Source: a virus. Taken from it: 64,000 nt of DNA. The notes beneath the pieces are model-generated. The model made no database searches, was not told the origin of the DNA, and worked only from the letters and a program-made list of their open reading frames with translations. Positions 1 through 64,000 of the stretch are shown here, in pieces. Positions within the stretch are counted from its first letter, which is position 1. Every line of letters starts with the position of its first letter. Both the position numbers and the translations under genes were made by a program. The DNA lies in the IMG/VR virus record IMGVR_UViG_3300010259_000001, positions 2,040 to 66,039 of that record. One strand, given 5' to 3'.

Positions 1-1
1 C

Positions 2-1066
2 GATGGGGTTCTGCTTCGAAATAATCTGAATTTCGGGGTGCTTGGAGAAGTCGATGCACTGTATTTCCTCCAGCAGGTTCTTACCTGCAAGCAGGAGAGC
101 AGTCTTAGGAACGTCCTCACCAGTGAAGAACAACTTGGCAAGGGCAATCAACTTCTCGATAGTCCACTTGCCAGTGTGCTGCAACTCGCGCTTGAACTGC
201 CAGCGGATGCCCTCGGTGAAGTACACGAACTGCTGTCCGAGTTTAGGAACGTTCACGGTCAACTTACCTTTCTGACCTGCCCAAAGGGTGCGGTTTCCTG
301 CACGCTTGAAGTTCAGAATGGCTTGCTCGGCAATCATTGCCTGTGTGAAGTGGAGGTGCTTCTTCTGTGCCTCGAAGTAGTCCGACACGATTTGGTTCAT
401 GCCGCGCTTCTGCAGGTACACAATAGAGGGCTGCGGAATGATGAGGTCGGGGTCAACCTCTTTCTGCGTCTCATACAGGGCATTGCCAAGAAGTTTAATC
501 TTGGTGCCAGTAGGGATTGCAGGAGTGCTGCACTGTGCCGAAGCATTTGCTTTCGGACCATTGACAGCGCGGCAAACAGGATTGCCAGTCGCAGTGTCAC
601 GACCTGTAACAAAGAGCATAAGGTCTTTGCCTGGTGTTGTGGTGCTGCCGTCTGCTTCGTAACCATTCACGCCACACACAAGCAGTGTGTGATAGTCGCG
701 AGGGATTTGCTGGTCGTTGCTCTCCAAGGGGAGAATGAACGAGTTTCCGTTTCCTGCGGTAACGGCTGCGTTCACAGTCAGCGTTGCACGCTGCTCGTCA
801 ATCATGTAATGCTCGACTTCGGGCGATGCGACCTTTACTTTCTTCGCTTTCAACATGAGCGACATCAGGGCGGTGTCCTCACTTTGGAAACGGAACAACT
901 GTTCGTCGATGTCTGTCTCAACGAGGTTTCCGGGTGCGATGCCACCGCTTGCGTCTGCAAGGCCGCTCACGGTGGAACTCTGACCGGGTACTTGCGTCTG
1001 CAAGCCGGCACTTCCGGGTGTGGTGGGGATTGCTCCTCCAGCACTTACGTTTACATTTTCTGCCAT
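2..1066 (-). CDS. major capsid protein candidate (3' end cut by window edge)
   Basis: Absent from the ORF track because there is no stop inside the window. ATG at 1066-1064. I scanned the register and found no in-frame tta/cta/tca down to nt 2 (355 codons: MAENVNVSAGGAIPTTPGSAGLQTQVPGQ...GNLVETDIDEQLFRFQSEDTALMSLMLKAKKVKV...). It is the last gene in the portal-terL-scaffold-capsid order. The 385-aa + ORF 38..1195 is its antisense shadow. Confidence 0.5.
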   Translation of the reverse strand, partial: MAENVNVSAGGAIPTTPGSAGLQTQVPGQSSTVSGLADASGGIAPGNLVETDIDEQLFRFQSEDTALMSLMLKAKKVKVASPEVEHYMIDEQRATLTVNAAVTAGNGNSFILPLESNDQQIPRDYHTLLVCGVNGYEADGSTTTPGKDLMLFVTGRDTATGNPVCRAVNGPKANASAQCSTPAIPTGTKIKLLGNALYETQKEVDPDLIIPQPSIVYLQKRGMNQIVSDYFEAQKKHLHFTQAMIAEQAILNFKRAGNRTLWAGQKGKLTVNVPKLGQQFVYFTEGIRWQFKRELQHTGKWTIEKLIALAKLFFTGEDVPKTALLLAGKNLLEEIQCIDFSKHPEIQIISKQNPI

Positions 1067-1113
1067 TGCTTAAAAATTTTTAGAGGGTTGAAAAAATTTA
1101 ATAACTTAGAAAC

Positions 1114-1281
1114 TTACTTAGTATCTCGCTCTACGAACTTGCCGCGTCCGATACCTCCAGTTGCTGCTGACACGTTGCTGACTGTTGTTGCTTGACCAGC
1201 CAACTGCGTCTTCAAACCTGCACTACCTTTCGTCGGTTGTATCGGCGTGGCATCTACCACCTGTACGTTCTCCTTTATCAT
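1114..1281 (-). CDS. small hypothetical protein (55 aa, below ORF-track cutoff)
   Basis: ATG at 1281-1279 overlaps the scaffold stop (ATGA). Hand translation: MIKENVQVVDATPIQPTKGSAGLKTQLAGQATTVSNVSAATGGIGRGKFVERDTK, TAA at 1116-1114. It fills the scaffold-capsid gap. Confidence 0.3.
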   Translation of the reverse strand: MIKENVQVVDATPIQPTKGSAGLKTQLAGQATTVSNVSAATGGIGRGKFVERDTK

Positions 1282-2033
1282 CGGGCTTCGTCTGCAAGGT
1301 CAAACATACTTTGCTTCGTGTTCTTGCGAGTAGGAGCGTTGTTGCTTCCTGCAAGGTTAGGAGTACCGTCACCTGTAGTAGGCTTGCGCAACTTCTCGTC
1401 AATCTTGGCGTTCCTACCTGCCACCGTTCCCTCGGTGCGTGCGTTCTGTACGTCTGCATCGTGGTTCACGGCTTTCAGTGCCATGTCTATGTCTTCCTCC
1501 GTGAATGTGCCACGGATAGCAGCATCGGCAACGTGATGAAGATAGTCCCAAGCGGCATCTATCATATCGTCGCTAATGCCACGCTCTTGCTTCATTCGCT
1601 CCAGCATCGGGAGGGTGACTTCTTTCATGTTCTTCTCATACTCCTCCTCCAACGACTTCTCTTTGGCAAGACGCTCAACATACTTCTTGTTGGCTTCTGC
1701 ATACGCTTCCTGCTTGCTGGGGTCGTTCATGAGGTCGGTAATGCCGTCGATGCCAAGACGCTCTATCACGGCAAGCCAAGGGTCGTTACCCTTTGCCATG
1801 TCTGCAATGAACTGTGCAGCACGGTTGTCTTTCGACAGGAGGTCGGTCAGACGGCTCTCACGCTCTTTGTACTGACCAAGTTCGTTGTCGTACTGGTCGT
1901 AATCATCGTTGATTTGACCGAACAATGCCTCATCGTCCGCATAGTCGCGGTCGGGATATTTCTTTTTTAGTCGCTCGCCGAAGAGGTCTCTTTTACTCTT
2001 GGCAGGTGCGGTCGGGGTCTGATTTTCAGCCAT
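1278..2033 (-). CDS. scaffolding protein candidate
   Basis: 251 aa, strongly charged and helical-looking (EKSLEEEYEKNMKE...). Located immediately upstream of the capsid candidate and downstream of terL. ATG start verified. Confidence 0.5.
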   Translation of the reverse strand: MAENQTPTAPAKSKRDLFGERLKKKYPDRDYADDEALFGQINDDYDQYDNELGQYKERESRLTDLLSKDNRAAQFIADMAKGNDPWLAVIERLGIDGITDLMNDPSKQEAYAEANKKYVERLAKEKSLEEEYEKNMKEVTLPMLERMKQERGISDDMIDAAWDYLHHVADAAIRGTFTEEDIDMALKAVNHDADVQNARTEGTVAGRNAKIDEKLRKPTTGDGTPNLAGSNNAPTRKNTKQSMFDLADEAR

Positions 2034-2197
2034 GATGTTATTTTTTATATGATTTTACCTAATTTTCTTCGGCAAATTTACAAACATAGTCTCGCTGTTT
2101 TTTGTTATCTTTTGTGTCAGTATCTCGGAATTTATTTGTACCTTTATACCGCTATATCAGTGCTTTATAAACTAAAACTGTACGATAATGGGTTAAG

Positions 2198-2677
2198 ATG
2201 AAGTATCATGGTTGTATCTTAGAGTTCACAGATGAACGAAATGACGAACTGATGAGAGCGTTCCGTGAAGCAATCAACAAACGGACGTTCATAGACATCA
2301 CGGAAATATCGGAAGAAGTGGTGAACATGCCTTGCTCTCGCTTTTGGGTTTCTGAGGAGAGGGCTATGGTGGTGGTCGCTGCGCTTATCAAGGGAAAGCC
2401 TGTACTCGATGCTATGCGACCGACCAAACGAGAAATGTTCCAAGAGATATACAACCGCGTGCTGGCTCTGCAAAAACAATTTCCAAAAGCATCAATGTTT
2501 GAACTGGTGCTGAAAGCCGTCAACTCACCGGCACCAAAGTTCTACATGACACCTCGCAGTGCTATGGAAACAATATACAAGATAAAGAAAGGGTTCTATG
2601 AAAAACAGGAACGACGTTATAGCAGTGCTAACCTATTGTCGCTGCAGACACAGGAACTTGGACAAGACCTGCATTGA
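2198..2677 (+). CDS. hypothetical protein, oppositely oriented inside head module
   Basis: 159-aa ORF with a verified ATG, preceded by a 160-bp AT-rich gap. Its 3' end overlaps the terL 3' end convergently by 50 nt. I recognise no motif. Confidence 0.5.
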   Translation: MKYHGCILEFTDERNDELMRAFREAINKRTFIDITEISEEVVNMPCSRFWVSEERAMVVVAALIKGKPVLDAMRPTKREMFQEIYNRVLALQKQFPKASMFELVLKAVNSPAPKFYMTPRSAMETIYKIKKGFYEKQERRYSSANLLSLQTQELGQDLH

Positions 2678-4730
2678 TATTGTTTATTTTCTTCACTATA
2701 CGAGGTAATTCCATTTCATGATAACATACTTGCATACCTATTGCGCGTGTCATTAGGCGGTCGTCGTGATAACCCTCCATAGCCTCAAACACATTGTTTT
2801 CAGTCTCAACGTATGTAAGATATTCGTCAAGGCACGCTTCTTCTCTCTCGATATACAAGCGTTCCCTTATCACAACTTTCAAATTATAAATCACTACTTT
2901 CTTCGTCAATGGGTTGGTGTGGTAGCCGTACTTCTTGGGCAGTCCTTGCCTAATGTCTTCTGCGCTCTGCTTGCGTGCATATAGTTGTCTGCCGTAAACC
3001 TCATGTATGAGCGTCAAGATATACTCTGCCTCGCCCTTGGTGTTGTTGGTTTCAAGTGTGTTGCTTTCTATCACCAGCAGGGCATTGTTATAATAGGCGG
3101 CTACCTGCGTGGCTTTCCATGCCAGTTTATCCATGTCGATGTGTCCGTGCCATTCTGCGGCGACAACAGGAGGCTCGCCGTCCATCATAAACAGGCGGTC
3201 TATTACAAGTATGTCTGCAAAGTCGGCATTCTTGGTGTGTCCCTTGCATACGTCAACTACTACTAAATATCTGTCTGTTACTTCTTCGGTGTCGCTTCTC
3301 TCTACATCATGCCACATGAACAGCCGTCCGTCTGCCTCTTTCTTGAAGCGAAGTCCCTCAATGGCTTTCTCTCCCTCATCGGCACTTCCGTATATCTCAC
3401 CTATCCAGCGAGGTGCGCGACAAGCAGGTCTGAACTGCTCCACGTCCTCACTGCTGAAAACCTTGCGTCCCGAATAGGTAAATGCCTCGATGTCGTCAGA
3501 TGGGTACTCCGATGCCATGTCGCCATGATTGGTGTACTTGCTACGCTCGGACACATACCAGTGGATGGCTTCAAGCGTTGCACCTTTCTCCCACAACCGC
3601 CAAAGGTATGTACCTGGTTCTTCACGGTCTGACTTGATTTCTTCATTCCGTCTGTTGGCAAATAGTTTCTTGGCAAACTCGTACTTATCCGCTTCATCCT
3701 CGAATGGCAGTTCATACTGTTCAATCTCAAACCATGCAACAAACATCGCCTCAAATTGCGATAGTCCTTTCTTCGCTGCCAAGTATTCTTTGTGGAAGAA
3801 GTTGCCAACGCCGTTTGGCGTTGACTCATACACTATCATGGTGTATGGACGTAGAAGAATACCAGAGCAAGCACTTCGCACAATGTCCTCCGGCTTCTTT
3901 CCGTCTGTCTCTTTCCACAAGGCAACCTCCGAAAGGTGAACAAGGTTATAGTCACCACCACGGCAGGAGTTCGGGCGTTCGGCAGTACCGATTTTGATTT
4001 TGCAGTTTCGTTGTGGTACTCTGAATATGTTGCCCGACTTGCCGACACCAACCATCTTCGGCTCGTTTGGTGCATAAGCATCACCAAGTTCATGCAGCAT
4101 TTCAACCGGGTACGACTTTATCATGCGGTCGAACATGTCCTTGATTTCGTCGGAACCAGTACCTTGATGGGCAATGATGAGAGAGTTGAGACCAACTTCA
4201 TGAACAAGTTGGAGCCATGCCATGTATATCTGAATAGCGGTTGAGCCTCCCCACTGTCTTGCTTTCAGCAGTATCAGTCGGATGGGCTTTCCTGCCTTGC
4301 GCATTTTCTCCAGCCGCTTTATCAACTTACGCTGCGGTCTGTTCAATCTGAAAAGAACGTCTGTTCCTCCACCCTTGCGCTTGATGTAGGCAAACATTGC
4401 TGCCCAAAATGGGTAGTCATGCTTTTGCCTTATCCTTATGAACTCCTCTACAACCTTGTCGCGTGCCTCATCGGTGACAGGCAACATCAGAGCATCGCGA
4501 ATGAAAGCATCAACACTACCAGCCTTTGACAAGGACTTGACAAATGGCTCATCCATCATTTCCACTGGCAGGTACTGCGTGGGGATAGGATAATCAGAAA
4601 CGGTAAAGGCAACACGCTGTCCGATGCTGCCCTCACCAGTTATAGGATTGAACGGCGCAAATACTATTGCGCGTCTGCGCTCGTTCTCCTGTAGTATCTT
4701 ACTGATAGTAATGTCGATAGTTTCTTTCAC
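2628..4730 (-). CDS. terL: terminase large subunit
   Basis: 700 aa. ATPase motif RLILLKARQWGGSTAIQIY. C-terminal RNaseH-like nuclease acidic motifs YLVVVDVCKG...DFADILVIDR and EGYHDDRLMTRAIG. The only in-frame start after the upstream stop is GTG at 4730, 10 nt after the portal stop. TAG stop. Confidence 0.85.
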   Translation of the reverse strand: MKETIDITISKILQENERRRAIVFAPFNPITGEGSIGQRVAFTVSDYPIPTQYLPVEMMDEPFVKSLSKAGSVDAFIRDALMLPVTDEARDKVVEEFIRIRQKHDYPFWAAMFAYIKRKGGGTDVLFRLNRPQRKLIKRLEKMRKAGKPIRLILLKARQWGGSTAIQIYMAWLQLVHEVGLNSLIIAHQGTGSDEIKDMFDRMIKSYPVEMLHELGDAYAPNEPKMVGVGKSGNIFRVPQRNCKIKIGTAERPNSCRGGDYNLVHLSEVALWKETDGKKPEDIVRSACSGILLRPYTMIVYESTPNGVGNFFHKEYLAAKKGLSQFEAMFVAWFEIEQYELPFEDEADKYEFAKKLFANRRNEEIKSDREEPGTYLWRLWEKGATLEAIHWYVSERSKYTNHGDMASEYPSDDIEAFTYSGRKVFSSEDVEQFRPACRAPRWIGEIYGSADEGEKAIEGLRFKKEADGRLFMWHDVERSDTEEVTDRYLVVVDVCKGHTKNADFADILVIDRLFMMDGEPPVVAAEWHGHIDMDKLAWKATQVAAYYNNALLVIESNTLETNNTKGEAEYILTLIHEVYGRQLYARKQSAEDIRQGLPKKYGYHTNPLTKKVVIYNLKVVIRERLYIEREEACLDEYLTYVETENNVFEAMEGYHDDRLMTRAIGMQVCYHEMELPRIVKKINNINAGLVQVPVSAATIG

Positions 4731-4742
4731 AAAACAGAATTA

Positions 4743-6716
4743 TTATGCTACCATACCCATAGTCCTTTGTAACAACTTCATTGTTTCGGGGTTCGCGCCT
4801 TGCTGTATCTGTTGCATAAGTTCGGGCGACAAGCCTTCCGGCACCTGTCCCTGCTCCAACTGCTCCTTTTGGCTCTTGATGTTCTGAAGCAATGCGTCGG
4901 CAAATGGGAAATTACCTGCTTGCAGCATCTGTTCAAGACTGATAGCCTGTTTCTCAAACAACTGCATGAGGAAATCATTTGCCATTGCTCGATATGCAGG
5001 TGTTGCTTGGCTCGGTACTACGCTGATGTCCATTTCTACATCGCGTATCTTCATCGGGTCGTAAACCACTTGCATACCTGCACGACCAGCAATGTTGAAT
5101 GTCCGCTTTTGGTCGTAATACTGCTGAATGTTCTTCACGTCCTTATATGCAGCGTCACGCACAAACTCTTGGAAACTGTCAAGCAAGTCAAGCAATGAAG
5201 TGGTTGCGTTCTGTGTCTGCTGGTTGTAGAGTGCTGCACTCATGCCAGCGTACCCAGGCTTACCTTGCAATGCACCGTTGACACCGCTGATGTCCTCAAA
5301 GAACTTCAGCATCAAGTTCAACATTTCATGTATGCCGATGTTTGTAGAGTTGTTAGATACCTGCGTCGGCACTGCGCCTGTCTTGCTTGGCGTATAGACA
5401 ACAACACCGTTGAACCTTGCCCATGTGTCTGCAAATTCTTCGGGCGACATGCCTTTAGGTATACACTCGTCAGGAATAAGCAACACTCCCTTTGCACTGG
5501 CTCTGATAACCCAGTCGTTAAGTGTGATAAGGCGGTTGGTGTAACGCTGCTGGTCTATCACGTCAGAGACAAATGAATGTATCTCACCGTCGATGAATGG
5601 GTATGCCTTGAACACGTAAGGATGGCTCTTGTGTTCGTAAGGCGTTTCACCCTCTGCCAAGATGTCACCAAGCGGACTGAGGAAGTAGTAGTACCAGTAA
5701 CTATCCATGAACCACTCGGCTTTGATAAACGGTATTTCATTGTATGGAATACCATTGCGCTGTGCCTGTTCCATGCGCTTCATGTTCTCGGCTTGTACCA
5801 TCGTGCTGTAATCCTCAATGTCTATCTTGAAGATGTCACCATTGTTGTAGTCATGGCAGCGGTATCTCGGTTTGCTCTCCTTGCGCCACACCTCAATGAC
5901 ACGGCATCGGCTTTCGTCTCGCGGTGTGAGGAAATCGGTGTTTATCCAGTCACGGCTATAGCCAAACTCCTCCCATGCGTGTATGCTTGCGCCTTTGTCT
6001 CGCGCCTGTCGGTAGATTTCTGCCAAACGCGCATAATCGTCGGGCGACTTGGCAAACTGCTCGCATACCTGCCCGAAACTGACATCGTGTATCTCACCAA
6101 CAAAAGAACAGTCCCATGCACGGAAGTCGCGCATATTGTTGTCGATGAAGAAATTGTTTGGCTGCACATAGTCAGTCCAGCACTCCATCTTGTCATTGCG
6201 CCAGCCGTACCACTTACGATGTGCCACCATGCCGCTAATCAGATACTCCTCCATACTTCGGGCATAGAGTTCCGTCATGCGGTTCAACTGCATGTTGTAT
6301 TGCAGCACGGTACTCATTGTTTCTGCCTGTTGCTGCTCGTCGCGGTCGCGTGCCGTGCAAGTAGGTTCGGTGGATTGGCTGCGGTACACACCAATCACGT
6401 TACGCACAAGCCTACGGATGAGGTTGGTCTTCAATGGTATATTCCCCTGCGAGAGGATATACTGCTCCTCTGTCATCTTCTTGCCGTCCACACATACCAC
6501 GTCGCCCCACTGGTCGCCGTAGTTGTAACGCTTGTTACGCTCCCTGTCCTTGCGGAAGCGGTACATTGCATTGTAGTAGTTCTGCGCCTCGATAAGTATC
6601 TCCTGCGCACGCGCACGGTCACCATGACACTGCAACCGGCTACGCTTTACGCTGTCGGCTTCATCGTTCTCATTTGGAACGAGTACCTTGCTAAGCCTAT
6701 GTAGTACGATTTCCAT
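4743..6716 (-). CDS. portal protein candidate
   Basis: 657 aa, directly upstream of terL. N-terminal RNKRYNYGDQWGD resembles the Y-x-G-x-QW motif common in portals. Size is typical. Confidence 0.65.
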   Translation of the reverse strand: MEIVLHRLSKVLVPNENDEADSVKRSRLQCHGDRARAQEILIEAQNYYNAMYRFRKDRERNKRYNYGDQWGDVVCVDGKKMTEEQYILSQGNIPLKTNLIRRLVRNVIGVYRSQSTEPTCTARDRDEQQQAETMSTVLQYNMQLNRMTELYARSMEEYLISGMVAHRKWYGWRNDKMECWTDYVQPNNFFIDNNMRDFRAWDCSFVGEIHDVSFGQVCEQFAKSPDDYARLAEIYRQARDKGASIHAWEEFGYSRDWINTDFLTPRDESRCRVIEVWRKESKPRYRCHDYNNGDIFKIDIEDYSTMVQAENMKRMEQAQRNGIPYNEIPFIKAEWFMDSYWYYYFLSPLGDILAEGETPYEHKSHPYVFKAYPFIDGEIHSFVSDVIDQQRYTNRLITLNDWVIRASAKGVLLIPDECIPKGMSPEEFADTWARFNGVVVYTPSKTGAVPTQVSNNSTNIGIHEMLNLMLKFFEDISGVNGALQGKPGYAGMSAALYNQQTQNATTSLLDLLDSFQEFVRDAAYKDVKNIQQYYDQKRTFNIAGRAGMQVVYDPMKIRDVEMDISVVPSQATPAYRAMANDFLMQLFEKQAISLEQMLQAGNFPFADALLQNIKSQKEQLEQGQVPEGLSPELMQQIQQGANPETMKLLQRTMGMVA

Positions 6717-6773
6717 ATCTGTTACTTTTGTTATGTGTCGGCAAAGTTAAACCCTGCCGACACTTTTTCTCTG

Positions 6774-9700
6774 TTATCTATTGGGTTGCTGCATTGGGAT
6801 ATACTTCTGTGTGAAGCCCTGCATCACTGTACCAAGACTATTCATTGCGTCGGCGCGTGTAGAAGCATCGGGGGCTTCAAGCACTTTCACCATAGCCGAT
6901 TTATAGTCAAGGACTGCCTGTCTGCACAATGCAGCTTCATCGGGTGTCTTGGCTCCAAGATAGAACTTCACTATCTTATTGAAATTGCCATCCATCTGCT
7001 TGAACATCTGATAAGTTGCAAAGGCGTTGGGGTCGCTCTGTGCTTCTGCCATCAGTTGTGCTGCCTCCACATAATCGGTCTTCGCCATTTTCTTGGCTTC
7101 TTTCACCTTGGCATCAACACCCTTATACACTTCCTCGTATTGCAGGTAGGCTTCGTTCACTTTGTCATCGCCCATCTGCTCGGTGCGTTCTTTGATGGTC
7201 TTGTTTGCCTTGTCGGTAAACTTCTTGATGCGCTCCTCGTCACCCCATGACCAAGGAGAGAAGAAACGACCACGCTTCACCTTGAACTGGGCATAACGCT
7301 CTGCAAGTTGTGCAGGGGTGTACTTGCTCACTTCGTCACCGCTCAAACCAACCTCGTCGAAATACATCTTGTCGATTTGGCTCTGCGGTACTTGCAAGAT
7401 GCGAGAAATACAGATGATTGCCTCGTGTGCCAGTGTTGGGTCGTCACCACAAGCGTCCATGATAGACAGGGCTACGTCGGTAATGCTCTGTGGGTTCACA
7501 CCGAGACCTGCTTGAACAATGAGGTTAATCATGTCATTCAGTGCCTCTGTGTGCTGACCATTGCCCAATTTTTGGAACGCTGCCATGATGTCGCTTGTCA
7601 GCGGCATGTCCTTACTCAGATAGGCAGGGTTACCCTCACCAGTAAGCATCATCTGTCCTGCTTGGCTCATAAGGTCGCCACCTGTCAGACCCTCGACACT
7701 GCCAAATGTGGTATGCGCCCAAACATCATCCCACATCTTCTGCTTCTCGTCTTCATCATCGCCGAACAGCAGGTATGGCAGATATGCACCCAAGTTCCAT
7801 GCAAGCTGCATAATGTAGCCGAATGTGGCAACGCGCAGGGTATCTTTCAGCAACTGCCGTCTGAACTTGCGCTTGGCAACCTGCTCCTCACGTTGCCAAT
7901 CAGCGTCTGACCAATTACCGTCTGTTTGTGGCTCAATACCCTTGTCACGCAACAGCTGCTTTGTCATAAACTCGATGCTTCCTGCTCGCCCTCCCGGTGT
8001 GAGATTGTGCTTGAAGTTACGGAGTGCATCATGCAACTGTCGCTGATAAGACATAGAGGCATTGCGGAACACTGTGAACAACACGGACAACCAAGACCTA
8101 TCAACCTGCATCGTCGAGGTAAATGCACCCTCGCTTGACTGCTGGGTCTGATTGTAAAGCACCTCTGCATCCTGCACGGCTTTCTTCTCTGCGTCGGCTT
8201 CGCTGTAACCATCACGCAGGTATTGGGCAAGGCGTGTCTGATACATCGAATGTGCGCCGATGCTGACAGTAAGAGCATCGACAAAAGCATTAGGAGACAT
8301 ACCTGCACGGCTTGCAAGTTGCATGAGGCGTGTGCGCCACATCTTCCAGTCCATATCTGATTTCAACAGGCGTGGGTCGCCACTCATACGGCTACGCCAA
8401 CGCTCGCTGAAGATTGGCAGATGCTCCATGCTCCACTTCCATGCTCCAGCAGGGTTGGCAATGTTCCTCAACAAGTAGTCGGTTCTTGCTTCGGGTATGT
8501 ATGCCGGCATGGAAAGGAACTGCTTTAAGGCTGTAAACATTCTGAACGACACCTTTGCTGCCGTTACACCCTTGGCGAAGTTCACTGCGGCTTCATCCAA
8601 CTTGGTACGCGGCGGTCTGTAGGTTCCTGCTGCCATTTGGCAAACGTCGTTAAATTTCTTCCACAACTCTTTACCACTGCCGTAGATGGTAGTCATGTTC
8701 TGAACTTGGTTACGGAAACGCTTGTAGGTGCGCAGCGTGTTGATGTCGCGGTTAAACTCTGCAAAGGCGTTCCAGTGTTCCATCTGTGCCACATGGTCAA
8801 GTATCACGCTCAATGCGTCTGCACCTGTAATGTCAAGGGCAAGGGCATTGCGTCTGCGCTTGATAATGCTGCCAGTAGCGGTGCTGATGCCGTCACTCTT
8901 GTCGGGATTGTCAAGGTCTTCGGGCTTATCGGCACGGGCATTGGCAAGTATCTTCAATGGGAAGTAATGCTCAATAGCGGCCATGGAAGCACCGAACATT
9001 CGCTTGTGCGTCTCGTTGTACTCGTTGCGCGTCTGCACAAGGAACTCGTCTTGCAGCCAGTCGGCAAGTTCTATCAATCGTGGGTCAAGCACTTCTTCGA
9101 TGTCTGCCACATTCTCCTCGGTGATACCCATCTTGCGCAACTTCATACGTCCGTCAAGCATCTTGTTCACAATGTAGATATACATGAGGTTGCCTTGCGT
9201 CAGTTCGCGCTCCTGCATTTCACCACCGTTCCAAAACGACACTGTGCCTTTTGGCAGTTTGCCGACACTACGGATAAGGTCGCCCCACGTCTTCACCTTG
9301 CCACCGAACAACTCTGCTGCTTTGGCATCAAGGATGGCGTATTTGTCGCGCACACCGTTTATTTCTTGCTGACGTGCATCAATCCAGCCTCTCATGAAGC
9401 GGTTATACAGGTAGCCCTCGCCGTTGGCACTCTTGCCTCCGAACATTCTCAACATCTGGTCAAAGGTGGCGAGAGGAGCAAACAGGAACGATACAAATGA
9501 GTTGTTGACGAACTTGTCAGCAAATGTCGGCTTATAATGTTCGTCGCTCGGTCTGCCCTCCATGTCGCTGTTGGCATTGTGCTGTATCTCGCGGATGCGC
9601 TGTTTCTCGGCTTCCTTGAAGTCCTTGGCGTTGGCAATGCTCTCGCGGAGGCTGTCAGACAACCTGCCTACAAGGTCGAAGTAACTCTGCGCTCTCTCAA

Positions 9701-12700
9701 TCTTGTTCTGACGGATAGCCTCTTGCAGACTGGCAATGTACTGGCGGTAACTGTCGGTGGCACGGTCGCGCTCGCTGGCATCGTCATGTGCCTGTTTGAT
9801 TTCCTCACGCAGTTTGCGCTCCTCTACCTTGCTGTCCTTGATGTTCTCGGCATACTCCAGTGCAAGTTGCAGTCCTGTGTACTCCAATGCTGCTTCATCG
9901 GCTACTGCCACATCGCTGCTGCCCATACGCTGCTGTGCCTCGCTGATGGCTTCCTCGATGTCGGTCTTCTCCCATCCGCGTGTCTTCTTAAACACTTTCA
10001 TGGTGTGCGCTCCGGCTGGGTCGAGTTGACCTTGCACCTCAACACCTCTTGCATCTACTTTGCTGCCTCTGATGGCTTCAAGTTCGTGCAGGGTGTCCTC
10101 GGCGTGCTTCAACTGATTGTCCACCATGATGTCCATCACCTTTTGCACATCACCCTCGATGTCATTGTGTCCTACGCTGTTCTTTACGGCTGCAAGCAAG
10201 CGTTTCACTTCCTGCTGAGTCAGTCCGTTCAGATAGCCGTTATTCATCAGCACACGCGCAAGGTCGGCGACACGTTTCACGGTGGTCATGTCAAAGGTAC
10301 GCTGGAGGCTCATTGCCTTGCGCAAGTCGGAGAGGTTGCCACCGATGGCACGCATTGCATCATTGCGCAACGTCTTGTTGTCACGATGATTGTTAGCCAG
10401 TCGGGTTGCTGCTGCCGTGATACGCTCCTGCAAACCTAAACTTTGGTCGTTCCAAATGTCTTCCGTCTCGTCCGGGTCACGGAACAAATCGGTACTTTCG
10501 TCGGCAATTTTGCTCTCATCAAGAATTTTTTTGCCACTATCGTATGACTTTTCAAGATTATTTAGTAACTTTACACCGCTCACGAATACATCAGAAACGT
10601 TTGAGCGACCATTAGGAGTGTTGGATTGTTCATCCAGCACTTCTATTTTTGTAACCTCGTAGGTATAGTGCCCATTCGCTTTCTGTGGGTTCTCGTATTC
10701 TTTCATCGTGGTCTTTACACGATATATTTCATCACCTATCCTTACTGCGGCAGCGAAACGGTGCATTAGGATACCTTTATTAAATCCATTGTCCCACTTA
10801 CGTTCACCATCTTTTTTCTTAATGTCGGGGTGTTCTTCAATCTCAATACTCTCATTGATAACCTTATCCAACTTATCCATGACAGCCGCATGAACACCGA
10901 TATTATCACTGTCACTTGCATGATTTGCAGCCTCTGTCAAAGACTTCGGACTAATTACATAGTCAAAAGTTGCTCCAAGGTTGTCATAATGCAATGATTT
11001 CAATTCACGTTTTTTCCCGTCACCAAACGAAGAGTATCTATCAATAGCGGCATCACGTGCTTGTGTTAGAACATCTCGACCTTGATATTGGTGACGAGGA
11101 ACTTCAACGACTTTGAATTTCGCGCCATTAAGACCAGGCATAACCGTTCCTCTGTTTTCAACGGCTCGTCTCTGACGCGCCTTGAAAGTCTCGGGAGCAT
11201 CACCCATGTTGTAACGCGCCTCATCAGTCAACCCAAGTTCCTCACGCTTCACGATGTCACGCGCAAGGTCAATTGGGTGTTCCTTGCCACGCTCCAAACG
11301 CTCCTTGCTGCGCCACAAGATGTAACGCAGTTCGTTGTCGCCAAGTTCAAACCACTTTGGCAACTTCAACGATCCAAGGAACTTGTCAAGCAATCTGCGG
11401 ACGGTGGCTTTGATTTTCTGCCATAAGGTACGCTCGCCCTCGCTGAACTCCTCAAACGGTTTCTCTGCCATGCGTCCAAACAACTCGTCAACAGCGGTGC
11501 GTCTGTGCTGCTCGTAACTCTTGGCACGCTTTCCGTTCTTGGTCGTATCGTCGATAAAGGCACGACCTGCAGCATCATCAACGCCTTTTTTCAAGTCGTC
11601 GCGCAAATGCTGATAGGTCTCGTCAAGGAACTCGTCATAGTTTTCTTCACCGACAAGTTCACGCAAACCCTTATGGGCAATAGTCTCATGCCCGACACTG
11701 GCTTTCACATCGTCAATGTTTTTGTTGTTGTCAAGAACGATGTTCACCTGTCCTGTGGCTGTGTCATACCAGCCTTTGGACTTGCGCCTACGCTCTTGCA
11801 CCGCTGCATTGGGGTGTGTGATTTCGTTCACGTCCTCAATGATATTGATGTCCGTATGCAACTTCTCACCCATCTGCTGAACGGCACTGCGCATCATGTC
11901 GCGGTCTTCCTGCATGGTACGCTTCACCTTGGCGTTAAGTGCTTCCACCTGTTTGTCAGTGATGGCACCAGCCTGTCGCTGTTGAGGCTCACGACCTGCG
12001 GCTTCTACCATTGCATCAACCTCACTCGGTTTAAGAATGCGGTTTACTTTCATGGCACCAGTGATAACCCAAGGGTCTGTGTTCGGGTCGGGATTGGTGC
12101 GATACCTGTATGAGCCGTTTTCGGGCAGTCGTGGCAGACCTGCAAGCGAGTGTTGGAACTTTCCGCTTGCGTTCATGCCGTAACTCATGGCTTCCTCTTG
12201 GTAGTCCACATCGTTCGCATACTCCACCTCTGCCCACACAAAGTTTGCAGGGAACAACTCGCGCTGTCCTGTTTCGGGGTTCATGCGGTTGAACTGGAGT
12301 GCATAAGGTATCTCGCCCAAGTGCCAACCGGGACGGTATGCCAACTTGCCGCTACCTCCCTGTGTTCCCTTGCCACCTGCCTTAACCTGCTGGCGACCTG
12401 TCTTTGTAACACCTGCAACTGGGGCGGCATCTGCATCAAGCCATACACCCACTGGGGTAGCCTCACCGTTCGGGTTTGCTACCATAGGAGGATAAAGTTT
12501 GCCATCTTTCAACACAAACACCTTATAGCCGATACCTGTCTTTGTAGGTGGCTCGTCCTCGCGGATGCGGTACTTTGCGGTGTCCTCTGTTACATCGTCG
12601 CTGTCTTCGTCAGAAAGTTGTACGCCCTTTGCAGCTTCAACAGAAGCATCCATTTCGGCATACTTGGCTTCTTTCTCTGCCATTTCCGCTTTCATCAGTT

Positions 12701-15700
12701 CCTCATACTCGGCAAGTTTCTCTTTGGCTTGCTTCAACTCGTCGGCATACTCAAACGGTTTGCCGTCACGCGCCTCCACTTGCTGCAACTCACCTTTGTA
12801 TCTTTCTGCGGCTCTATCGGCATACTCTGCCTTTTCGCGGAAATCATCACCGCTCAACACGTTTTCGAGAATGTCCTCCAGCGCAGACTTCAAACGCTGA
12901 CCATCTACTGGCACGTCTTCAAGTCCGAGTTCGGGGCAGGAATATGTCATTTGAGTTTTAGAGAAGAACGACAATGAGAGTTGTCCTTTCTCCTGCTTCT
13001 GCTCTTTACTGATAACACGATGGATATGGAAGTCAAAGCCTCCGACACTAACAGTAAGGTCGCTCTTGGCTTCGGATTTATAACCCGATGCTGTACGCAC
13101 CTGCTCCTGCTGCTCGCGCTGCTTACTGTTGTAATCTTTTAGATAATCAGTCATTGCGTCGAGTGACGGGAACTTCATTTTGCCAATGGTGATGCCATCG
13201 TTCTTTGCAGCCTCAACTCTTGCAAGGGCTTCTTTGTTGCGCTTTGCTCGTTCCTCACTATCCTTAATGAGTGCTTTCAGACGTGGCTTCTGATTGTGAA
13301 CGTATGTTTGGTCGGCTTCCCACTGTTTCTTGCGTGCCTCCAACTTCTTCACTTCTTTCTCCACTTGGTTTTTCAGCAGAGCGTACTGGCTACCCGACAA
13401 CTGAGCCGTGATGTCGCCGAACAGGTCTTGTTCCTCCTCCAGCACACGGTTCTCCATTGAGTTGCTCATCATCTTCTTGCCCTCCATGATGCTGTCGGCT
13501 ATCGCTCCCTTGGTCTTCAAACGTTGGTAAGCGGTAACGTCGAGGCTATCTTCTACACCGAAACGCAGTACACGAACAGGTATTCCCCATTCGTTATGCA
13601 GGTTGCCTTGGCGCAAAATACGTCCATTGCGCTGAGTGTAGTCCATTGGGCGGTTAGGCGCGTCAACATGGATGAGGGTGTGCAGACGCTCTTGGATGTT
13701 CACACCAGTGCCAAGCGTAAAGGTGCTGCCCATGATAACACGGACTTCACCACGGTTCACCTTATCGAAGATTTCAAGTTTCTTCTTGATGCTCATGCCG
13801 GACTTCATCACAACAACTTGGGCTTCGGGTACACCTGCATCAATGAGTTTCTTGCGAATGTCCTCATAAAGGTTAAAGCCTGTCGCTTTGTTCTGATAGT
13901 TGTCCGCGAAGATGGCAACAGTGCCGTTATATTCCTTGGTGTCTTCAAGACTGCGAAGTGTCTGACGCACGGCTTCATTGGTCTTGCTGTTCGGCTCGTC
14001 TGCTGCATCTTCAAGTACAAGACGTGCATCAACGGCCGCTGCTTTGGCAATACCATACATGACAAGAGGAATGTGGCTGTTCTCTTTCTTCTCCTTGCCA
14101 CTCATCTTCTCGTAATCGTCGAGTTGGTCTTTCACGAACTTCATCACACCACGCAGGGCTTTCGTCTGTGGCAAATAGATGTCCTGTGCCTTTTCACCGT
14201 CCATCTTTGGTATCTTGTCACTCACGCCTCCAGCCTCACGTGTCAGCACGGTGTCGGCGACACCTGCCCATATACGCACAAGTTCGGGGAGGTTTACATA
14301 ACCTGCAAAGCGGTTGTTCTCCTTATACTTGCCGTTGGTGGAAAATTCCAGCATCTGTTGGATATTGCCGAAGTTGCGCACGAAGTCGTCGAAATAATAG
14401 ATGCCATACTCGCGCATGGTGTCGGCTGGCATGAGATAGCGCATGAACGTCCATATCTCTGCTGCGGTGTTGCTGATAGGCGTACCAGTGGCAAACACCA
14501 CATTCTTGCCGTTCTTGTTCTCCAGCACGGCTTGCGTCTTCAGATATACACCTTGCGACTTCTTGCTATATGATGGGTCAACACCTTTCACACCGCGCTG
14601 CATAGCAGTAGCAAAGCCGAGGTGCTTATATTCGTGTGCCTCGTCAATGAGCAGGGCATCTATGCCCATATCATCGAAGTTGGCAACATCGTCAGTCTCG
14701 CGGTCGAGCATTTCCTGTGCCTTGACCATCGCGTTCTGCCTTGTCTTGGCTTCGCGCTTCTCGTCCTTTTCGGTATTGCCACCTGACTTGCGTTCCTGCA
14801 ATGCCAGTTTAAGGTCGTTCAGTTCGTCGTTGAGTTGGTCTAACTCACGCTGGGCTTGACGCAATACTGGGTCGCGGTCGTCATTGGCTGCTTCACGCAT
14901 TTTCTCCAGTACCATCATCTTCTCTTCCACCTTGTCCTCGACAAAGCGAATTTGACGCTCCTCGCTGTCGGGGATGCGCTCAAACACAGACTGAGGCACC
15001 ACAATCATGTCCCAATCGTTGTAACGTATCTTGGCATAGAAGTTTCGTCTTCCCTCGGCGTTGCGGTCTGCATCTTCAAGGGTCAGTATCTTGGCATTGG
15101 GGTAGAGTGCCTTTGCACTGGCGACAAACTGTCCTACGGTAGCGTTCTGCACAACAATCATTGGCTTGCGTGCTGTACCAAGACGGCGCATTTCCATTGC
15201 TGTGCTGATGAGGGTGTATGTCTTACCTGTACCGACTTCATGAGCCAGCATCAGCGGTTGTGTCGTTGCACGGATAACGGCTTTTGCTTGGTGCGGACGC
15301 AACTTGAATGGTTTACCATTAACAACGGTGGCTGCACCTCCGAAATGCTCCGGCACAAAATCGTCGGGAATTTCCTTTGGTACGCTGTTGTTGAACAGTT
15401 CATTATAGACACGCTCCATGCGTTCCGACATTTCGGGGTCGCCCTGCATCTTGCCACGCGCCCAGTCTTTGAAGTCTTGGCGTATCTCGTCAATCTTGTT
15501 GGCACAAGCCATCGTCGCCTCTTTGTCCACAATGGTCTCTGTGGTCTTGCTGCTTCCGTAGCCTGTGGAAATAGTCTTGGTAACGCTGATACTCTTGCAG
15601 GTGATAGCAGCTTTGATAAGTTCATGTCCGAGAATGGTCTTGTCACACTTCTCACTGATAACACCCATTGCCTTGTTCTGCTCGGTGTTCGTATAGTATG

Positions 15701-18700
15701 GCTCACTCATTATCCATGTACCACCTGCATTTGTCAACTTCACGTCAAGCCCGGTGCGCTCCTTTACGAAATCTTCATATAGTTTTGGCTCAACCCATGA
15801 CGAGCCAAGTGTAAACTCAATGAGGTGTGCAGGAATGTTCATCGGGATAACACGCTCCAGTGCTTTGATGTTTGCATCATAACGTCCGTCCGTGTTGTTC
15901 TCTTGGGCTTGGCGCAACTTCTCACGAACATTGCCACTGAGATATTCATACGACACTTCCATTTCGGTTGTGGTCGGGTTCTCGAAGCCAAGTCCACTTT
16001 CAATAATCTGCTGGCGCACATCGCTGTCGCTCATGTTCAACTGCTCGGCGATATATGGAACATCGACACGTCCGTTAAGATAGATGCTGGCAATGATGCC
16101 GTCTTTAATGGTTGTTGGCTTCGGCTCGCTCTCGGTCTCCACGACACGACGGCTGAAAATGTCAGTCTTGCCGTAGGTGACAATACGCTTTCCGCTCTTG
16201 TCGCCTGTCTCACTCACACTTTCCAATGCGGCAATACTTGGGTAATCCATATCGCTGCGCAGGAAAGAAATGGAAGTGTTCTTGTTCAGATGTCCGTAGG
16301 TCTTGACAAAACTGTCGTATGCCTTGTTCAACTTGGCAAGACGCTGTTGCAAACCGCTATCGTCGCTGTGGGTAGTCTGATACTCCAACACGTCGGCAAG
16401 AGCATCCTTGATAGCCTTGTAAGCGTTGAAACACTCTGCCTTGGTGTGTCCCTTAACCTTGTTGGCATTGACGTTGATAGGCACGGCTTTTCCTCTCTGT
16501 GCAAGACACAGATTGCCGTCGCTGTCAAGTAACATGCTGCCCTCCTTGACATCTTCACCCAAATCTTCATACACTACCTGCTGGCTCTCGCGCTCCTCGG
16601 CTTTGTCCCAGTCCATATCCTTGAACTGCTGCGCCCACTCTGACAGACGCTGCTCTTGGTTGATGCTCGGACTTGGATAGAGTGCCTTGCTGGTTGCACG
16701 ATAGGTGTCACCTTTCTCAAATGCGAAAGCCATTTCACCTGCCATGTCTTCGGGATGTTCCACAAAGTGCTTGTTCACGTCAAGCGCAAGGTCTTTGACT
16801 ATTACCTCACTGCTGCCACGCTTTGTTTCACCTGTGTTGTACTTCACGGTGCGGATGGGCAGTGTGCCGCTCACGTCTATGGCGTTTGCACTCTTGCGAC
16901 CATTCACGCGCTTGCGAATGACAATAATATCAGAGGTTGCGCCAGTACCACCGAATGTTTGGTTGTGCATACGGAAAGCACCGACAACATCTGCGCCTCC
17001 CTCATTTACCAACCATGTACGGAGTTTTGCGGAGTTCGGGCTGTCAAGTGTTCCGCTTGACGTGATAAAGATGCCAACGCCTCCCTCTTTGAGTTTGCGC
17101 ACATTCTTGGCAATACAGAAGTCGTGAATGTCATGGAACTTACGTGACAAATCCTTGTCGCCAGTCTCGTCCATCACACGCAAGCCTGTAACGAAAGGTA
17201 CATTGGTGATAGCCAAATCAACACTTCCATTAGGAACAAATGTTTTCTCAAATCCTTTTACCTCTACATTGGCATCGGGATAGAGCAGTGAGAGAATGTT
17301 TCCTGTGGTCTCGTCAATCTCTACTGCATGAATATTGCTTCGTTCGCTCATGTCAGTAGGCATCAGACCGATAATGCTGCCGATACCGGCACTTCCCTCC
17401 AGTACGTTTCCACCACGGAAACCCATTGCTCGCGCAACATCCCACATGGCATCAATAACAGGTGCAGGAGTATAGTACGCACTGTTACGGCTCATGTTGG
17501 CTGCTTCGTATGCTTCGGGTGAAAGCAACTCACGCAGACGTGCGTTGATTGGGTTGGATGGCTGGTAGTCGTCGCGCAAACGTGGGTTGTAGCCACTGTC
17601 ACCGCTACTTACTTTCTCTTTGAAAGCAGCACCCAAACCACCCCAACCGCTGAACTTGCGAAGCACAGACATATCTTCGGGAGTGGCTGGCTCGCCGCTC
17701 TCGATAAGACGCTGCATCGTCTCGATAGCCTTTATGTTGGCTTCGATACGTGCACTGGTGCCTTTAGGCGCGTAATCAGTTCCGCGCTCGGCATGATTGT
17801 TGTGGGTATTCTTTCGCTCGCTCTCTGCAAGGGGTGCAGGTTCGGGCTTGGCTGGCTTTACATTTTGCTTGCCATCAGATGGTTCAGATACTCGCGAGCC
17901 TCCTGCGGTGTCAGACTTAGTATCGTTTCCACTACGTCTAACCACTCCTCCTGCGTCAGGTCGCTCATCTTCATTTTGTTTGCTCTCTCCCAACGGCTCA
18001 TTCTGTTCGCGTTGGTGTCCTCTTTCTCGCTCGGTAGTGCTGGTGCGAGGTTGTACGTGTACTTCTTGCTCATTGCTCGTTGGTTTTAAGTCTTCACTGA
18101 ACAAACCACTGAACAAATCGGGGATGGTTTGCTCCTGCAAAGATTCTGATTTTTTCTTAGATTTACGCTCCTTTGACGGCTTTTCTTGCTGATTACCTGC
18201 ATTTTCTGCTGCAATACGTTGTGCCATTGCAACGTAGTCCTCTGCCGGTAACCATTCTTGGCACACACTTCTGATGCCTTGCAGCATCTGTGGCATGGTA
18301 ACATCAACAGGGAAAAAGTTGTTGGCGCGTAGATAGTCACGTCCACCATTCGGAAGATTTCTTTCGGGACGGAACATGATACCTTTCAGCACAAGGTTGT
18401 CACGATTGTTTTCATAATCGGGTTCCAGCATGAAGTCGATATACAACTCCACGCCCTTGTCGCGGTTCAACATGAAGCGCATGGTAACATCACCACCTGC
18501 AGGTGCGATGTTTGCCGTCACACTCTTTTGTTTCTTGCCCTTGGTATCATACACAACAGGGTCGCTGATGCCGAGTTCCTTTGTCAGTGTCTTAAACAAC
18601 TCTGTGACATTCTTCACGGCTTTCTTCTCAGCATTGCGCATGTAGCCGTATGCCTCGTTGAAGTCGCTCTCCACTGGCTCTGCCTCATAGTAACCAAGCA

Positions 18701-21700
18701 ATGCCAGTTGGTCGTTCACCTTGTCGATAGCATCGTCAATGTTCTTTGCAAGGTCGTTTACTTCTCGCTCACTTCTTGCAGACGGGAGTTTACTTTTGAC
18801 TTCGCTTGCAATAGTTGCTGCTTCGCTTGCAAGAGCCTCTGTATTTGCTGCGACTTCTTGCTCTGTTTCTTTTCTTTGCTCATTGCGTTCTTGTTTTAGT
18901 TTGTCGGTTGCCTCCTTTGCCTCACGCTCGGCTGCTTGTTCGCGCACGATTTGTTCAGCGGTGGCAACAATATCCTTTGCACCCTCTTTGTCGAAGTTCA
19001 TCACGTCAAAGCTGCGGACTTCATCCCAAGGGGTCATGTCTTTCTCTATGTCTGCCATTTCGGGCAGGTCGCGTGCGCCGTTGTAAAGTGTCTTGACGTA
19101 TGGGCGTATGCCCTCACCGAGTGCTTCGATGAGGTTCTTGGCAAACTCTCCGAACTTGCGTGCGCCGTGCTTCAGCATGAGGTAACTCATTTCTACACCG
19201 ATGGCAAACGCTTCGGGGTCAAGACCCATGTTCAACTGACCACCAAGTTTCATGCGCAAACGCCTACGAAGTTCCTCAAAGCGTTCTGCATCTGCATCGT
19301 CAACCCACTTGCTCTTGGCTTTCTTCTCCTCCTGCTTGGGCTGCTCCTGTTCCGATGAAGCCGTATTTTGTTCCGAAACGTCCTCTTTTTGTTCTGATTG
19401 TGGCGTTTCCTGTTCCATTGGCATAGCGTCCTGCACCTCGTCGGCATTGGCTTTTGTGCCGTCGGTGAATGTATATTCCACCGTTCCGTCCTTATGGTGC
19501 GCCACAAAGATGTCCTTGTTGGCATTGTGCTTCACGGAGAAAACGCGGTCGCCACCGTGATACTCCTTGACAGGCTTCGGTAGTTCTACATTCTCCCAAT
19601 CCGTAACCTCATACAGGACTGATGCCAAGCCAACATCAAGCGTTACTTGTCTTGCATCTGCATCATGGATGGTTGCTTCCTTGCCTTTATACATAATCTT
19701 GTCACCCAATTTCACGCCATGAGCGGCAAGAGCATCGTCGCGCTCGGTCTCTGCCATCTTCTTGCGGATGTCGGAAAGGAACTGCTCGTAGGCACGCCGC
19801 TTGCCGTTGAGGTTGGCAAGTGCGTCAAAAGCCTGTGGAATGGTCTCACCTGCTGCGGTAGCCATGCCGTCCTCAATGGTCTTGGCACGCTTGCGCAGGT
19901 CGCGGATAACATTTTCAATACTCTTGATATTGGGGATTGCTCCACGCTTACGGTCATTGAGTACGTTGCGAAGTCCTGTCAGTGTCTTGTCATAGACATC
20001 ATCCTCGCGGTCATAGTCATACTGTGGAGTGGTCTGTGGCTCTTGCTCTACCTTGATGGTTTCACTGGCGGCTTTCATATCTGCCTGGTCGGTGACTGTT
20101 GCCACGTCTTCTACAGACAAAGGCTGTGCATCCTGCATGGCTTCCTCATTGCTCAAAGCCTCTGCAAGTGCTTTCGCGCTGTCCTCGTCACGCATCATAA
20201 AACCGCTTTTCTCTCTATCCCACCAACCACGGCTTTCCTTTGCGAGTTCCTTGCCGGCACGAATTTCATCTTTCGACAACTCTCTGCCGAAAGTAACAAG
20301 GTGCATCGGTGTGGTCTTACCTTTCTTGTTGGTGTAGGTGGTCGGCTCGATGGAGTAACCTGCGGTCTGCTGCTCACCAAGTTGGGTGTCGCCAAGAGGC
20401 TTCACGCTGCTGTACTCCGCAAACGGCTTCGTCTTGCGGTGGCTGCTGTCAATCCACTTCTTGAACTCCTCTTTGCTGACAGGAGTAATGGCACCAAGTC
20501 CCTGCCAACCATCTTCATAGTTGGAGAGGTATGCCTTTCGTGCGCTCTCGATGTCGGGGAAACCATACATCACCTTGTGTTCGTCAAAACTGCCGTCCTT
20601 GTTCACTTGGTCAACGACAAACACATCACCCTGCGAGGGGTCTTCGGAGAAGAACACGTCGATGTGGTCGCCGTCAACGCCCTCTGTGCCGCGAATGTAG
20701 CCGTAGGTGTTCTGCATTTCCTGCTCCCACTGCTTGCCACTGGCATCAGTACCACGACGAACAGAACCTTTCGGGTTCTCGATGGTAACGTCGTAGCCAT
20801 CAATCTTGACATGTCCTTTCTTGTAGTTACCAGCCTCTTTCTGTGCTTCGGTAGGCTCGGTATTGGTTTCCTGCTCGGCTGCTGCCAATGCTGTTTGCAC
20901 GGCATTAGGCTCTGCTTCTACTGGTTCGGTAGCCTCAACAGGTTCTGCCTCTACTGGTGCAGGTTCGGCACTGGGTTCTGCTGTTGCTTCGCCATCTGTG
21001 CTGACTGCTGGAGGAGTGCCATCTTGTTGAACGCTCTCTGCTTTTCTGCGCTCCACGGCTTCTTCCCGGGCTGCTTCGATTTCTTTTCGTTTGCCATAAT
21101 TCTCGTTGATAAATGTGATTACGTCTCGCAAGATGTCCTCGCGGCTCTGAATGCCACCTGCAAACAGGTCAGTCTGTCCAGATGCGCTTTGTCTCGCGTT
21201 GTTATTGTATAATTGGAGTGTGGTCTTCAGCAAGGTAACGCGCTTGTCATTCAGCACGTCAGCAAGCATCAGCATGGTTGCATTATTGAAGTCTGCTACG
21301 GTCTGCAACTCGTCGGGGTCAGCGAACAACACACCTTGACGTGCGTATGTGCTGACTATCTCGCCGTACTTGGCACCGCCTTGTCGTGCATCAAAGCACA
21401 ACTTCACGGCATCTGCCAACTCTCCCTGCAAAGACCAGTCGCCACCAAGGGCAATGTTATCGACAATCTCACCAAGTGCGGTGATAACGGTCTGACGCAT
21501 GGCTGGCTCTGCCGTGAGCATACGCACTACTTCGGGGTCGCTCTCAAAGGCTTTGCCGATGAGCATATTTTCCAAAAACTCACGACCGACGGCACTCAGT
21601 TTCTCCTGTCCGCGAATACCGTCAACCATTTCTGCCAACTGTGCCTGTGGAACAACACCGGCATTGTGCAGGTCATAGACTGCGCCAAGGCTCGCTTCTG

Positions 21701-24700
21701 CATCGTTGTAGAAGTCGCCCAGCGTGTCATAGCCGTTGATGGTTCTGACAATACCCTTGAAACTATCGTCGCTCACGGTCTTGCCAAGTTTCACGGCTTG
21801 CTCGGTCTTGTTCTGCGACTTCATTTCCTGCTGGTTGAACTTCGCAAATGTCTCTGCCGTGTATGGCATTGCCTCATCGGGAACGAATGACACACGCGGA
21901 TGCTGCATCGCTCCCACCTGTTCAGCAGTGAAGCCAAACTTGGGCGCGTACTCTTTCAGATAGTTCACGTATGCGCCATCGGTATTGTCACGCGCTGCCA
22001 GTTCACCGGCCATGGTACGACCGTTGCCCGATAACACAACACCATCGTTGCTGACAACTGGAACACTCTGCAAGGCTCGCTGGTCATATTGACGCGCAAT
22101 GCTCTGTGTATGCTCCTGCGCGTCGTGGTCTCGCTCATAGTCGCGGTCGTTCACGCTGTTGTCGTTGGCATCCATCGGGAAACCGTCAGTCTTCTGCCAT
22201 GTTTCGGGATTGTGGCTTGGGGATGATGCACCACTCTCATGCAGGAGGTAATGACCTTTCAGCGGTGTTCCGTCGGGTAGCATGATTTCGTCGCGGTGTC
22301 CGTCAACCTTTGTGGCATTGTTCCACTTCTCGGTAATGGCTGGCATCGGGTTCTCGTTGCCAACTGCCTTACGCTCTGCCTCGGCTTGCTTGCGTGCCTC
22401 ATATTCGGCTTGTGCCTCTGCAACGGCTTCATCATGACGCACGGCATCCTCTGCCGCTCTGCGCTCGTTCTCCTCACGCTGTATATCGTTCTGAATGTTG
22501 CGCACTTGCTGCCAGTAGTCCAATACGCGCTGCGCCTCGTCAATCTTCTCTTGACGTTTCGCCTTTGCCTCGTTGTACTTCTTGATGCTGGTACCAACTC
22601 TTGGCATCTGTGCCGACTTCGCCTTGACAAGTGCGCTCTGCGCTGCCTGTGTCTGCGCTGCAATAAATTCGTTACCCTCACTGCGTGATAGTCCTGCCTC
22701 GTTGAAAATGTAGGCATGGGCGCGTTCGGGTGTGGTGGCTTGCCAGTCTTCTTCACCATCCTCACCAACAGGCATAGGCTCTGCCGTTGGCTGCTCAGTT
22801 GGTTGTGCAGGTGCTTCGGCTGGTTGTGTCGGTTGAGGCTCTACCGTCTGCACTGGCTCCTGTACTTGCTGTGGTGCGACTTCGGCTTGCAGCTCAACAG
22901 GTGGGGGAGTAGTCTCTACCGTTGCAGGTGTTTCAGCGGAGGCTTCTTGTACTGGTGCTGCTTCGGGCTGCTGTGGTGCAACATGGCTCACAACTTTATC
23001 AACGAGTTTGTCTTCATGGTCGTGCTTTACCTCGCCGTCCATGAAATACTCGATGATGTTTCCGTTTGCGTCGGGAACAAAACTGCCGTTCTCATAGCGC
23101 ACACGTCCCATCACCATTGCAGGTTTCTCGCTGCCGTCCTCGTCGCGGATAGTCAACTCCATGTCGGCTGTATAGTCGGCTGGAGCACCTGCCACACGTC
23201 CGTCTGCCTGTGGCTGTGCTGGTGTTGAGGCTTTGGGCTGCTGTGCTGCTGGTTCTTCGGTGATACCATGACGCTGACGATAGTCTGCAGATGCTTTCTC
23301 GTCTCTGATGCGCTGTAACTCTGAACGCTGGACGGTTGCTTGTGTGCCGTCGCCAAGTGCTACGGTGATGTTCTCACCGTCTGCATCGGTAGCGACAACA
23401 ACGGCTTCCTCACCAGTAGGCAATACCAACTGCTGACCAGGTACAAAGCGAACAGTGCCTTGCGCCTCGTCAATCTGTGCTTGAACGTACTCCTGTCTGC
23501 TACGCTCGATGTCGGCTTCACGCTGTTCTGCGGTTGTCACCTCACCAAGAGAAGATATGCCGGTATCAGCGGACGGGTCTATCTGCTTGCGCTCACCAGT
23601 GGCAGGGTTATATACTACGACAATGTTGTCACTCGATGCCTTGTCAACCATTGAGCCGTCGGGCATCATCTGCACATTGCCGTCAACGATATACACTTGT
23701 TGGTCGTTACCCTCGCTGTCTTTCTCTTTGAGAATGGCAGGGCGCAAAGAGCCGTCAGTGTGCTGCATCTGCTTGGTCTGCTCTCGCTGCTGGGCTACCA
23801 TGTAGGCTGCATCCTCGTTGATGCGCTGCACTACACCGTTCCATGCTTCCTGTGCTTCCGCATTGTTTGGGTCGGCAAGTTCTATGGCGATGTCCTGACG
23901 CTCCTGCGCGTCGGCTTCGTGTCCTCTGTTGAAAGCTGCGCTAACAGGGTCGCCCTGCTCACCATCGTCAATACCGAGTAATGCGGCTATCTGACTGTTA
24001 CTTGTTGGTGCATCGGGGTCAACAGGTGCTTCGCCACGTTCTGCGGCTTCCTCCTGCTTGCGCTTCACGTCGGCAAACAGGCGGTTGGCATATTCGTCAA
24101 CGGCTTTCTGCTCCTGCTCGCTTCGGCGGTTGCGCTCCTTGCGGATAGCCTTGTCAACATCAATACCAAATTCATCATTGATGGCTGCGCGTACTTCTGA
24201 TGAACCGTATTTGTCGCCAAGACCGTTGTAGGCATTAAGGATTTTCTCTGCCCACTCTAATTCAACTTCGTTCATTGCTTCGGTCTTGCGCTTCATGAGG
24301 TCGAACAAAAGGTTGGCAGGTGCGCCTGTTTCCTCTGCAACACTCTCGCAAGCCTCATACATGCGCTTGTTGTCGCCTTGCCAGTCATAATAACGCTCAC
24401 CCACGTCAAAGCCGTTCAACTCTGCTTGCCTGTTGATGCGGTTTGCTTCAACGTCTGCACGTTTCTTGTCACCAAACGAGCGACTGGTAATCACACCATT
24501 TGCACCAAAGGACTGCACGGTGTAACCTGTCACGTTGCCGTCTGCGTCCTTGTCTTCAAGGATGCTTGAACCCATGACGGTTGACATTGGCAGACCATGC
24601 CCTGTGAGGTAGTAATACATCTTGGCACGCGCCGCCTCGCTGACGCTGTTGTCTGTCATCAACTCGACAAAGCGGTTATATGGTAGTTCAGCCTGTCCGT

Positions 24701-26864
24701 CGCCTCCCTCAATCATTCTGCTTGCATCGGTGGTGGTAGGACGAGCCTTGTCATATTCTTCTTTGGCTTCGGCATAACGGCTGTATTCCTCCGTGAGGTC
24801 TTTCAAGTCGCCGTACCCTCTGCGTTCCAGTTCTTTCTTCTCGTCCTCAGTAAGTGCAAGGTCACCGCGTCCGTCAAGAATGGAACGTAAACGTGTCTCA
24901 AAACCAACCTTGCCGTTCTTGGAGCGTGCAAGGTCGTAGATAACACGCGGTGCAGACTTCAACAGATGTTGTGCCTTGAAACCTGCAATCATTGCCATGT
25001 TATCAGTCCAAACGTCCATCAGCGCGTCACCACGACTATTGCGAAGTTCCTCAATCTTGGCTGCACGTTCCTGTTCGTCTGCAATATAGTTGGGGCTGGT
25101 CTCATCAGACAGTGAGTTGATGAGGTCGCCATATTGTCCGTAGGTGTTGATTATCTCCGGCACGGCAAATATTGTTCCCTCTGCCACTGTACCTACACCA
25201 AGTTCACCGGCACGGATGCCCATCTTGCCAACGGTGCTTTCGGTGGCTCTGACAAGTTTGTCGCTTACATTGCCGAGGTATGGAGCAATTACACCAGTTA
25301 CTGCACCCATCATCAAGCCGTGTCCTGCACGCCCTGCCACATTGCCAAACGAGAAACCGTCCTTGCGTTCACCTGTTTCCTCGTCAATGTAACCTCCCCA
25401 CTTCATTTGGTCGAGAGCTTCGCTTCCTGCCTCGTATGTGCCGAAGTTCACAGCACCACCAATGGCTCCACCAAGCATACGACCTCCGAGCGTGGTGCCA
25501 AACTTACGCATGGCTGCTTCGCCAATCATCTTGCCACCGAGCCAAGTTGTGCCTTTAACGGCTGTACCACCTGTACCTGCAGATGCCCAAGTGAGAGGGT
25601 CTAAGGCAAAGCCTGTAACAGTTCCTGCAATACCTGCGACTTTATGTCCTTGCTTCTCAAAGCGTTGTTCTGCATCTTCGCGTGCTTCCCAGTCGCCTGT
25701 TGTTCCTGCTTGCGCTCTTGCCGCTGCTTGCATCAATGTTCCCATTGCGTTACCTGCGGCAACCTTGCGGATGAAGTATTCTGCTGCATCTTTAGGGGCG
25801 TTCTTGGCTACTGCAAGTTCATACATACGGCGGTCGCTCTGTTCACGCGCCATTTCCGTTGCTGCTTGTTGCAACTGCTGTTCTGTGGCTTGTGGGTAAC
25901 GGTTCTTCAGTGCGCCGTACATATCTTCGATGATGGACTGCTGTTTCTCCTTGCCAAGCATGTTCCAAGCATCATCAGCCATACGTTGCAGGTCGTGGTA
26001 TTTCAGATGAGTGGCAAATGCCTTGATGCCGGTGTCAACATTATCAGCACCCAAACCTCCTGTTACGCTCGTACCCTCCGCAGCACCACGGAGGAAATTG
26101 CTCCATGATGGTTTGCTACGCTCGTCCAAGTATCTACCAAACTCCTCATTAGATTTGTCCTCGGCTTGCTGCCATACCATTGCAGCAGCATTGTCGGGGT
26201 CGTACTTGTCGATTGATGCACCCACACGACGCTCAAAGTCGTTCTGTATGCGCTTCTCGCGGTGTCTGCGTCCCTCCTCGGTTGTGGCTTCCCACTCGTC
26301 ACGGTATTTCAGATTGAGGCGCGACTGCTCCAGCGGTGTTGCAACCTCATCGCCATGCGTCGTGTAATACCTGCGCTCCATCTTTCCGCTTTCCGGGTTG
26401 AACTTCACTTCGCTGGTCTTGCCCAAAGTGTTGCCCTTGCGGATATTCTCCATGCGAGTATTGAAGTCCTGCTGCGACTGCTTAACTTGGCGCATAGTCT
26501 CGTCCAACTGCATCTGCATACCCATCTTCTCCTGCCAAGTAGGTTGCCATCCACCTTGCTTTTGTGGCTGTTCATCCTGTTTGGGCTGTGTCGATGTGTT
26601 CACGGTCGGGTTTACTTGCCCTGTAGTCTGCTTGACTACCGGCTGTGCTGGTGCCGGTGCCGGCTTCTGCACTGGCTGAACCATCATACTTGCGAAATCG
26701 TCAGCACTACCAACATTCAAGCCTAAACTACGGCTCTTTTGGTAGTACCAATCGCGGTCTTCTTTATTGTCAAGGCTCTTTGTGAAGTCGTCGTAACTGC
26801 CAGTGTTTACGCCATTCTTCTTCATTTGCTCATAGAGCCACTTTCTATCGTCGTCATTCCACAT
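6774..26864 (-). CDS. giant multidomain (polyvalent-type) protein, 6,696 aa; probable virion-packaged anti-defence cargo
   Basis: Single open frame of 20,091 nt (ATG 26864 verified, TAA 6774). Modules separated by Pro/Glu/Gln-rich linkers; see the sub-features. I checked the residue-to-nucleotide mapping at two anchors: NVPF at 17193-17204 and DEAH at 14634-14645. Confidence 0.9.
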   Translation of the reverse strand: MWNDDDRKWLYEQMKKNGVNTGSYDDFTKSLDNKEDRDWYYQKSRSLGLNVGSADDFASMMVQPVQKPAPAPAQPVVKQTTGQVNPTVNTSTQPKQDEQPQKQGGWQPTWQEKMGMQMQLDETMRQVKQSQQDFNTRMENIRKGNTLGKTSEVKFNPESGKMERRYYTTHGDEVATPLEQSRLNLKYRDEWEATTEEGRRHREKRIQNDFERRVGASIDKYDPDNAAAMVWQQAEDKSNEEFGRYLDERSKPSWSNFLRGAAEGTSVTGGLGADNVDTGIKAFATHLKYHDLQRMADDAWNMLGKEKQQSIIEDMYGALKNRYPQATEQQLQQAATEMAREQSDRRMYELAVAKNAPKDAAEYFIRKVAAGNAMGTLMQAAARAQAGTTGDWEAREDAEQRFEKQGHKVAGIAGTVTGFALDPLTWASAGTGGTAVKGTTWLGGKMIGEAAMRKFGTTLGGRMLGGAIGGAVNFGTYEAGSEALDQMKWGGYIDEETGERKDGFSFGNVAGRAGHGLMMGAVTGVIAPYLGNVSDKLVRATESTVGKMGIRAGELGVGTVAEGTIFAVPEIINTYGQYGDLINSLSDETSPNYIADEQERAAKIEELRNSRGDALMDVWTDNMAMIAGFKAQHLLKSAPRVIYDLARSKNGKVGFETRLRSILDGRGDLALTEDEKKELERRGYGDLKDLTEEYSRYAEAKEEYDKARPTTTDASRMIEGGDGQAELPYNRFVELMTDNSVSEAARAKMYYYLTGHGLPMSTVMGSSILEDKDADGNVTGYTVQSFGANGVITSRSFGDKKRADVEANRINRQAELNGFDVGERYYDWQGDNKRMYEACESVAEETGAPANLLFDLMKRKTEAMNEVELEWAEKILNAYNGLGDKYGSSEVRAAINDEFGIDVDKAIRKERNRRSEQEQKAVDEYANRLFADVKRKQEEAAERGEAPVDPDAPTSNSQIAALLGIDDGEQGDPVSAAFNRGHEADAQERQDIAIELADPNNAEAQEAWNGVVQRINEDAAYMVAQQREQTKQMQHTDGSLRPAILKEKDSEGNDQQVYIVDGNVQMMPDGSMVDKASSDNIVVVYNPATGERKQIDPSADTGISSLGEVTTAEQREADIERSRQEYVQAQIDEAQGTVRFVPGQQLVLPTGEEAVVVATDADGENITVALGDGTQATVQRSELQRIRDEKASADYRQRHGITEEPAAQQPKASTPAQPQADGRVAGAPADYTADMELTIRDEDGSEKPAMVMGRVRYENGSFVPDANGNIIEYFMDGEVKHDHEDKLVDKVVSHVAPQQPEAAPVQEASAETPATVETTPPPVELQAEVAPQQVQEPVQTVEPQPTQPAEAPAQPTEQPTAEPMPVGEDGEEDWQATTPERAHAYIFNEAGLSRSEGNEFIAAQTQAAQSALVKAKSAQMPRVGTSIKKYNEAKAKRQEKIDEAQRVLDYWQQVRNIQNDIQREENERRAAEDAVRHDEAVAEAQAEYEARKQAEAERKAVGNENPMPAITEKWNNATKVDGHRDEIMLPDGTPLKGHYLLHESGASSPSHNPETWQKTDGFPMDANDNSVNDRDYERDHDAQEHTQSIARQYDQRALQSVPVVSNDGVVLSGNGRTMAGELAARDNTDGAYVNYLKEYAPKFGFTAEQVGAMQHPRVSFVPDEAMPYTAETFAKFNQQEMKSQNKTEQAVKLGKTVSDDSFKGIVRTINGYDTLGDFYNDAEASLGAVYDLHNAGVVPQAQLAEMVDGIRGQEKLSAVGREFLENMLIGKAFESDPEVVRMLTAEPAMRQTVITALGEIVDNIALGGDWSLQGELADAVKLCFDARQGGAKYGEIVSTYARQGVLFADPDELQTVADFNNATMLMLADVLNDKRVTLLKTTLQLYNNNARQSASGQTDLFAGGIQSREDILRDVITFINENYGKRKEIEAAREEAVERRKAESVQQDGTPPAVSTDGEATAEPSAEPAPVEAEPVEATEPVEAEPNAVQTALAAAEQETNTEPTEAQKEAGNYKKGHVKIDGYDVTIENPKGSVRRGTDASGKQWEQEMQNTYGYIRGTEGVDGDHIDVFFSEDPSQGDVFVVDQVNKDGSFDEHKVMYGFPDIESARKAYLSNYEDGWQGLGAITPVSKEEFKKWIDSSHRKTKPFAEYSSVKPLGDTQLGEQQTAGYSIEPTTYTNKKGKTTPMHLVTFGRELSKDEIRAGKELAKESRGWWDREKSGFMMRDEDSAKALAEALSNEEAMQDAQPLSVEDVATVTDQADMKAASETIKVEQEPQTTPQYDYDREDDVYDKTLTGLRNVLNDRKRGAIPNIKSIENVIRDLRKRAKTIEDGMATAAGETIPQAFDALANLNGKRRAYEQFLSDIRKKMAETERDDALAAHGVKLGDKIMYKGKEATIHDADARQVTLDVGLASVLYEVTDWENVELPKPVKEYHGGDRVFSVKHNANKDIFVAHHKDGTVEYTFTDGTKANADEVQDAMPMEQETPQSEQKEDVSEQNTASSEQEQPKQEEKKAKSKWVDDADAERFEELRRRLRMKLGGQLNMGLDPEAFAIGVEMSYLMLKHGARKFGEFAKNLIEALGEGIRPYVKTLYNGARDLPEMADIEKDMTPWDEVRSFDVMNFDKEGAKDIVATAEQIVREQAAEREAKEATDKLKQERNEQRKETEQEVAANTEALASEAATIASEVKSKLPSARSEREVNDLAKNIDDAIDKVNDQLALLGYYEAEPVESDFNEAYGYMRNAEKKAVKNVTELFKTLTKELGISDPVVYDTKGKKQKSVTANIAPAGGDVTMRFMLNRDKGVELYIDFMLEPDYENNRDNLVLKGIMFRPERNLPNGGRDYLRANNFFPVDVTMPQMLQGIRSVCQEWLPAEDYVAMAQRIAAENAGNQQEKPSKERKSKKKSESLQEQTIPDLFSGLFSEDLKPTSNEQEVHVQPRTSTTERERGHQREQNEPLGESKQNEDERPDAGGVVRRSGNDTKSDTAGGSRVSEPSDGKQNVKPAKPEPAPLAESERKNTHNNHAERGTDYAPKGTSARIEANIKAIETMQRLIESGEPATPEDMSVLRKFSGWGGLGAAFKEKVSSGDSGYNPRLRDDYQPSNPINARLRELLSPEAYEAANMSRNSAYYTPAPVIDAMWDVARAMGFRGGNVLEGSAGIGSIIGLMPTDMSERSNIHAVEIDETTGNILSLLYPDANVEVKGFEKTFVPNGSVDLAITNVPFVTGLRVMDETGDKDLSRKFHDIHDFCIAKNVRKLKEGGVGIFITSSGTLDSPNSAKLRTWLVNEGGADVVGAFRMHNQTFGGTGATSDIIVIRKRVNGRKSANAIDVSGTLPIRTVKYNTGETKRGSSEVIVKDLALDVNKHFVEHPEDMAGEMAFAFEKGDTYRATSKALYPSPSINQEQRLSEWAQQFKDMDWDKAEERESQQVVYEDLGEDVKEGSMLLDSDGNLCLAQRGKAVPINVNANKVKGHTKAECFNAYKAIKDALADVLEYQTTHSDDSGLQQRLAKLNKAYDSFVKTYGHLNKNTSISFLRSDMDYPSIAALESVSETGDKSGKRIVTYGKTDIFSRRVVETESEPKPTTIKDGIIASIYLNGRVDVPYIAEQLNMSDSDVRQQIIESGLGFENPTTTEMEVSYEYLSGNVREKLRQAQENNTDGRYDANIKALERVIPMNIPAHLIEFTLGSSWVEPKLYEDFVKERTGLDVKLTNAGGTWIMSEPYYTNTEQNKAMGVISEKCDKTILGHELIKAAITCKSISVTKTISTGYGSSKTTETIVDKEATMACANKIDEIRQDFKDWARGKMQGDPEMSERMERVYNELFNNSVPKEIPDDFVPEHFGGAATVVNGKPFKLRPHQAKAVIRATTQPLMLAHEVGTGKTYTLISTAMEMRRLGTARKPMIVVQNATVGQFVASAKALYPNAKILTLEDADRNAEGRRNFYAKIRYNDWDMIVVPQSVFERIPDSEERQIRFVEDKVEEKMMVLEKMREAANDDRDPVLRQAQRELDQLNDELNDLKLALQERKSGGNTEKDEKREAKTRQNAMVKAQEMLDRETDDVANFDDMGIDALLIDEAHEYKHLGFATAMQRGVKGVDPSYSKKSQGVYLKTQAVLENKNGKNVVFATGTPISNTAAEIWTFMRYLMPADTMREYGIYYFDDFVRNFGNIQQMLEFSTNGKYKENNRFAGYVNLPELVRIWAGVADTVLTREAGGVSDKIPKMDGEKAQDIYLPQTKALRGVMKFVKDQLDDYEKMSGKEKKENSHIPLVMYGIAKAAAVDARLVLEDAADEPNSKTNEAVRQTLRSLEDTKEYNGTVAIFADNYQNKATGFNLYEDIRKKLIDAGVPEAQVVVMKSGMSIKKKLEIFDKVNRGEVRVIMGSTFTLGTGVNIQERLHTLIHVDAPNRPMDYTQRNGRILRQGNLHNEWGIPVRVLRFGVEDSLDVTAYQRLKTKGAIADSIMEGKKMMSNSMENRVLEEEQDLFGDITAQLSGSQYALLKNQVEKEVKKLEARKKQWEADQTYVHNQKPRLKALIKDSEERAKRNKEALARVEAAKNDGITIGKMKFPSLDAMTDYLKDYNSKQREQQEQVRTASGYKSEAKSDLTVSVGGFDFHIHRVISKEQKQEKGQLSLSFFSKTQMTYSCPELGLEDVPVDGQRLKSALEDILENVLSGDDFREKAEYADRAAERYKGELQQVEARDGKPFEYADELKQAKEKLAEYEELMKAEMAEKEAKYAEMDASVEAAKGVQLSDEDSDDVTEDTAKYRIREDEPPTKTGIGYKVFVLKDGKLYPPMVANPNGEATPVGVWLDADAAPVAGVTKTGRQQVKAGGKGTQGGSGKLAYRPGWHLGEIPYALQFNRMNPETGQRELFPANFVWAEVEYANDVDYQEEAMSYGMNASGKFQHSLAGLPRLPENGSYRYRTNPDPNTDPWVITGAMKVNRILKPSEVDAMVEAAGREPQQRQAGAITDKQVEALNAKVKRTMQEDRDMMRSAVQQMGEKLHTDINIIEDVNEITHPNAAVQERRRKSKGWYDTATGQVNIVLDNNKNIDDVKASVGHETIAHKGLRELVGEENYDEFLDETYQHLRDDLKKGVDDAAGRAFIDDTTKNGKRAKSYEQHRRTAVDELFGRMAEKPFEEFSEGERTLWQKIKATVRRLLDKFLGSLKLPKWFELGDNELRYILWRSKERLERGKEHPIDLARDIVKREELGLTDEARYNMGDAPETFKARQRRAVENRGTVMPGLNGAKFKVVEVPRHQYQGRDVLTQARDAAIDRYSSFGDGKKRELKSLHYDNLGATFDYVISPKSLTEAANHASDSDNIGVHAAVMDKLDKVINESIEIEEHPDIKKKDGERKWDNGFNKGILMHRFAAAVRIGDEIYRVKTTMKEYENPQKANGHYTYEVTKIEVLDEQSNTPNGRSNVSDVFVSGVKLLNNLEKSYDSGKKILDESKIADESTDLFRDPDETEDIWNDQSLGLQERITAAATRLANNHRDNKTLRNDAMRAIGGNLSDLRKAMSLQRTFDMTTVKRVADLARVLMNNGYLNGLTQQEVKRLLAAVKNSVGHNDIEGDVQKVMDIMVDNQLKHAEDTLHELEAIRGSKVDARGVEVQGQLDPAGAHTMKVFKKTRGWEKTDIEEAISEAQQRMGSSDVAVADEAALEYTGLQLALEYAENIKDSKVEERKLREEIKQAHDDASERDRATDSYRQYIASLQEAIRQNKIERAQSYFDLVGRLSDSLRESIANAKDFKEAEKQRIREIQHNANSDMEGRPSDEHYKPTFADKFVNNSFVSFLFAPLATFDQMLRMFGGKSANGEGYLYNRFMRGWIDARQQEINGVRDKYAILDAKAAELFGGKVKTWGDLIRSVGKLPKGTVSFWNGGEMQERELTQGNLMYIYIVNKMLDGRMKLRKMGITEENVADIEEVLDPRLIELADWLQDEFLVQTRNEYNETHKRMFGASMAAIEHYFPLKILANARADKPEDLDNPDKSDGISTATGSIIKRRRNALALDITGADALSVILDHVAQMEHWNAFAEFNRDINTLRTYKRFRNQVQNMTTIYGSGKELWKKFNDVCQMAAGTYRPPRTKLDEAAVNFAKGVTAAKVSFRMFTALKQFLSMPAYIPEARTDYLLRNIANPAGAWKWSMEHLPIFSERWRSRMSGDPRLLKSDMDWKMWRTRLMQLASRAGMSPNAFVDALTVSIGAHSMYQTRLAQYLRDGYSEADAEKKAVQDAEVLYNQTQQSSEGAFTSTMQVDRSWLSVLFTVFRNASMSYQRQLHDALRNFKHNLTPGGRAGSIEFMTKQLLRDKGIEPQTDGNWSDADWQREEQVAKRKFRRQLLKDTLRVATFGYIMQLAWNLGAYLPYLLFGDDEDEKQKMWDDVWAHTTFGSVEGLTGGDLMSQAGQMMLTGEGNPAYLSKDMPLTSDIMAAFQKLGNGQHTEALNDMINLIVQAGLGVNPQSITDVALSIMDACGDDPTLAHEAIICISRILQVPQSQIDKMYFDEVGLSGDEVSKYTPAQLAERYAQFKVKRGRFFSPWSWGDEERIKKFTDKANKTIKERTEQMGDDKVNEAYLQYEEVYKGVDAKVKEAKKMAKTDYVEAAQLMAEAQSDPNAFATYQMFKQMDGNFNKIVKFYLGAKTPDEAALCRQAVLDYKSAMVKVLEAPDASTRADAMNSLGTVMQGFTQKYIPMQQPNR
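13515..15317 (-). other. SNF2/DEAH helicase domain (aa ~3850-4450)
   Basis: LRPHQAKAV; Walker A MLAHEVGTGKTYT; LLIDEAHEYKHLG; VFATGTPISNT; helicase-C GSTFTLGTGVNIQ...DYTQRNGRILRQGN. Confidence 0.8.
16875..17777 (-). other. N6-adenine DNA methyltransferase domain (aa ~3030-3330), COG4646/P1 DarB-like
   Basis: LRKFSGWGGLGAAF; AYYTPAPVIDAMW; motif I NVLEGSAGIGSIIG; motif IV DLAITNVPFV (NVPF variant of NPPF/Y). Confidence 0.75.
20430..20843 (-). other. family-I inorganic pyrophosphatase-like domain (aa ~2008-2145)
   Basis: TIENPKGSVRRG...NTYGYIRGTEGVDGDHIDVFF...DQVNKDGSFDEHKVMYGF parallels the PPase EIPKGS / YGFIP...DGDPxDV / DxKV blocks. The signature has His where Pro/Glu is usual. Confidence 0.6.
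20907..20978 (-). repeat. in-frame tandem EP(V/A)EA linker repeats
   Basis: Encodes AEPSAEPAPVEAEPVEATEPVEAEP. The DNA shows imperfect ~15-nt tandem units (ctctgcttctactgg / ctctgcctctactgg). Confidence 0.7.
21765..22352 (-). other. ParB N-terminal-like domain (aa ~1505-1700)
   Basis: VPVVSNDGVVLSGNGRTMAGELAARDNTDGAYVNYL resembles the ParB/Srx G-x-x-R-x-x-A core. Confidence 0.5.
22995..23702 (-). other. three short beta-rich SH3/Tudor-like modules (aa ~1055-1290)
   Basis: Repeated pattern such as QVYIVDGNVQMMPDGSMV..., VRFVPGQQLVLPTGEEAVVVATDADGENITVALGDGT..., MVMGRVRYENGSFVPDANGNIIEYFMDGE. This is an assignment by eye only. Confidence 0.25.
25155..25652 (-). other. Gly-rich hydrophobic block of giant protein (aa ~405-570)
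   Basis: AGIAGTVTGFALDPLTWASAGTGGTAVKGTTWLGGKMIGEAAMRKFGTTLGGRMLGGAIGGAVNFG...GLMMGAVTGVIAPYLG. This is glycine-zipper or membrane-insertion-like composition. Confidence 0.4.
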
Positions 26865-26870
26865 AGTCGA

Positions 26871-28031
26871 TTATCTTCTGCTTGGTGGTGTATTATTGTT
26901 ATTGTTTCTTCTGCTTGGAGGTGTGTTGTCTTCGGAAGTGGTTACGCCACCGATGGCACGCAAAGCACTCTGCACGTTCGGGTCGTCGATGTTTGAACCA
27001 ATCCAGTCCATCATTTGGTCGGCTGAAACAGGCGTTGTCTGTCCTGTTGAGACATTGTAACCTCCAGTCGGGCGACCTGCGGACGGTGTTTTGCTGAACA
27101 CATACGAGATATTGTGCTGGTTCAGTCGGGTGTTAGGAATGCGAACCATGCCATTGCCCGAATAGAACTCAGTATATTTACCGTCCTGCGATGCAGCAAA
27201 ACGCTGACGTTCCAAGCCCTCTGATGACTTATTGTGCCGTCTCGTTTCGGCAATACCAGCAGCTTGAAGTCTCTCAGATGCCCGATTGTGACGTTCATGC
27301 TCCTTGGAGGTGACATCAAACTGACGCTGGTTCTCATCGAAACCTTTCTGCCAGTGCTCGTTGTCGGTGTCAAACTTCTTGTCGCGGAAAGCCACATCGT
27401 CGGCACGGTCTTTGCGACCTGCGTCAAACTGCTGCTGCCAGTTGCTCTGCTGCTGTTCTGCTTGTGTGACACGGAAATTGAAGTCGCGGTCTTTGTCCTT
27501 GATGTTGCCGAGGGTGATGGCGTAATTCACCAGCCTGTCATTGTCCTTGTCGCGCTGTGCCTTGGCTTTCTCAAACAGTTCTTTGGCTTTTGCCGACATT
27601 TTAGGCATATCCATAGCCTTGATGCCACGCGCATGAGAAAACGCCGTGTGGAATGTTCCCAAACCCTCAGCGAGCCTTGCGAGGAAGCCTACACGTTTTT
27701 CGCGCTTCTCTCGTTTCTCTCGCTCCTCTTTTGTCTCGGGCTTGATTGCATCCATCTGACCACGCAAGAACTCCTCCAGTTCTGCGTAATTGTTACCCTT
27801 GAACTGTGCGTATGGGCTTGTTACCGTCGTGGTAGTGGTTGTTGATGAAGATGAAGAACCGTTGTTGTCATTCAGTGTAGGAGTGGCAAGCGATGGAGGG
27901 GCAGGTGTGCCGTTTCCTCCATCGTCCTGTGTAGGGGTCGCTCCGGGCTGTTGCCCATCATCATTCTGTGAGAAATCGTAGAATGACGTTGCACCTCGCG
28001 GTATTGTCGTTCCAAATGGGTTTGTTGCCAT
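26871..28031 (-). CDS. hypothetical protein (internal virion protein-like composition)
   Basis: 386 aa, ATG verified. The stop is 6 nt before the giant gene start. It has a Ser/Thr/Asn-rich N-terminus, a highly charged core (KREKREKR, RDKDNDR), and a C-terminal NTPPSRR x2. Confidence 0.65.
   Translation of the reverse strand: MATNPFGTTIPRGATSFYDFSQNDDGQQPGATPTQDDGGNGTPAPPSLATPTLNDNNGSSSSSTTTTTTVTSPYAQFKGNNYAELEEFLRGQMDAIKPETKEEREKREKREKRVGFLARLAEGLGTFHTAFSHARGIKAMDMPKMSAKAKELFEKAKAQRDKDNDRLVNYAITLGNIKDKDRDFNFRVTQAEQQQSNWQQQFDAGRKDRADDVAFRDKKFDTDNEHWQKGFDENQRQFDVTSKEHERHNRASERLQAAGIAETRRHNKSSEGLERQRFAASQDGKYTEFYSGNGMVRIPNTRLNQHNISYVFSKTPSAGRPTGGYNVSTGQTTPVSADQMMDWIGSNIDDPNVQSALRAIGGVTTSEDNTPPSRRNNNNNTPPSRR
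26874..26924. repeat. 18-bp direct repeat (1 mismatch) at 3' end of the 386-aa gene
   Basis: tcttctgcttggtggtgt (26874-26891) and tcttctgcttggaggtgt (26907-26924). Both encode NTPPSRR. Confidence 0.8.
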
Positions 28032-28052
28032 GATGTTATAGTGTTTACGTGA

Positions 28053-28553
28053 TTATCCAAGTCCCATGCCACTGGCAAAGCCGTTAGCGGCTCCACCGAT
28101 AGCGTTACTTACCATGCCGAAGCCATCAACCTTACCTGCTTCGAGTTCGCGCAACTTCTCGTCAAGTTGGTGCTGTCTCTCGCGGTACTGACCCTCAATC
28201 TGGTCTTTGCGCTGTGCGCCAGCAACTGCAATCTGACTGGTAGCGTCTGACAACGCTTTTGCATTAGCCTCTTTCGCTGCTGCTGTACTCTCCTCGGTGC
28301 CACCCATCACGGCTTGCACTCCTGCCGACTGCTGGTTACGTCGCCTTATCATGTCTGCTGTCTGCGTGAGAATGGCTTGCGCGTCGGCTCGCTGGGTTGC
28401 GTCCTCATTATACCTGCGGTCGTACCAGTCTTGGTTCTCGCGCTTCTGCTCGTTAATCATGTTACTCATTTTCTTCAGCATCTTGTTCTTGCTGATGCCT
28501 CCGAAGATGCCACCAAGCGCACCTGCTGCGCCTCCTATAATTCCGCCTAACAT
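28053..28553 (-). CDS. glycine-zipper protein, first gene of head operon
   Basis: 166 aa, ATG verified. N-terminus MLGGIIGGAAGALGGIFGG and C-terminus AIGGAANGFASGMGLG flank a charged helical core. Confidence 0.65.
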   Translation of the reverse strand: MLGGIIGGAAGALGGIFGGISKNKMLKKMSNMINEQKRENQDWYDRRYNEDATQRADAQAILTQTADMIRRRNQQSAGVQAVMGGTEESTAAAKEANAKALSDATSQIAVAGAQRKDQIEGQYRERQHQLDEKLRELEAGKVDGFGMVSNAIGGAANGFASGMGLG

Positions 28554-28612
28554 ACTGTATGTCTTTTTAATTAGTGAAACAAAACTTATAAGTCATGTGC
28601 GAAATTACAACC

Positions 28613-28620
28613 TTATCTTT
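28613..28620 (+). promoter_or_regulatory. Bacteroidota-type -7 box TATCTTTG
   Basis: Exact TAnnTTTG match 29 nt upstream of the ATG at 28649. The same octamer occurs at 32242. Confidence 0.45.
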
Positions 28621-28648
28621 GCACCATCATTTTAAGTTTTGATTTACT

Positions 28649-29014
28649 ATGCCACGCAAAGCAGGAGATGGACGCGGACGGCTCGGCGGTCGTGCCGCAG
28701 GAACACCCAACAAAGACAAGCCATTGAAGACGTTTCTCCGACAACACTCGGTGCAATACTTCACACCCAGCATCGAGGAAAAGGACGATAAAGGAAACAA
28801 GACAGGGCAACTGGTCTCGCAGTTTGACATTGACTGCAAGACACTTGACCCGGAAAGCCGTGTCGATGCCGAAATAAAACTATTGAAGTTCCACACGCCT
28901 CAGATGCAGTCAACAAGCGTTGACATGACAATCGTCGATGAAAACAGGACGCTATCTGAACGCATTGCACGCCTCGCTGCTGGCGAAGACATTGCTTCGC
29001 CGTCTGAGGAGTAA
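28649..29014 (+). CDS. hypothetical basic protein (DNA-binding / small-terminase candidate, speculative)
   Basis: 121 aa. N-terminus MPRKAGDGRGRLGGRAAGTPNKDKP, followed by KLLKFHTPQMQS. Stand-alone gene between the divergent promoter and a terminator. Confidence 0.55.
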   Translation: MPRKAGDGRGRLGGRAAGTPNKDKPLKTFLRQHSVQYFTPSIEEKDDKGNKTGQLVSQFDIDCKTLDPESRVDAEIKLLKFHTPQMQSTSVDMTIVDENRTLSERIARLAAGEDIASPSEE

Positions 29015-29043
29015 TCCTTACTACTGTTTACTGTATTTAGTAT

Positions 29044-29074
29044 AAAACCGCTGGGCAATCGCTCAGCGGTTTTA
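29044..29074. terminator. intrinsic terminator (bidirectional-looking)
   Basis: aaaaCCGCTGgGC-aatc-GCtCAGCGGtttt: 9-bp stem with 1 mismatch, A-run before and T-run after. Confidence 0.7.
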
Positions 29075-29095
29075 TTATGCTACAAAGACAACTTA

Positions 29096-29283
29096 GTTAT
29101 AACTAACTTATAACACACTTATATATAATAATGTATTAGTTACGACATGAGTTATAACTGACTGAAATTTGTAATCTCACAATTATTCTGAAACATGGCG
29201 AAAGAACTACGGAAACACCTAATTATTGTGCTTTTCGTTGGCTCTGAATATCAACAAGTTAATAACTCACTTATAACTCACTT
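29096..29283. repeat. TTATAAC(T/A) repeat cluster; attP arm-site candidate
   Basis: GTTATAACT at 29096 and 29151; CTTATAACA at 29107; CTTATAACT at 29270; degenerate copies at 29258 and 29292. Includes the 11-bp tandem ATAACTCACTT x2 (29262-29283). AT-rich non-coding DNA downstream of int. Confidence 0.5.
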
Positions 29284-29300
29284 ACACTTTTTGTATAACA

Positions 29301-29320
29301 AGTAAAGAAAAGTAAAGAAA
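29301..29320. repeat. 10-bp tandem repeat AGTAAAGAAA x2
   Basis: Read directly from the sequence. Confidence 0.8.
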
Positions 29321-29356
29321 AGAAATTTTCTTATTCTCGTCGTCGCCGCGCACGTA

Positions 29357-29370
29357 CACACGCGCGTGTG
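29357..29370. repeat. perfect 14-bp palindrome CACACGCGCGTGTG (alternating Pu/Py)
   Basis: Self-complementary. Embedded in a ~35-bp GC-rich island inside an AT-rich region, next to the int terminator. Confidence 0.8.
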
Positions 29371-29380
29371 AGAAGATTTC

Positions 29381-29411
29381 AAAAAAAGGCTTCGCTTTTA
29401 TGGAGAAGCCT
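29381..29411 (-). terminator. intrinsic terminator of integrase gene
   Basis: AGGCTTC-(11 nt)-GAAGCCT, followed on the minus strand by T7 (plus-strand a7 at 29381-29387). It starts 10 nt after the int stop. Confidence 0.7.
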
Positions 29412-29420
29412 GTATCGTGG

Positions 29421-30902
29421 TTAGAAACCTTTGCCTTTCTGACGCTCATAGACGGCAACCTTGCCGTTGTCGCAGTTGACAATCTTGAATTGGACTATTG
29501 AGCGAGGAGGAATGTCCGATGGCAGTCCTTTCACCAGTCGCGCAATCACCTCGTCGATGTTTGAGCAACCAATGTCCTCAAAACTGGTGAGGCACTTGCC
29601 TTGAAAGAAAGCTGCTGCCTTGATGAGCATCTTCGGTGACAGACGGAACACGCTGCTTTCCTCCTCCTGCGCAGCCTGTTTGCTGGCTTGGTCAGAGAAG
29701 AAGATAAAATCAACAACACGCTCGTTCAGTTCCCATGCAGGTGTGAAGTCCAGTTTGATGTATCCGCGAGTGATGCGGTGTCCTGCACTATGGTTCATGC
29801 CGAAAGCAACCTCAGATATGGACGCGCCGCAATCGTTCTGCGCCACCGTTCCCCATGTGTGACGGAAAGTATAGACGCAATACCAGTTCTCCTTTGCAAT
29901 GCCCATGCTCTCACAAATCTTTCGGATGCCTATGTTTACGTTCGCGCTGAAACTGTCGCTGGTGGTGTGCCTGTCATGGAAGTTGAACAGCCATTCACTG
30001 CCTGGTACTGAAGCATACTTCTCAAACAACGGCTTGATAATCTCCGGCACACGCATTTCAAAGTATGCTCCATCAGAACGGCTGCGCATGGTCTTCGCAC
30101 GCTTGTAGTGGATGATGCCACCGTGATAGTCCTCCCTGCGCAGGTTGTATAAATCGACCGTGTTGATGCCTCCAAGACACAATACCATCATGGCTACGTC
30201 TCGACCAAGTTCGGGCAACGGCAACTTCATCTTGCTTTCGGGCAGGGGAGAAGAAAAGAACCTGCGGCACTCCTCCGCACTGATGGCTCGCTTCTCGGGA
30301 CGATCTGCATGTGGTATCTTCACCTTTACCCACGGATTGGTCTTCACTCTGATAAGCCCGGTGTCATAGTCGTTCAGTTCCTCGATGGCTGCGCGAAACA
30401 CCTGCCTAATGCACACAGGATACATTTCCTTTGCCCTGTTCGTCTGTTCCAAACTCTTTATCCACTTCGCCACGTTCGTTGAGGTCAGCATAGAGAACTT
30501 CACTTTGGTGGTGCCAAAGTAACGCTCCATGTGCTGGAGTGCCAACTCGTAGTTTTTAGCGTTCCTCGCCTGTCCGTTGTTGATGAGCCTGTCAATGTGC
30601 CGTCGCGCATAGTCAGAGAAGCACAAGTCCTCCTCACCCTTTTGTAGGTAGTCCACAACCATTCGTGCAGTCCAGTTGCGAGTGTCCGTCTTGTTCAACT
30701 TCGCATTATAGTCAAGAATGAGCGCAGTGCAGAACTGCATCACTACAGGGTCGGTGATTTCCTTGCTCCTTGACAACTCACGCTTCGTTACCATCTTGTC
30801 CGTCTTGATGTACTGTGTCGTGCGGTTGTGCGTCACTCTGATATAGACAGGAAAGAACCCGTCATTGCGCATCTTCTGTACGCATGCTTTCAGTGTTGCC
30901 AT
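29421..30902 (-). CDS. int: tyrosine recombinase / phage integrase
   Basis: 493 aa. Bacteroidota-style N-terminal arm-binding region (FFPVYIRVTHNRTTQYIKT). Catalytic box YCVYTFRHTWGTVAQN and ...NHSAGHRITRGYI. Confidence 0.9.
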   Translation of the reverse strand: MATLKACVQKMRNDGFFPVYIRVTHNRTTQYIKTDKMVTKRELSRSKEITDPVVMQFCTALILDYNAKLNKTDTRNWTARMVVDYLQKGEEDLCFSDYARRHIDRLINNGQARNAKNYELALQHMERYFGTTKVKFSMLTSTNVAKWIKSLEQTNRAKEMYPVCIRQVFRAAIEELNDYDTGLIRVKTNPWVKVKIPHADRPEKRAISAEECRRFFSSPLPESKMKLPLPELGRDVAMMVLCLGGINTVDLYNLRREDYHGGIIHYKRAKTMRSRSDGAYFEMRVPEIIKPLFEKYASVPGSEWLFNFHDRHTTSDSFSANVNIGIRKICESMGIAKENWYCVYTFRHTWGTVAQNDCGASISEVAFGMNHSAGHRITRGYIKLDFTPAWELNERVVDFIFFSDQASKQAAQEEESSVFRLSPKMLIKAAAFFQGKCLTSFEDIGCSNIDEVIARLVKGLPSDIPPRSIVQFKIVNCDNGKVAVYERQKGKGF

Positions 30903-30956
30903 AATCTGTGTTCCTATCGTTTTTTGTTACACATCTGTATCTTGTTGTTATCTCGG

Positions 30957-31034
30957 TCATTCTGAACTCTAAACACGCTCTAAACATGGGGTCTGAAAAC
31001 TCGCAACTTTCTCTAAACATTTCCGTTCATTCTG
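30957..31034. repeat. direct repeats upstream of int: CTCTAAACA x3 and TCATTCTG x2
   Basis: CTCTAAACA at 30967, 30978 and 31011. TCATTCTG at 30957 and 31027. Confidence 0.7.
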
Positions 31035-31074
31035 CTCATTTTACGTGTAGGAATGAACTAACCTCCATTTACGA

Positions 31075-31118
31075 AGTTAGGCGGAAGTCCCTTTGTTTTC
31101 GGGGCTTACCGCCTAACT
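31075..31118. other. 44-nt imperfect hairpin (16 paired positions)
   Basis: AGTTAGGCGG-AAG-t-CCC [tttgttttc] GGG-g-CTT-a-CCGCCTAACT. No flanking T-run on either strand. Confidence 0.6.
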
Positions 31119-31208
31119 CGCTTAGTTTCAAGTTCCGTCGATTATTCCTCTACGGCTGCCTGCGCCGCTCTTTTTGGAGCCTCAAAATAAGCGAGTTTGC
31201 GGTTTTCT

Positions 31209-31589
31209 CTAATCAATGCCTAATTCATTCATTTTAGTTGTCAGGTCGTAATACATCTGAACGGATGCGTCTGTTGCAAATGCCTCTGCCCATGTCTTGA
31301 AGTCGTATTCCAGTCCGCTGACCTCATCAAGGTATGGACTATCCCAAAGGTCTTCCAATGAGGCGTAGGCTTCTGCCGGGTCTTTGCCGTATGCGTCCAC
31401 CACTTCTGTTCCATATTGCTCAACGAGTATCCTTGCCCAATCGCTTTGCTCGCAACCGGGATTGAGACTCAACACCTCGAACGCTGCGGCTTTTAATTCC
31501 TCCAACGTATCATCCTGCTCATTCGCCTCCGTTACGGCTTTCATCAGCATGGACAACTTGCGAAATGCGATGTCTTCTTTACTGCTCAT
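31209..31589 (-). CDS. highly acidic hypothetical protein (lysogeny-operon cargo)
   Basis: 126 aa. By my count about 28 D/E versus 9 K/R. ATGA-coupled to the upstream gene. Confidence 0.65.
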   Translation of the reverse strand: MSSKEDIAFRKLSMLMKAVTEANEQDDTLEELKAAAFEVLSLNPGCEQSDWARILVEQYGTEVVDAYGKDPAEAYASLEDLWDSPYLDEVSGLEYDFKTWAEAFATDASVQMYYDLTTKMNELGID

Positions 31590-31816
31590 GGTGCAATTGG
31601 GCTTCTTAGCGTATATGGGTTTGCGGTCTTATAGTGTCCTGCACTATCGGGAACAAGAAGTTCTTTAGTCCATGTATCCATGACCACTACACCGCCAATA
31701 GTTTTATATCTATGATTAAGCGCATTAAGGTACAGACCGCCAAAGAATGCTGCTAACAGCAACGCTATGACGATATATCGAAAAGGCTTAAATGTCTGTA
31801 CACGTTCTTCGCTCAT
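31586..31816 (-). CDS. single-pass membrane protein
   Basis: 76 aa, with hydrophobic segment YIVIALLLAAFFGGLYL. ATGA-coupled to the repressor gene. Confidence 0.6.
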   Translation of the reverse strand: MSEERVQTFKPFRYIVIALLLAAFFGGLYLNALNHRYKTIGGVVVMDTWTKELLVPDSAGHYKTANPYTLRSPIAP

Positions 31817-32160
31817 CGTTCCATCAATATTTTTATTGTACGTTCCTTTTCCTCCAGCAATTTCTCCAACAACGCCACACGTTCTTGAAGTACAGCATTA
31901 TTGCTACCGGCAATGTTGTTATTGCCAGCAATGGAAACACCACCGTGGTCTGATATTGTTACATTCGCTGGTTCAATTGGATAGAATAACGACATATTTT
32001 CACCCAATGCTTCTGCAATGCGTTCCAGCAAACTTGATTTAATGTCGGCAGCAGCAAGCATTTGGTTAAATGATTGCTGCGACACGCCAAGCAGTTTCGC
32101 TATCTGAGATTGCGAAACCTTCTTCTCATAGAGAATTTCTTTTAGCCTATTGCCTGTCAT
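31813..32160 (-). CDS. XRE/CI-like HTH repressor
   Basis: 115 aa. HTH KVSQSQIAKLLGVSQQSFNQMLA. C-terminal heptad-like LLEKLLEEKERTIKIL. Divergent from the early operon. Confidence 0.8.
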   Translation of the reverse strand: MTGNRLKEILYEKKVSQSQIAKLLGVSQQSFNQMLAAADIKSSLLERIAEALGENMSLFYPIEPANVTISDHGGVSIAGNNNIAGSNNAVLQERVALLEKLLEEKERTIKILMER

Positions 32161-32162
32161 GA

Positions 32163-32241
32163 AACAATACTTTTATTGTTAATAATTCTTAAATCTACAA
32201 AGAAAAACAAGTATTTTGTTGTTGATTACAATACTTTTATT
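32163..32241. promoter_or_regulatory. operator candidates in the divergent switch region
   Basis: Palindrome AACAATA-cttt-TATTGTT (32163-32180). The 14-bp direct repeat ACAATACTTTTATT occurs at 32164 and 32228. AACAA-gtatt-TTGTT lies at ~32206-32220. Confidence 0.5.
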
Positions 32242-32249
32242 TATCTTTG
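32242..32249 (+). promoter_or_regulatory. early rightward promoter -7 box TATCTTTG
   Basis: Exact TAnnTTTG. TTTG at 32215-32218 is a possible -33 element. The second operator copy abuts the box. Confidence 0.5.
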
Positions 32250-32334
32250 TGTCGTGTTTAAGCCTCGTTGCTGTGCAACTGGCTTGATTTCAAACTTCAA
32301 AGGTAAGCATTTTTAATTAAATAAACGAAAGAAA

Positions 32335-32559
32335 ATGGCAAAATCTGAATTTCGCGTCGTTCGAGAAACGCAAGTTAACACTCCCGAAAGCCTTTTGACG
32401 GTCGAAAAGGGGGAAACGGTAAAAGTATCGTGCAAGGATTTCTCGCCTTACAGCACGGTAAAGAGTGCAGCCACACGTCTTAACCAGCGTGCTGGCTGTG
32501 TTGAGTTTGAGATAACCACACCCGACAACGGTGCAACTATCATCATCAAAAGAAACTAA
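32335..32559 (+). CDS. hypothetical protein, first early gene
   Basis: 74 aa, ATG verified. I recognise no motif. Confidence 0.55.
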   Translation: MAKSEFRVVRETQVNTPESLLTVEKGETVKVSCKDFSPYSTVKSAATRLNQRAGCVEFEITTPDNGATIIIKRN

Positions 32560-32561
32560 TC

Positions 32562-32786
32562 ATGAAAGAATTGTTCACTCCATTCAGAAACTGGCGCGTT
32601 ATCGTGCTTGCAGTGCTTGTGATGGTCGCTGCCGTGTTCATTCTCGGCGACTGCGACGACATGGGTTATCTACTGTTTACAAAGGGTGTTGGCTTCGGTC
32701 TCGCCTACATCATCTATCGTCTTGGCAAGTATTGGGATGCCAAGGGCAAAATCAATGAGTTAACAGCACTCGCAGAAGAAGAATAA
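32562..32786 (+). CDS. small membrane protein
   Basis: 74 aa with two hydrophobic segments (VIVLAVLVMVAAVFIL; GVGFGLAYIIY). Confidence 0.55.
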   Translation: MKELFTPFRNWRVIVLAVLVMVAAVFILGDCDDMGYLLFTKGVGFGLAYIIYRLGKYWDAKGKINELTALAEEE

Positions 32787-32788
32787 CC

Positions 32789-33064
32789 ATGAGTACCTAT
32801 ATCCAGTTTCCCGACAAGGTGGTGTCATACGACACGTTCATGGACGACCTTTCATCGCGCATAGTTCGCAAGATGCAGCGTGCGGAGGCAGACCCTAAGA
32901 CAGTCAGCCAACGAAAGGCTTACTCCATCTTCGGACGTGCCAATGTTGACCGCTGGCGCAAGGAGGGACGCATACATCCTTGCAAGCGTCCGGGCAAAGT
33001 GGAGTATTGCATGGCAGACTTACGACTTCTTCAGCAGACGCAACAAGATTACTTCAAACGCTAA
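32789..33064 (+). CDS. excisionase-like / HTH_17-like DNA-binding protein candidate
   Basis: 91 aa. QRKAYSIFGRANVDRWRKEGRIHPCKRPGKVEYCMADL resembles MerR/Xis-type winged HTH. Confidence 0.45.
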   Translation: MSTYIQFPDKVVSYDTFMDDLSSRIVRKMQRAEADPKTVSQRKAYSIFGRANVDRWRKEGRIHPCKRPGKVEYCMADLRLLQQTQQDYFKR

Positions 33065-33069
33065 CGAAT

Positions 33070-33318
33070 ATGGATTACGCAATTTACAAAACTACCAACG
33101 GCAAGCACCCTCGCGTTATTCACCGCTTCACACAGGAGGCTTGCAACCACAAGGCAAAAGCCGCTGCGCGTGAAAAACTGAATGACATGTGGCTCCGCGT
33201 CCTCCAGCGTCCGATGCTCCATCACAACCCCAAAGGTACAAAGGACGATTTCCAGTACGACTATATGACGAGCGTGAACACCTCTGAGTGCATCCGCTTC
33301 TACATAGACAAATTATAA
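33070..33318 (+). CDS. hypothetical protein
   Basis: I chose the internal ATG at 33070 (MDYAIYKTTNG...) of ORF 32980..33318 because it avoids overlap with the preceding gene. Confidence 0.5.
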   Translation: MDYAIYKTTNGKHPRVIHRFTQEACNHKAKAAAREKLNDMWLRVLQRPMLHHNPKGTKDDFQYDYMTSVNTSECIRFYIDKL

Positions 33319-33341
33319 GTTAAACCATTAAACGTATCAAC

Positions 33342-34313
33342 ATGAGCCAAATCACTCTCACCGTCGAGCAGCTTAATGAAATGCAGCCCCTCGACATCGT
33401 AACGTCGCCTATCGTTCGCGACAAGTTCATCAACATCTATGATACCCTTTGGGGTAATGGAACAGGTGAAGCAGCCTACGAGCGCGAAAGCAACTACTTC
33501 AACAAGTTGCTGCGCGATACACCCGACCTGCAAAAAGGCACTCACTTCTCTTTGTTTACAGCGTTTATCGACCTCGCAGTGTGTGGTCTATCGCTTGAAA
33601 AAGGTACACGCGCCTTGTGCTACCTTATCGGACGCAACCAAAAGACAACTCCAAAACTCGACCAGCAAGGCAGACCTTTGAAAGACCAAAAGGGCTACAT
33701 CATCTACAACTGGGAGGGTCGCGTTGTTCTCACTATCTCTGCTTACGGCGAACTGGTGCTGCGCGAACGTGCCGGACAAATACGTCATGCCGACAACCCG
33801 GTACTGGTGTATGCCAACGACGAGTTTTCTTTCTCTGATAAGAATGGACGTAAGGAAGTGGAATATGTTTGCCACCTGCCTCACACTGGTCAGCGTATCG
33901 TGGCTTGCTACCTCCGTATCACTCGCGCTGATGGGAGCATCGACTACTCTGTCATGACAGAAGAAGACTGGGTGCGCCTCGCTCAGTACAGCGCACGTCA
34001 GAACAAGAATGGCGGTGCCAATGCTCTCTATGGAGTTGACCAGCAAGGTGTGGTCAACATTGACAGTGGTTTCCTCATGGCGAAGTGTATCAAACACGCT
34101 TTCAAGACTTATCCAAAAGTCCGTATTGGACGTGGTACTGAATTGCAGAGCCAGCAGGTTGAGGAGAAAGAAATTGAAATCAACGACGATTTGTATGGTG
34201 TTGACACCGAGACTGGCGAGGTCATGCAGCCAGAGCCACAGCCGTTCGGACCTCCTGCCAACGACGTTTCTGCAGGTGTAACTGTAGATGCCGGTGACGA
34301 TGATGGCTTCTAA
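33342..34313 (+). CDS. recT: RecT-family single-strand annealing protein candidate
   Basis: 323 aa. FSLFTAFIDLAVCGLSLEKGTRALCYLIGR and YGELVLRERAGQIRHADNPVLVYANDEFSF resemble conserved RecT blocks. Confidence 0.6.
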   Translation: MSQITLTVEQLNEMQPLDIVTSPIVRDKFINIYDTLWGNGTGEAAYERESNYFNKLLRDTPDLQKGTHFSLFTAFIDLAVCGLSLEKGTRALCYLIGRNQKTTPKLDQQGRPLKDQKGYIIYNWEGRVVLTISAYGELVLRERAGQIRHADNPVLVYANDEFSFSDKNGRKEVEYVCHLPHTGQRIVACYLRITRADGSIDYSVMTEEDWVRLAQYSARQNKNGGANALYGVDQQGVVNIDSGFLMAKCIKHAFKTYPKVRIGRGTELQSQQVEEKEIEINDDLYGVDTETGEVMQPEPQPFGPPANDVSAGVTVDAGDDDGF

Positions 34314-34476
34314 CGAGAGAAAAGAAAGCGTGTGCAAAGGATGCCCGCAAGCCTATCGCGCTATCAACGGTCTCTTTTGCTCACGCCTACACAGATACGT
34401 AGAGTATTGCATGGTTCAACCTTGCACAAACATTTTTCAATCCACAAAACAGGTATCATCATGGCAACAGAAATAA
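34303..34476 (+). CDS. small Cys-rich protein (57 aa), possible zinc ribbon
   Basis: MASNERKESVCKGCPQAYRAINGLFCSRLHRYVEYCMVQPC... Bridges the RecT stop and the next gene start. Start choice is uncertain (34288, 34300 or 34303). Confidence 0.3.
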   Translation: MASNERKESVCKGCPQAYRAINGLFCSRLHRYVEYCMVQPCTNIFQSTKQVSSWQQK

Positions 34477-35663
34477 CAATTTTTGAACCGCAGAATGTAG
34501 GCACGATTGCAAAAGTCGCGCCACAGGCTTTCAAGGAGAACAGCGTTTCGCACGACCGCTGCCTCCAGTTCGGACAGGAACTGCTCAACCGCGTAAATAC
34601 AGAGGGTATGTCCGACGAACTCGACCAAGAGATTGCAACATTCATTGAACGTGCGAAGAAGACATTGAAGAAGATGAACGGCAAACGCTCTGCCGTTACG
34701 CAACTCTTTGATAACATCCGTTCGGTCTATACAAAACTGGAAAACGAGGTTGACCCTGCAAAGAAAGGAACGGTTGCAGCACAGTTGCAGGAACACCGCA
34801 ACAAATACGCTGACAAGAAACGTGAGGAATACGAGGCAGAGCAGCGCAGAAAGCAGTTGGAACAGGCTAAGGTGATGGCAAAGAACAAGTATGCTACCGA
34901 TGTCGAAGACGACCTCCTGCGCCAGTTCAATGCGCTTGTTGCTTCTACGTGTAACCGTCTTATCGAACTTGACAAGTCTCTGACACTTGAAAACTATGCC
35001 ATCGTAAACGATGGAGTGAAAAACACCAGCGACCAACTTTCACAGGACTGGTTCAATGCGCTTCGTCCCGAAGTGCTGATGCCCTCAGTTCTCTCGCCCG
35101 AAGACGCGCGTGCCATCGCTGCCGAAGTGAAGCAGAAGATACAGCAGCGTTTCAAGGAACAATTCACTTTTGAGATTTCCACCAACCGCGACGACATTCT
35201 TGACCGTCTGCCATCCAAGCGCAAGGAATTGGAGCGCATTGCCAAAGCCAACAAGGAGGAGGCAGAGCGTATCAAGAAACAGATGGAGGAGCGCGAGCGC
35301 AAGGAAGCCGAACAGCGAGAGAAAGAACGTGTCGAACGTGAGGCAAAGGAGAAAGCTGCTGCCGAACTTGCTGCACAGAAACAGGAAATGGACGGTCTCT
35401 TTGGTGCCGCTGAAATACAGGTCAACCAGTATCAGCCGAAAACATCAGTCAAAAAACGCCTCAACGTACTAAACTCTGAGGGCTTCATGCAGGTAGTTGG
35501 TATGTGGTGGGCGCAACACGGCTGCACACTCTCTGTTGCTGAACTTGAAAAGATTTTCTCAAAGCAACTGACATACTGCAACAAACTGGCTAACGACAAA
35601 GAGCACCCAATCTTTATCCAGTCTGAACATATTGAATACGTGGACGATGTAAAAGCAAAGTAA
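34461..35663 (+). CDS. coiled-coil hypothetical protein
   Basis: Internal ATG at 34461 (MATEITIFEPQ...), 400 aa. Long charged helices (ERIKKQMEERERKEAEQREKERVEREAKEK). Confidence 0.6.
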   Translation: MATEITIFEPQNVGTIAKVAPQAFKENSVSHDRCLQFGQELLNRVNTEGMSDELDQEIATFIERAKKTLKKMNGKRSAVTQLFDNIRSVYTKLENEVDPAKKGTVAAQLQEHRNKYADKKREEYEAEQRRKQLEQAKVMAKNKYATDVEDDLLRQFNALVASTCNRLIELDKSLTLENYAIVNDGVKNTSDQLSQDWFNALRPEVLMPSVLSPEDARAIAAEVKQKIQQRFKEQFTFEISTNRDDILDRLPSKRKELERIAKANKEEAERIKKQMEERERKEAEQREKERVEREAKEKAAAELAAQKQEMDGLFGAAEIQVNQYQPKTSVKKRLNVLNSEGFMQVVGMWWAQHGCTLSVAELEKIFSKQLTYCNKLANDKEHPIFIQSEHIEYVDDVKAK

Positions 35664-35665
35664 CT

Positions 35666-36061
35666 ATGTACGAAAGCGGATATTACCCAGCAGGTGCGGA
35701 GCATGACCCAAACGCTCCGTGGAACCAGTCAGACCCCGAACCAGTATCGCAGGACATCGAGTATTCTTGCACCATGCGTCGCACTGCAACCGTCGAGACT
35801 ACAAACTATGTGCCTGGTACATGGGAAAAAGACGAGGACGGCGTTGGCTATCGTGACGGTGATGATTTCTCCGATACCGATTGGCTGTCCGACTTCAAAG
35901 ATACCTATCGTACACCGAAAGAACTCATTGACCTGCTCAAAGAAACAGCCAAAGAACTTGCCGATGGCAAGATGCCTAACAATCCAAAATCGTTTTGGAA
36001 AAACGTAATGGCTGACTGCGAAAAATGGAGTATCGACGATGAAGAAACAGAAGTGCTTTGA
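35666..36061 (+). CDS. acidic hypothetical protein
   Basis: 131 aa. N-terminal YYPAGAEHDPNAPWNQ motif. Confidence 0.6.
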   Translation: MYESGYYPAGAEHDPNAPWNQSDPEPVSQDIEYSCTMRRTATVETTNYVPGTWEKDEDGVGYRDGDDFSDTDWLSDFKDTYRTPKELIDLLKETAKELADGKMPNNPKSFWKNVMADCEKWSIDDEETEVL

Positions 36062-36063
36062 TT

Positions 36064-36726
36064 ATGATGAATATCCAAGATATAAACTACTACGAGCGAA
36101 GTGAGGTCAGCAACTCTGACCTCACCGAACTCAAAAACCTGCTCCATCCGCGCCTACAGTTTGGCGATAAGGAAGCAGCGTTCCGCTTCGGCTCTCTTGT
36201 CGATGCCATCATCACAGAACCCGACCGCGTGAACTACTACCAGTTCACCGTTGACGATGTTCAGTACACGGAAGACGAGTTCCGTCACGCACAAGAAATG
36301 TACCGTTCGCTTCGTCGGGAGGCTCGCAATGATGCTTTTCTTGCAAAGGTGCTGGAGATTGCGGACACGCAACGCTGTATGGTAAATAAGCAACAGCAGT
36401 TTGAGTATGGTGGGTTTGTTTTCACTCTCGACACTCGCTGCAAGTGGGATTGGTTCCTTGACCTTTTCGGCTTCGGTGGCGACCTCAAAACGACTTTCGC
36501 TTCTACGCAGAAAGAATTTGACGAGGCTGTTGACTTCTTCGACTGGGACAGGAGCCGTGCATGGTACATGGATATTGCGCACTCCGACCGTGATTTCATC
36601 TACGGCATCAGCAAAAAGAACTGCTGCGTGTTCAAGAAGTTCATCAACCGTGATGATGCAATTTACAAGCGCGGACGTGAGAAATATGAAGAACTGGCAT
36701 TCCAGTATTGGTGCCTAAACTTATAG
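36064..36726 (+). CDS. PD-(D/E)XK (RecB/Cas4-like) nuclease candidate
   Basis: FGSLVDAIITEPDR and FGFGGDLKTTFAS fit a D...(D/E)xK core. The ORF-track start at 36058 is TTG; the first ATG is 36064. Confidence 0.55.
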   Translation: MMNIQDINYYERSEVSNSDLTELKNLLHPRLQFGDKEAAFRFGSLVDAIITEPDRVNYYQFTVDDVQYTEDEFRHAQEMYRSLRREARNDAFLAKVLEIADTQRCMVNKQQQFEYGGFVFTLDTRCKWDWFLDLFGFGGDLKTTFASTQKEFDEAVDFFDWDRSRAWYMDIAHSDRDFIYGISKKNCCVFKKFINRDDAIYKRGREKYEELAFQYWCLNL

Positions 36727-36730
36727 TCAG

Positions 36731-38158
36731 ATGGAACTGAAACACAATCTTAAAATAGAACCATATCCATACCAGCGTGAGGGTATCATCTTCGGGCTTG
36801 ACAAACGGAGACTGCTCATCGGTGATGAACCGGGACTTGGTAAGACACTCCAGTCTATTGGCATTGTCGATACGGCTAACGCCTACCCTGCGCTCGTTAT
36901 CTGTCCGTCCTCTCTTAAAATCAACTGGCAGCGTGAGTTTGAGAAGTTCACCAACAAGAAAGCACTTGTACTTGACAACGCTACACGCACGGCATGGCCG
37001 TACTTCCTGCAAATGGGTATGTTCCATGTTGCCATTGTCAATTATGAGAGCCTACGCAAGTATTTCGTTTGGGACATCAATTCTTCAGACCGTCGCTCTT
37101 TCCGCCTCAAAGATGTCGTCTTCAATGATGCCATCAAGGTTTTTCACTCGGTTATCATCGACGAAAGCCACCGTGTCAAAGACCCAAGCGCACAGCAGAC
37201 AATCTTCACACGTGGCATAGTTGAGGGCAAGGACTTCCGTATTCTCCTTTCGGGTACGCCTGTTGTCAATCGTGCAGAAGATTTGGTTTCCCAACTCTCC
37301 ATCATGGGCAGGTTGCAGGAGTTTGGCGGTCGTGGCAAGTTCCTCGCTGACTATGGGGAGAATGATAACCTTGAAGAACTGTCTCAGCAACTCTACCGCC
37401 GCTGCATGATACGCCGTGAAAAGGCAAAGGTGTTGACGCAACTGCCCGACAAGACGCGTACAGACCTCTATGTGGAAATATCCAATCGTGATGAATACGA
37501 ACTTGCAGCGGAAGACCTTGCCGAGTACCTGCGTCAATATAAGGAGTGCTCCGATTGGGAGATACGTCGCAAGATGCGCATGGAGGCTCTTGTCAAGTTC
37601 ATGACACTGCGCTCGCTCTCTGCCAAGGGTAAAGTAAAGCAAGCCATTGACTTTGTTCGCGTCTTCCTTGCATCCGGCAAACCGCTCATCCTGTTCTGCT
37701 CACTCCATGAGATTGTAGATGAACTGTGCAAAGCGTTTCCTGATGCTGTACGCGTCACAGGGCGCGATAACGCCACATCAAAGCAACAAGCCGTTGACAG
37801 TTTTCAAAACGGATATAGCCAGTTGATTGTCTGCTCAATCAAGGCCGCTGGTGTTGGACTGACGCTGACGGCATCATCAAACGTGGCTTTCGTAGAATTT
37901 CCTTGGACTTATGCCGACTGCTGCCAGTGCGAAGACAGAGCGCACCGTATTGGGCAAAAGGACAACGTGACGTGTTACTATCTCATCGGTCGCCATACCA
38001 TCGACCGTGCGCTCTACGACATCATCCACAAGAAAAAGTCCATTGCTAACCAAATCATGGCTGCTGACGATGAGATACCTACCGACGAAATGTATTTCAA
38101 CGAACTGGCTGCTATGATACTCAACCCAGACAATGACGATGGAGATATGCAAGACTGA
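36731..38158 (+). CDS. SNF2-family helicase
   Basis: LIGDEPGLGKTLQSIG, VIIDESHRVKD, LLSGTPVVNRAEDL, AAGVGLTLTASS, CEDRAHRIGQKDNV. Confidence 0.9.
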   Translation: MELKHNLKIEPYPYQREGIIFGLDKRRLLIGDEPGLGKTLQSIGIVDTANAYPALVICPSSLKINWQREFEKFTNKKALVLDNATRTAWPYFLQMGMFHVAIVNYESLRKYFVWDINSSDRRSFRLKDVVFNDAIKVFHSVIIDESHRVKDPSAQQTIFTRGIVEGKDFRILLSGTPVVNRAEDLVSQLSIMGRLQEFGGRGKFLADYGENDNLEELSQQLYRRCMIRREKAKVLTQLPDKTRTDLYVEISNRDEYELAAEDLAEYLRQYKECSDWEIRRKMRMEALVKFMTLRSLSAKGKVKQAIDFVRVFLASGKPLILFCSLHEIVDELCKAFPDAVRVTGRDNATSKQQAVDSFQNGYSQLIVCSIKAAGVGLTLTASSNVAFVEFPWTYADCCQCEDRAHRIGQKDNVTCYYLIGRHTIDRALYDIIHKKKSIANQIMAADDEIPTDEMYFNELAAMILNPDNDDGDMQD

Positions 38159-38312
38159 CATCAAAGCAATCATCGGTTTTCTCGATGATGCGGCAACGCT
38201 CGTTGATGAGGAATGCCAACGGCGAAGCCATCAGAAACGCGGCTACCTGCTGATGCTCAACAAGGCAAGGCTCATGCGACTAATGAAACAGAAACTTGAA
38301 CGTAAATTATAA
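38139..38312 (+). CDS. small hypothetical protein (57 aa, below ORF-track cutoff)
   Basis: Hand translation: MEICKTDIKAIIGFLDDAATLVDEECQRRSHQKRGYLLMLNKARLMRLMKQKLERKL. Fills the SNF2-HU gap and overlaps the SNF2 end by 20 nt. Confidence 0.3.
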   Translation: MEICKTDIKAIIGFLDDAATLVDEECQRRSHQKRGYLLMLNKARLMRLMKQKLERKL

Positions 38313-38332
38313 ACTCTAAAAATTAAAAAGTT

Positions 38333-38632
38333 ATGACAAAAAGGGAAATCGCCAAGGAACTGGCTAATCGTTCCAACCTCACCCCATCACAGGCTACTCA
38401 CGCTGTCGAGGGTATCATCGAGATTATTGCGGACGCACTCGCCAAGGATGAACCAATCCTGCTGCGTGGCTTCGGCACTATCAAGACAGTGCAGCGTGCA
38501 GCCAAGCCAGCACGAAACATCAGCAAAGGCACAACGATGATGCTGCCACCTACCAAGCAAGTGAAATTCATTGCCTACAACGAACTTAAAGAACGTATCA
38601 ACCATCATGGACGTTACGCAATTCTTCCGTAA
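38333..38632 (+). CDS. HU/IHF-family DNA-binding protein
   Basis: 99 aa. ILLRGFGTIKTVQRAAKPARNISKGTTMMLPPTKQVKF matches the HU arm region. Confidence 0.9.
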   Translation: MTKREIAKELANRSNLTPSQATHAVEGIIEIIADALAKDEPILLRGFGTIKTVQRAAKPARNISKGTTMMLPPTKQVKFIAYNELKERINHHGRYAILP

Positions 38633-38957
38633 GGGAAACAACAAGTACCATGCGCAGAAATCGGGTGGCTATGCCTCGCGCAAGGAACACAGACGCGCCA
38701 ACGAATTGCGGCTGATGCAACGTGCTGGGCTTATCTCCAACCTGCGTGAACAGGTTTCCTACGAAATCATACCGGCACATCATGGTGCCGATGGCAAAGT
38801 GCTTGAACGTGCCTGTAACTACATCGCTGATTTTGTCTATACCGACAAGGACGGAAAGACTGTGGTTGAGGACACAAAGGGAATGCGAACTGATGTGTAC
38901 CGCATCAAACGCAAACTGATGTTACATGTTCATGGCATAAGAATTACAGAACGATAA
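38607..38957 (+). CDS. DUF1064-family protein (nuclease-like)
   Basis: NKYHAQKSGGYASRKEHRRANELRLMQRAGLISNL and YIADFVYTDKDGKTVVEDTKGMRTDVYRIKRKL closely follow the DUF1064 pattern. Start taken at the internal ATG 38607. Confidence 0.8.
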   Translation: MDVTQFFRKGNNKYHAQKSGGYASRKEHRRANELRLMQRAGLISNLREQVSYEIIPAHHGADGKVLERACNYIADFVYTDKDGKTVVEDTKGMRTDVYRIKRKLMLHVHGIRITER

Positions 38958-38969
38958 ATACTTGACGAT

Positions 38970-39746
38970 ATGGCTACGCGGCAAATAAAATCTACAAATT
39001 ATTTCTCCCACGATAGTAATGCACGCAACGACGAGAAACTGGTGCGACTGCGCATGAAGCAAGGGGCAGCAGGGTATGGCGTGTATTTCATGATACTGGA
39101 ACGGTTGAGGGAGGAAGCCGACTACATGAGTGCCAAAGATTATAACATGATAGCCTTTGACCTTCGTGTGGATGCAGCCATTGTCAAGTCTGTTGTTGAG
39201 GACTTCGGGCTATTTACCTTTACCGATGATGGTAAGTGTTTCTATTCGGAAAGTTTCACTCGACGTATGGACATCAAGGACACACTGCGCCGTCAGCGTT
39301 CTGAGGGTGGTAAGATTGGTATGAAAAACCGCTGGAAAAAAGAACAGGGGAAACAGGACAAAGAAGTTAAGCCACAACCGAAAGCGGCTTCTGCGCCAAC
39401 TCCAAAACCTGCGCCAACGACACAACCAGCCGACAACCAAGCCTGTCTCAAACGCTTCTTTGGCAAAGAGAACGCCAGTAACCTTGAAGTGTTGCTAATG
39501 AACTTCGGACTGAAACCCGACGACATTACAATGATACGCAAGGTAGCAAAGGAGGTTGTCGCTGAATGGGAGATTTCCAAGAAAGAACATACCGACTACA
39601 CCGACTGGTCTCAACATCTTATCGCCACAATGCGCATTAAGGTTAAAGACAAGCAACAGGCAAAGGGCAAGACCTCCATAGAAACAGAACCGCCATCAAC
39701 TGCAGACTATCAGTATGACGGTGGTTTTGGAAGCAAAGATGTATAA
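38970..39746 (+). CDS. DUF4373 (Lin1244/Lin1753-like) replication initiator candidate
   Basis: NYFSHDSNARNDEKLVRLRMKQGAAGYGVYFMILERL. Confidence 0.7.
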   Translation: MATRQIKSTNYFSHDSNARNDEKLVRLRMKQGAAGYGVYFMILERLREEADYMSAKDYNMIAFDLRVDAAIVKSVVEDFGLFTFTDDGKCFYSESFTRRMDIKDTLRRQRSEGGKIGMKNRWKKEQGKQDKEVKPQPKAASAPTPKPAPTTQPADNQACLKRFFGKENASNLEVLLMNFGLKPDDITMIRKVAKEVVAEWEISKKEHTDYTDWSQHLIATMRIKVKDKQQAKGKTSIETEPPSTADYQYDGGFGSKDV

Positions 39747-40557
39747 CCCTCTAACGACTATGACAATGGAAGATAAACAAATGACAGAGGAGCAAAAGCG
39801 TGAAGCGGAAAAGAAAGCTGCTCTCGCACGGATGCACATCAGTACACTCAATCAATGCGTGGAACGTGCATGGAAAAAGATGCAGCAGGAAAAAGAGAAG
39901 TCACAAGACCTTTCCATCAAGGAAGTATTTGACGCTCATGCCAAAACGCTCATGTGGGTGGCAAACAACGTAGTGTTGGCTCACCAGCGACGCAAGTTTG
40001 TTGTTGACGAAAACAACCGGGACGTGCTACGCTTCTTGCTCTACTACTTCAACGGCTGTTCGCTTGCTGAAGACGTGTTCCCCGGACGTGGCTATAAACT
40101 GCACAAGCACATTATGTTGCAAGGGGCTGTCGGAACTGGTAAGACATTGCTCATGCAAGTGTTCTCCGAATACCTCCACATCACAGAAAACCCGCGTTTC
40201 TTCCATAACCTTTCCGTAACACAGATGGTAAACTACTACACGCTGCATAACAACCTTGACCGTTACACTTTCAATGAGGAGGAAAACAAGGGGTTCAAGT
40301 GCGAGCCTGTAAACATCTGCCTCAACGACATCGGCGTACAATCCACCAAGTTCTACGGCACGGACACCGAAACACTCACTAACGAGTTTCTTCATGCTCG
40401 CAACGAGATTTGGACGCAATACAACAAAATGGCACATCTTACAACCAACCTCACTAACGAGCAACTGAAACAGAAGTACAGGGATGGCTTCGGGCGACTG
40501 CTCGACCGCTTCAAGACCTACAACATCATCCCACTCACAGGGGATAGCCGAAGATAA
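39739..40557 (+). CDS. DnaC/IstB-like AAA+ ATPase (helicase loader candidate)
   Basis: Walker A MLQGAVGTGKTLLMQVF and Walker B-like ICLNDIGVQ. The ATG at 39739 overlaps the upstream stop; an alternative ATG lies at 39715. Confidence 0.7.
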   Translation: MYNPLTTMTMEDKQMTEEQKREAEKKAALARMHISTLNQCVERAWKKMQQEKEKSQDLSIKEVFDAHAKTLMWVANNVVLAHQRRKFVVDENNRDVLRFLLYYFNGCSLAEDVFPGRGYKLHKHIMLQGAVGTGKTLLMQVFSEYLHITENPRFFHNLSVTQMVNYYTLHNNLDRYTFNEEENKGFKCEPVNICLNDIGVQSTKFYGTDTETLTNEFLHARNEIWTQYNKMAHLTTNLTNEQLKQKYRDGFGRLLDRFKTYNIIPLTGDSRR

Positions 40558-40591
40558 TTCACTTATTATTCACCAATAAAATCAAAACAGT

Positions 40592-40852
40592 ATGACAAAA
40601 GATTTCATTCCCGAACTCCAACCGCTGTTCTGCTCTCGCGCTTCACTGCTGCAAGCACAGGACAAGTTGACGAACAATCCCGACACGGATTGTCAAATGC
40701 GCCTACGTTTCGCTGATGGCTCGGAAGTCGCGCTCAAAATCAAGCGTGCCGACATTGAGAACATTATCACGGAACACATCGGCACTATTGAAACCAGCAT
40801 ACACAAAACGATGGACGAGATTGTAACAGAAGAAACAACCCAAAACCAGTAA
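40592..40852 (+). CDS. hypothetical protein
   Basis: 86 aa, ATG verified. Confidence 0.5.
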   Translation: MTKDFIPELQPLFCSRASLLQAQDKLTNNPDTDCQMRLRFADGSEVALKIKRADIENIITEHIGTIETSIHKTMDEIVTEETTQNQ

Positions 40853-40855
40853 GTC

Positions 40856-41293
40856 ATGAACAGTTATTTTGAAGTCGGAGTCCGCTACGACAAGACAATG
40901 GAAGACGGTGTTATCCGCAAGGTAACAGAGAACTACCTTTTGGATGCTCTCTCTTTCACAGAAGCGGAAAAGCGTGCCACTGAGGAAATGGAAGCCTACA
41001 TCAGCGGAGAGTTCAGAGTGGTAACAGAGAAAATTACCAACATCGCAGAGGTGGTTACTACTGACGATGCGTCTGCAGATAAGTTCTACAAAGTTAAGCA
41101 CAGCCTCATCACCATTGACGAGAAAACCGCCAAAGAGAAGAAGCAAGCGCAGTACATCATTATCCAAGCATCCAGTGTTGATGATGCTCGCGACCGCTAT
41201 AAGCAGCATATCAAAGGCTGGCTCGTTGACGTGGTACTGGAGGCTGTCAGCGAAACGAAGTACATGGATTATTTCCCTTATAACAACAATTAA
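40856..41293 (+). CDS. DUF4494-like protein
   Basis: YFEVGVRYDKTMEDGVIRKVTENYLLDALSFTEAEKRATEEM resembles the Bacteroidota DUF4494 N-terminal block (from memory). Confidence 0.55.
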   Translation: MNSYFEVGVRYDKTMEDGVIRKVTENYLLDALSFTEAEKRATEEMEAYISGEFRVVTEKITNIAEVVTTDDASADKFYKVKHSLITIDEKTAKEKKQAQYIIIQASSVDDARDRYKQHIKGWLVDVVLEAVSETKYMDYFPYNNN

Positions 41294-41306
41294 AAATCAA
41301 AAGACA

Positions 41307-41885
41307 ATGAAAAAGTACATTGGAACAAAGGCCATCATGGCTAAGCCGATGGCAAAGAGTGAAGCAGAGAAAGTGTTGAACCGCAGCCTTGCTGACGCAA
41401 AGGGTGGCGAAGACGGCTACCTCGTCGAGTACCCGGACGGCTACAAGTCATGGTCGCCCAAAGAGACGTTTGAGGAGGCTTACAAGGTTGCTGACACATA
41501 CCTCGACCGTATGCGTATTGAGTATGCAGATGTCAAGGATCGCGTTTTGAAACTGCACACGTTCCTGATGTCTGAGGAGTTCAGAGCATTGCCCAAAGAG
41601 AAACAGGCAAAGTTGCAAGCCCAGTGTGGCGCAATGTCCGCCTATGTCGAAATTCTCGGTCAGCGTATCGACGAGGCTAAGATGGAACAGAAACAACAGG
41701 AGGCTGCACAAGCTGCTGCCGCTGCACAGGAGATGCGTGAAAGCCTTGTCGGTCTCACTATCGTAGAGGCTGGTAAGTGTGACTTCTGCCCAAGCGAGAC
41801 AACCAACTGCAAGAAACTTATCCTTGCCGACGGCTCGCACATCTGCGTGAAAGACATGACTAAACAACCCTCTAAAGCACAGTAA
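41307..41885 (+). CDS. hypothetical protein
   Basis: Internal ATG at 41307 (MKKYIGTKAIMAKPM...), 192 aa. Contains GYLVEYPDGYKSWSPKETFEEAY and a C-terminal CDFCPSETTNC...HIC. Confidence 0.6.
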   Translation: MKKYIGTKAIMAKPMAKSEAEKVLNRSLADAKGGEDGYLVEYPDGYKSWSPKETFEEAYKVADTYLDRMRIEYADVKDRVLKLHTFLMSEEFRALPKEKQAKLQAQCGAMSAYVEILGQRIDEAKMEQKQQEAAQAAAAAQEMRESLVGLTIVEAGKCDFCPSETTNCKKLILADGSHICVKDMTKQPSKAQ

Positions 41886-41887
41886 CC

Positions 41888-42508
41888 ATGAGTAAACAAA
41901 TAACTATCCCTGTTCCCGACGGCAAACGTGCCGAGTGGATTAACGGTGTCCTCACTCTTGTTGACGAGCAGAAAGTAGATAACCGTCCTGTAACAGAACG
42001 TATCAAGACGTTTGATGATGCCTGCAATGCGCTGGGCGATGAGCATCCGCTTGTCACACAATACCGTCTTACTGCTGCCGCATACAAAGGCGACCCCATG
42101 ACGGAAGATTTCATTGCCTACCTCAAACTCCGTATCATCGTTGCTGCTCTCAATGAGGGATGGGAACCGAAGTTCACAGAAGATGAGTACAGATACTTCC
42201 CTTGGTTCTACTTCTATACCAAAGAGGAGTGCGACAAGTTAGACGACAAGGAAAAAGGGCGTTGTGTTCTTCGCTCCGGCGACAGCGCGAACTCGGACTA
42301 CGGCTTCGTGGGCTGCGGCGCGATTAACGGTGCTTCGTTCTCGAGTGCCAGCGGCGGCTCGCGGCTTGCCTTCAGAACTCGTGAACTCGCAGCCTACGCA
42401 GGTAGGCAATTCATCGAGGAATGGGCTGACTTTATGTTTAAGCCTCGCACTGGCGAGGAGTTAAACGGAAAGTCAGAAGCAGCGAAAACCACCATCGACT
42501 TCAAATGA
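41888..42508 (+). CDS. DGR target protein 2 (non-structural context)
   Basis: 206 aa. C-terminal GRCVLRSGDSANSDYGFVGCGAINGASFSSASGGSRLAF is the translated VR2. ATGA-coupled to the next gene. Confidence 0.85.
   Translation: MSKQITIPVPDGKRAEWINGVLTLVDEQKVDNRPVTERIKTFDDACNALGDEHPLVTQYRLTAAAYKGDPMTEDFIAYLKLRIIVAALNEGWEPKFTEDEYRYFPWFYFYTKEECDKLDDKEKGRCVLRSGDSANSDYGFVGCGAINGASFSSASGGSRLAFRTRELAAYAGRQFIEEWADFMFKPRTGEELNGKSEAAKTTIDFK
42257..42376 (+). repeat. DGR variable region VR2 plus IMH-like 3' end
   Basis: 42257-42367 aligns without gaps to the reverse complement of TR 55378-55488 (111 nt). There are 18 mismatches, all at TR adenines, and none elsewhere (hand alignment). GGCTCGCGGCTT+GCCTTCAGA is shared with VR1. 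Confidence 0.9.
42392..42407 (+). other. hairpin 15 nt downstream of VR2
   Basis: GCCTAC-gcag-GTAGGC: 6-bp stem, 4-nt loop. Confidence 0.6.
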
Positions 42509-42702
42509 ATAACGGACGCTTACAATTCTTCAACCTTGTAAAGGCTATGCGTGAGGCGCAAAGGGAATACTTCTCTACGCGCTCTCACGAAGCCTTACAA
42601 AAGGCTCGCTCACTTGAACGTAGTGTAGATGCCTACATCAAGCGTGGCGACGATTATCTTAAAAAACAAAATCAAGAACCAACTTTATTCGATAATGACT
42701 GA
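42505..42702 (+). CDS. hypothetical protein
   Basis: 65 aa, helical and charged. Overlaps both neighbours at start and stop. Confidence 0.5.
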   Translation: MNNGRLQFFNLVKAMREAQREYFSTRSHEALQKARSLERSVDAYIKRGDDYLKKQNQEPTLFDND

Positions 42703-44377
42703 TAATATTAAACTACTATATATAGACCTGTTCTGTGGGGCTGGCGGCACCAGTACAGGTGTTGAAAAGGCAACCTTTCACGGTAGTAAGTGCGCCAAGG
42801 TCATTGCCTGTGTCAATCACGATGCCAACGCTATAGCATCCCACGCTGCCAACCATCCCGATGCACTCCACTTCACGGAGGACATTCGTACACTTGAACT
42901 ATCTCCACTCGTTGCGCACACAGAACGCTTGCGCCTACTTCATCCCGATGCTTACCTGGTACTATGGGCCAGCCTTGAATGTACCAACTTCAGCAAAGCA
43001 AAGGGAGGGATGCCACGCGATGCAGACAGCCGTACACTTGCAGAACATTTGTTCCGATACATCGAGGCTCTGCGTCCCGACTACATTCAGATTGAAAACG
43101 TGGAGGAATTTATGTCATGGGGCGACATGGACGAGAACGGACACCCTATCAGCAAGGACAAAGGAAAGTCGTATGTTCGTTGGGTGAACAACGTCTGCAA
43201 ATATGGCTATTACTTCGACTGGCGCATACTCAATGCTGCGGACTATGGTGCATACACCAGTCGTAAGCGTTTTTTCGGGCAGTTTGCCCTGCATGGTCTG
43301 CCTATCGCTTTCCCCAAAGCCACACATGCCAAATGCCCTGCAAAGTATGAGCATAGCCTGTTCCCTGCCGACAACATGCAGCCTTGGAAGCCTGTGCGCG
43401 AAGTCCTCGACCTCAACGACGAGGGAGAAAGCATCTTCGGGCGCAAGAAACCGCTTGTCGAGAAAACACTGGAGCGTATCTATGCTGGGCTGATAAAGTT
43501 TGTTGCTGGCGGCAAGGAGGCTTTCATCGTGAAGTGGAACAGCGTCAACGGAAAGACAGGCAAGTATGTACCGCCAAGCATCGACGAACCTTGCCCTACT
43601 GTTGCGACACAGAACCGCCTCGGCGTGGCAAAGGTACAGTTCCTAAGCAAACAATTCGGTGGCGACCCAGCAGGAAAGAACATCAGCGTAGAAGAACCTG
43701 CTGGCACAATCACTTGCCGTGACCACCACGCATTTGTATCGGCTCACAATGGTAATGGCTACAACACTTCTGTAGATGCTCCTGCGCCTACGCTTACGTG
43801 TAAAGACCGCCTCGGACTGGTAACAAGCAACTTTCTTGAAATGCAATACGGCAACGGCACACCTGCAAGCACTGACGAACCGGCACCAGCCGTAACCACC
43901 AATCCAAAGCATAATCTTGTCAGCGTGAAGCCGTGGATAATGAACACCAACTATGGCAATGTAGGAAGTTCCATCGACGAGCCATCACAGACGATAACGG
44001 CAAACAGGAAGTGGCACTATCTTATGAACCCACAATTTGCCAACAAAGGAGGCAGCATCGACAAGCCTTGCTTCACGCTCATTGCCCGGATGGATAAGAT
44101 GCCGCCGTATCTTGTCAGCACAAAGGAGGGGCTTACCATTGAGGTTTACGAGACTGACAGTCCTGCAACCATACAAATCAAGGAGTTTATGGCTCTCTAT
44201 TGTATTGCAGACATTCGTATGCGTATGCTTCGTATTCCCGAACTAAAACGTATCATGGGCTTTCCCGAAGATTACACGCTCATTGGCACACAGGCAGAGC
44301 AAAAGAAGTTCATCGGCAATGCCGTTGAGGTGAACATGGCACGTGTCCTTTGCGAAGCTCTTTGCAAAAAACTATAA
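42695..44377 (+). CDS. DNA cytosine-5 methyltransferase
   Basis: Motif I LYIDLFCGAGGTSTG. Motif IV LWASLECTNFS (E-C instead of P-C). ENV IQIENVEEF. NAADYGAYTSRKRFF. Motif X KFIGNAVEVNMA. Start at the internal ATG 42695; 560 aa. Confidence 0.8.
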   Translation: MTDNIKLLYIDLFCGAGGTSTGVEKATFHGSKCAKVIACVNHDANAIASHAANHPDALHFTEDIRTLELSPLVAHTERLRLLHPDAYLVLWASLECTNFSKAKGGMPRDADSRTLAEHLFRYIEALRPDYIQIENVEEFMSWGDMDENGHPISKDKGKSYVRWVNNVCKYGYYFDWRILNAADYGAYTSRKRFFGQFALHGLPIAFPKATHAKCPAKYEHSLFPADNMQPWKPVREVLDLNDEGESIFGRKKPLVEKTLERIYAGLIKFVAGGKEAFIVKWNSVNGKTGKYVPPSIDEPCPTVATQNRLGVAKVQFLSKQFGGDPAGKNISVEEPAGTITCRDHHAFVSAHNGNGYNTSVDAPAPTLTCKDRLGLVTSNFLEMQYGNGTPASTDEPAPAVTTNPKHNLVSVKPWIMNTNYGNVGSSIDEPSQTITANRKWHYLMNPQFANKGGSIDKPCFTLIARMDKMPPYLVSTKEGLTIEVYETDSPATIQIKEFMALYCIADIRMRMLRIPELKRIMGFPEDYTLIGTQAEQKKFIGNAVEVNMARVLCEALCKKL

Positions 44378-44381
44378 GAAT

Positions 44382-45347
44382 ATGGAAATAGAAATCAACA
44401 CCACCTATAACATGGATTGCCTAAAAGGGCTTCGGAATATGGCGGACAATTCTGTGGACTGCTGCATCACATCACCGCCTTATTTCGGACTCCGTGACTA
44501 CTGTGTTGATGGGCAGATAGGTTTGGAGAAGTCGCCAAATGAGTATGTTTCAAAAATGGTTAAGGTTTTTCGTGAAGTGTATCGTGTACTGAAACCGACA
44601 GGCACATTGTGGCTGAATATCGGCGACTGCTATGCTGGAGGCAACAAAGGCGCGGCCGCTTATCCCGATAACGCCAAGAAATATAAGCAGGGAACTAACA
44701 GGGGAACTGTTGGTAACAGGACTGCTTACAGGTATCAGACAACCTGTAAGGATAAAGATTTAATCGGTATTCCTTGGATGCTCGCTTTCGCTCTGCGTGA
44801 TAAGGTTGGTTTCTATCTACGTCAAGATATAATATGGCACAAGCCAAACCCGATGCCGGAAAGTGTTCTTGACCGTTGCACAAAGGCACACGAATACATC
44901 TTCCTGTTCTCAAAGTCCAGTCGCTATTACTTCAACCATGAGGAAATGCAGGAGCAAGCGGTATGTGCTGCCGTTGAACGACAAGAGAACCCACCTCGCT
45001 ATGGTGGCAATAAATACACGGCTACGCCCGACAAGTTCAACCGCACAAAAAGCGGTAATGCCTACGCCTATACAGGCAAGCGAAACAAACGTGACGTGTG
45101 GACTGTCAGCACTAAGCCCGAAAAGAGTGCGCACTTTGCAGCCTATCCGAAAGAACTGATTGAGCCTTGCGTCCTCGCTGGCTGTCCAAATGGCGGTGTC
45201 GTTCTTGACCCTTTTATGGGAACAGGCACTACGGCCATGGTAGCAAGAATGTACGGACGCAACTTTATCGGCTTTGAACTAAATGCCGATTACATGAGTA
45301 TCATCAACAAGAAAATTCAAGTAACACCAAATATGTTTTATCTATGA
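44382..45347 (+). CDS. beta-class N4-cytosine/N6-adenine DNA methyltransferase
   Basis: VDCCITSPPYFGLRDY (motif IV) precedes VVLDPFMGTGTTAMVA (motif I). Start at the internal ATG 44382. Confidence 0.8.
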   Translation: MEIEINTTYNMDCLKGLRNMADNSVDCCITSPPYFGLRDYCVDGQIGLEKSPNEYVSKMVKVFREVYRVLKPTGTLWLNIGDCYAGGNKGAAAYPDNAKKYKQGTNRGTVGNRTAYRYQTTCKDKDLIGIPWMLAFALRDKVGFYLRQDIIWHKPNPMPESVLDRCTKAHEYIFLFSKSSRYYFNHEEMQEQAVCAAVERQENPPRYGGNKYTATPDKFNRTKSGNAYAYTGKRNKRDVWTVSTKPEKSAHFAAYPKELIEPCVLAGCPNGGVVLDPFMGTGTTAMVARMYGRNFIGFELNADYMSIINKKIQVTPNMFYL

Positions 45348-45796
45348 AAACCTATTATCTTACATTATCAAAAGTATTCCCATCTACCCATGCCAAGGCA
45401 GGTATGAATACATGCTTTGAGGAGAAACTTCGCGTATATAAGTTGCACACCATCAGAGCAAATTATGAGTATTGGAAGAAACGCTTTGAGCAAATTGCCG
45501 CTGGCGAGGCTTGCCTTTCCATCCGTCAGTGGGTTGGCAAACCTTATGGAAAAGGTTCTACACAACGAGAGATAGTCCGTCTTACTCGTGAAGATGGTAT
45601 CGGCATACAGAAACTGAGAATTTATGAGCATGAGCCTTTCCCAGTTGTGTATGCTGATAGGTACACTACGCCTGTTGACTGGCAGGAACTCGCAAACAAC
45701 GATGGGCTTTCTCTCAATGACTGGCGAGAGTGGTTCAAAGGTTACGACCTCACAAAGCCAATGGCAATCATTCACTTTACACCATTCAGATATTAG
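45344..45796 (+). CDS. hypothetical protein (ASCH/PUA-like, speculative)
   Basis: 150 aa, with YKLHTIRANYEYWKKRF. ATGA overlap with the methyltransferase stop. Confidence 0.55.
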   Translation: MKTYYLTLSKVFPSTHAKAGMNTCFEEKLRVYKLHTIRANYEYWKKRFEQIAAGEACLSIRQWVGKPYGKGSTQREIVRLTREDGIGIQKLRIYEHEPFPVVYADRYTTPVDWQELANNDGLSLNDWREWFKGYDLTKPMAIIHFTPFRY

Positions 45797-45985
45797 CATA
45801 ATGGAAAAGTTTACCATTAAAGTTGACTTTTGTCAGACTGAAAGAGAAACTATAAAAGCACGACCAGCGGCTGACATTCTTGCTGAATGGTAGGCAGATT
45901 ATTATAGGAAACTTGGGGCTACTATCGTTTCTTATGGCTCTACACCGATAGAAGAAAAGAATATAAGAATTAAACTCAAATCAAT

Positions 45986-46315
45986 ATGAAACTCTACATC
46001 GCAACACCTATCAATGCTCGGCAAGAGCCGACAATGCGCGAGAAATTTCTCTCGGCAAAACATCGTGTCGAAATGCTGAAAGAAATCCTTGCGGATGATG
46101 TTCAGTTCAAAGACTACGAACTGATAAGCACTTTCGACTTTAACAATATGTATGACGCGGACGAAGAAAAGGCAATGTCACGGTGCATCTACCATGTCCT
46201 TACTTCAGATGCCATCTACCTTGACCACGGCTGGACTGCATCAAAAGGCTGCAACCTTGAATACCGTACAGCCAAAATCTACAGCAAACAGATTTTTGAA
46301 CATGATAAACTCTAA
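45986..46315 (+). CDS. DUF4406 / nucleoside deoxyribosyltransferase-like protein
   Basis: MKLYIATPINAR...SDAIYLDHGWTASKGCNLEYRTA. Confidence 0.5.
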   Translation: MKLYIATPINARQEPTMREKFLSAKHRVEMLKEILADDVQFKDYELISTFDFNNMYDADEEKAMSRCIYHVLTSDAIYLDHGWTASKGCNLEYRTAKIYSKQIFEHDKL

Positions 46316-46320
46316 ACATT

Positions 46321-46650
46321 ATGGCACAAGAAAACATTCCCAACGTAACCTTTGACGAACTGGTCGTTGAAGTAGAGAAGTCCTTAAAGGACATGCACAA
46401 AGAACTGCGCCGTCAGCGCAACAAGTATGGCGCAGAGTACAATTACAAGAACAACTATGAGCAGCTTAACAGACGCTTCGGAGAAGACCCTCGCAAACTG
46501 ATTGACGAGTACAATCTTATCCTCGATAAGAAGTCTAACCAGCCTGTTGCAGTCCGCGAACCCATCAAAGCGATAGTTGCCACAGCCATTAACCGCCTCA
46601 TCGCTGCCAAGATGAAAGAAGCAGAGGAAGCAGACAAATCCAAAACATAA
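46321..46650 (+). CDS. hypothetical protein
   Basis: 109 aa, helical and charged. Confidence 0.55.
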   Translation: MAQENIPNVTFDELVVEVEKSLKDMHKELRRQRNKYGAEYNYKNNYEQLNRRFGEDPRKLIDEYNLILDKKSNQPVAVREPIKAIVATAINRLIAAKMKEAEEADKSKT

Positions 46651-46709
46651 CAGGCGTTCACGCCTAAACAACGCTACCTTTGCAAGCGTACCCATAAGCA
46701 AGTGATGTC

Positions 46710-49472
46710 ATGATTAAAGAACTACAATACAAAGGATATGCCACTGAACCGTCAGACTATGAATGTCCCGACGGTCAGTTGGCTACGTCCTTGAACCTCA
46801 TCAATGAGGATAGTCAACTCAAACCAGTATTCCAGCCGTCTGAACTTGCAGAACTTCCAAGCGGCTATAAAGTAGTGTATATTCACGACACCAACACGTT
46901 CACCCATTACATTCTGCTCAACACAAGCACAAACAAATTGTATTGGATTGACGAAAGCATCATCACGGATGGTGCCGTAAAGCCTGTGTCAAGTGCGACG
47001 ATTGAAACGGAACTGGCTCAGACAAGCCCAAGCCGTGAACTCTATTCGTTTGGTTCAACTGAAATCTACAATGTCAATGGCATCGGTAACACGCTGATTG
47101 TTCTTACCGCCAATGGTATGCACTACCTGCTTTGGAAAGGCGACACAGAGGGATATCTGTATCTTGGTACACATCTACCCGAATTGCCTATCTCGTTTGG
47201 GTTGCAAGGCGAGGTGGTGCGCACTGACGTATTCAGTATTTCTTTTAATGGCATCGGCGAGGGCAGTCTTTGGAATGAATTTTCCGATGAAAACAAATCA
47301 CGCATAACAAGTCAAGTGCTGGCAAAGGTAAACAAGTTCATTGCTGACCAATCAACCAACGCTGGTAAATTCATCTTTCCTTTCCTTGTACGGTATGCTT
47401 ACAGGTTGTATGATGGTTCTCTTACTATGCACTCTGCGCCTATTCTCATGGTATGTTCTTCCGACCTCGCTCCACAGGTATTTTGGGAGCATGTAACAGG
47501 ACATGGCGAATATACCGATGCGCAGTTGCGTGTTGTTGGTGTAAGGCATACTCTTGACTATGCTGTTGTACTGGCTTCCCGTATTGATATGCTAAGACAG
47601 TGGAAAGATATTGTGCACTCAGTTGACATCTTTATCTCAAAGCCTATCTACACATACGACCAAAACGGACAATGCACAAGGTTCGCACAGTCAAGCGAAA
47701 TTAACTCTTTCTGTATCTGTAAGCACATCAATCAAGCTGCTGATACAAACACATACCCTTTGCGATACCAGTACAATACATTTAACAAGTTGTATGCGTT
47801 CACTTACAACCCGACAACTTTCACATACCCCTCTGGACGCTTGATGATACCGCAGCGTAGCACTGACCAGGTGAAATCCGATATACGTTCATGTTCCCAG
47901 TTCTATCTACTCAAAAGCATCAAGTTAGACGAACTGACAACTACGCGCACGGCTGTTTCCGTTGAAGAAGATTATTTGCAATCTCTTGTGAATAGAGAGG
48001 TTATGACAGACGACTTTGACAGTCATGATGTATTGATACCGCAATACTCTTTTGCATATAACTCACGACTGAACATTGCCAATCTAAAAAAGAAACTTTA
48101 CGATACTTTCAATGCCGGAGCAATGTTCTGTTATACCGATGGCTATGTTCAGAACTTTTCTAACGATTCACCAACTATTATTGACCGCAAAGCCTCATGG
48201 GGTGTCTATTTCTTCATAAAGCAGGACGGACGCGACATCATTGTGCAGGGAGAGGCTTTTGTTATGAGTGTGCAAGCGCGTCTATTATTTTTCTATTATC
48301 CAAACGTCAACGCATATAAGGCAGTATTCTACCGATATGATAACTTCTATGATGCCTACGAGGTGCCACTGGAGGCACACGGTTTCCTAAATGGAGCATT
48401 TTATTTTGGTGGATGGGATAACGCCACAAAAACTACATCATTGCCGTCTGAGTCAAGTGAGGCAATACGCACAATAGATGTTCCCAACAAAATCTACACC
48501 TCCGAAGTCAATAACCCATTCCACTTCCCTGTTTTGGGCATCAACACCGTAGGTACTGGCACCATCCTCGGCATATCTGCTGCGGCAAAAGCAATGTCGC
48601 AAGGTCAGTTCGGACAGTTCCCACTATACGCTTTCACCACTGAGGGCGTTTGGGCGTTGGAGGTGTCTTCCACTGGCTCATACTCTGCACGTCAGCCTAT
48701 CACGCGAGACGTGTGTATCAATACTGACAGCATTACGCAGATAGATAGTTCAGTTCTCTTTGCCACAGACAGGGGCATTATGCTTATCAGTGGTTCACAG
48801 ACACAGTGCATCACGGATAACATCTTCAGCGAAGCACCGTTCAATGTGCTTGACCTGCCCGGCATCGGCCAACTACACACAAAACTCGGACACTCTGCAG
48901 ATGCTTGTCTGCCCATGAAGCCGTTCCTCGGTTTCCTTGCAGGGTGTCAGATGGTTTACGACTATGTGCATCAGCGTATCTTTGTGTATAACCCTACAAA
49001 GGAGAATGTCACACCCAAATACACATACGCCTACGTCTTCTCTCTCAAATCGAAAATGTGGGGCATGGTGTTCACAAACCTTGCATCAACCATCAACGCA
49101 TATCCCGAAGCACTGGCAATGACACACGATAACAAACTGGTGTCATTCTCCGAAACCGACGAGCAGGTGTGCAAGGGTCTTTACATTACCCGACCGCTCA
49201 AACTGGAGGCTGCCGATGTTCATAAGACAATCTCCGCACTCATCCAGCGCGGACACTTCCAGCGTGGCGATGTCGGCACGGTGCTGTACGGCTCACGCGA
49301 CCTTTTCTCTTGGCACCTCGTTTGGTCTTCAAAAGACCATTACCTGCGTGGGTTCAGAGGTACACCATACAAGTATTTCCGAATAGCAGGATTGGCGACA
49401 CTCACCGATGGCAAGTCCATCTTCGGCGCATCAGTCAACTTCGAGCCTCGCCATACAAACCAGTTACGATAA
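46710..49472 (+). CDS. large hypothetical protein (920 aa)
   Basis: Last gene of the rightward transcription unit. Beta-rich sequence (VNNPFHFPVLGINTVGTGTILGISAAAKAMSQGQFGQFPLYAFTTEGVWALE). No assignable motif. Confidence 0.75.
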   Translation: MIKELQYKGYATEPSDYECPDGQLATSLNLINEDSQLKPVFQPSELAELPSGYKVVYIHDTNTFTHYILLNTSTNKLYWIDESIITDGAVKPVSSATIETELAQTSPSRELYSFGSTEIYNVNGIGNTLIVLTANGMHYLLWKGDTEGYLYLGTHLPELPISFGLQGEVVRTDVFSISFNGIGEGSLWNEFSDENKSRITSQVLAKVNKFIADQSTNAGKFIFPFLVRYAYRLYDGSLTMHSAPILMVCSSDLAPQVFWEHVTGHGEYTDAQLRVVGVRHTLDYAVVLASRIDMLRQWKDIVHSVDIFISKPIYTYDQNGQCTRFAQSSEINSFCICKHINQAADTNTYPLRYQYNTFNKLYAFTYNPTTFTYPSGRLMIPQRSTDQVKSDIRSCSQFYLLKSIKLDELTTTRTAVSVEEDYLQSLVNREVMTDDFDSHDVLIPQYSFAYNSRLNIANLKKKLYDTFNAGAMFCYTDGYVQNFSNDSPTIIDRKASWGVYFFIKQDGRDIIVQGEAFVMSVQARLLFFYYPNVNAYKAVFYRYDNFYDAYEVPLEAHGFLNGAFYFGGWDNATKTTSLPSESSEAIRTIDVPNKIYTSEVNNPFHFPVLGINTVGTGTILGISAAAKAMSQGQFGQFPLYAFTTEGVWALEVSSTGSYSARQPITRDVCINTDSITQIDSSVLFATDRGIMLISGSQTQCITDNIFSEAPFNVLDLPGIGQLHTKLGHSADACLPMKPFLGFLAGCQMVYDYVHQRIFVYNPTKENVTPKYTYAYVFSLKSKMWGMVFTNLASTINAYPEALAMTHDNKLVSFSETDEQVCKGLYITRPLKLEAADVHKTISALIQRGHFQRGDVGTVLYGSRDLFSWHLVWSSKDHYLRGFRGTPYKYFRIAGLATLTDGKSIFGASVNFEPRHTNQLR

Positions 49473-49534
49473 CTTTGTGTTTTTCATAGTATTGATTTAG
49501 GTTTTAGATTTAGTTTTTTAAGGTAAAAACAAGA

Positions 49535-49566
49535 AACGCACCCGTCTGTGAAGATAGGTGCGTTTT
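49535..49566. terminator. bidirectional intrinsic terminator between convergent units
   Basis: AACGCACC-(14 nt)-GGTGCGTT followed by tttt. The minus side is followed by a T-rich tract. A second hairpin CCTGCC-cggttt-GGCAGG lies at 49583-49600. Confidence 0.65.
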
Positions 49567-49607
49567 CCTTGTCGGGATAGTTCCTGCCCGGTTTGGCAGG
49601 TGTATTG

Positions 49608-50162
49608 TTACCAGGGGTGTGTTGCTCTTGTGAATGCTTTTCTGCGCAGGTTCTTGACTTCTTCTATTTCCTTTTTGATAGCCTCAGCCTTGGCAGTCCA
49701 GTTGGCTGCTGCTTGCGGATTGGTGATGCTCAACCAGTCTGCCAGCACACAATACACCATAAACTCATGTATCAATTTCGATAAGTGGTGCATCGTGGTA
49801 CGCGACATGGTGTTAGGCACATTCAATTCCACGACATACTCTTCGGGAGCGTGTAGGCAGTTGTCTATTTCCTCCTCGATGGGTTCAGCCTTGGTGTAAG
49901 GGAATAGCATTTCTATCACTGCGGTATGGACTACGGCAAGTATGCGGCTCACCCTGTCCACGTTGCCCTCCTCGCCAATCTCGGCAAGCACATGTTGGGC
50001 GTGTTGCTTTTCTTCACCCATCACGTCTGCCTCAACAAAGGCATAGTTCTTGATGTCGTAAAGCAACTGGTTACGCAGAAATTTCAGACGTACTACGCGC
50101 TTGTCACTGTTGTTGCTCGCGTTTGTAGTGCCGTCGGTGTTACAGATACCACAATAGTCCAT
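49608..50162 (-). CDS. hypothetical protein, paralog set member 1
   Basis: 184 aa. IHEFMVYCVLADWLSIT and C-terminal NLRRKAFTRATHPW align with the two upstream genes. Confidence 0.65.
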   Translation of the reverse strand: MDYCGICNTDGTTNASNNSDKRVVRLKFLRNQLLYDIKNYAFVEADVMGEEKQHAQHVLAEIGEEGNVDRVSRILAVVHTAVIEMLFPYTKAEPIEEEIDNCLHAPEEYVVELNVPNTMSRTTMHHLSKLIHEFMVYCVLADWLSITNPQAAANWTAKAEAIKKEIEEVKNLRRKAFTRATHPW

Positions 50163-50190
50163 AGTAATTTTTTCATTTTTTGATTAACTG

Positions 50191-50709
50191 TTAGGGCGTG
50201 TACGTCGGACGCTCGGGACGACTGCGCTTGTAGAGGGCTTTCTTTGCTCTGCCAAGTGCTGCCTCGGCATCTACTTTGCAAGCCTCCGCAATCTCCGGGC
50301 AGGTCTGACGATACCACTCATAGATACTGCGACCCACAACAAACTCATGGATGCCTCCACCGAGAGCGTCGGCGGCTGCACTGTTGTAGTTGCTTGGCAG
50401 CAGGAAGTTGATGGTGATAGCGTTGCCGTTCTCCACATCGCTGTCGATGAGGTTATCGGTCGCCGTCGTTGTCTCGTTCAGATACTCACCCAACTCCACC
50501 TTGGTCTCTGCAATAGCGTTGCTAATGGCGCGGATAAGTTCATACGAGTTCTCCAAGTCTTCGCTCGCCTGCATGTGAGCTGCTGCCTCATAGTTGAGTT
50601 TGCCCGCTGCTTGCAGACTGCGTGCTGTCACGTGCGTCTTATTCATAATCGCAAACTTCAGTTCCTTGGTCTGAATGGTGACAGCAAGATTTTTTTTGTT
50701 CTCTGCCAT
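50191..50709 (-). CDS. hypothetical protein, paralog set member 2
   Basis: 172 aa. IHEFVVGRSIYEWYRQT and C-terminal KKALYKRSRPERPTYTP. Confidence 0.65.
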   Translation of the reverse strand: MAENKKNLAVTIQTKELKFAIMNKTHVTARSLQAAGKLNYEAAAHMQASEDLENSYELIRAISNAIAETKVELGEYLNETTTATDNLIDSDVENGNAITINFLLPSNYNSAAADALGGGIHEFVVGRSIYEWYRQTCPEIAEACKVDAEAALGRAKKALYKRSRPERPTYTP

Positions 50710-50747
50710 GATGATGAAAAATTTAATGGGGTTATTTACTCTCTTTA

Positions 50748-51203
50748 TTAGTCGTAGGTCGGGCGCGTAGGCTTCTTCTTGAAGAATGCTTTTTCCTTAA
50801 CATCGTCAAGGATGCTCTTGCCGACGGTGGCGAAATCTCCAGCCTCTTTCTTGTTGGTGAACACATACCACTTGGCGGTGATGCTCTGAACGAAGTAGGA
50901 GAACAAGCCCAACTCCATACCAGGCTGCAAGGCTGTGTCGAAAGCCACTGACACATTCAGTACAAGTTGATAGGTGTCGCCGTCTTCTGCCATGCCCTCC
51001 GACACAAGCATACGGATAAATGCCTGTGCCACTTCTGCACGGCTCTCATCCCAAAAGCGTTGCAACTCCGACTGGTCTTCATCAACGGTAGTGATACGCT
51101 CGTAGGCATTTGCGTCGTCGTCCATCTTTGCGCCAGTGTAACTGGTGGTCTGTGCAACCTCCTTGAACACTGCCGACTTGCTGATTGATAAAATGATGTT
51201 CAT
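50748..51203 (-). CDS. hypothetical protein, paralog set member 3
   Basis: 151 aa. LFSYFVQSITAKWYVFT and C-terminal KEKAFFKKKPTRPTYD. Confidence 0.65.
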   Translation of the reverse strand: MNIILSISKSAVFKEVAQTTSYTGAKMDDDANAYERITTVDEDQSELQRFWDESRAEVAQAFIRMLVSEGMAEDGDTYQLVLNVSVAFDTALQPGMELGLFSYFVQSITAKWYVFTNKKEAGDFATVGKSILDDVKEKAFFKKKPTRPTYD

Positions 51204-51205
51204 AG

Positions 51206-51784
51206 TTAAAAACTGATTATACTGTATGTGATGCCGATGCCGATGTACGGCTCTGCCTGTTTACTATTAAATCCGTACCCGTATCCTCCCGTGATACCGA
51301 TGTGCCATTTATTAGGAGGCTTGTAACTGCGCTCATGAATGACGGTGGTTTTCGGAAACACAAAGATGCTGTCAAGGTTCGGCTCATAGCCACTGACGTA
51401 GGCGCGGTAATCCTCATTCTCATAGCGTTTCTGTGTGATGGGGATTGCCACCGCTGCGCTGTCGCTGTCAACTGACGCATACAGCGGCGGTATATTTTCC
51501 CCATTATTTTGCGCATAATTTTCAGCCAAAAATGTGTCGGTCTTGTTGGTCGTGCTGCTATCACGACGCTTGACTGGCAGGGTTCTTGTCACATACTTAA
51601 TCACCATGCTGTCTTTCGGCACAGGCTGGTAATATGGTATGGTGTCAATGTAGGTGCTGGTGTCGCGCTCACTCACATAGTCCGTCGCCTTGCTACGACC
51701 GAACACACCATAACCGATGATGCCTCCAAGCACCAGTCCGACAAGCATGAATACCAGTGCGGCTTTTACTGCTTCTTTGTTCAT
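51206..51784 (-). CDS. membrane-anchored lysis-accessory candidate
   Basis: 192 aa. N-terminal TM segment ALVFMLVGLVLGGIIGYGVF. C-terminus KWHIGITGGYGYGFNSKQAEPYIGIGITYSIISF (aromatic/Gly beta-strand-like, terminal Phe). ATGA-coupled to the amidase. Confidence 0.6.
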   Translation of the reverse strand: MNKEAVKAALVFMLVGLVLGGIIGYGVFGRSKATDYVSERDTSTYIDTIPYYQPVPKDSMVIKYVTRTLPVKRRDSSTTNKTDTFLAENYAQNNGENIPPLYASVDSDSAAVAIPITQKRYENEDYRAYVSGYEPNLDSIFVFPKTTVIHERSYKPPNKWHIGITGGYGYGFNSKQAEPYIGIGITYSIISF

Positions 51785-52449
51785 AATTTCTTCAGATAGT
51801 TTATGATACCTTTTTTATGTCCCTCTACAATCTTAGCACGTCCCTCCTCGCTGGCAATGAAGCGGAGGTTTTCTTTGTTTGTATAAAAGAAATTCTCAGT
51901 TAATACTGCCGGGCATGAAGTATTCACTAAGATATAGAACTGACTTTCGTAGTCCACATCGCCGTCGTGATACATTTGAGACCCAAACTTCTTGTCGGGC
52001 ATCACTTCTTTGCAAGCATTCCAAATGCTGGTTGCAATAGCATCAGACTTGGTTTGGCCTACACTCGTCCATACTGTCCAGTAGTTTGCATCAAACCATT
52101 CGTTACCATGTCCGAGTGCATTAGCATGAACACTAATGAGGATAACATTATCCTTACCAAGTTTCTTACACCAAGCGTTTACTCTACGGCAACGCTCGCC
52201 AAGAGTAATGTTTGCGTCTTCTGGAACAAGCAACTCTGCGTCGTACCCACTTGCTTTAAGTTCTGCCACAAGCGCACGTGCGACAAGACGGTTAAACTCT
52301 CCCTCTCTGAACCTGTCTTTGACTATTGTTTTGTCGTCGATACCAAGACCTGTTACGGATGGACTGAATTTTCCTTTAGTGATGTCACGCGCACCATGGC
52401 CGTTGTCAATCAGAATTTTCATTGTCGTTGTTCTTATTGTTAGTTTCAT
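51781..52449 (-). CDS. N-acetylmuramoyl-L-alanine amidase (endolysin)
   Basis: KILIDNGHGARD...EGEFNRLVARALVAELKASGYDA...ILISVHANALG follows the Amidase_3 pattern. An alternative start lies at 52422. Confidence 0.85.
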   Translation of the reverse strand: MKLTIRTTTMKILIDNGHGARDITKGKFSPSVTGLGIDDKTIVKDRFREGEFNRLVARALVAELKASGYDAELLVPEDANITLGERCRRVNAWCKKLGKDNVILISVHANALGHGNEWFDANYWTVWTSVGQTKSDAIATSIWNACKEVMPDKKFGSQMYHDGDVDYESQFYILVNTSCPAVLTENFFYTNKENLRFIASEEGRAKIVEGHKKGIINYLKKL

Positions 52450-52921
52450 CTAAAATTTTGTCAACCTCGGCTGCATCAACATGTAGTTTTGCTGCAATTT
52501 CACCTGCAAGGGCTTTCTTTAGTAGTCGAAGAAATAAGAAATTTGGGAATAATATCAGCATTGATGCGCAACTGCTCCAAAATTCTACCAGTATAATCAC
52601 TGTGCCTACTATTGCGGCTGACAAAATCGTATCAGCAATCTTGTCAAGACCGACGAAAACAAACATGGCACAACCATATACGGCAAGTTTCGCAACGGTC
52701 AGTCGGGCGAGTTCTGACAATGTGAATTTTCCTTGCTTAATACTAACGGCAATACCCCAAATTGCATCCATAATGGTTACTGCCATTACAAGAAACACCA
52801 CAAACTTATGACCTGCAAAATAATCTATTAAGAACAGGCACAGTCCAGTGAGCCATCCCCAAACAGTCTGCAAGATACAGAGCAGCTTCTGAAAGAAATG
52901 TGTAATGATTTTTGCAAACAT
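52406..52921 (-). CDS. holin candidate
   Basis: 171 aa with about 4 hydrophobic segments. IMDAIWGIAVSIKQGKFTLSE resembles the phage_holin_4 block. Immediately upstream of the amidase. Confidence 0.7.
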   Translation of the reverse strand: MFAKIITHFFQKLLCILQTVWGWLTGLCLFLIDYFAGHKFVVFLVMAVTIMDAIWGIAVSIKQGKFTLSELARLTVAKLAVYGCAMFVFVGLDKIADTILSAAIVGTVIILVEFWSSCASMLILFPNFLFLRLLKKALAGEIAAKLHVDAAEVDKILDETNNKNNDNENSD

Positions 52922-52944
52922 CTTATTTTTCGATTTTTTATTTG

Positions 52945-52952
52945 CAAAATTA
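52945..52952 (-). promoter_or_regulatory. -7 box (TAATTTTG on minus strand) for lysis cassette
   Basis: The plus strand reads CAAAATTA, 24 nt upstream of the holin ATG and after the terminator at 53001-53042. Confidence 0.4.
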
Positions 52953-53000
52953 CGCTCATAACAACAGTTCGACCTGTTATCTTTTGAGTTGGTCGCCTAT

Positions 53001-53042
53001 ACACAAAGAAAGAGCCACAGGCTTATGGCTACCTGCGGCTCT
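53001..53042 (-). terminator. intrinsic terminator after the 98-aa gene
   Basis: AGAGCCaCAGG-(10 nt)-CCTGcGGCTCT (1 mismatch), followed on the minus strand by ttctttgtgt. Confidence 0.55.
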
Positions 53043-53061
53043 CAAAACCATTTATGTAGTA

Positions 53062-53358
53062 TCAACTATGATGTGGGGTGTCGTAGTTAAAGTAGTATCT
53101 TCCGAATAGGCGCGTGCTGATATAGTAAAGCAAGGCTATCAGCGTGAACCATGTGAGCGCATAGGGGTTACGGCTCTGACGAGTTGATATTTTCTGCATA
53201 TTGAGAAACAGGTTCGTGTCTGCTTCCTTGCGCTGTTCCTCACCACCTCCCTTGTCATACTCGTTGTCATGCAGCACGCACGCTGCATAATACTTCTTGG
53301 CGTATGGGGGCTTGATATATTTCAGCAGACCTTTGGCACAACCGCAACCGTTACTCAT
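53062..53358 (-). CDS. small HD-motif protein with C-terminal TM segment
   Basis: 98 aa. YYAACVLHDNEYDKGG...RKEADTNLF, then LTWFTLIALLYYISTRLF. Confidence 0.55.
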   Translation of the reverse strand: MSNGCGCAKGLLKYIKPPYAKKYYAACVLHDNEYDKGGGEEQRKEADTNLFLNMQKISTRQSRNPYALTWFTLIALLYYISTRLFGRYYFNYDTPHHS

Positions 53359-53848
53359 AGTTCGACATATCTAAACTGTCCTTTTCTGCCCAGCCCTCAT
53401 TGAGACACTGGTTAATGTAGGCGACTGCAGACGTGTAGAAGTCCGTGAAGTCCTCCATGTTTTCAAAGGTGTGGTACACGGCTTTGCCCTCTGCGTCTTC
53501 ACCAAGTTTGAACTTAATAGGCAACATGGCACCACCCATCTGCATATTGAGGTCGAACGCTGCCTTGAAGTTGTTTTGGTTCTCAGCACTCAAATACACA
53601 CGGATGCCTTTCCATGCAAAGCCGTTCAGTATCTTTTCGTCTGTATTGGCGTTGATGGTGTCAATGATAAGGTATTTAACCTCGCTGACGGTGGGCTTAT
53701 AGTCCAGCGTCTGACGGTAGTTATATCCTGTGCCTCCGTCCATGCCGAAGCCATAGAATACTTCCCAGCGTTTACGACCTATCTGCTGTATGCCGTCTCT
53801 GCGTTCTGATGCTCCATAAATCTTTTCCATGCCGCAAAGATACGACAT
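53351..53848 (-). CDS. hypothetical protein (DUF4376-like, speculative)
   Basis: 165 aa directly downstream of the RT. Not helical-bundle-like, so not an Avd. Confidence 0.6.
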   Translation of the reverse strand: MSYLCGMEKIYGASERRDGIQQIGRKRWEVFYGFGMDGGTGYNYRQTLDYKPTVSEVKYLIIDTINANTDEKILNGFAWKGIRVYLSAENQNNFKAAFDLNMQMGGAMLPIKFKLGEDAEGKAVYHTFENMEDFTDFYTSAVAYINQCLNEGWAEKDSLDMSNYE

Positions 53849-53880
53849 AAGACGGCAAATAAGATGTTATCTTTTGTGTA

Positions 53881-55224
53881 TCATGAGAACTTATACTTTA
53901 CCTTGCCTCCGTCAAACACTTCACTGACAATCGTGGTTTCAAATGGGAAACCGTCTTCGATGTCGCTGATTTGGTCGAGGATATTCTTCATTTCCTCAGA
54001 TGCTGTAAAGAACTTGCCCCAGTCGCCTGTCTGCTTGTCACGGAAACTTACCACATAGCGGTCTTCACCCTGCGATGTGTTGATGCCAGTCTCGTAGTCA
54101 TGCACTTCAATAGTTTTGTTCACGATTGCGCCCAAGCGCATTGTCTTACCGGGAAAGCGTTTCTTTCCGTCGGCAGGGGTGTAACTAACACCCATTTCGC
54201 TAAACTTTTTCATTTTCTGATTTGTCAATTTATAAAACAAGTGTTTACAATCAGCATGGCAAGCCATGCCTTTGAATGAGCCAATAATCTCTTGCCGACG
54301 TTTCCGCGACTTCACCTTTGCCAGTTTCCTTGCTGCTTTCTGCTTGATACGCTTGCGCAATAATGAATGGGTGCCATAATGCACATAGCCAAGAAAGTCC
54401 AGTCCAACGTCCAGCGGTCGCACCGCCTCCGATGGCTTAACCTCCAAACCGAGACGTGCCACTGCTGCTATATGAATGTTGCGCAACTCCCACAATTCTT
54501 TTTTCGTGCTGGCAAGCATTACGGTATCATCGCAATACCTGTAATACAAATAATGTGTCTCACCGCCCTTTTCATAGTGTTTAACGTATTTCAGCATTTC
54601 ATGGTCAACCTCATTCAGATAGAGGTTGGCGAAACACTGCGAGGAACGAAGACCCTTTGACAAGCCTTGTGGCATGAGCGTAATGAAACTGTCAAGGATG
54701 GGTAGCAGTATCGGGTCTGAAACATACTTCCTTATTATCTGCATCATCCGCAGTTGGTCGATGCTGTCATAATAATGGTGTATGTCGTTCTGATAGTAGT
54801 ATTGTGATTGTTCGGGAGCATTGGTAAGGTCTTCCTCTACGACGTGGTGCAGCCAGTGCATACCACGTCCCTTGATGCTTGCTGCCGTGTTCTTGATGAG
54901 CGTAGGGTATGTGTACTTCTCTATCACTACCATGATGGCATGGATGCCAACACGCTTCACTACCGTTGGGGCTTGCACATCGCGCTCTTTGTAGCCCTCA
55001 GTTACATGCAGGTCGCGAACATCGCTACGCACAATACGAAAAGAACCTGCACTGATTTCTCTGCGTAGGCTCTCTATTATCGTCAGACGTTTAGGTCTGT
55101 ACATTTCCCGTTGTCTTGGATGTTCAAGGTGACTGATAACGTAGTCGAAACTTTCACCCATGTTCTCCTCGCTGACAATTTCGGGAATTAGATTGTCGAG
55201 AGGAAATCTAATGTCATAGTCCAT
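53881..55224 (-). CDS. DGR reverse transcriptase
   Basis: 447 aa. LSKGLRSSQCFANLYLNEVDH (DGR-type G-x-x-x-SQ block) and YLYYRYCDDTVMLAS (Y-x-DD). TR lies 150 nt upstream on the same strand. Confidence 0.9.
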   Translation of the reverse strand: MDYDIRFPLDNLIPEIVSEENMGESFDYVISHLEHPRQREMYRPKRLTIIESLRREISAGSFRIVRSDVRDLHVTEGYKERDVQAPTVVKRVGIHAIMVVIEKYTYPTLIKNTAASIKGRGMHWLHHVVEEDLTNAPEQSQYYYQNDIHHYYDSIDQLRMMQIIRKYVSDPILLPILDSFITLMPQGLSKGLRSSQCFANLYLNEVDHEMLKYVKHYEKGGETHYLYYRYCDDTVMLASTKKELWELRNIHIAAVARLGLEVKPSEAVRPLDVGLDFLGYVHYGTHSLLRKRIKQKAARKLAKVKSRKRRQEIIGSFKGMACHADCKHLFYKLTNQKMKKFSEMGVSYTPADGKKRFPGKTMRLGAIVNKTIEVHDYETGINTSQGEDRYVVSFRDKQTGDWGKFFTASEEMKNILDQISDIEDGFPFETTIVSEVFDGGKVKYKFS

Positions 55225-55374
55225 GCCTTCAGGACACTTAGTTATGTTTCGGCTTTCTACATTATGTAGGGTTGCCGAGGCTCAAACCCTTCGCCCTTGC
55301 GGTCAGTGTACACGACACTGGTGTATAGGAACGATATTAAACAGTCTGCCTCCGAAAGACAGATGTATCTTGCT

Positions 55375-55489
55375 GGTAAGCCGCGAGCCGTTGTTGGTAT
55401 TCGAGTTCGAAGCATCGTTATTCGCGTTGCAGTTCACGAAGCCGTTGTTCGAGTTCGTGTTGTTGCCGGAGCGAAGAACACAACGCCCA
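55375..55489 (-). repeat. DGR template repeat (TR)
   Basis: The coding-sense copy is Asn-codon rich (29 adenines in the 111-nt core by my count). It is identical to VR1 and VR2 at every non-adenine position. Confidence 0.9.
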
Positions 55490-55521
55490 CGAGGGTTATC
55501 CACCTGCTTAAAAAGCAAGTG

Positions 55522-55529
55522 CAAAGGTA
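55522..55529 (-). promoter_or_regulatory. -7 box (TACCTTTG on minus strand) upstream of TR
   Basis: The plus strand reads CAAAGGTA, about 33 nt upstream of the TR 5' end and downstream of the fibre terminator. Confidence 0.4.
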
Positions 55530-55580
55530 CGAATATTTGTCATACTTACGCACTTTGCACCCCCACTATTAGCATTTTTT

Positions 55581-55609
55581 CAAAAAAAATCGAGCCGCTT
55601 ACGCGGCTT
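55581..55609 (-). terminator. intrinsic terminator of fibre gene
   Basis: AGCCGC-ttac-GCGGCT, followed on the minus strand by T8 (plus-strand a8 at 55582-55589). Confidence 0.75.
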
Positions 55610-55615
55610 TAGCGG

Positions 55616-55647
55616 AGAGTGAGCAGCCTTTTCAAGGCTCTCACTCT
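55616..55647 (-). other. 14-bp hairpin between fibre stop and terminator
   Basis: AGAGTGAG-c-AGCCTT-ttc-AAGGCT-CTCACTCT (one bulge). Confidence 0.65.
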
Positions 55648-55663
55648 GACGCTTTGCCGCTTG

Positions 55664-58600
55664 CTACTCAACGAACTCGATTTCGCCTCTGAAGGCAAGC
55701 CGCGAGCCGCAGTTGGTATTCGAGTTCGAAGCATCGTTATACGCGACGCAGTACACGAAGCCGACGTACGAGTTCGTGACGCCGCCGGAGCGAAGAACAC
55801 AACGCCCAGTTGAAGCGGAGTAGTATTGACCATCACAATAATAGGTGTTGTAATTGGAATTAGACACCGTCTTACTCGGCACAACATCACAGAACCGTCC
55901 ATGTCGGACACGACAAACTTCTTGGTCGGAATTGTTTACGCCTTGCACGGCTCGTTCCGTACCATCTGCCATTCTGATGCGCCAGATATGGTCAACAACG
56001 CTGCCGCTTGGCACTTGGCTCTTGTTCTTCTTGTAGGCATCGAAACTTGCAACATTCACAGCCACATTGTCCATCCACTCCCATGCACAACCCCACCAGT
56101 CTTCAAGTCCTAATGTGCGAGGTCTGCCGGTAGTTGTCTCATAGAAAGGCGAACGGTTTGCGCCATCCGTCGTACCTGTATTGACCACACCAACGCCGAC
56201 ACCATTCACGGCTTGCGAGTTTCTGCGTCCGTGAATAGCCATCCACAGGTTAGCGATGTCCTTGTGCATTTCGTAGTCCACAAGTTGATAACCCTTGCCA
56301 CGGCACTGCACGATGTTTTGGAAGTCCTTGCAAGTGAAGTTCAGACTGGTGCCAGCCTGTGGCAGGTTATTCGTCACGTTGCCGTTCTCGTCGTACTTCC
56401 AAATGTTGCTGGTGCTTGAAGTGCCTGTGCCTCGCTTTGGTATCGCACCGCTGATGGAACGAAGACGGTTGAGGTTATCAACACTTCCTTTGTACACGCC
56501 AATTAGTTCAAACTGGTGTTCCACCCAGTCGGGTTCAATGGCTTCAACGGCTGCACTATCTACAGCGATGCACTCTAAATCGTCGTAGCCCTGTGGTGTG
56601 CAGAACACGAACTTGGCTGCACCTGCCGGCACATCGACAAAGACATATTCACCTTGTACGAAATCGCTGTTGGCGTGAGTGATGTAGGTGTAAACGGTGC
56701 TAATCACCTTGTCATTCTTGTCAAGGAACACTGCACCGATAAGGTTGCTGTTGATACCAGGCCACCTTACCTGCTTCATGTTCTCTACATCCATGCTGTA
56801 AACATTGTTGGCACTGCTGTCTGTCAAATTGTCAGCATCGAACACATCGCCAACATTGAAGTTGCCGACATATACACTTGAAAGACTTTTCACTAACAGG
56901 TTGCTCAACGTGTCTCGGTTTACGTTACGAGCGGTAGAACTTGGAGTATTTGTTTCTGTTGAGAAAGCAATATACTTCTTATTGTTCACATGGTCGTTGA
57001 TACCCTTGTACCAGTAGTGAGGCAAGCCAAGGAACAAGTCGTAACCAGTACCATTAGTGTCTGTAATGTCAAGGTCAAGACCGTTGGCAAGGTGGTACAG
57101 GTCACTGTCACTTACCTGCTCCAACTGCATCTTATTGGTACTTTCATTGAAAGTTCCTTTATATACATGCAACTGGCTTTGCAGTTTGGTGATGTGTCCG
57201 CTTGGGATATAACCGTCGTCAACGCCGTCAGTGGTATTGTTGTCGAGGTTTCGGATATTGCCGTCAAACTCCATTGCATCGTCAAACTCTATCAACGTAT
57301 ATTGCGCATTGTATAGCGTGAGGTTCGGGAAGTATGCTACAAGATTGGCAAAGATGGCATCCTCAACGAGGTTGCTCATAATCCAACTGCCGTTCATGCC
57401 GTCGCAAACATTTGTCTGCTCACTTCCTATTCCGCGAGTGCCAAGGCTCTGCATGGTTTCAAGGGTTCTGCTGTTGCCTGTCATATCGTAACTGTCTATC
57501 TGCACTTCTGCAAGACGTGCGCCAGCATTGATAACATCGGCAAGCAACTGTTGCGCGTCTATGCTCGGGCAACCGCTTAACTGTATGCGAGTGACGTTCG
57601 CCAATCCATCAAATGATACACCGCCATTGGGATAGCCAAGACTGGGCAGGTTCACGAATGACAGTTCCGTCATGCTTGATGGCAAAGTCAGCGTCTGCAA
57701 GGGTGACGATTGCGCAGAACTGAAAGAGCGAAGCGAGCTGCCGCTTGCCTGTACTTTCTTCAAGCGTGGGCAACCACTGGCATTCAGCGTCAGCACCTTG
57801 GTATTTCTGATGTCTATCTCTTCTAAGAATGGCATCTGTCCGAGGCTCAACGCTGACAGTATGTCGTCGGTGTACGATGGCGTATAACTCTCTCCACCGA
57901 TGATGAGTTTCCGCAATAGCGTACAGTCGGCTATAACCCAGTTGCTGTTTTTCGGTGTACAGCCGCTTAAATCAAGTTCGCTCAGTTTATCAGCACCGAA
58001 GATATAGATAAGTTTACCACCGACACCTGCAGCAGCCTCAGTAAAGGTGTGGCTCTCACCTGCGCGCAGATAGCATGAATACTTTGCGCTGCTGGTGCTG
58101 TCAACGCCCATGCCAAAGTAACCGTCCTGTGCTGCCGTAATCTTCACGGTGATGGCTCCCATCACACGCGCTTGGAAGAAATGCTTGAACAGGTCGCCTG
58201 TCTGATAGTAGCCGTCGCGGTAGGCGAAACGCTTGCGCTGGAATGCTGGCAGACTTTCAAGACGCAAACCGTGCAGTGCCGGATAGTGGTTGTCTGCTGC
58301 CGTCGCGGTCTCGATATACTTGCGCTGGCCGTCGAAGCTGCTCACTACCTTTGCCCACTTCAAGATGCGGTTTGTCATCCAGTAACGGTAGCTGCCTGCT
58401 GCACTGAATATCTCCAGTCCTGCGCCTGTCTTGGCAGAACGCATGGCGGCGGCGGTATTATGCAAGGTCAGTTGTGTGCCGTTATCATCAATCCAAACGC
58501 CCTCGCCTCTTTCAAACAGGGCAAACGACTGGCGGAACATCACACCGTCCCAACCTTGGTACAGGTGGCTGTTCGCTCCGTCCATATCCCAAGGGATAGT

Positions 58601-61600
58601 CAGATAACAGTCGTTGTCGGCCTCGTCAACACTATCACCATCATACCAGTGGTTGAAGTAGTAGCGCATGTTGCCGTCAGTCTCTTTATAGACTGCTATC
58701 ATCATGTTCTTGGCTCGCTGGTCAACGGTAGCCTTATAATCCGATGCCACAATATAGTGGTTCGTGCTGTAAGGGTTGAAGTAGTGGTGCATCTCATGCT
58801 GCCACTTCAACAGACGGTTGGTCTTGGTTCCTGCTACGGTATTGCCGTCAAGGGTGATGGTGAGCGATGCACCGTCACCGTTGAAAATCTTTTCGCTGCC
58901 GTCGGGGTTCAGTGCGGCATTCTCTTCGTGGTCGTCCGTGAGGTTCTGATTACACTGCTGACAGAATAACAGTTCACGGAACAACTGATAAGGTACCTTT
59001 CTACCCTGTGCGTACAGGTCGTTCAAATCATCATCGTCGGGGTAACGGCTCTCGTAGTATGTTGACCAGATAGGCACGTCGCCATCATCGGTGTGCAGCG
59101 TTTCAAGCATATCATCGACGCTGTTCACACCCTGCTGCCAACAGAACTCTTGATACTGGCGATACTCGTAACACTCAACAGGGTTAAGCACTCTGCCTAC
59201 AATCACCCACTTGCCAGTGCTGCTCTCGTAGGTCATGCTGCCTGTGGTGTCGCGCCATACGCCACCAGTGTACTTGTAGTACTTGCCGTCGGTGCTGCGA
59301 TAGACAGTTGCCCAGTCGTAATCGCTGACATCATCTGCAGCAATCTCTGCGCCTGTTTTGTCAACCTCAACGAACTCGGCTACGGCATCGGTCTCTGTCA
59401 TGGCTCCTGTGCCGTCGTTCTCTATGAAGCGCGTCTCGGGGCCACAGAACTCACTAATCATATAGAGCATTCCGGGGATAAGCGATGCTGAACCAGCAAG
59501 CACCGTTGCCTTGTAAGCGTCAATGTTGGTGCCTCGCGGTGTAACAATCTCCTTGAAATCGCCATAGTTCACACAGCCCTTGTTGTAGCCAGGCACATCT
59601 TCGAAGCCGAAGAAATGGGGGTTGCCCTTGTCGGCATTGAAGTTAGCCTTGCTGTGGAAGTAGGCGTTTTCGGGAAGCGTAGCGGCCTCGGAACCTTTCT
59701 CCTGTCCGATGCGGTAGTCCGTGCGGAACAATGCACAGGTAACACCATCAATGGAGGTGTGCAGCTCCTCGCTGCTATCAGTGTTGAATATCTGTGCAGG
59801 GGTCATGTAGTTTCTACCCAAGGCAATCTGAACATCATTCATCTGCTCCATCAGTGCACAGTTATTCGCACCGGCACTGTCCGAATAGTCCACCTTGATA
59901 GTGATGGTGCTGATAGGGGTGCTGCCGTCCTTGATGCGTATCTTCTTCTTTGCAGCGAGTTTCACTGCCTCGTCGTACTTGGCAAGAATGGTTTCGTCGC
60001 CATTATACATCTTGCTGACCTCTTCGCGCGTATGCAGCATGACAATGCGCTTGGCTTTCTTTGCCTTGCCTTTCTTGTTCTTGATTGCGTAGGCAAGTGT
60101 AGATGTACCTTGGTTCGTAACGGGGATAGCCTCAATCATACAGTCTGCCCAAGGACGGTCGGGGAAGTACAGATACCAGTCCATAAGCACCTGTGTCTTC
60201 TTGTCCTTGATATTCTCGATATAGTCGGGATAGTATATCTCGCTATCCGTCACGGCTGCACCGTCCTTGCTCAGATTGGCATCAGAAGTGCGTGTCTCAA
60301 CACAAACCATCACACCACGGTCAATCAACTTCTGCATATCGGGGCGAGGTTTCGTCACACCCTCTGCCGTAATGTCTGCCATCACTTGGTTCTGCTCATA
60401 CTCGGTAAGCATAGCCTGCGTGTCGGTAAGGTTCACGATGTAGTTGTTGAATGCCTGTATAAAGTCATAGTAGGTGTTCCAGCGCACAATCTCATATAGA
60501 TAAAGGTCGGCATCACTGCCGTCAAAGTGGATGGTGTCGCCAAATACAGGGAATGCGCTGCTGGTGTCTATTGGCACACAAGCAGCCATATCACCGTTTT
60601 GGAAGACTTTGCAAAGCATCACTCCACTGTAAGGAGCGCGTGCTTGCGGCTCTATCACGATGTCAAATCGGTACACCACATCGTCAAGATATGAGGTCGC
60701 GGCTGTTGTATGTACGTTGGCGAGTGCCTCATCGCTATCACCGTTTGTAGTGACGATGAACTTCTCACCAGTAAGCACGAAGCCGAGACGCTCACCAAGA
60801 CACTTGATGATATGAGCGTTTCGCTTAGCGATGTTCTTCACCTTGAACGTCATTGAAAGAGCAAGTCCATTGGTAGGGATAGAGGTGCTGGCAAAAGGCT
60901 GGTCGGTACACTCTGCAGTGACGTTCTCTGCCACACGTAGCGACATGCGACCACCGCTCTGCTCGGTACCGAACGTATCAAGCACAAAGCCGTTGGTGGA
61001 GTAGTTCGAGCCGGTAACAACAATCTCTTTCTCCGTGCCGTCGGTGGCTTGGGTCTTGATGGTCTTGTCGGTGTCGGTGTTGCTCCTACCTGCGAGGCTT
61101 ATCTTATACAAGGCTCCCTCGGTCTCGGCAATATCCAGCAGCGAACCGTTGACAAGCACCTCGCGCGTCTCTGCCAAAGAGGCAACGCCGCAGGTGGCAT
61201 CGAAAGTAAGAGTGTCGCCCTGACTGTAACCAACGACGCGCTTCTCTATCGTGTAGTACCTGTTGCGGTACATAGAACTCTCACTAAGGGTCTCTGTCGT
61301 GTCTGTGGTCTCGTTGGTCATGGTAACCTCTACGACGCATGGGTTCTTGCTACGTTGGTAGCAGGCAAGGTCTATCTTCAGAGTCTCAAAGAGTTTCACT
61401 TCGCCGTCGCTGTCGTCGCTCCATCGTGCCACAACAATAGGCTTGTCGTAGTCGGCAACTTCCTCACGCTGCTCTATCACCATCACTGCGGTATGCAGCA
61501 CGTTACCTCGCGTGCCGCTGGCTACGTCGGTACCCTGTATGCGGATGGGGTATGCACCATGTCCTAACCCTGTCGGGTCGATGCTCACATTGTGGGGATA

Positions 61601-64000
61601 GGTGTCGTTGACAACAACGTCCTGTAGCGTTTCCCAGTCGCCGTTCTTGTATATCTCCACAACGGTTCTGATACCTCTGTCACTGGCATTGTTCGGGAAG
61701 CGATACATCGGGATAGATGTTTTCTGTCCTCCCACCTGTAACGAGGTCTCACGTGTATAGTTGAGGGTCTGCACACTCTCGCACGTTACATCAACGGCAA
61801 TAATGCTGATGTTCTTTGTGGCGGTGTTGCCTCCATCGTCAGTGATAACAGCTTGCAGGGGCAATTCTCCTGCGTTCTGACACAGGCTACTCAAATCGAA
61901 CTCAAAGGAGTAGTCGGTAAGTGTGGCACTCGATGCCTTTCTCGGATTGAAGAAAGCAACGGTACTCTTCGTGGTGCGGTTCACGAAGTTTACACTCATG
62001 ATGCTGTTCGATGTCTCTTGACTGCCTGCCTTGGTAACAGACATGATGGCAGCTTTCACGAGGAACGAGCCACCTGCCTTGCCGTAGAAAGGATTATCCT
62101 TGAACGCTACGGCAATGGTAGTACCTGTGCCACCACCGCTGCCGGTGCCGACATTAAACTGTATCTCGTCGCCTACATCGTCGCCCTCGGCATTAACAAG
62201 TTTCAGCTTCACTACACCCTCGGTCTCGGTGTCAACGTCCAGTCCAGCAGGGATATGGGTGTATGCACCACCAGTAGAGAGTGCATCTTCACCGTCTTTC
62301 TCCGGCTCGTCGCTGGTCTCTACCTCGCTTCCACCTCCGAAGTCTTTCCACAAACCTATCTCACCGAAGCCTGTCACCTCGCCTTGGAACTGTTTTGTTT
62401 CCATCACATTCTCGGCGGTGCGGTAACTGATGATAAGTCCTTTCTTGGCATAGCTCACACCTGTCTCACGCTGATATTCTATCAGTCGCGTAACGGCTGT
62501 TGCCAGCGTGTAGAACTCACCTGCCACTGGTGCGCCTATCATATCGTCGATGATGATGTAGGTCTCGCTGCCTGCGGCAAGACTTCCAAAGTCTTTCCAA
62601 TTCTCGGAGTTATACCAGTTGACTTCGTTCACGGTCTTACCAATGAACTGATAGGTTTTCCATATTCCCGAACCTACCTCAAAGCTGATGATAAGTCCGC
62701 TGGTCGCTTTCTTAGCGTTCCATGCTGCATGAACGGCTGATATGCCTGTGTTCTCGGTGTCGCACAGTACATAGTAACCACTGATGGGAACTTGGTTGGT
62801 AACATTGAAGATACCGCTGGAGCTGGAGCCACCAATCTGCTTCAAGTCTGCATCGTCGGCATCGTACATATAGATGTCGCTGCCAAGGATATATAGCTTC
62901 TCGGTGTATGGAGTAGTGGTGTTTGGCTGCATCCACTTGTCTTGCGTATTCCAGGCATTGTAGTATTTACCATCGCGCTTCACGACGAACTGCCCAAGGC
63001 TCTCTGAAAAGTAAACATCGGACGGAAATACATTCGTAATTCCTGTCTTCTGTATGGTGATTGCGCCTGTCACGATGCCACCAATCTTAATAGCGTGATG
63101 CGCCTTGTTATCGGCTTCAAGAGCCTCATCGCCATCCACCACTATACGATTAAGTTCTGTGATGCGGTCGTCCAATTCATCAAGGTTGTCGTAGATTTCC
63201 GAGCCAAACAGCTCCTGCACCCATTCGGGAACATCACTACCTTGGTAATGGCCATCGAATAAAAATGGGTCATTTGCACCGTCGGTGGAATAACACACAC
63301 ATTCAACGACACGTGTTCCAAATCGGCTTGCCATCGTTTCGTCACCTCGATGCAAACAGAACACTATCCATGTAGTATCACCATCCGACAATGTGCAAAG
63401 ACGGCACTCTACAGGATAGCCGTTATATACATACGCACCAGCCTTTGGCAACACGGAGTTTTCTTCCATGTAGTTGGAAAGTTCTACGATGTACGCTTTC
63501 TTCTGCTCGTCTGTTGAGAGTGATTGTAAGGCCGCGGCGGCAGTTGACATTTGCTGTGCAAGTGCCGTGATGTTGGTCTCGTTCGTGTCTGCCTTGCTCT
63601 TGGCTGCATTGGCGGTATTCTGTACGTTGTTCAGTTGGTTGCCAAGCGTCGTAAGCTGCTGCGTGTGACTGGTGATGTTGGTCTCGGCGGTCTGTACCCT
63701 TGCCGCTACCTCGTCAATATCCTCCTGCAACTGCGCAACGCCCTCGGTGTACTGGCTCATGTCAACAGTGACTTCTATTGTGCCACCTGTGGCAACCCAG
63801 TCACCACCATTGCCGATGTAGGCAGTGAAAGGTGTTGAGGCACCGACACCTGCCATCCAGCCGTCATGAGGATTGGGATATGCCTCGCGCAAGGCTTGAA
63901 CAGTAAGGAACACGCCCTTGTTAGCACCCTTGATGTTAGGTGCTTCAAGCCACCCATCTACTTTGAGATTGTGGCCGATGTGAGTACTTCCGGCTATCTC
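55664..64000 (-). CDS. tail fibre / receptor-binding protein, DGR target 1 (5' end beyond window)
   Basis: The ORF-track start at 63913 is GTG. I translated upstream and the frame stays open to nt 64000 (EIAGSTHIGHNLKVDGWLEAPNIKGANKG-VFLTVQ...). N-terminal coiled coil (TQQLTTLGNQLNNVQNTANAAKSKADTNETNITALAQQ). TAG stop. Confidence 0.85.
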   Translation of the reverse strand, partial: EIAGSTHIGHNLKVDGWLEAPNIKGANKGVFLTVQALREAYPNPHDGWMAGVGASTPFTAYIGNGGDWVATGGTIEVTVDMSQYTEGVAQLQEDIDEVAARVQTAETNITSHTQQLTTLGNQLNNVQNTANAAKSKADTNETNITALAQQMSTAAAALQSLSTDEQKKAYIVELSNYMEENSVLPKAGAYVYNGYPVECRLCTLSDGDTTWIVFCLHRGDETMASRFGTRVVECVCYSTDGANDPFLFDGHYQGSDVPEWVQELFGSEIYDNLDELDDRITELNRIVVDGDEALEADNKAHHAIKIGGIVTGAITIQKTGITNVFPSDVYFSESLGQFVVKRDGKYYNAWNTQDKWMQPNTTTPYTEKLYILGSDIYMYDADDADLKQIGGSSSSGIFNVTNQVPISGYYVLCDTENTGISAVHAAWNAKKATSGLIISFEVGSGIWKTYQFIGKTVNEVNWYNSENWKDFGSLAAGSETYIIIDDMIGAPVAGEFYTLATAVTRLIEYQRETGVSYAKKGLIISYRTAENVMETKQFQGEVTGFGEIGLWKDFGGGSEVETSDEPEKDGEDALSTGGAYTHIPAGLDVDTETEGVVKLKLVNAEGDDVGDEIQFNVGTGSGGGTGTTIAVAFKDNPFYGKAGGSFLVKAAIMSVTKAGSQETSNSIMSVNFVNRTTKSTVAFFNPRKASSATLTDYSFEFDLSSLCQNAGELPLQAVITDDGGNTATKNISIIAVDVTCESVQTLNYTRETSLQVGGQKTSIPMYRFPNNASDRGIRTVVEIYKNGDWETLQDVVVNDTYPHNVSIDPTGLGHGAYPIRIQGTDVASGTRGNVLHTAVMVIEQREEVADYDKPIVVARWSDDSDGEVKLFETLKIDLACYQRSKNPCVVEVTMTNETTDTTETLSESSMYRNRYYTIEKRVVGYSQGDTLTFDATCGVASLAETREVLVNGSLLDIAETEGALYKISLAGRSNTDTDKTIKTQATDGTEKEIVVTGSNYSTNGFVLDTFGTEQSGGRMSLRVAENVTAECTDQPFASTSIPTNGLALSMTFKVKNIAKRNAHIIKCLGERLGFVLTGEKFIVTTNGDSDEALANVHTTAATSYLDDVVYRFDIVIEPQARAPYSGVMLCKVFQNGDMAACVPIDTSSAFPVFGDTIHFDGSDADLYLYEIVRWNTYYDFIQAFNNYIVNLTDTQAMLTEYEQNQVMADITAEGVTKPRPDMQKLIDRGVMVCVETRTSDANLSKDGAAVTDSEIYYPDYIENIKDKKTQVLMDWYLYFPDRPWADCMIEAIPVTNQGTSTLAYAIKNKKGKAKKAKRIVMLHTREEVSKMYNGDETILAKYDEAVKLAAKKKIRIKDGSTPISTITIKVDYSDSAGANNCALMEQMNDVQIALGRNYMTPAQIFNTDSSEELHTSIDGVTCALFRTDYRIGQEKGSEAATLPENAYFHSKANFNADKGNPHFFGFEDVPGYNKGCVNYGDFKEIVTPRGTNIDAYKATVLAGSASLIPGMLYMISEFCGPETRFIENDGTGAMTETDAVAEFVEVDKTGAEIAADDVSDYDWATVYRSTDGKYYKYTGGVWRDTTGSMTYESSTGKWVIVGRVLNPVECYEYRQYQEFCWQQGVNSVDDMLETLHTDDGDVPIWSTYYESRYPDDDDLNDLYAQGRKVPYQLFRELLFCQQCNQNLTDDHEENAALNPDGSEKIFNGDGASLTITLDGNTVAGTKTNRLLKWQHEMHHYFNPYSTNHYIVASDYKATVDQRAKNMMIAVYKETDGNMRYYFNHWYDGDSVDEADNDCYLTIPWDMDGANSHLYQGWDGVMFRQSFALFERGEGVWIDDNGTQLTLHNTAAAMRSAKTGAGLEIFSAAGSYRYWMTNRILKWAKVVSSFDGQRKYIETATAADNHYPALHGLRLESLPAFQRKRFAYRDGYYQTGDLFKHFFQARVMGAITVKITAAQDGYFGMGVDSTSSAKYSCYLRAGESHTFTEAAAGVGGKLIYIFGADKLSELDLSGCTPKNSNWVIADCTLLRKLIIGGESYTPSYTDDILSALSLGQMPFLEEIDIRNTKVLTLNASGCPRLKKVQASGSSLRSFSSAQSSPLQTLTLPSSMTELSFVNLPSLGYPNGGVSFDGLANVTRIQLSGCPSIDAQQLLADVINAGARLAEVQIDSYDMTGNSRTLETMQSLGTRGIGSEQTNVCDGMNGSWIMSNLVEDAIFANLVAYFPNLTLYNAQYTLIEFDDAMEFDGNIRNLDNNTTDGVDDGYIPSGHITKLQSQLHVYKGTFNESTNKMQLEQVSDSDLYHLANGLDLDITDTNGTGYDLFLGLPHYWYKGINDHVNNKKYIAFSTETNTPSSTARNVNRDTLSNLLVKSLSSVYVGNFNVGDVFDADNLTDSSANNVYSMDVENMKQVRWPGINSNLIGAVFLDKNDKVISTVYTYITHANSDFVQGEYVFVDVPAGAAKFVFCTPQGYDDLECIAVDSAAVEAIEPDWVEHQFELIGVYKGSVDNLNRLRSISGAIPKRGTGTSSTSNIWKYDENGNVTNNLPQAGTSLNFTCKDFQNIVQCRGKGYQLVDYEMHKDIANLWMAIHGRRNSQAVNGVGVGVVNTGTTDGANRSPFYETTTGRPRTLGLEDWWGCAWEWMDNVAVNVASFDAYKKNKSQVPSGSVVDHIWRIRMADGTERAVQGVNNSDQEVCRVRHGRFCDVVPSKTVSNSNYNTYYCDGQYYSASTGRCVLRSGGVTNSYVGFVYCVAYNDASNSNTNCGSRLAFRGEIEFVE
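55688..55808 (-). repeat. DGR variable region VR1 plus IMH-like 3' end
   Basis: 55697-55807 aligns to TR 55378-55488 (offset 319). There are 13 mismatches, all at TR adenines. Encodes GGVTNSYVGFVYCVAYNDASNSNTNCGSRL. Confidence 0.9.
56066..56110 (-). other. FGE/C-type-lectin-fold signature in fibre C-terminal domain
   Basis: GLEDWWGCAWEWMDN resembles the G-x-x-D-M-x-GNVWEW block of FGE-sulfatase-type DGR targets. Confidence 0.55.
57560..57990 (-). other. leucine-rich-repeat-like segment in fibre
   Basis: LSELDLSGCTPKN...LEEIDIRNTKVLTLNASGCPRLKKVQASGSSLRSF...LQTLTLPSSMTELSFVNLPSL...VTRIQLSGCPSI. Confidence 0.5.

Follow-up and report, generated by a model that had tools for sequence, protein, structure and literature searches.

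Sequence analysis has brought to light giant polyvalent proteins (Iyer et al. 2017), of which two, gp69 of Burkholderia phage JC1 and gp47 of the Stx phage phi24B, have been detected in virions. Within this class, InPase and DdrB-ParB domains are reported to be restricted to phage-type polyvalent proteins and virion-associated; a zincin-like metallopeptidase (MPTase) is the commonest hub domain of polyvalent proteins without being obligatory, and a variant metallopeptidase clade with a HEXXXH motif has been described for them (PMC5512222; section 8 for the variant clade). JC1 gp69 yielded 51 unique peptides by mass spectrometry of CsCl-purified virions, and its gene makes up 22% of the JC1 genome within the virion morphogenesis module of these ~60-kb short-tailed phages (PMC9144972). 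The polyvalent phi24B gp47 (2,811 aa) is abundant in the virion and has been proposed to be an ejection protein; it is seen by proteomics and invisible in reconstructions, and its organisation inside the capsid is listed by the authors as an open question (bioRxiv 10.64898/2026.04.10.717836). DarB of phage P1, in which an EcoKI/TaqI-like N6-adenine methyltransferase is followed C-terminally by an SF2 helicase and preceded by an N-terminal LPD36 domain with a GxGU motif, is likewise virion-borne, depends on DarA, Hdf and DdrA for capsid incorporation and confers protection in cis from type I restriction. How polypeptides of 0.3-0.75 MDa are targeted to the head, stored there and passed through the tail is a question made testable by the family considered here. 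The gene that we describe belongs to this large, known kind of giant polyvalent phage proteins and is not unique. Its family extends their size to ~7,000 aa and 30% of the genome, and it is found in great numbers in gut metagenomes (675 members in the 90%-identity cluster of the adjoining portal protein, 5,078 homologues of a 166-aa ORF upstream).

A giant reading frame next to the portal gene

The window, that is, the whole 64,000-nt stretch of viral DNA analysed, carries on its minus strand, in this order, an integrase gene, ORFs of 166 and 386 aa, the giant ORF, the portal gene and terL (Table 1). The giant ORF starts 6 nt past the stop codon of the 386-aa ORF, and 57 nt separate its own stop from the start of the portal gene on the same strand. 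It accounts for 31.4% of the window, or 30.4% of the ~66-kb source contig, and specifies a predicted protein of 749 kDa with a pI of 5.2. A preliminary description of this DNA, made from the letters alone, had reported an uninterrupted frame of 6,696 codons covering about 31% of the window upstream of portal-terL, and these measurements agree with it.

Table 1. Features of the giant gene and its surroundings (positions in the window; aa, residues of the giant protein; GA, gathering threshold)
Feature	Residues	Position	Strand	Matches and remarks
terL, large terminase subunit		2628-4730	-	phrog_2 2.9e-16; phrog_24361 1.3e-12
Portal		4743-6716	-	phrog_156 2.2e-94; PF16510 P22_portal
Giant ORF, 6,696 codons		6774..26864 (incl. 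stop codon)	-	ATG start, no internal stop
All-alpha C-terminal module, ~1,235 aa	5461-6696	6777..10484	-	AF2 mean pLDDT 73, pTM 0.62
Extreme C-terminal helical segment, ~105 aa	~6558-6662	6879..7193	-	common to both C-terminal types of orthologues
LPD3 domain	5306-5394	10683..10949	-	PF18798, 34.2 bits vs GA 27, E 3.1e-8
HEXXXH module	4985-5225	11190..11912	-	candidate zincin-like metallopeptidase
Conserved domain, ~190 aa	4776-4965	11970..12539	-	phrog_30118 1.1e-33
SF2 (SNF2/ResIII-like) helicase	3840-4480	13425..15347	-	ResIII 1.3e-7; Helicase_C 9.8e-11
Methyltransferase-helicase connector	3340-3840	15345..16847	-	PF28553 WH_1 (weak); PF28554 DUF8437 (precomputed Pfam 38)
DarB-type gamma-class N6-adenine methyltransferase	~3020-3340	16845..17807	-	P1 DarB homology; phrog_11801; phrog_10089
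Stretch before methyltransferase	2150-2890	18195..20417	-	phrog_14770 match (function unknown); ends before basic low-complexity linker
Type-I inorganic-pyrophosphatase-like domain (InPase)	2006-2138	20451..20849	-	PF18823, E 2e-59, full profile
DdrB-like ParB/Srx-superfamily module	~1500-1950	21015..22367	-	PF18763 ddrB-ParB
Putative 'small beta modules'	1000-1300	22965..23867	-	sub-threshold Pfam matches only
N-terminal module	110-960	23985..26537	-	Gly-rich, mildly hydrophobic block at aa ~400-560
N-terminal tandem motif	1-60	26685..26864	-	RKWLYEQMKKNGVNTGSYDDF + RDWYYQKSRSLGLNVGSADDF
386-aa ORF		26871-28031	-	phrog_13399, function unknown; syntenic with BKO1-TP3 gp56
166-aa Gly-rich ORF, possible T7 gp14-like internal virion protein		28053-28553	-	PF24072 T7_gp14
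Integrase		29421-30902	-	

That so long a frame is an artefact of assembly or annotation, or a decaying pseudogene of fused fragments, appears extremely improbable. The full protein is a singleton at 90% identity, many of its database entries are fragments, and in the closest relative (L004, ~96-97% nucleotide identity) a 1-nt deletion splits the gene inside the helicase, all of which might point to such an origin. However, the identical protein is called in two assemblies having the source contig, and the ORF is not an assembly artefact, because 45 related IMG/VR contigs hold intact, complete orthologous ORFs (4,664-6,938 aa) in which the modules follow one another in the same order. Three orthologues are near full-length at 93-96% identity (L007, 6,702 aa; L005, 6,652 aa; L066, 6,720 aa), one of 5,553 aa is encoded by the cultured and completely sequenced phage BKO1-TP3, and the catalytic motifs are conserved (see below). 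Most of the fragments begin at positions internal to the giant; a single one was checked on its contig and proved to be at the contig end, and that of L004 is the product of the 1-nt deletion. If real, this deletion implies that the phage tolerates the loss of the intact polypeptide. Nor is the protein an outlier in size: ORFs in the same slot reach 6,938 aa, and among proteins with the same C-terminal module lengths of up to 7,091 aa occur.

The match of the 166-aa ORF to T7_gp14 is below the gathering threshold (20.3 bits against 27, E 5.6e-4; profile positions 5-161 of 187), and the same precomputed match is found in 36 of 120 close homologues; a PDB profile search returned nothing significant. 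This sub-threshold match was counted as indirect support for packaging. The 386-aa ORF has no Pfam or PDB match. The structural gene block comprises the P22-type portal, a faint SU10-like match to a major capsid protein (MCP) and one 2,749-aa tail-like protein, with no tape-measure or sheath call.

Module content of the giant protein

Two copies of a short motif, at aa 8-28 and 37-58, open the protein and occur nowhere else in the window; a P/Q/A-rich linker follows to ~aa 110. Variants of the doubled motif (K.LY...GYD.G.yeeF) start most of the orthologues, which otherwise diverge, so that the duplication noticed at first reading is a feature of the family. It is conceivable that the tandem motif acts as a capsid-targeting signal. 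The N-terminal module behind it, common to 35 of the best 146 representative relatives, gave no Pfam, PDB-sequence or transmembrane signal. Its block at aa ~400-560, described earlier as Gly-rich and hydrophobic, is indeed 18-27% Gly and mildly hydrophobic, with many Gly and Pro invariant in the alignment. The region of aa 1000-1300 is shared by orthologues at 23-44% identity, and its Pfam matches, all sub-threshold (DUF4330, 0.0034; Myosin_N SH3-like, 0.037; DUF4537, 0.089), are SH3/Tudor-like. Profile searches of the modules named in the preliminary description thus failed to confirm these 'small beta modules' and supported the four others, ParB, pyrophosphatase, methyltransferase and helicase.

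The ParB-N-like domain is a ddrB-ParB (37.1 bits against a threshold of 27.6, E 3.9e-9), with its Pfam core at aa 1590-1654 and a GNGRT motif at aa 1613. The pyrophosphatase-like domain matches InPase over the full profile and, in addition, the C-terminal domain (residues 636-763) of the solved chain 9b41_L, 'gp19 Portal' (1.7e-31); judged by this match, there is a solved portal protein that carries InPase as a fused domain. The following stretch, aa 2150-2890, had no match in a Pfam search. It is conserved in orthologues (36-60%) and contains conserved sub-modules at ~aa 2500-2870 and, at aa 2400-2600, a mosaic hot spot.

The methyltransferase is 31% identical to that of P1 DarB (E 5e-21) and contains LEGSAGIG (motif I, aa 3155) and NVPF (motif IV, aa 3221; common to both proteins); both motifs bear out the N6-adenine methyltransferase recognised by eye. 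The methyltransferase core is preceded closely by a GWGGLG motif (GxGU-type, LPD36-like; aa 3073), in a region, aa 2990-3110, for which Pfam gave no match at E<=1. The connector falls within the phrog_10089 match. The helicase had been read as SNF2/DEAH and is assigned to SF2 by ResIII and Helicase_C, its SNF2-rel_dom match scoring 24.8 bits against a threshold of 24.9. Its motifs I, II, III and VI are found at aa 3878 (GTGKT), 4074 (DEAH), 4126 (TGTP) and 4411 (QRNGR). BLASTP of the giant against DarB returned collinear matches (E 5e-21, 5e-14 and 8e-7; helicase 24-28% identical), which make the core of the giant a collinear homologue of P1 DarB. Regular expressions for the methyltransferase, helicase and InPase motifs matched in 45 of 45 orthologues, suggesting that the enzymes are under selection and not mere passengers. 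If made late, the methyltransferase might just as well act on progeny DNA before the producing cell lyses, a consideration that counts against a packaged anti-restriction role.

Nothing firm had been recognised in the ~2,200 residues after the helicase. The analysis distinguished there a phrog_30118 domain, a HEXXXH module, an LPD3 domain and an all-alpha module, which resolve the region in part. The phrog_30118 domain is 65-84% identical among otherwise unrelated polyvalent proteins; it has no PDB-sequence match, and the AF2 model is poor there. In the HEXXXH module, H5059, E5060 and H5064 are invariant and D5081 nearly so across 32 sequences at ~30-37% identity, the motif being the sole HE...H in the protein. 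In the AF2 model the module starts with a helix and goes on with three short strands, among which another helix is inserted; then come a helix interrupted at the motif and one bearing D5081, an order that could fit a zincin. Pfam, PDB profile search and Foldseek returned nothing significant for this module; it fits the variant metallopeptidase clade of polyvalent proteins and is a candidate peptidase. Residues 510-670 of the same model (aa ~5250-5410) form an alpha+beta domain with a block pLDDT of mostly 75-91. The best Foldseek matches in the PDB for the whole aa 4740-5470 model are non-significant NTF2-like folds (E 0.05), which presumably fall on the LPD3 domain. Neither this model nor that of aa 5497-6696 had a PDB match at E<=0.001.

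Neither Pfam nor PHROGs gave a match to the C-terminal module, which resembles no PDB fold by Foldseek (best E 0.6). Against BFVD it had 66 matches at E<=1e-3 (best 5.6e-33, TM 0.55), to large phage proteins, mostly their later segments (_2 or _3), annotated ART-PolyVal, MuF_C, LPD or nuclease. At the sequence level it was found in 1,210 clusters (50% identity) at E<=1e-3, many of them 5,000-7,091 aa long, and it sits C-terminally in nearly all matches listed; a single GenBank phage record contains it. The orthologues themselves end in two largely unrelated types of module, A and B, which hhalign joins over a segment of ~105 aa only (probability 93.6%, E 2e-7).

Among the best 146 of the 1,210 clusters, the HEXXXH module is present in 85 and the DarB dyad in 15-16 (~10%); as the dyad is this infrequent, the giant is not simply an enlarged DarB. 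Comparison of its relatives suggests that the gene is made of conserved end modules and swappable payloads, the DarB dyad being one optional payload and not what defines the family. The module shuffling that had been anticipated was found in orthologues and in more distant relatives, one of which, a 3,575-aa protein with a RadC domain, is also encoded directly upstream of a P22-type portal gene.

Predicted packaging and delivery

Considering the position of its gene and the virion proteomics of JC1 gp69 and phi24B gp47, the giant protein is probably packaged in the head and injected with the DNA. One copy has a volume of ~906 nm3, or ~1.3% of that of the bare 66-kb DNA, and the size of the protein is no physical obstacle to head packaging. 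We think it fairly likely that the DNA derives from a temperate, podovirus-like phage of gut Prevotellaceae (Prevotella), of ~66 kb, whose polyvalent protein is loaded into the head, injected and active as an early anti-defence bundle. The protein would be made late, along with portal and terminase; one or a few copies would be loaded into the procapsid beside the portal and would leave through the tail, either before the DNA or together with it, so that the new host cell receives a set of linked enzymes for early anti-defence and takeover. By analogy with P1, the DarB-like dyad would shield in cis the DNA that enters, chiefly against type I restriction; InPase and ParB might have nucleotides or DNA as their targets at an early stage of infection. 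The conserved ends, which are the tandem motif at the N-terminus, the HEXXXH module and the C-terminal module including the last ~105 aa, would constitute a delivery set, with a role in capsid targeting, portal docking or ejection, and the modules between them would be swappable payloads. The HEXXXH module, if a peptidase, may cut the chain into working pieces in the head or after entry.

A different division of roles would make the giant first of all a structural protein for ejection (ejectosome or pilot) in a short-tailed phage, forming a conduit with the gp14-like 166-aa protein and the 386-aa protein and carrying the enzymes as secondary passengers. Such a trans-envelope conduit has been proposed for phi24B gp47, and it would suit a structural block with a P22-type portal and no tape-measure or sheath call, the resemblance of the upstream 166-aa ORF to T7 gp14, the Gly-rich, mildly hydrophobic block of the N-terminal module and the fact that the C-terminal and HEXXXH modules are far more widespread than any payload. 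Yet the whole giant lacks a transmembrane-grade hydrophobic segment and resembles neither T7 gp15/gp16 nor the ejection proteins of P22 nor any other protein of solved structure, in sequence (Pfam and PDB-sequence searches) or in fold (Foldseek with the models of aa 4740-5470 and 5497-6696), its orthologues end in two largely unrelated C-terminal modules, and the enzyme motifs persist in every orthologue; on balance we regard a chiefly structural role as unlikely.

Alternatively, the giant might stay unpackaged, as a late cytoplasmic multi-enzyme for methylation and processing of progeny DNA or against abortive infection, with portal adjacency reflecting co-regulation. Phage methyltransferases commonly act on progeny DNA, the split gene of L004 suggests that the phage can do without the intact chain, Pfam detected in the giant no domain known to target capsids, such as MuF, DarA or Hdf, and a sequence by itself does not prove packaging. 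On the other hand, homologous or analogous giants are present in purified virions, InPase and DdrB-ParB are reported to be associated with phage virions, InPase even being fused to a portal, and conserved N- and C-terminal elements around variable payloads fit a delivery signal better. A purely cytoplasmic function therefore seems quite improbable.

If the protein is indeed packaged and injected, a further, tentative suggestion is that the HEXXXH and C-terminal modules, the tandem motif and the last ~105 aa make up a delivery unit of short-tailed phages, which would dock in the capsid, thread chains of 3,500-7,000 aa through the tail and cut itself from the anti-defence payloads. We found no description of such a unit in the literature. 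Were this suggestion true, such phages would carry a modular, evolvable 'injected polyprotein' system. The division into conserved ends and swappable payloads offers concrete hypotheses for capsid targeting and processing, and the phrog_30118 domain, the stretch of aa 2150-2890 and the N- and C-terminal modules are candidate anti-defence domains. A virion-borne anti-restriction bundle could also help to explain the host range of temperate phages of Bacteroidota.

Comparison with described giants

Its domain content places the giant among the phage-type polyvalent proteins of Iyer et al. 2017 (PMC5512222), where many unrelated enzymatic domains share one polypeptide: ddrB-ParB, InPase, methyltransferase, SF2 helicase and LPD3 all lie within one ORF. 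With that type it shares InPase, DdrB-ParB, LPD3 and the methyltransferase-helicase dyad, as well as portal-terminase linkage and mosaic evolution; in contrast, its 1,200-aa C-terminal and ~850-aa N-terminal modules and its phrog_30118 domain match no Pfam polyvalent-protein model. The affinity with polyvalent proteins and P1 DarB proposed in the preliminary description is upheld by these signature domains, the collinear DarB core and the setting in a block of head genes.

P1 DarB (2,255 aa) is, as had been estimated, about a third of the giant's length, the latter being 2.97 times as long. Whereas DarB consists essentially of the dyad, the dyad accounts for ~1,500 of the 6,696 residues here, and the giant contains in addition ParB, InPase and LPD3, the HEXXXH module and large modules at both termini; there are at least eight modules beyond the dyad. 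The P1 darB gene likewise adjoins the portal gene, but in divergent orientation. General annotation searches identified no DarA, Hdf, DdrA or Ulx partner of the giant.

The giants of the Lessieviruses (JC1 gp69, 4,515 aa; Bcep22 gp75) are represented by PHROG 10089, 'DarB-like antirestriction'. This profile matches aa 1958-5157 (E 0 for the second half), both ends of our protein lying outside; as positions 1-830 and 3583-4647 of its 4,647 are unmatched (830-3583 being matched), both ends of the Lessievirus giants appear to differ. By tblastn, JC1 gp69 matches aa 3000-5955 at ~27-30% identity, for the dyad only. The JC1 gene closes the morphogenesis module and precedes the lysis genes (PMC9144972), whereas ours is directly upstream of the portal gene. 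Gp47 of phi24B, an analogous large polyvalent protein of a short-tailed phage, has LPD5, LPD1, LPD38 and MuF-C, no DarB dyad, and is 2.4 times smaller.

Among the closest described counterparts is gp55 (5,553 aa; PQ571269) of Bacteroides phage BKO1-TP3, a temperate gut phage, annotated in GenBank as 'DarB-like antirestriction' and left undiscussed in the paper describing the phage. It is found in the same synteny (integrase, two small ORFs, giant gene, portal), is 61% identical in the methyltransferase-helicase core over aa 2839-4765 and has in common with our protein the N-terminal tandem motif, the ParB/InPase region and the HEXXXH module. It differs in being 1,143 aa shorter, in a weakly similar N-terminal module and in C-terminal ~1,000 aa of type B, of which the last ~105 aa alone are detectably homologous. 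Since this relative is in culture, experiments on a giant of the same family are possible.

The giant gene and its neighbors

The giant gene is a single ORF on the minus strand (6774..26864), starting with ATG and encoding 6,696 amino acids; the only stop codon in its translation is the terminal one. ORF listing and translation agree on the single uninterrupted frame of the preliminary description, which put it at about 31% of the window; the exact share is 31.4%, or 30.4% of the ~66-kb source contig. The gene is placed within the head-gene block (see table). An identical protein is found in the public collection, on ~66-kb contigs from SRR5190360 and JGI, and remains a singleton when clustered at 90% identity. 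The 90% cluster of the portal protein has 675 members, Prevotellaceae MAGs among them, so that its host is most likely Prevotella; the phage lineage is common.

To judge from its ends (1 and 64000) against contig L003, the window appears to be a 64-kb cut of the ~66-kb contig, and the assemblies bearing this contig are apparently circularly permuted relative to one another. The MCP gene (511 aa, faint SU10_MCP match) seems to be truncated by the window start, while the 2,803-aa ORF seems to have its actual start past the window end. An opposite-strand block of non-structural genes occupies positions 33342-49472 (plus strand). Among them is a gene for a 475-aa SNF2-type helicase (36731-38158), for which the contig record gives the Pfam domains SNF2-rel_dom and Helicase_C; the phage thus has a second SF2 helicase, separate from that of the giant.

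The window also carries a complete diversity-generating retroelement (DGR), with reverse transcriptase, template repeat and variable repeat. The repeats differ solely where the template has A in the minus-strand reading, the signature of adenine mutagenesis. The DGR targets the 2,749-aa tail or receptor-binding protein and not the giant. This ORF has a C-terminal match to phrog_5302 ("tail protein") and is found after MCP and two small ORFs, where relatives have orthologues of 2,742-2,808 aa. Together with the giant it makes up about 43% of the genome.

Features of the window and modules of the giant protein. Positions are nucleotides of the window or, where marked aa, residues of the giant.
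Feature	Position	Strand	Basis or remark
terL	2628-4730	-	after portal
Portal	4743-6716	-	57 nt past giant; phrog_156, 2e-94; PF16510 P22_portal
386-aa ORF	26871-28031	-	stop 6 nt ahead of giant ATG
166-aa ORF	28053-28553	-	between integrase and 386-aa ORF
Tyrosine integrase	29421-30902	-	phrog_1; 5'-most of neighbors listed
DGR reverse transcriptase	53881-55224	-	phrog_1423, 1e-90
DGR template repeat, 115 nt	55375-55489		gap between reverse transcriptase and 2,749-aa ORF
DGR variable repeat	55694-55808		inside ORF 55664-63913, at 3' end (C-terminus)
Very large tail-like ORF, 2,749 aa (2,803 aa called on full contig)	55664-63913	-	phrog_14959, E 0
Tandem motif RKWLYEQMKKNGVNTGSYDDF / RDWYYQKSRSLGLNVGSADDF, then P/Q/A linker	aa 1-60	-	sequence
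Conserved module with Gly-rich block	aa 110-960 (18-27% Gly at aa 400-560)	-	many invariant Gly
Region with sub-threshold SH3/Tudor-like hints only	aa 1000-1300	-	Pfam
P/E/Q/A/T-rich linkers	aa 1290-1373, 1941-2010, 2480-2511	-	composition
ddrB-ParB	aa ~1500-1950	-	37.1 bits vs GA 27.6
InPase	aa 2006-2138	-	2e-59
Stretch with conserved sub-modules	aa 2150-2890	-	phrog_14770
DarB-type methyltransferase-helicase dyad	aa ~3020-4480	-	motifs, P1 DarB, phrog_10089
phrog_30118 domain	aa 4776-4965	-	1e-33
HEXXXH module	aa 4985-5225	-	in nearly all orthologues, about 30-37% identity
LPD3	aa 5306-5394	-	34.2 bits vs GA 27
All-alpha C-terminal module	aa 5461-6696	-	AF2

With the methyltransferase-helicase core as query, 80 loci were found in IMG/VR. 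For 45 of these, the retrieved stretch contains the orthologous ORF in full and without interruption, at lengths of 4,664-6,938 aa. Near end-to-end alignment to the giant was obtained for L007 (6,702 aa, 96%), L005 (6,652 aa, 93%) and L066 (6,720 aa, 94%), and the orthologues of L023 (6,938 aa), L078 (6,805 aa) and L079 (6,752 aa) exceed it in length. Megablast of the giant ORF against GenBank phages gave no match, relatives surfacing at the protein level only. The 45 intact orthologues, together with that of the cultured Bacteroides phage BKO1-TP3, exclude an artefact for practical purposes: the giant gene is real and conserved.

One relative has the gene in two pieces. In L004 (ENA ERZ4902850 contig_82781), the nearest ENA relative (~96-97% nucleotide identity), one nucleotide is missing (CCATC in place of CCATTC) near position 9618 of L004; this point corresponds to codon ~3744 of the giant ORF (nucleotide ~11231, about 15634 in the window). 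The resulting products are 3,692 and 2,830 aa in the source calls (2,923 aa for the second in the ORF listing), the break falling directly ahead of the helicase N-lobe. That the split was a gene-caller artefact, with the frame open across the junction, was ruled out by frame analysis, which located the genuine 1-nt deletion ~380 nt upstream. Either the sequence is in error at this point or the truncation is tolerated, in which case the intact polypeptide would be dispensable.

Among relatives at least 93% identical to the giant, local replacements concentrate at aa 1-100, 2400-2600, 5200-5500, 6300-6400 and the last 100 aa (about 26565-26864, 19065-19664, 10365-11264, 7665-7964 and 6777-7076 in the window). 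Because identity falls to 24-83% in these short stretches of proteins otherwise 93-96% identical, the pattern points to recent patch-wise recombination within the gene.

Conserved ends and exchanged payloads

Much of the module chain read by eye in the preliminary description was borne out by profile searches. The doubled N-terminal motif is present, and variants of it (K.LY...GYD.G.yeeF) open most orthologues, even those whose remaining N-terminus is unrelated; no other ORF of the window bears the motif, arguing against a targeting signal common to several proteins. The Pro/Glu/Gln-rich linkers were found at three sites, the ParB-N-like domain scored above the GA threshold as ddrB-ParB, and the pyrophosphatase-like domain proved to be an InPase. 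The "hydrophobic block" is Gly-rich as described rather than a membrane anchor, since a hydropathy scan revealed no segment of transmembrane grade. The small beta modules fared worse, nothing beyond sub-threshold hints being obtained. The module at aa 110-960 had no Pfam or PDB match, and the profile of the N-terminal module (alignment A5) gave nothing significant against PDB. With Pfam at E≤1, ten module-sized tiles returned ddrB-ParB and LPD3 and nothing further; NCBIfam gave only a weak DrmD helicase match.

PDB sequence searches with both halves of the giant identified one matching structure: aa 2018-2149 (window 20418-20813) match the C-terminal 130 residues of 9b41 chain L (1.7e-31). This 765-aa phage portal (chain named "gp19 Portal") has an InPase as its C-terminal domain, showing directly that an InPase domain can belong to a solved portal protein.

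The N6-adenine methyltransferase and SNF2/DEAH helicase named in the preliminary description form a DarB-type dyad, collinear with P1 DarB. Its motifs are intact, both in the methyltransferase (GWGGLG at aa 3073, motif I LEGSAGIG at 3155, motif IV NVPF at 3221) and in the helicase (GTGKT at 3878, DEAH at 4074, TGTP at 4126, QRNGR at 4411), and the motif patterns match in 45 of 45 orthologues. The phrog_10089 match spans aa 1958-5157.

The last ~2,200 residues, where nothing firm had been recognized, contain four units. The C-terminal one has no counterpart among PDB folds (best E 0.6). The phrog_30118 domain is 65-84% identical across otherwise unrelated polyvalent proteins; its AF2 model is poor, and its profile had no significant PDB match. 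The HEXXXH module is a candidate peptidase. H5059, E5060 and H5064 are invariant, D5081 is nearly so, and HE...H occurs once in the whole giant. AF2 predicts a first helix, then three short strands interrupted by another helix, next a helix that breaks at the motif and finally one bearing D5081 (pLDDT about 71-90 for the block). The zincin core of polyvalent-protein metallopeptidases is described as combining a sheet of three strands with flanking helices, one N-terminal and two C-terminal (PMC5512222), and these enzymes include a HEXXXH clade with a bent helix (PMC5512222, section 8). The profile of the module (alignment A1) gave no significant PDB match, nor did Foldseek provide confirmation; a Pfam scan of 32 homologues yielded just Peptidase_M76 (E 0.13, 3 members), which we do not count as support. 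The C-terminal module is predicted to be all-alpha (aa 5497-6696: mean pLDDT 73, pTM 0.62). Against BFVD it gave 66 matches at E≤1e-3 (best 5.6e-33, TM 0.55, ~1,180 columns), mostly to large proteins of uncultured phages, in later segments (_2 or _3), with the annotations ART-PolyVal, MuF_C, LPD, nuclease or acetyltransferase. Foldseek with both AF2 models (aa 4740-6696) found nothing in PDB at E≤0.001, and detectable similarity of this region to solved T7 or P22 ejection proteins was rejected on this basis.

When the C-terminal module was searched with phmmer against 1.84 billion cluster representatives (50% identity), 1,210 clusters matched at E≤1e-3, of which 571 also passed E≤1e-30, with the module at the C-terminus in nearly all matches listed. 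Among the 146 newly returned representatives within the top 150 matches, 106 have at least 4,000 aa, 71 at least 5,000, 20 at least 6,000 and six at least 6,696, the longest reaching 7,091 aa; with L023 also longer than the giant, the size is not exceptional. These 146 share with the giant the HEXXXH module (85), the InPase (66), the N-terminal module (35) and ParB (32), and only 15-16 share its methyltransferase or helicase. Other relatives contain PBECR nucleases, ART-PolyVal, Kinase-PolyVal, LPD13/23, MuF_C, RadC, a C5-methyltransferase or a zeta toxin instead. One 3,575-aa relative combines methyltransferase, helicase, RadC, HEXXXH module and C-terminal module; in the related prophage that carries it, a P22-type portal gene follows directly downstream. 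All IMG/VR orthologues extend about 970-1,480 aa beyond the HEXXXH module, with two types of C-terminal sequence (type A, n=14, including the window's; type B, n=31, including the BKO1-TP3 type) that profile-profile comparison finds homologous over their final ~105 aa only (probability 93.6%, E 2e-7). A free-standing C-terminal-module protein was rejected as a reading because the sole stand-alone copy checked, P0259, is cut by the contig end. Relatives thus share ends and swap payload domains, and the picture suggested by these comparisons is of a giant made of conserved end modules and exchanged payloads, the DarB dyad apparently being one such payload.

Probable virion location and proposed mode of action

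Homologues or analogues make it plausible that the giant is packaged in the virion. JC1 gp69 (4,515 aa), a Burkholderia phage protein matched by the giant in tblastn, gave 51 unique peptides and was the second-highest-scoring protein of purified virions (PMC9144972). The 2,811-aa polyvalent protein gp47 of the Stx phage phi24B is abundant in virions, is missing from the reconstruction and has been proposed to be an ejection protein (bioRxiv 10.64898/2026.04.10.717836). The InPase domain of the solved portal 9b41 also lends support to this location. Alternatively, the giant may act solely in the producing cell, as would fit the split gene of L004; such a role fits poorly with these virion data and with the conservation of the termini around variable payloads.

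Two genes upstream of the giant, the Gly-rich 166-aa ORF has a near-full-length, sub-threshold match to the internal virion protein family T7_gp14 of Pfam (E 5.6e-4, 20.3 bits vs GA 27), a match also precomputed for 36 of 120 close homologues; its profile (alignment A6) had no significant PDB match. The 5,078 homologues of this ORF at E≤1e-3 indicate that the phage group is very abundant. The structural block comprises a P22-type portal, a faint SU10-like MCP match and one 2,749-aa tail-like protein. As annotated on the contig record it has no tape-measure or sheath call, and the phage is therefore probably short-tailed. Short-tailed phages such as T7, P22 and N4 need ejected internal proteins. 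The giant's size is no obstacle to packaging: one copy (749 kDa, about 906 nm3) has ~1.3% of the volume of 66 kb of bare DNA, and the T7 internal core, like the four N4 vRNAP copies, is about twice as heavy.

We infer that the giant would be synthesized late, loaded into the procapsid, ejected along with the DNA and active early in the new host. If it acts as P1 DarB does, the dyad would shield the entering DNA in cis from restriction. The InPase might remove pyrophosphate or signalling nucleotides, and ParB might serve as nuclease or NTPase, as proposed by Iyer et al. (PMC5512222). The HEXXXH module, if active, could part the payloads from the C-terminal module, between which it sits. In an overlapping explanation, it seems conceivable that the conserved ends serve chiefly to build a trans-envelope conduit and that the enzymes are passengers; however, the searches revealed neither similarity to known ejection proteins nor transmembrane segments.

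Relation to known systems

Papers on these Bacteroidota/Prevotella giants were not found in literature searches. We found no description of the range of sizes in the gut family, whose genes encode up to ~7,000 aa and fill as much as 30% of the genome, of the 1,200-aa C-terminal module, terminal in more than 1,000 clusters and without Pfam or PHROG match, or of conserved ends with swappable payloads and a HEXXXH module where the two meet. To a specialist the giant would come as no great surprise. Its cultured orthologue is already in GenBank: gp55 (5,553 aa) of the temperate phage BKO1-TP3 (PQ571269), annotated as "DarB-like antirestriction" and left undiscussed in the paper on that phage. The gene order there (integrase, two small ORFs, giant gene, portal) is that of the window.

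The giant is one of the phage-type polyvalent proteins and resembles them in how it works; the preliminary description was right to call it polyvalent and DarB-related, and overstated its singularity. It matches the Lessievirus-type PHROG 10089 in part only (profile positions 830-3583 of 4,647). The dyad aligns with P1 DarB in the methyltransferase (31% identity, E 5e-21) and in helicase blocks (5e-14 and 8e-7). The giant thus contains a DarB homologue, yet is not "a DarB": the dyad forms about 22% of the chain and is missing from most proteins having the giant's conserved ends. In P1 (NC_005856, 5470-14022), darB directly adjoins the portal gene prt, the two being divergently transcribed, so that P1 and the window's phage family both have a DarB-type gene linked to the portal. 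The authors of the phi24B study explicitly leave open how very large proteins are stored in the capsid and ejected, and the giant family offers a tractable route to that question.

Follow-up and report, generated by a model that had tools for sequence, protein, structure and literature searches.

What is a hypervariable DGR target doing among the replication genes of a phage? To our knowledge, almost all of the phage DGR targets known to date are receptor-binding tail proteins. In the stretch of viral DNA analyzed here (64,000 nt, hereafter referred to as the window), however, the original prediction was that the DGR has not only a variable repeat adjacent to its template repeat (TR) but also a second one, located about 13 kb from TR, in inverted orientation and within a short gene of the early region. 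The sequence elements on which this claim depends are the following:

42257–42367, plus strand: VR2, codons 124–160 of a 206-aa ORF; a gap-free match to TR with adenine-only mismatches
55378–55488, minus strand: TR, with 29 adenines, located 153 nt upstream of the RT gene
55697–55807, minus strand: VR1, belonging to the adjacent target; 13 mismatches to TR, 13/13 at A
42356–42376, plus strand: IMH-like 3′ boundary of homology, GGCTCGCGGCTT and then GCCTTCAGA, common to VR1; TR has ACCAGCAAGA

Recomputation of the alignment between VR2 and the reverse complement of TR gave the predicted result exactly. The match extends over 111 nt without gaps and includes 18 mismatches, all of which (18/18) occur at TR adenines, of which there are 29; the 82 non-A positions are identical. 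The probability of all 18 mismatches falling on A is very small (P ~1.2e-13). Relative to TR, the substitutions in VR2 are A>G (14 cases) and A>T (four cases), and every one of the TR adenines (29/29) is at codon position 1 or 2 in the VR2 frame, where the codons are AAC, AAT, ACN, or GAT. A direct comparison of VR1 with VR2 shows 20 differing positions. The expectation that the two variable repeats would end in the same way also held: both carry the 12-mer GGCTCGCGGCTT followed by GCCTTCAGA, whereas in TR the 12-mer is followed by ACCAGCAAGA. At the sequence level, a distinction between IMH (in the VRs) and IMH* (in TR), a DGR feature, is thus present. The 12-mer was counted three times in the window (0.31 expected), at TR, VR1, and VR2 only, and therefore the window contains no fourth copy. 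Because the base directly 3′ of the 12-mer is either G or A in relatives, the TR adenine just past it is probably inside the mutagenized stretch. The distance between VR2 and TR is 13,011 nt and their orientations are opposite, as predicted. In VR2, the DGR has a genuine second target that is non-adjacent and inverted.

The remainder of the cassette and the first target comprise three genes:

53351–53848, minus strand: DUF4376 gene (PF14301, E 5e-7), directly downstream of the RT gene
53881–55224, minus strand: DGR reverse transcriptase (RT), 447 aa in one frame (RVT_1, E 8e-8)
55664–63913, minus strand: target gene 1, a 2749-aa ORF whose stop codon follows VR1 after ten codons

The RT ORF is also matched by NCBIfam and PADLOC RT models, and its sequence contains KGLRSSQCFANLYL, GLRSSQ, and YCDD. 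The second of these has the GxxxSQ pattern, a motif that is characteristic of DGR RTs. The 2749-aa target is presumably a tail fiber or host-recognition protein. Its C-terminal domain recurs in relatives, with hypervariable columns, and DGR targets of ~2000 aa in related TGPI Bacteroides phages have been described as potential tail proteins (PMC12694917). The DUF4376 gene is a possible accessory gene, and the same RT–DUF4376 order occurs in a close relative of the window phage (L001) and in the cultured phage BT-TP2 (see below). A Pfam search of the ORFs around the cassette found no Avd-like gene. In the survey of Wu (2018, PMC5758913), 29% of DGRs were without accessory genes, and non-adjacent DGR targets within the same prophage are established and were recorded as common.

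The mechanism that we propose makes use of a single DGR. TR would be transcribed together with the RT gene, from the minus strand, and the RT would then reverse transcribe the TR RNA with misincorporation opposite template adenines. The cDNA could replace any stretch that has matching 5′ homology and a GC-rich 3′ boundary. Two stretches of this kind are present, VR1 in the fiber-like 2749-aa protein and VR2 13 kb off on the other strand, and each would be rewritten independently of the other. For DGRs in general, error-prone copying of TR RNA at adenines and replacement of a VR with a matching boundary are established, as is action in trans at non-adjacent sites (PMC5758913).

The gene that contains VR2, and a hairpin that was considered within it, are located as follows:

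41888–42508, plus strand: target gene 2, encoding a 206-aa protein (23.3 kDa; acidic, pI 5.0) that belongs to phrog_11581
42392–42407, plus strand: inverted repeat GCCTAC-GCAG-GTAGGC, with a 6-bp stem, 25 nt past VR2 and within coding sequence (AAYAGR)

Target gene 2 begins 2 nt after the upstream stop codon and has an ATGA overlap with the next ORF. Its product had been predicted to be 206 aa long, with VR2 forming the C-terminus. The length is correct, but the position is not: VR2 corresponds to residues 124–160, and another 46 residues (161–206), conserved in the family, come after it, so VR2 is internal. The match of the protein to phrog_11581 is strong (E 2.8e-51; residues 27–186 on profile positions 35–194 of 200). 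It has no match in Pfam (E up to 10), NCBIfam, or PADLOC, and analysis of the sequence found no signal peptide, no membrane segment (the maximum 19-residue hydropathy is 1.06), no Ig, Fn3, or fiber-like domain, and no similarity to structural PHROGs. The family consensus includes an N-terminal scaffold (PVTERIKTFEDAC.ELG ... AYLKLRII.AALNEGWEP.F ... RYYPWF.LYT), a middle region of ~37 residues with DGR-like composition, and a tail (GSRLAFK..ELA.YAG.QF..IWADF). The hairpin close to VR2 is retained in close relatives and in two other loci (L036 and L042). It was dropped as a defining feature because it is not family-wide and the family comparison found no compensatory changes in its stem.

A lectin-like fold, which the original prediction led us to look for, was not confirmed. 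In two AlphaFold2 runs (using 88 and 142 sequences), the scaffold was modeled with pLDDT >90 at approximately residues 30–120 and 160–185 and is predicted to be largely helical; for VR2, the pLDDT was <50 in both runs. Comparison of the models with the PDB using Foldseek gave no match with E <2, and the only matches in BFVD were to uncharacterized phage proteins. Sequence-profile searches of the PDB with the profiles of both target families returned only noise, and nothing lectin-like was returned by Foldseek, Pfam, or PDB searches. Judged by eye alone, the motifs TFxDAC..LG, YPWF, and V.R.G...GSRLAF recall FGE-type lectin-fold targets. We also looked for a scaffold common to the VR1 and VR2 proteins, and none could be demonstrated. 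When the VR2 family was aligned to the VR1 domain family using hhalign, the 43 aligned columns were those of the VR alone, and BLASTP similarity between the VR1-bearing domain and the 206-aa protein was likewise restricted to the VR. Given the low confidence of the modeled VR and the lack of a recovered lectin-like fold, the term “binding surface” is used here by analogy with other DGR targets. The conserved scaffold of the phrog_11581 protein would present 16 randomizable codons and would be followed by a conserved helical tail.

If VR2 were a dead target, it should be fixed in nature, and this is not what was found. A search of 5.8 billion protein sequences yielded relatives in 6378 clusters at 90% identity, and an exhaustive HMMER search gave 1538 clusters at 50% identity; the proteins of the phrog_11581 family are about 190–210 aa long. 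We analyzed the best 120 of the 6378 (86–100% identical, mostly singletons). The 120 aligned close homologs are near-invariant outside the VR and vary at the A-codons. For the 16 A-codons we obtain an entropy of 2.47 bits, compared with 0.10 for the 21 other VR codons and 0.13 outside the VR. Almost all of the residues found at A-codons in this set (1912/1915) are reachable from the window TR by A>N changes, and K, E, Q, M, and W are absent at these positions. At the DNA level, VR2 in 11 related contigs departs from the window TR mainly at A. The sequences are cluster representatives and the diversity measured in this way is that between samples; on this between-sample evidence, VR2 is actively diversified. 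One contig (L013) has a VR2 that is near-identical to TR and ends ~50 nt later; this looks like an assembly join.

The availability of both repeats from the same genomes also allows the two targets to be compared. In the window lineage, the sites mutated in both VR1 and VR2 agree in 17 of 42 cases, compared to 40.5% between genomes, and this lack of co-variation argues against a ligand common to both proteins. In one other lineage, the agreement was 19/26 versus 47.5%, a value that derives from five contigs in one dataset and is uncorrected.

The pairing of variable and template repeats extends to the family in general. Among 80 IMG/VR loci with a family member, 12 extend to an RT homolog and a TR beyond it. 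In 11 of these 12, the VR of the family member pairs with a repeat; in seven the mismatches are exclusively at A, and in the other four A accounts for at least 90% of them. The twelfth (L049) gave a partial alignment, with 12/17 mismatches at A over 79 nt. If the cultured phage BT-TP2 and LoVEphage (both discussed below) are counted with the 11 viral loci, there are nine cases with adenine-only mismatches and four in which A accounts for at least 90% of the mismatches. In the viral loci, TR is found in one of two places: on the other strand at a distance of ~9.5 kb, or on the same strand, ~4.5 kb upstream. In most of 80 loci from bacterial genomes, TR would be beyond the 10-kb flank, which is shorter than the usual VR2–TR distance. 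Within the testable subset of loci, the repeat pairing argues that phrog_11581 is a dedicated DGR target family.

A scan of species-representative genomes identified 202 with a relative of the 206-aa protein, nearly all of them Bacteroidales (Prevotella, Bacteroidaceae, Muribaculaceae, Rikenellaceae, and Porphyromonadaceae), and one near-identical copy is on a 141-kb Prevotellaceae contig. Megablast of window positions 41000–45400 against GenBank phages gave no match; tblastn against the same phages recovered homologs in LoVEphage, PV4-TP1, BI-TP1, and BT-TP2 (37–52% identical). Based on these searches, phrog_11581 appears to be almost confined to phages and prophages of Bacteroidales, and to occur in several unrelated lineages of them.

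Some of these homologs connect the window to published cases. A second DGR target nested among defense genes was reported for the Quimbyviridae (Benler 2021, PMC8008677), as the original prediction had noted, and the second target of LoVEphage (MW660583) is a homolog of the 206-aa protein. For both Quimbyvirus and LoVEphage, an identity of ~95% to one and the same prophage of B. dorei has been reported (for Quimbyvirus, PMC8008677), and the LoVEphage gene layout is that described by Benler (2021). From this we infer that LoVEphage is Quimbyvirus, which would make the published second target a homolog of the window protein. The LoVEphage homolog (194 aa; 37–41% identical over ~80% of the length; same phrog family) has a VR at the equivalent site, with 17/17 mismatches to its own TR at A. 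As in the window, this target is on the strand opposite to TR and RT and >10 kb away, and it is followed by a 60-aa homolog of the 65-aa ORF that comes after the window target gene. The VR in the LoVEphage tail-collar fiber has 11 mismatches to TR, again all at A.

The window phage itself had been considered as a possible member of the Quimbyviridae, but it is not Quimby-like. The TerL, portal, and MCP of LoVEphage have no match in the window (tblastn, E 1e-3), and out of seven LoVEphage proteins searched against the window, only the RT (31%), the fiber C-terminus (26%), and the 206-aa protein (40%) have matches. The window phage encodes an integrase, RecT, two giant ORFs, and a P22-like portal; its nearest cultured phages are BS-TP4 and BKO1-TP3, both from Bacteroides, whose portals are 67–69% identical to its own. 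Its RT is a single 447-aa ORF, whereas that of LoVEphage is in three overlapping frames, and the TR/VR sequence reads CVLRSG... in the window phage versus LVLWGG... in LoVEphage. Methyltransferases and RtcB are nearby in LoVEphage, whereas the window neighborhood lacks RtcB. As the backbones are unrelated but the RT, fiber C-terminus, and small target match, the DGR and the small target appear to travel together.

A second distal VR has also been described, near counter-defense genes, in four cultured Bacteroidota prophage species (Nature 2025, PMC12629997). That study ties second VRs to counter-defense genes; our census of 39 loci (see below) does not bear this out as a general feature. BT-TP2 (PQ571279, TGPI collection), a cultured phage of B. 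thetaiotaomicron, encodes a family member that is ~41–52% identical to the 206-aa protein, and each of the mismatches in its VR (10/10) coincides with an adenine of its own TR. The gene straddles the ends of the record, which is why it lacks an annotation. The BT-TP2 target is ~4 kb from TR on the same strand, just after an integrase and cI/cro-like genes, whereas in the window the distance is 13 kb and the orientation inverted.

Comparison with better studied DGRs places the window system more precisely. In common with that of Bordetella phage BPP-1, it shows the signature of adenine-specific TR-to-VR mutagenic retrohoming, AAC-rich template codons, and a GC-rich 3′ boundary that is not the same in VR and TR and that in BPP-1 sets directionality (PMC5758913). 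Unlike BPP-1 (Mtd, Avd, TR, and bRT), which has one target, the window DGR has two, of which one is inverted and at a distance of 13 kb; it also has no recognizable Avd, and VR2 is internal rather than C-terminal. Furthermore, the second target differs from that of BPP-1 in having a scaffold without a recognizable C-type lectin fold and in being part of a replication module rather than a tail module. Tentaclins resemble the 206-aa protein in being encoded by second target genes that use the same TR (PMC10743442). However, they are proteins of 313–649 aa from small myoviruses of Firmicutes, encoded within the cassette, and have N-terminal lectin and Ig-like domains (with a conserved C-terminal Ig) and a capsid-anchoring domain (PMC10743442); none of these features is found in the 206-aa protein. 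We excluded tentaclin identity based on the length of 206 aa, the absence of Ig/Fn3 domains, and the helical C-terminus. It should be noted that the Roux 2021 DGR survey was blind to non-adjacent targets by design, and missed targets of this type because its search was confined to the vicinity of the RT.

The genomic setting of target gene 2 includes three downstream genes:

42505–42702, plus strand: helical 65-aa ORF (phrog_15937), with an ATGA overlap, translationally coupled to target gene 2
42629–44377, plus strand: C5 cytosine DNA methyltransferase (PF00145, E 3e-29); a variable insert
44343–45347, plus strand: N6/N4 DNA methyltransferase (PF01555, E 5e-55); a variable insert

Target gene 2 is in the replication/early block, on the strand opposite to the structural genes. 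Tightly packed upstream of it on the same strand are genes for an SNF2 helicase, a Lin1244-type replication initiator, a DnaC-like loader, DUF4494, and a crAss001_48-like protein. The non-structural, early context that had been claimed for the gene is thus supported; as noted above, its product has neither a signal peptide nor a membrane segment. The other claims about its surroundings fared less well. Between the gene and the two methyltransferases lies the 65-aa ORF (42505–42702), so the gene is not their immediate upstream neighbor. Of 39 dereplicated loci, 10 have a homolog of this ORF directly downstream of the target gene, as do L002 (another close relative of the window phage) and LoVEphage; it is absent in L001, and we rejected it as an obligate partner.

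The setting had also been described as defense-adjacent. In the close relatives L001 and L002, the upstream block is the same and the downstream methyltransferases differ: the window has two next to the gene, L002 one, and L001 none, the C5 methyltransferase being missing at the corresponding place in L001 and the N6/N4 methyltransferase in both. We therefore took a census of neighboring ORFs (140–750 aa, within 4 kb) in 39 dereplicated viral loci. Methyltransferases account for 5/103 ORFs downstream (three C5 and two N6/N4) and, among the listed families, 2/136 upstream (both C5). A tblastn panel found methyltransferases in at most 8/39 loci within 10 kb. The common neighbors in the 39 loci are SNF2, PIF1, and ResIII helicases together with RecT, SMC/AAA_23 ATPases, metallo-beta-lactamase nucleases, DUF4494, integrases, and Lin1244_N. 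We rejected methyltransferase linkage as a general feature; because methyltransferases are rare across these loci, a defense-adjacent setting belongs to some genomes only. The constant setting is an early replication/recombination module.

We favor a joint reading, to which we assign a probability of about 0.7, in which VR2 is an active distal target of the single DGR, its protein belongs to a dedicated family, and the product is a soluble, early, intracellular binder. The 206-aa protein is probably non-structural and intracellular. As to expression timing, cellular location, and the nature of the ligand, we infer that a soluble product would be made together with the replication/recombination (early) genes, and that its variable surface would bind a ligand that differs among hosts or strains. 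This ligand would more likely be a host or competitor protein inside the cell than a receptor on the cell surface. A more specific proposal, which we advance tentatively and would not bet on, is that phrog_11581 proteins are dedicated intracellular DGR-randomized binders (“intrabodies”). They would have no recognizable C-type lectin scaffold, would move with the DGR between unrelated Bacteroidales phages, and would be expressed early and bind a strain-variable protein of the host or of a rival phage (a defense or replication factor).

Of the competing explanations, the one that survives best is that the 206-aa protein acts as an adhesin, either secreted or attached to the virion (another receptor-binding protein or a decoration protein), and merely happens to be encoded outside the structural block; VR2 would then broaden binding to hosts or mucus in the same way as VR1. 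We consider this unlikely, although the replication-module position is compatible with packaging into the virion. Tentaclins, the second phage DGR targets studied in detail so far, are predicted virion adhesins (PMC10743442), but the 206-aa protein lacks the signal peptide, Ig-like or fiber-like domain, or similarity to structural PHROGs that could suggest such a role. The conserved C-terminal helical tail (residues 161–190, modeled with pLDDT >90) could conceivably serve as an anchor. In the BT-TP2 lineage, the gene is ~2.6–4.5 kb from the DGR cassette and on the same strand, whereas in several unrelated phages it is co-oriented with, and tightly packed among, replication/recombination genes. 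Similarly, the one lineage in which VR1 and VR2 share 19/26 sites (vs. 47.5%) has to be set against the window lineage, in which the two do not co-vary.

Somewhat less probable still is that the 206-aa protein is an anti-restriction or counter-defense factor that acts with the adjacent DNA methyltransferases, an idea that is also found in published notes. The two methyltransferase genes are ~120 nt downstream in the window, but in L001 there are none beside the gene and in L002 only one. Quimbyvirus/LoVEphage has methyltransferases and RtcB nearby, and the four cultured prophage species have their second VR near counter-defense genes (PMC12629997), yet the low counts in our census (5/103 downstream and 2/136 upstream ORFs; at most 8/39 loci within 10 kb) speak against a functional pairing, as does the absence of a PADLOC match for the 206-aa protein. 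A general anti-defense role, independent of methyltransferases, is part of the explanation that we consider best, namely, that of a soluble early binder. Finally, that VR2 is a relic (an old duplicate that has ceased to be rewritten), or that it arose when repeats were joined by assembly or recombination, is very improbable, for although the almost TR-identical VR2 of L013, ending ~50 nt later, resembles an assembly join, hundreds of independent assemblies have differing VR2 sequences in an otherwise invariant protein with changes limited to A-codons, the reading frame is intact, and the cultured phage BT-TP2 has the same arrangement.

Second targets of this kind, and the protein family itself, had been noticed in earlier publications, and the window gene adds a member. 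The idea that phage DGRs are used inside the cell was raised by Benler (2021, PMC8008677) and in the Nature 2025 study (PMC12629997). What is added here is that the published cases and the window case appear to form a single large family, TR-paired wherever this can be checked, that this family seems to cross unrelated phage backbones along with the DGR, and that the company it keeps is one of replication/recombination genes rather than methyltransferases. Because there are cultured carriers (BT-TP2 and LoVEphage lysogens), the question is experimentally tractable. If the target is indeed a soluble, non-structural, hypervariable protein, phages would use targeted hypermutation inside the cell as well. 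If the tentative intrabody proposal were also true, the phage would be adapting an intracellular interface at the pace of a tail fiber.

Two genes directly adjoin the target gene (the 206-aa phrog_11581 ORF that carries VR2), and a third closes the plus-strand block:

41067-41885, plus strand: gene for a 272-aa protein, upstream of the target gene, with a crAss001_48-related domain (PF21825, E 9e-17)
42505-42702, plus strand: 65-aa helical ORF (phrog_15937), overlapping the target-gene stop codon
46710-49472, plus strand: 920-aa ORF (phrog_32516)

In close relatives, the upstream slot holds a 150-aa ORF rather than the 272-aa protein. The 65-aa ORF, with the motif FF.LV..MR.AQ.EYF...LE..VD, has a counterpart at L003:8511-8690, and a phrog_15937-like ORF again lies immediately 3' of the VR2-family gene in unrelated phages, LoVEphage among them; it follows family members at some loci, not every one. 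The 920-aa ORF has no match in Pfam and faintly resembles an internal virion protein. Homologues of it occur 1-4.4 kb downstream from the VR2-family gene in 13 of the 39 dereplicated loci. On the other strand lies one very large ORF:

6774-26864, minus strand: single 6696-aa ORF that takes up 20 kb, some 30% of the genome, with the P22-like portal gene on one side and a 386-aa ORF on the other

The cultured Bacteroides phage BT-TP2 (L166, PQ571279.1) also has a VR2-family gene:

44865-45224 and 1 to ~300 of PQ571279.1: VR2-family gene, unannotated, broken over the record ends

The gene is split because the linear record carries a terminal duplication of ~140 nt, and the second DGR target of this phage is therefore absent from the annotation.

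Within five contigs of IMG/VR 3300045988 (L018, L020, L025, L029, and L032), 19 of 26 co-mutated adenine sites have the identical base in VR1 (the variable repeat beside the cassette) and VR2, compared with a same-base rate of 47.5% between contigs. Candidate causes are co-selection, a shared cDNA, VR-VR conversion, and assembly chimerism. No such VR1-VR2 excess was seen in the window's lineage. In the relative L183 (IMGVR_UViG_3300045988_068249), VR1 is 27 nt shorter than its own TR, and VR2 is full length.

One VR2 copy is nearly identical to the template:

L013 (= L177; IMGVR_UViG_3300026549_000532), 8813-8923: VR2 copy with only two differences from the window TR, none at adenines

The contig ends ~50 nt past this copy. 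Assembly probably joined TR reads onto the contig here; an unmutated homing event is the less likely explanation.

Further features concern the reverse transcriptase (RT) and the gene directly 3' of it:

53881-54260, minus strand: C-terminal extension of the RT (~125 aa), beyond the Pfam RVT_1 match (residues 107-265 of 447), with no family assignment
53351-53848, minus strand: DUF4376 gene, directly 3' of the RT
L001:19339-19818 (Prevotellaceae relative) and L166:42256-42750 (BT-TP2): DUF4376 genes following the DGR RT

A search around the DGR cassette (Pfam, neighboring ORFs) found no Avd-like gene. The order of RT then DUF4376 is common to the window, the Prevotellaceae relative, and BT-TP2, and the DUF4376 gene may serve this DGR lineage as an accessory gene.

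Follow-up and report, generated by a model that had tools for sequence, protein, structure and literature searches.

A Hankyphage-type diversity-generating retroelement in a gut Bacteroidales phage, with one template repeat and two variable genes

The 64,000-nt stretch of viral DNA analysed here (the window) carries a genuine gut Bacteroidales phage diversity-generating retroelement (DGR) that is active in its lineage. We are highly confident that it is a Hankyphage-type DGR in a temperate Bacteroidales phage of ~64-66 kb and that a single template repeat (TR) rewrites two genes. The kind has already been described in Hankyphage and the Quimby/LoVE phages, and the window offers a clear example of it: judged by sequence, the reverse transcriptase (RT), the RT-3 RNA and the giant target are Hankyphage-like, and the remote small target is Quimbyvirus/LoVEphage-like. 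This genome is represented by one sequence only; diversity was compared across independent public assemblies, and the evidence for activity applies at the level of the lineage. The anatomy of the element (Table 1) and its adenine-only pattern were observed directly.

Table 1. Positions of the DGR components and associated features in the window.
Feature	Positions	Strand	Remarks
Target gene 2, 206-aa protein	41888-42508	plus	phrog_11581 at 2.8e-51
VR2, second variable repeat	42257-42367	plus	aa 124-160 of target 2
IMH-like end of VR2	42356-42376	plus	kept in relatives
Inverted repeat 3' of VR2, GCCTAC-GCAG-GTAGGC	42392-42407	plus	nested in longer stem
DUF4376 gene	53351-53848	minus	directly downstream of RT; Pfam DUF4376
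DGR reverse transcriptase, 447 aa	53881-55224	minus	Pfam RVT_1; phrog_1423 RT at 1e-90
C-terminal RT extension, about 113-115 aa	53884-54222	minus	phrog_19665 at 2.9e-17
Spacer RNA, Rfam RF03068 (RT-3 RNA)	55218-55336	minus	between TR and RT, overlaps RT start codon
IMH*-like end of TR (GGCTCGCGGCTT + ACCAGCAAG)	55369-55389	minus	sequence comparison
TR, template repeat	55378-55488	minus	29 adenines, non-coding
Candidate Bacteroidetes-type -7 promoter box TACCTTTG	55522-55529	minus	pattern match TAnnTTTG
Intrinsic terminator of target gene 1, AGCCGC-GTAA-GCGGCT then T run	55582-55608	minus	terminator scan
Inverted repeat 3' of VR1, hairpin or cruciform candidate	55617-55646	minus	DNA fold
Target gene 1, 2749-aa ORF counted from first GTG	55664-63913	minus	putative tail or receptor-binding protein
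IMH-like end of VR1 (GGCTCGCGGCTT + GCCTTCAGA)	55688-55708	minus	same 21-mer ends VR2
VR1, variable repeat	55697-55807	minus	codons 2703-2739 of target gene 1

In an ungapped minus-strand comparison, TR and VR1 are 111-nt collinear direct repeats, offset by 319 nt and separated by a gap of 208 nt; a repeat-finding program made the TR repeat 1-3 nt longer on each side (55375-55489). Their 13 mismatches (7 A>T, 6 A>G) all fall on TR adenines and the non-adenine positions are identical (82/82), in full agreement with the initial annotation of this DNA. The hypergeometric probability that 13 mismatches would all lie on the 29 TR adenines is 2.3e-9. The mismatches are confined to codon positions 1-2 of AAY, ACN or GAT codons, and every TR adenine (29/29) occupies codon position 1 or 2 of the target frame, for which chance gives (2/3)^29 = 8e-6. 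The codons that bear these adenines comprise 13 AAC/AAT, 2 ACN and 1 GAT, from which mutagenesis of adenines cannot produce a stop codon, and the 16 variable codons allow ~1e17 possible peptides. VR1 had been described as the last ~111 nt of the fibre gene; its coordinates stand, but it does not reach the very end, as target gene 1 continues for ten codons and a stop (55664-55696).

VR2 lies about 13 kb away and is inverted relative to TR. The element had been delimited at 53881-55808, an interval that holds RT, TR and VR1 but excludes this second repeat. Between VR2 and TR, 18 of 18 mismatches are at TR adenines (P = 1.5e-13) and the non-adenine positions are again identical (82/82). Target gene 2 sits in a replication/methyltransferase module, with neighbours encoding a replication initiator, a DnaC-like loader, a crAss001_48-like protein, and C5 and N6/N4 methylases, and its homologs in public data number 6378. 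AF2 models of the protein had low pLDDT values (49.7 and 60.6; the VR segment stayed under 50), and searches with Foldseek, PDB profiles and Pfam had no hits that would place the VR region in a C-type lectin or Ig fold.

The RT was correctly recognized from the outset as lying ~150 nt after TR and bearing an SQ block and a YCDD motif. It is a single intact ORF whose ATG is 153 nt past the TR end, and it carries GLSKGLRSSQCFANLYLN (GLRSSQ block) and YYRYCDDT (YCDD). Its nearest annotated relatives are DGR RTs: it is 45-54% identical to the Hankyphage and BS-TP4 RTs and 28% identical to the BPP-1 bRT, with which the G..SQ.FAN and Y.DD motifs align (GLSKGLRSSQCFANLY vs GIPIGSLTSQLFANVY; YCDD vs YMDD). 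The C-terminal extension, absent from bRT in this alignment, has a mean column identity of 73% over 17 relatives, and Pfam and PDB sequence searches returned no match to it. The RT-3 RNA, at 55.4 bits, exceeds its gathering score of 40.5 (E 2.6e-10), includes covarying base pairs, and occupies the same position in 14 of the 16 relatives scanned, Hankyphage scoring 146.6 bits. A promoter scan found no sigma-70-type promoter. We consider TACCTTTG, 34 nt upstream of TR, a candidate promoter box by its match to TAnnTTTG, which we take to be the Bacteroides promoter -7 consensus. The DUF4376 gene adjoins RT in BS-TP4 too and is annotated beside the RT match in BKO1-TP1 and BX-TP1/2; from this gene order we regard it as a conserved neighbour and do not assign it to the DGR.

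Homology between TR and the VRs stops in GGCTCGCGGCTT, after which VR1 reads GCCTTCAGA and TR reads ACCAGCAAG, the IMH/IMH*-like divergence that had already been noted. VR2 shares the VR1 ending: both have GGCTCGCGGCTTGCCTTCAGA at the 3' end, and TR has GGCTCGCGGCTTACCAGCAAG, so that 5 of the last 9 positions differ. The IMH*-like TR end is conserved in five relatives (L147, L148, L149, L151, L155). Because two independent VRs share one post-homology sequence unlike that of TR, the interpretation as IMH versus IMH* appears strengthened. Inverted repeats follow both VRs. The DNA fold of 55590-55700 has an energy of -32.4 kcal/mol (z = -5.35), and the inverted repeats on the VR1 side begin ~40 nt and ~80 nt beyond the IMH and also act as terminator. 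The hairpin downstream of VR2 (DNA fold z = -3.24) combines a 6-bp stem with a GCAG loop, and its region is kept among relatives. Guo 2011 described a GC-rich hairpin or cruciform that sits 4-34 bp beyond the VR and has a GRNA loop of 4 nt, and in the BPP-1 consensus the GC stem measures 7-10 bp, again with a GRNA loop 4-34 bp from VR; the inverted repeats after VR1 and VR2 do not clearly fit this consensus.

The DGR had been called complete, which is accurate as regards RT, TR, VR and spacer RNA; an Avd gene, however, was not detected. The VR1-TR gap has no ORF, and none of 30 small ORFs matched, at E<=0.01 in Pfam or NCBIfam, the Avd-type families, which we take to be Pfam 23S_rRNA_IVP and the TIGRFAM four-helix-bundle family. 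Avd is found in about 74% of DGRs, and Avd-less DGRs have been reported (Wu 2018). With no Avd homolog detected, the BPP-1 mechanism is therefore not transferable unchanged to the window DGR.

We propose a model where transcription beyond the target gene 1 terminator would yield an RNA that carries TR, the RT-3 spacer RNA and the RT mRNA. The 447-aa RT would copy TR into cDNA, faithfully except for misincorporation opposite adenines, and the cDNA would replace the homologous VR. Direction would be set by the IMH at the VR (GGCTCGCGGCTT-GCCTTCAGA) versus the IMH* at TR (…ACCAGCAAG). Rewriting of VR1 would alter a 2749-aa tail-associated protein in its C-terminal ligand-binding region, and rewriting of VR2 a 206-aa non-structural protein of the DNA-modification/replication module. 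In this model the RNA intermediate, spacer-RNA priming and RT misincorporation are presumed from the BPP-1 and Hankyphage literature. By the same analogy, VR1 may serve host-range adaptation and VR2 may take part in phage-host conflict.

Target gene 1 had been annotated as a receptor-binding fibre. The fibre role is putative and draws on PHROG matches (one of unknown function, one 'tail protein') and on homology to the Hankyphage DGR target, itself a putative fibre. Residues 428-2749 match phrog_14959 (function unknown, E=0) and residues 2470-2741 match phrog_5302 'tail protein'; over the C-terminal 500 aa, identity is 27% with the Hankyphage DGR target (E 8e-41) and 44% with BS-TP4 gp14 (E 3e-122). 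A C-type lectin has been reported for the Hankyphage target (Benler 2018, PMC6199706), and through this homology VR1 may, indirectly, be placed in a C-type lectin fold.

It is conceivable, if rather unlikely, that the DGR is real and target 1 is instead a mucus/glycan adhesin on the virion, or another large multi-domain virion protein, with no host-range switch. Most of the 2749 aa match only the PHROG of unknown function, and a Pfam search gave no credible match. Benler 2018 likewise saw the Hankyphage homolog as lacking similarity to characterised proteins and proposed mucus adherence (PMC6199706), and Macadangdang 2024 assigned Bacteroides DGR targets of >2000 aa to a multi-domain group that bears kinase-like and carbohydrate-binding motifs. 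Against this, the C-terminal 270 aa match the 'tail protein' PHROG, the gene closes the late region, directly before the lysis genes, and the Hankyphage literature names the homolog a putative tail fibre (PMC12135933).

The initial annotation had predicted diversity at adenine-templated sites only, beside an invariant TR, and public assemblies bear this out for both VRs. Six VR1 alleles from independent assemblies vary at 27 of 29 adenine sites versus 1 of 82 non-adenine sites, and the sole variable non-adenine site tracks a TR SNP. VR2 is hypervariable in the population: among 120 proteins, entropy is 2.4-3.1 bits at AAY codons and 0.13 at the other positions. In relatives with a ~99% identical RT, the TR is at most one SNP away from that of the window, and the VRs differ at 11-21 sites. 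Two relatives (L004 and L009) diverge from the window by 2.2% in RT, 0.7% in the spacer and 0.9% in TR; their VR1 differs at 17-20 sites, all of them TR adenines but one that mirrors a TR SNP. In their target gene, divergence is 28% in the 1 kb directly upstream of VR1 and ends precisely at the 5' limit of the TR-homologous stretch; VR has therefore been overwritten from TR. Marker transfer from TR to VR is also directly visible, as lineage-specific TR SNPs recur in VR1 and/or VR2 of the same genomes (position 89 T/C; position 42 A>T in L004; position 104 G/T inside the GC block).

These data bear on whether the element could be a fossil, its VRs diversified in an ancestor, its machinery now inactive and the differences between genomes due to recombination among old alleles. 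The single sequence of this genome, the undetected Avd and the atypical VR-flanking hairpins would fit such a history. We judge it highly improbable, as the RT ORF, TR, IMH/IMH* and RT-3 RNA are intact and 98-99% conserved in relatives with completely reshuffled VRs, VRs have taken up recent TR SNPs, VR2 exists as hundreds of distinct alleles in sequences otherwise ~90% identical or more, and the Hankyphage homolog is active in culture (PMC12135933). Plain duplication or gene conversion of paralogous C-terminal domains, with chance mismatches and without reverse transcription, could draw on the module exchange that occurs in phage tail genes and on the mosaic sequence upstream of VR1, but is refuted by the mismatch statistics (P 2e-9, 1.5e-13) and deserves practically no credence, given that 31 of 31 mismatches in the two VRs lie on adenines of one non-coding copy, that this copy is directly upstream of RT, and that the polarity is identical in every relative examined.

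A DGR of this form can be set beside known systems. BPP-1, the Bordetella phage that is the DGR prototype, has the order mtd(VR)-…-TR-spacer RNA-RT, as in the window, and shares adenine-specific mutagenesis, a GC-rich IMH at the VR 3' end, a post-VR inverted repeat and the AAC codon design. It differs in encoding Avd (bbp7) between VR and TR, in a bRT of 328 aa that ends without the C-terminal extension, in a spacer RNA of the RT-10 rather than RT-3 type (Weinberg 2017) and in having a single DGR target. The closest cultured relatives are BS-TP4 (PQ571277) and BKO1-TP3 (PQ571269), with genomes of about 64-65 kb and RTs that are 53-54% identical to that of the window, C-terminal domain included. 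BS-TP4 has a 2645-aa target homolog and an RT-3 RNA, with DUF4376 and endolysin genes downstream; unlike the window, it has a RelE/XRE pair between the target gene and TR/RT. Neither phage showed a target 2 homolog by tblastn or nucleotide-level similarity to the window.

Three traits of the Hankyphage-type subgroup are present in the window: the phrog_19665 RT domain, the RT-3 RNA and a homologous target of >2000 aa. Hankyphage p00 of Bacteroides (Phocaeicola) dorei (BK010646; Benler 2018; Lamy-Besnier/Ghigo lab 2025) shares its gene order, namely a giant target with a C-terminal VR, a short gap, TR, RT-3 RNA (a region of about 150-210 nt in the two) and RT, and its RT, 45.5% identical, has the same C-terminal extension. 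Its DGR is active in culture, where VR diversification was demonstrated experimentally (PMC12135933). VR/TR length is 116-117 nt in Hankyphage versus 111 nt in the window, and Hankyphage is a 43-kb Mu-like transposable phage, whereas the window phage, at ~64-66 kb, has a tyrosine-integrase-like gene. Hankyphage has one annotated VR and, by tblastn, no homolog of the 206-aa target 2; its small VR-TR ORF has been called Avd-like, in contrast to the ORF-free 208-nt gap of the window.

The second VR, in an opposite-strand gene of the phrog_11581 family beside DNA methyltransferases, is the trait of Quimbyvirus/LoVEphage type (Benler 2021, PMC8008677; MW660583). Those phages, like the window, have one TR and two VRs, the first at the C-terminus of a structural-module gene adjoining RT and the second in a small opposite-strand gene among DNA methyltransferase genes. 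LoVEphage departs from the window in an RT spread across three reading frames (Benler 2021), matched by tblastn in three pieces and 36% identical, rather than a single 447-aa ORF, and in an adjacent target of 439 aa, a 'tail collar fiber protein', rather than 2749 aa. Its TR sequence is unrelated to the window TR. The LoVEphage small target is 36-40% identical to target 2 of the window, and we verified it as an adenine-only VR of LoVEphage's own, different TR.

That the element is a diversity-generating retroelement (DGR), active in its lineage, is in our view very probable. The initial annotation was right in finding a DGR and in interpreting it, but what it described as a complete set of fibre VR1, TR and reverse transcriptase (RT) was incomplete: the second variable repeat and the RT-3 RNA were missed, and the absence of the accessory protein Avd went unremarked. 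Compared without gaps on the minus strand (53600-56400), the template repeat (TR) and the first variable repeat (VR1) are 111 nt each, lie 319 nt apart in offset and differ at 13 positions, every one an adenine in the RT-proximal copy (seven A>T, six A>G). TR holds 29 adenines, and its remaining 82 positions are the same in VR1; the probability that all 13 mismatches would land on the 29 adenines is 2.3e-9. The earlier account of collinear repeats with adenine-only differences is accurate, and a repeat search can extend the pair by 1-3 nt at either side. VR1 was placed correctly as a repeat but not as the end of its gene, as ten codons and a stop still follow it within target 1. All 29 adenines of TR fall at codon position 1 or 2 in the target 1 frame, in 13 AAC/AAT codons, two ACN and one GAT, a composition that makes a stop codon by adenine substitution impossible. 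From this codon set we compute that ~1.25e17 peptides can be reached.

The initial repeat search of the window returned the direct TR/VR1 pair only. When both strands were searched with the non-adenine bases of TR, a third perfect match (82/82) appeared on the plus strand: VR2, which lies in frame in the 206-codon target 2 gene. VR2 differs from TR at 18 positions (14 A>G, 4 A>T), 18/18 of them TR adenines (P = 1.5e-13). The homology of TR with its variable repeats closes in an A-free block, GGCTCGCGGCTT, after which VR1 and VR2 both run on as GCCTTCAGA and TR as ACCAGCAAG, reproducing the GC block and diverging ends described before. A 21-nt 3' element is thus common to both independent recipients and absent from the donor, the IMH/IMH* arrangement that sets the direction of a DGR (Guo 2011). 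The possibility that targets 1 and 2 are homologous outside the variable repeat was rejected, BLASTP similarity being limited to the repeat and a few residues on either side. Target 2 is flanked by a crAss001_48-like gene on one side and a C5 methylase gene on the other. In the product of the gene directly upstream, Pfam identifies a crAss001_48-related domain (E 8.8e-17), and nine PHROGs of unknown function match it as well.

Positions of the DGR components and of two further genes mentioned in the text
Feature	Position	Strand	Length	Remarks
TR	55378-55488	-	111 nt	
VR1	55697-55807	-	111 nt	
VR2	42257-42367	+		residues 124-160 of target 2
Target 1 ORF	55664-63913	-	2749 aa	contains VR1
Target 2 ORF	41888-42508		206 aa	VR2 in frame
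RT ORF	53881-55224		447 aa	start 153 nt after TR
RT C-terminal domain	53884-54222	-	~113-115 aa	phrog_19665; absent from BPP-1 bRT
RT-3 RNA	55218-55336			Rfam RF03068; in the 153-nt TR-RT spacer; 55.4 bits, above gathering score
Gene upstream of target 2	41067-41885	+		
Giant ORF	6774-26864	-	6696 aa	directly upstream of portal and TerL genes

Megablast of 53000-58000 against deposited phages gave no match, and relatives were therefore sought at the protein level, through protein-guided IMG/VR scans; extra VR1 alleles came from metagenomes by way of a DNA anchor downstream of VR1. Four relative loci (L003, L004, L005 and L009) encode an RT 96-99% identical to that of the window, and the target 2 gene is also on those relatives' contigs (L087, L089). 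Among six VR1 alleles on the same or nearly the same TR, 27/29 adenine sites vary and 1/82 non-adenine sites. Diversity in these independent assemblies is confined to TR-adenine sites, as the initial annotation had expected. TR itself is polymorphic (T/C) at the sole variable non-adenine site, position 89, and each genome's variable repeats mirror its TR there. Likewise, the TR of L004 has an A>T change at position 42, and T is found there in its VR1 and VR2 (L089) too. The GC block also contains a polymorphism, G/T at position 104, which the variable repeats mirror from TR, so information transfer extends to within 7 nt of where homology ends.

Divergence of the window from L004/L009 is 2.2% for the RT, 0.7% for the spacer and 0.9% for TR, and 28% over the 1 kb of target gene that directly precedes VR1 (55808-56807, minus strand). 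The same interval was also compared with L003; RT, TR and spacer of the relatives are 98-99% identical. The divergence in target 1 ends precisely where TR homology starts, as continual overwriting of the variable repeat from TR predicts. The receptor-binding scaffold of target 1 appears to be exchanged or fast-evolving, with its variable repeat slaved to TR. At TR-adenine sites the VR1 alleles carry A in 52%, T in 25%, G in 20% and C in 3%, and VR2, in a looser set with spurious non-adenine variation, follows the same trend with C at about 3%; there is a strong deficit of A-to-C changes across the VR1 and VR2 alleles (window and relative loci L148-L155 and L082-L095). Compared with TR, the VR1 of L003/L147 (IMGVR_UViG_3300045988_068249) lacks 18 nt (6 codons) in frame, which reflects either a genuine allele or an artefact of assembly.

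Target 2 has 6378 homologs in public data, the closest 120 of which are 86-100% identical and largely form singleton clusters. Column entropy in these 120 reaches 2.4-3.1 bits at the 13 AAY codons of VR2 and 0.85-1.4 at the three single-A codons, against a mean of 0.13 elsewhere. A Prevotellaceae MAG is the source of one VR2-protein variant. A nucleotide-level tabulation of VR2 alleles was discarded: it contained 40 variable non-adenine sites, which in our view stem from distant lineages that have TRs of their own and from out-of-register copies. VR2 variation was taken instead from an in-register display and the protein-level entropy. Locus L093 (IMGVR_UViG_3300026549_000532, 3370-3531), which keeps 29/29 adenines and might pass for an unmutated, naive VR2, was rejected as such; at its contig end it runs into the TR-specific ACCAGCAAG and is therefore an assembly jump from VR2 to TR.

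The RT matches Pfam RVT_1 and PHROG 1423 and is 28% identical to bRT of BPP-1, with aligned motifs GLSKGLRSSQCFANLY versus GIPIGSLTSQLFANVY at the diagnostic site and YCDD versus YMDD; the claim of a DGR-type RT downstream of TR is borne out. Its C-terminal domain is common to Hankyphage, Bacteroides phage BS-TP4 and all relatives examined. This domain is better conserved than the RT core, with 73% mean column identity across the clade and 55% identity to Hankyphage against 45-48% for the core, and carries the invariant motifs P.DGKKRF.G and KF.T.S.EMK.IL. A profile of the domain found no relative among PDB sequences and Pfam. About 20% of DGR RTs have C-terminal extensions of unknown function (Wu 2018).

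The spacer between TR and RT is RT-3 RNA in 14/16 relatives scanned, Hankyphage scoring 146.6 bits, and the inner stem shows compensatory changes. RT-10 occupies the corresponding position in BPP-1, and other RT motifs were speculated to serve other DGRs (Weinberg 2017); RT-3 is clearly one that does so here. A more distant RT relative (IMG/VR contigs L080/L081, RT 34% identical) has Rfam RT-17 upstream of RT instead of RT-3, and the spacer RNA family therefore appears to differ between DGR RT subclades. The stretch from the target 1 stop codon to TR contains a strong inverted repeat as well as an intrinsic terminator; the inverted repeats that follow the variable repeats resemble the BPP-1 target-recognition hairpin only loosely. 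A sigma-70 promoter scan of the TR region gave no match. A candidate promoter, by pattern match only, is a TAnnTTTG box 34 nt upstream of TR, which fits the Bacteroides -7 consensus. None of 30 small window ORFs matched an Avd-type family in Pfam or NCBIfam, these families being Pfam 23S_rRNA_IVP and the TIGRFAM four-helix-bundle family. The avd gene is missing from about a quarter of DGRs (Wu 2018).

By RT, the closest cultured relatives are Bacteroides phages BS-TP4 and BKO1-TP3 (53-54%), followed by Hankyphage (45.5%). Neither BS-TP4 nor BKO1-TP3 has target 2; PV4-TP1 and BI-TP1 are LoVEphage-like isolates. BS-TP4 (8968-9628 of its locus) has a RelE toxin/XRE regulator pair between the DGR target gene and RT-3/RT, whereas the window has only the 208-nt VR1-TR gap in that place. 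Hankyphage, whose DGR is active in culture (PMC12135933), shares with the window a homologous target and the order giant target, VR, TR, RT-3, RT, but is without a target 2 homolog. Of the two variable repeats of Quimbyvirus, one is in a structural-module gene and the other in a small opposite-strand gene among methyltransferases, in a 'defense-related' island (Benler 2021). LoVEphage has a target 2 homolog (36-40% identical) with cytosine and adenine methylases around it; a sequence check showed this homolog to be an adenine-only variable repeat of LoVEphage's own TR, which is unrelated to that of the window. The family of these small proteins, phrog_11581, is therefore a recurrent DGR target across phage lineages. 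Same-prophage non-adjacent targets, Avd-less cassettes and C-terminally extended RTs have all been catalogued (Wu 2018), and the window element is a combination of known modules: a Hankyphage-type RT, RT-3 RNA and giant target joined to a Quimby/LoVE-type small non-structural target.

The 'fibre' label given to target 1 holds in a putative sense, from its tail-protein PHROG and its homology to the Hankyphage target, a putative fibre. For target 2, two AlphaFold2 models reached pLDDT 49.7, from the 120 close homologs, and 60.6, from a broader alignment of 80 sequences; in both, the VR segment stayed below 50. A Foldseek comparison of the second model with PDB had hits at E>1 only, nothing credible came from a profile of 29 diverse target 2 homologs run on PDB sequences or from Pfam scans of each member, and phmmer of the C-termini of both targets against PDB found no match. 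It is tempting to speculate that the role of Avd in BPP-1 could here be taken over by the RT C-terminal domain working with RT-3 RNA, making retrohoming Avd-independent, and that target 2 might be an intracellular, DGR-diversified binder for phage-host conflict, such as counter-defence. The conserved association of target 2 with DNA-modification genes in unrelated phage lineages would fit the latter role; as a joint proposal, we hold the two to be rather doubtful.

Current understanding of DGRs is unchanged by this element, which will not surprise the field; its contribution is a clean and well-populated natural case of a phage DGR with two targets. Hundreds of near-identical genomes in public data differ in their variable repeats, with lineage-specific TR SNPs copied into both repeats, which makes the lineage a ready-made natural marker-transfer dataset. 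It may be used to address cDNA integration boundaries, the mechanism of Avd-less DGRs and the function of the small methylase-module protein.

The window covers the greater part of the genome of a temperate phage, with genes for an integrase-like protein, TerL, portal, RecT, helicase, replication initiator, DnaC-like loader, two DNA methylases and endolysin. Target 1 closes the late region, and the lysis genes lie downstream of it. Relatives of the RT are present in MAGs of Prevotella, Muribaculaceae, Bacteroidaceae, Rikenellaceae and other Bacteroidales. The giant single ORF has no match in its N-terminal ~1750 aa; residues ~1960-5160 match PHROG 10089, 'DarB-like antirestriction', with methyltransferase and helicase segments, and ~150 aa (~aa 1990-2150) match endolysin, minor head and virion-protein PHROGs.
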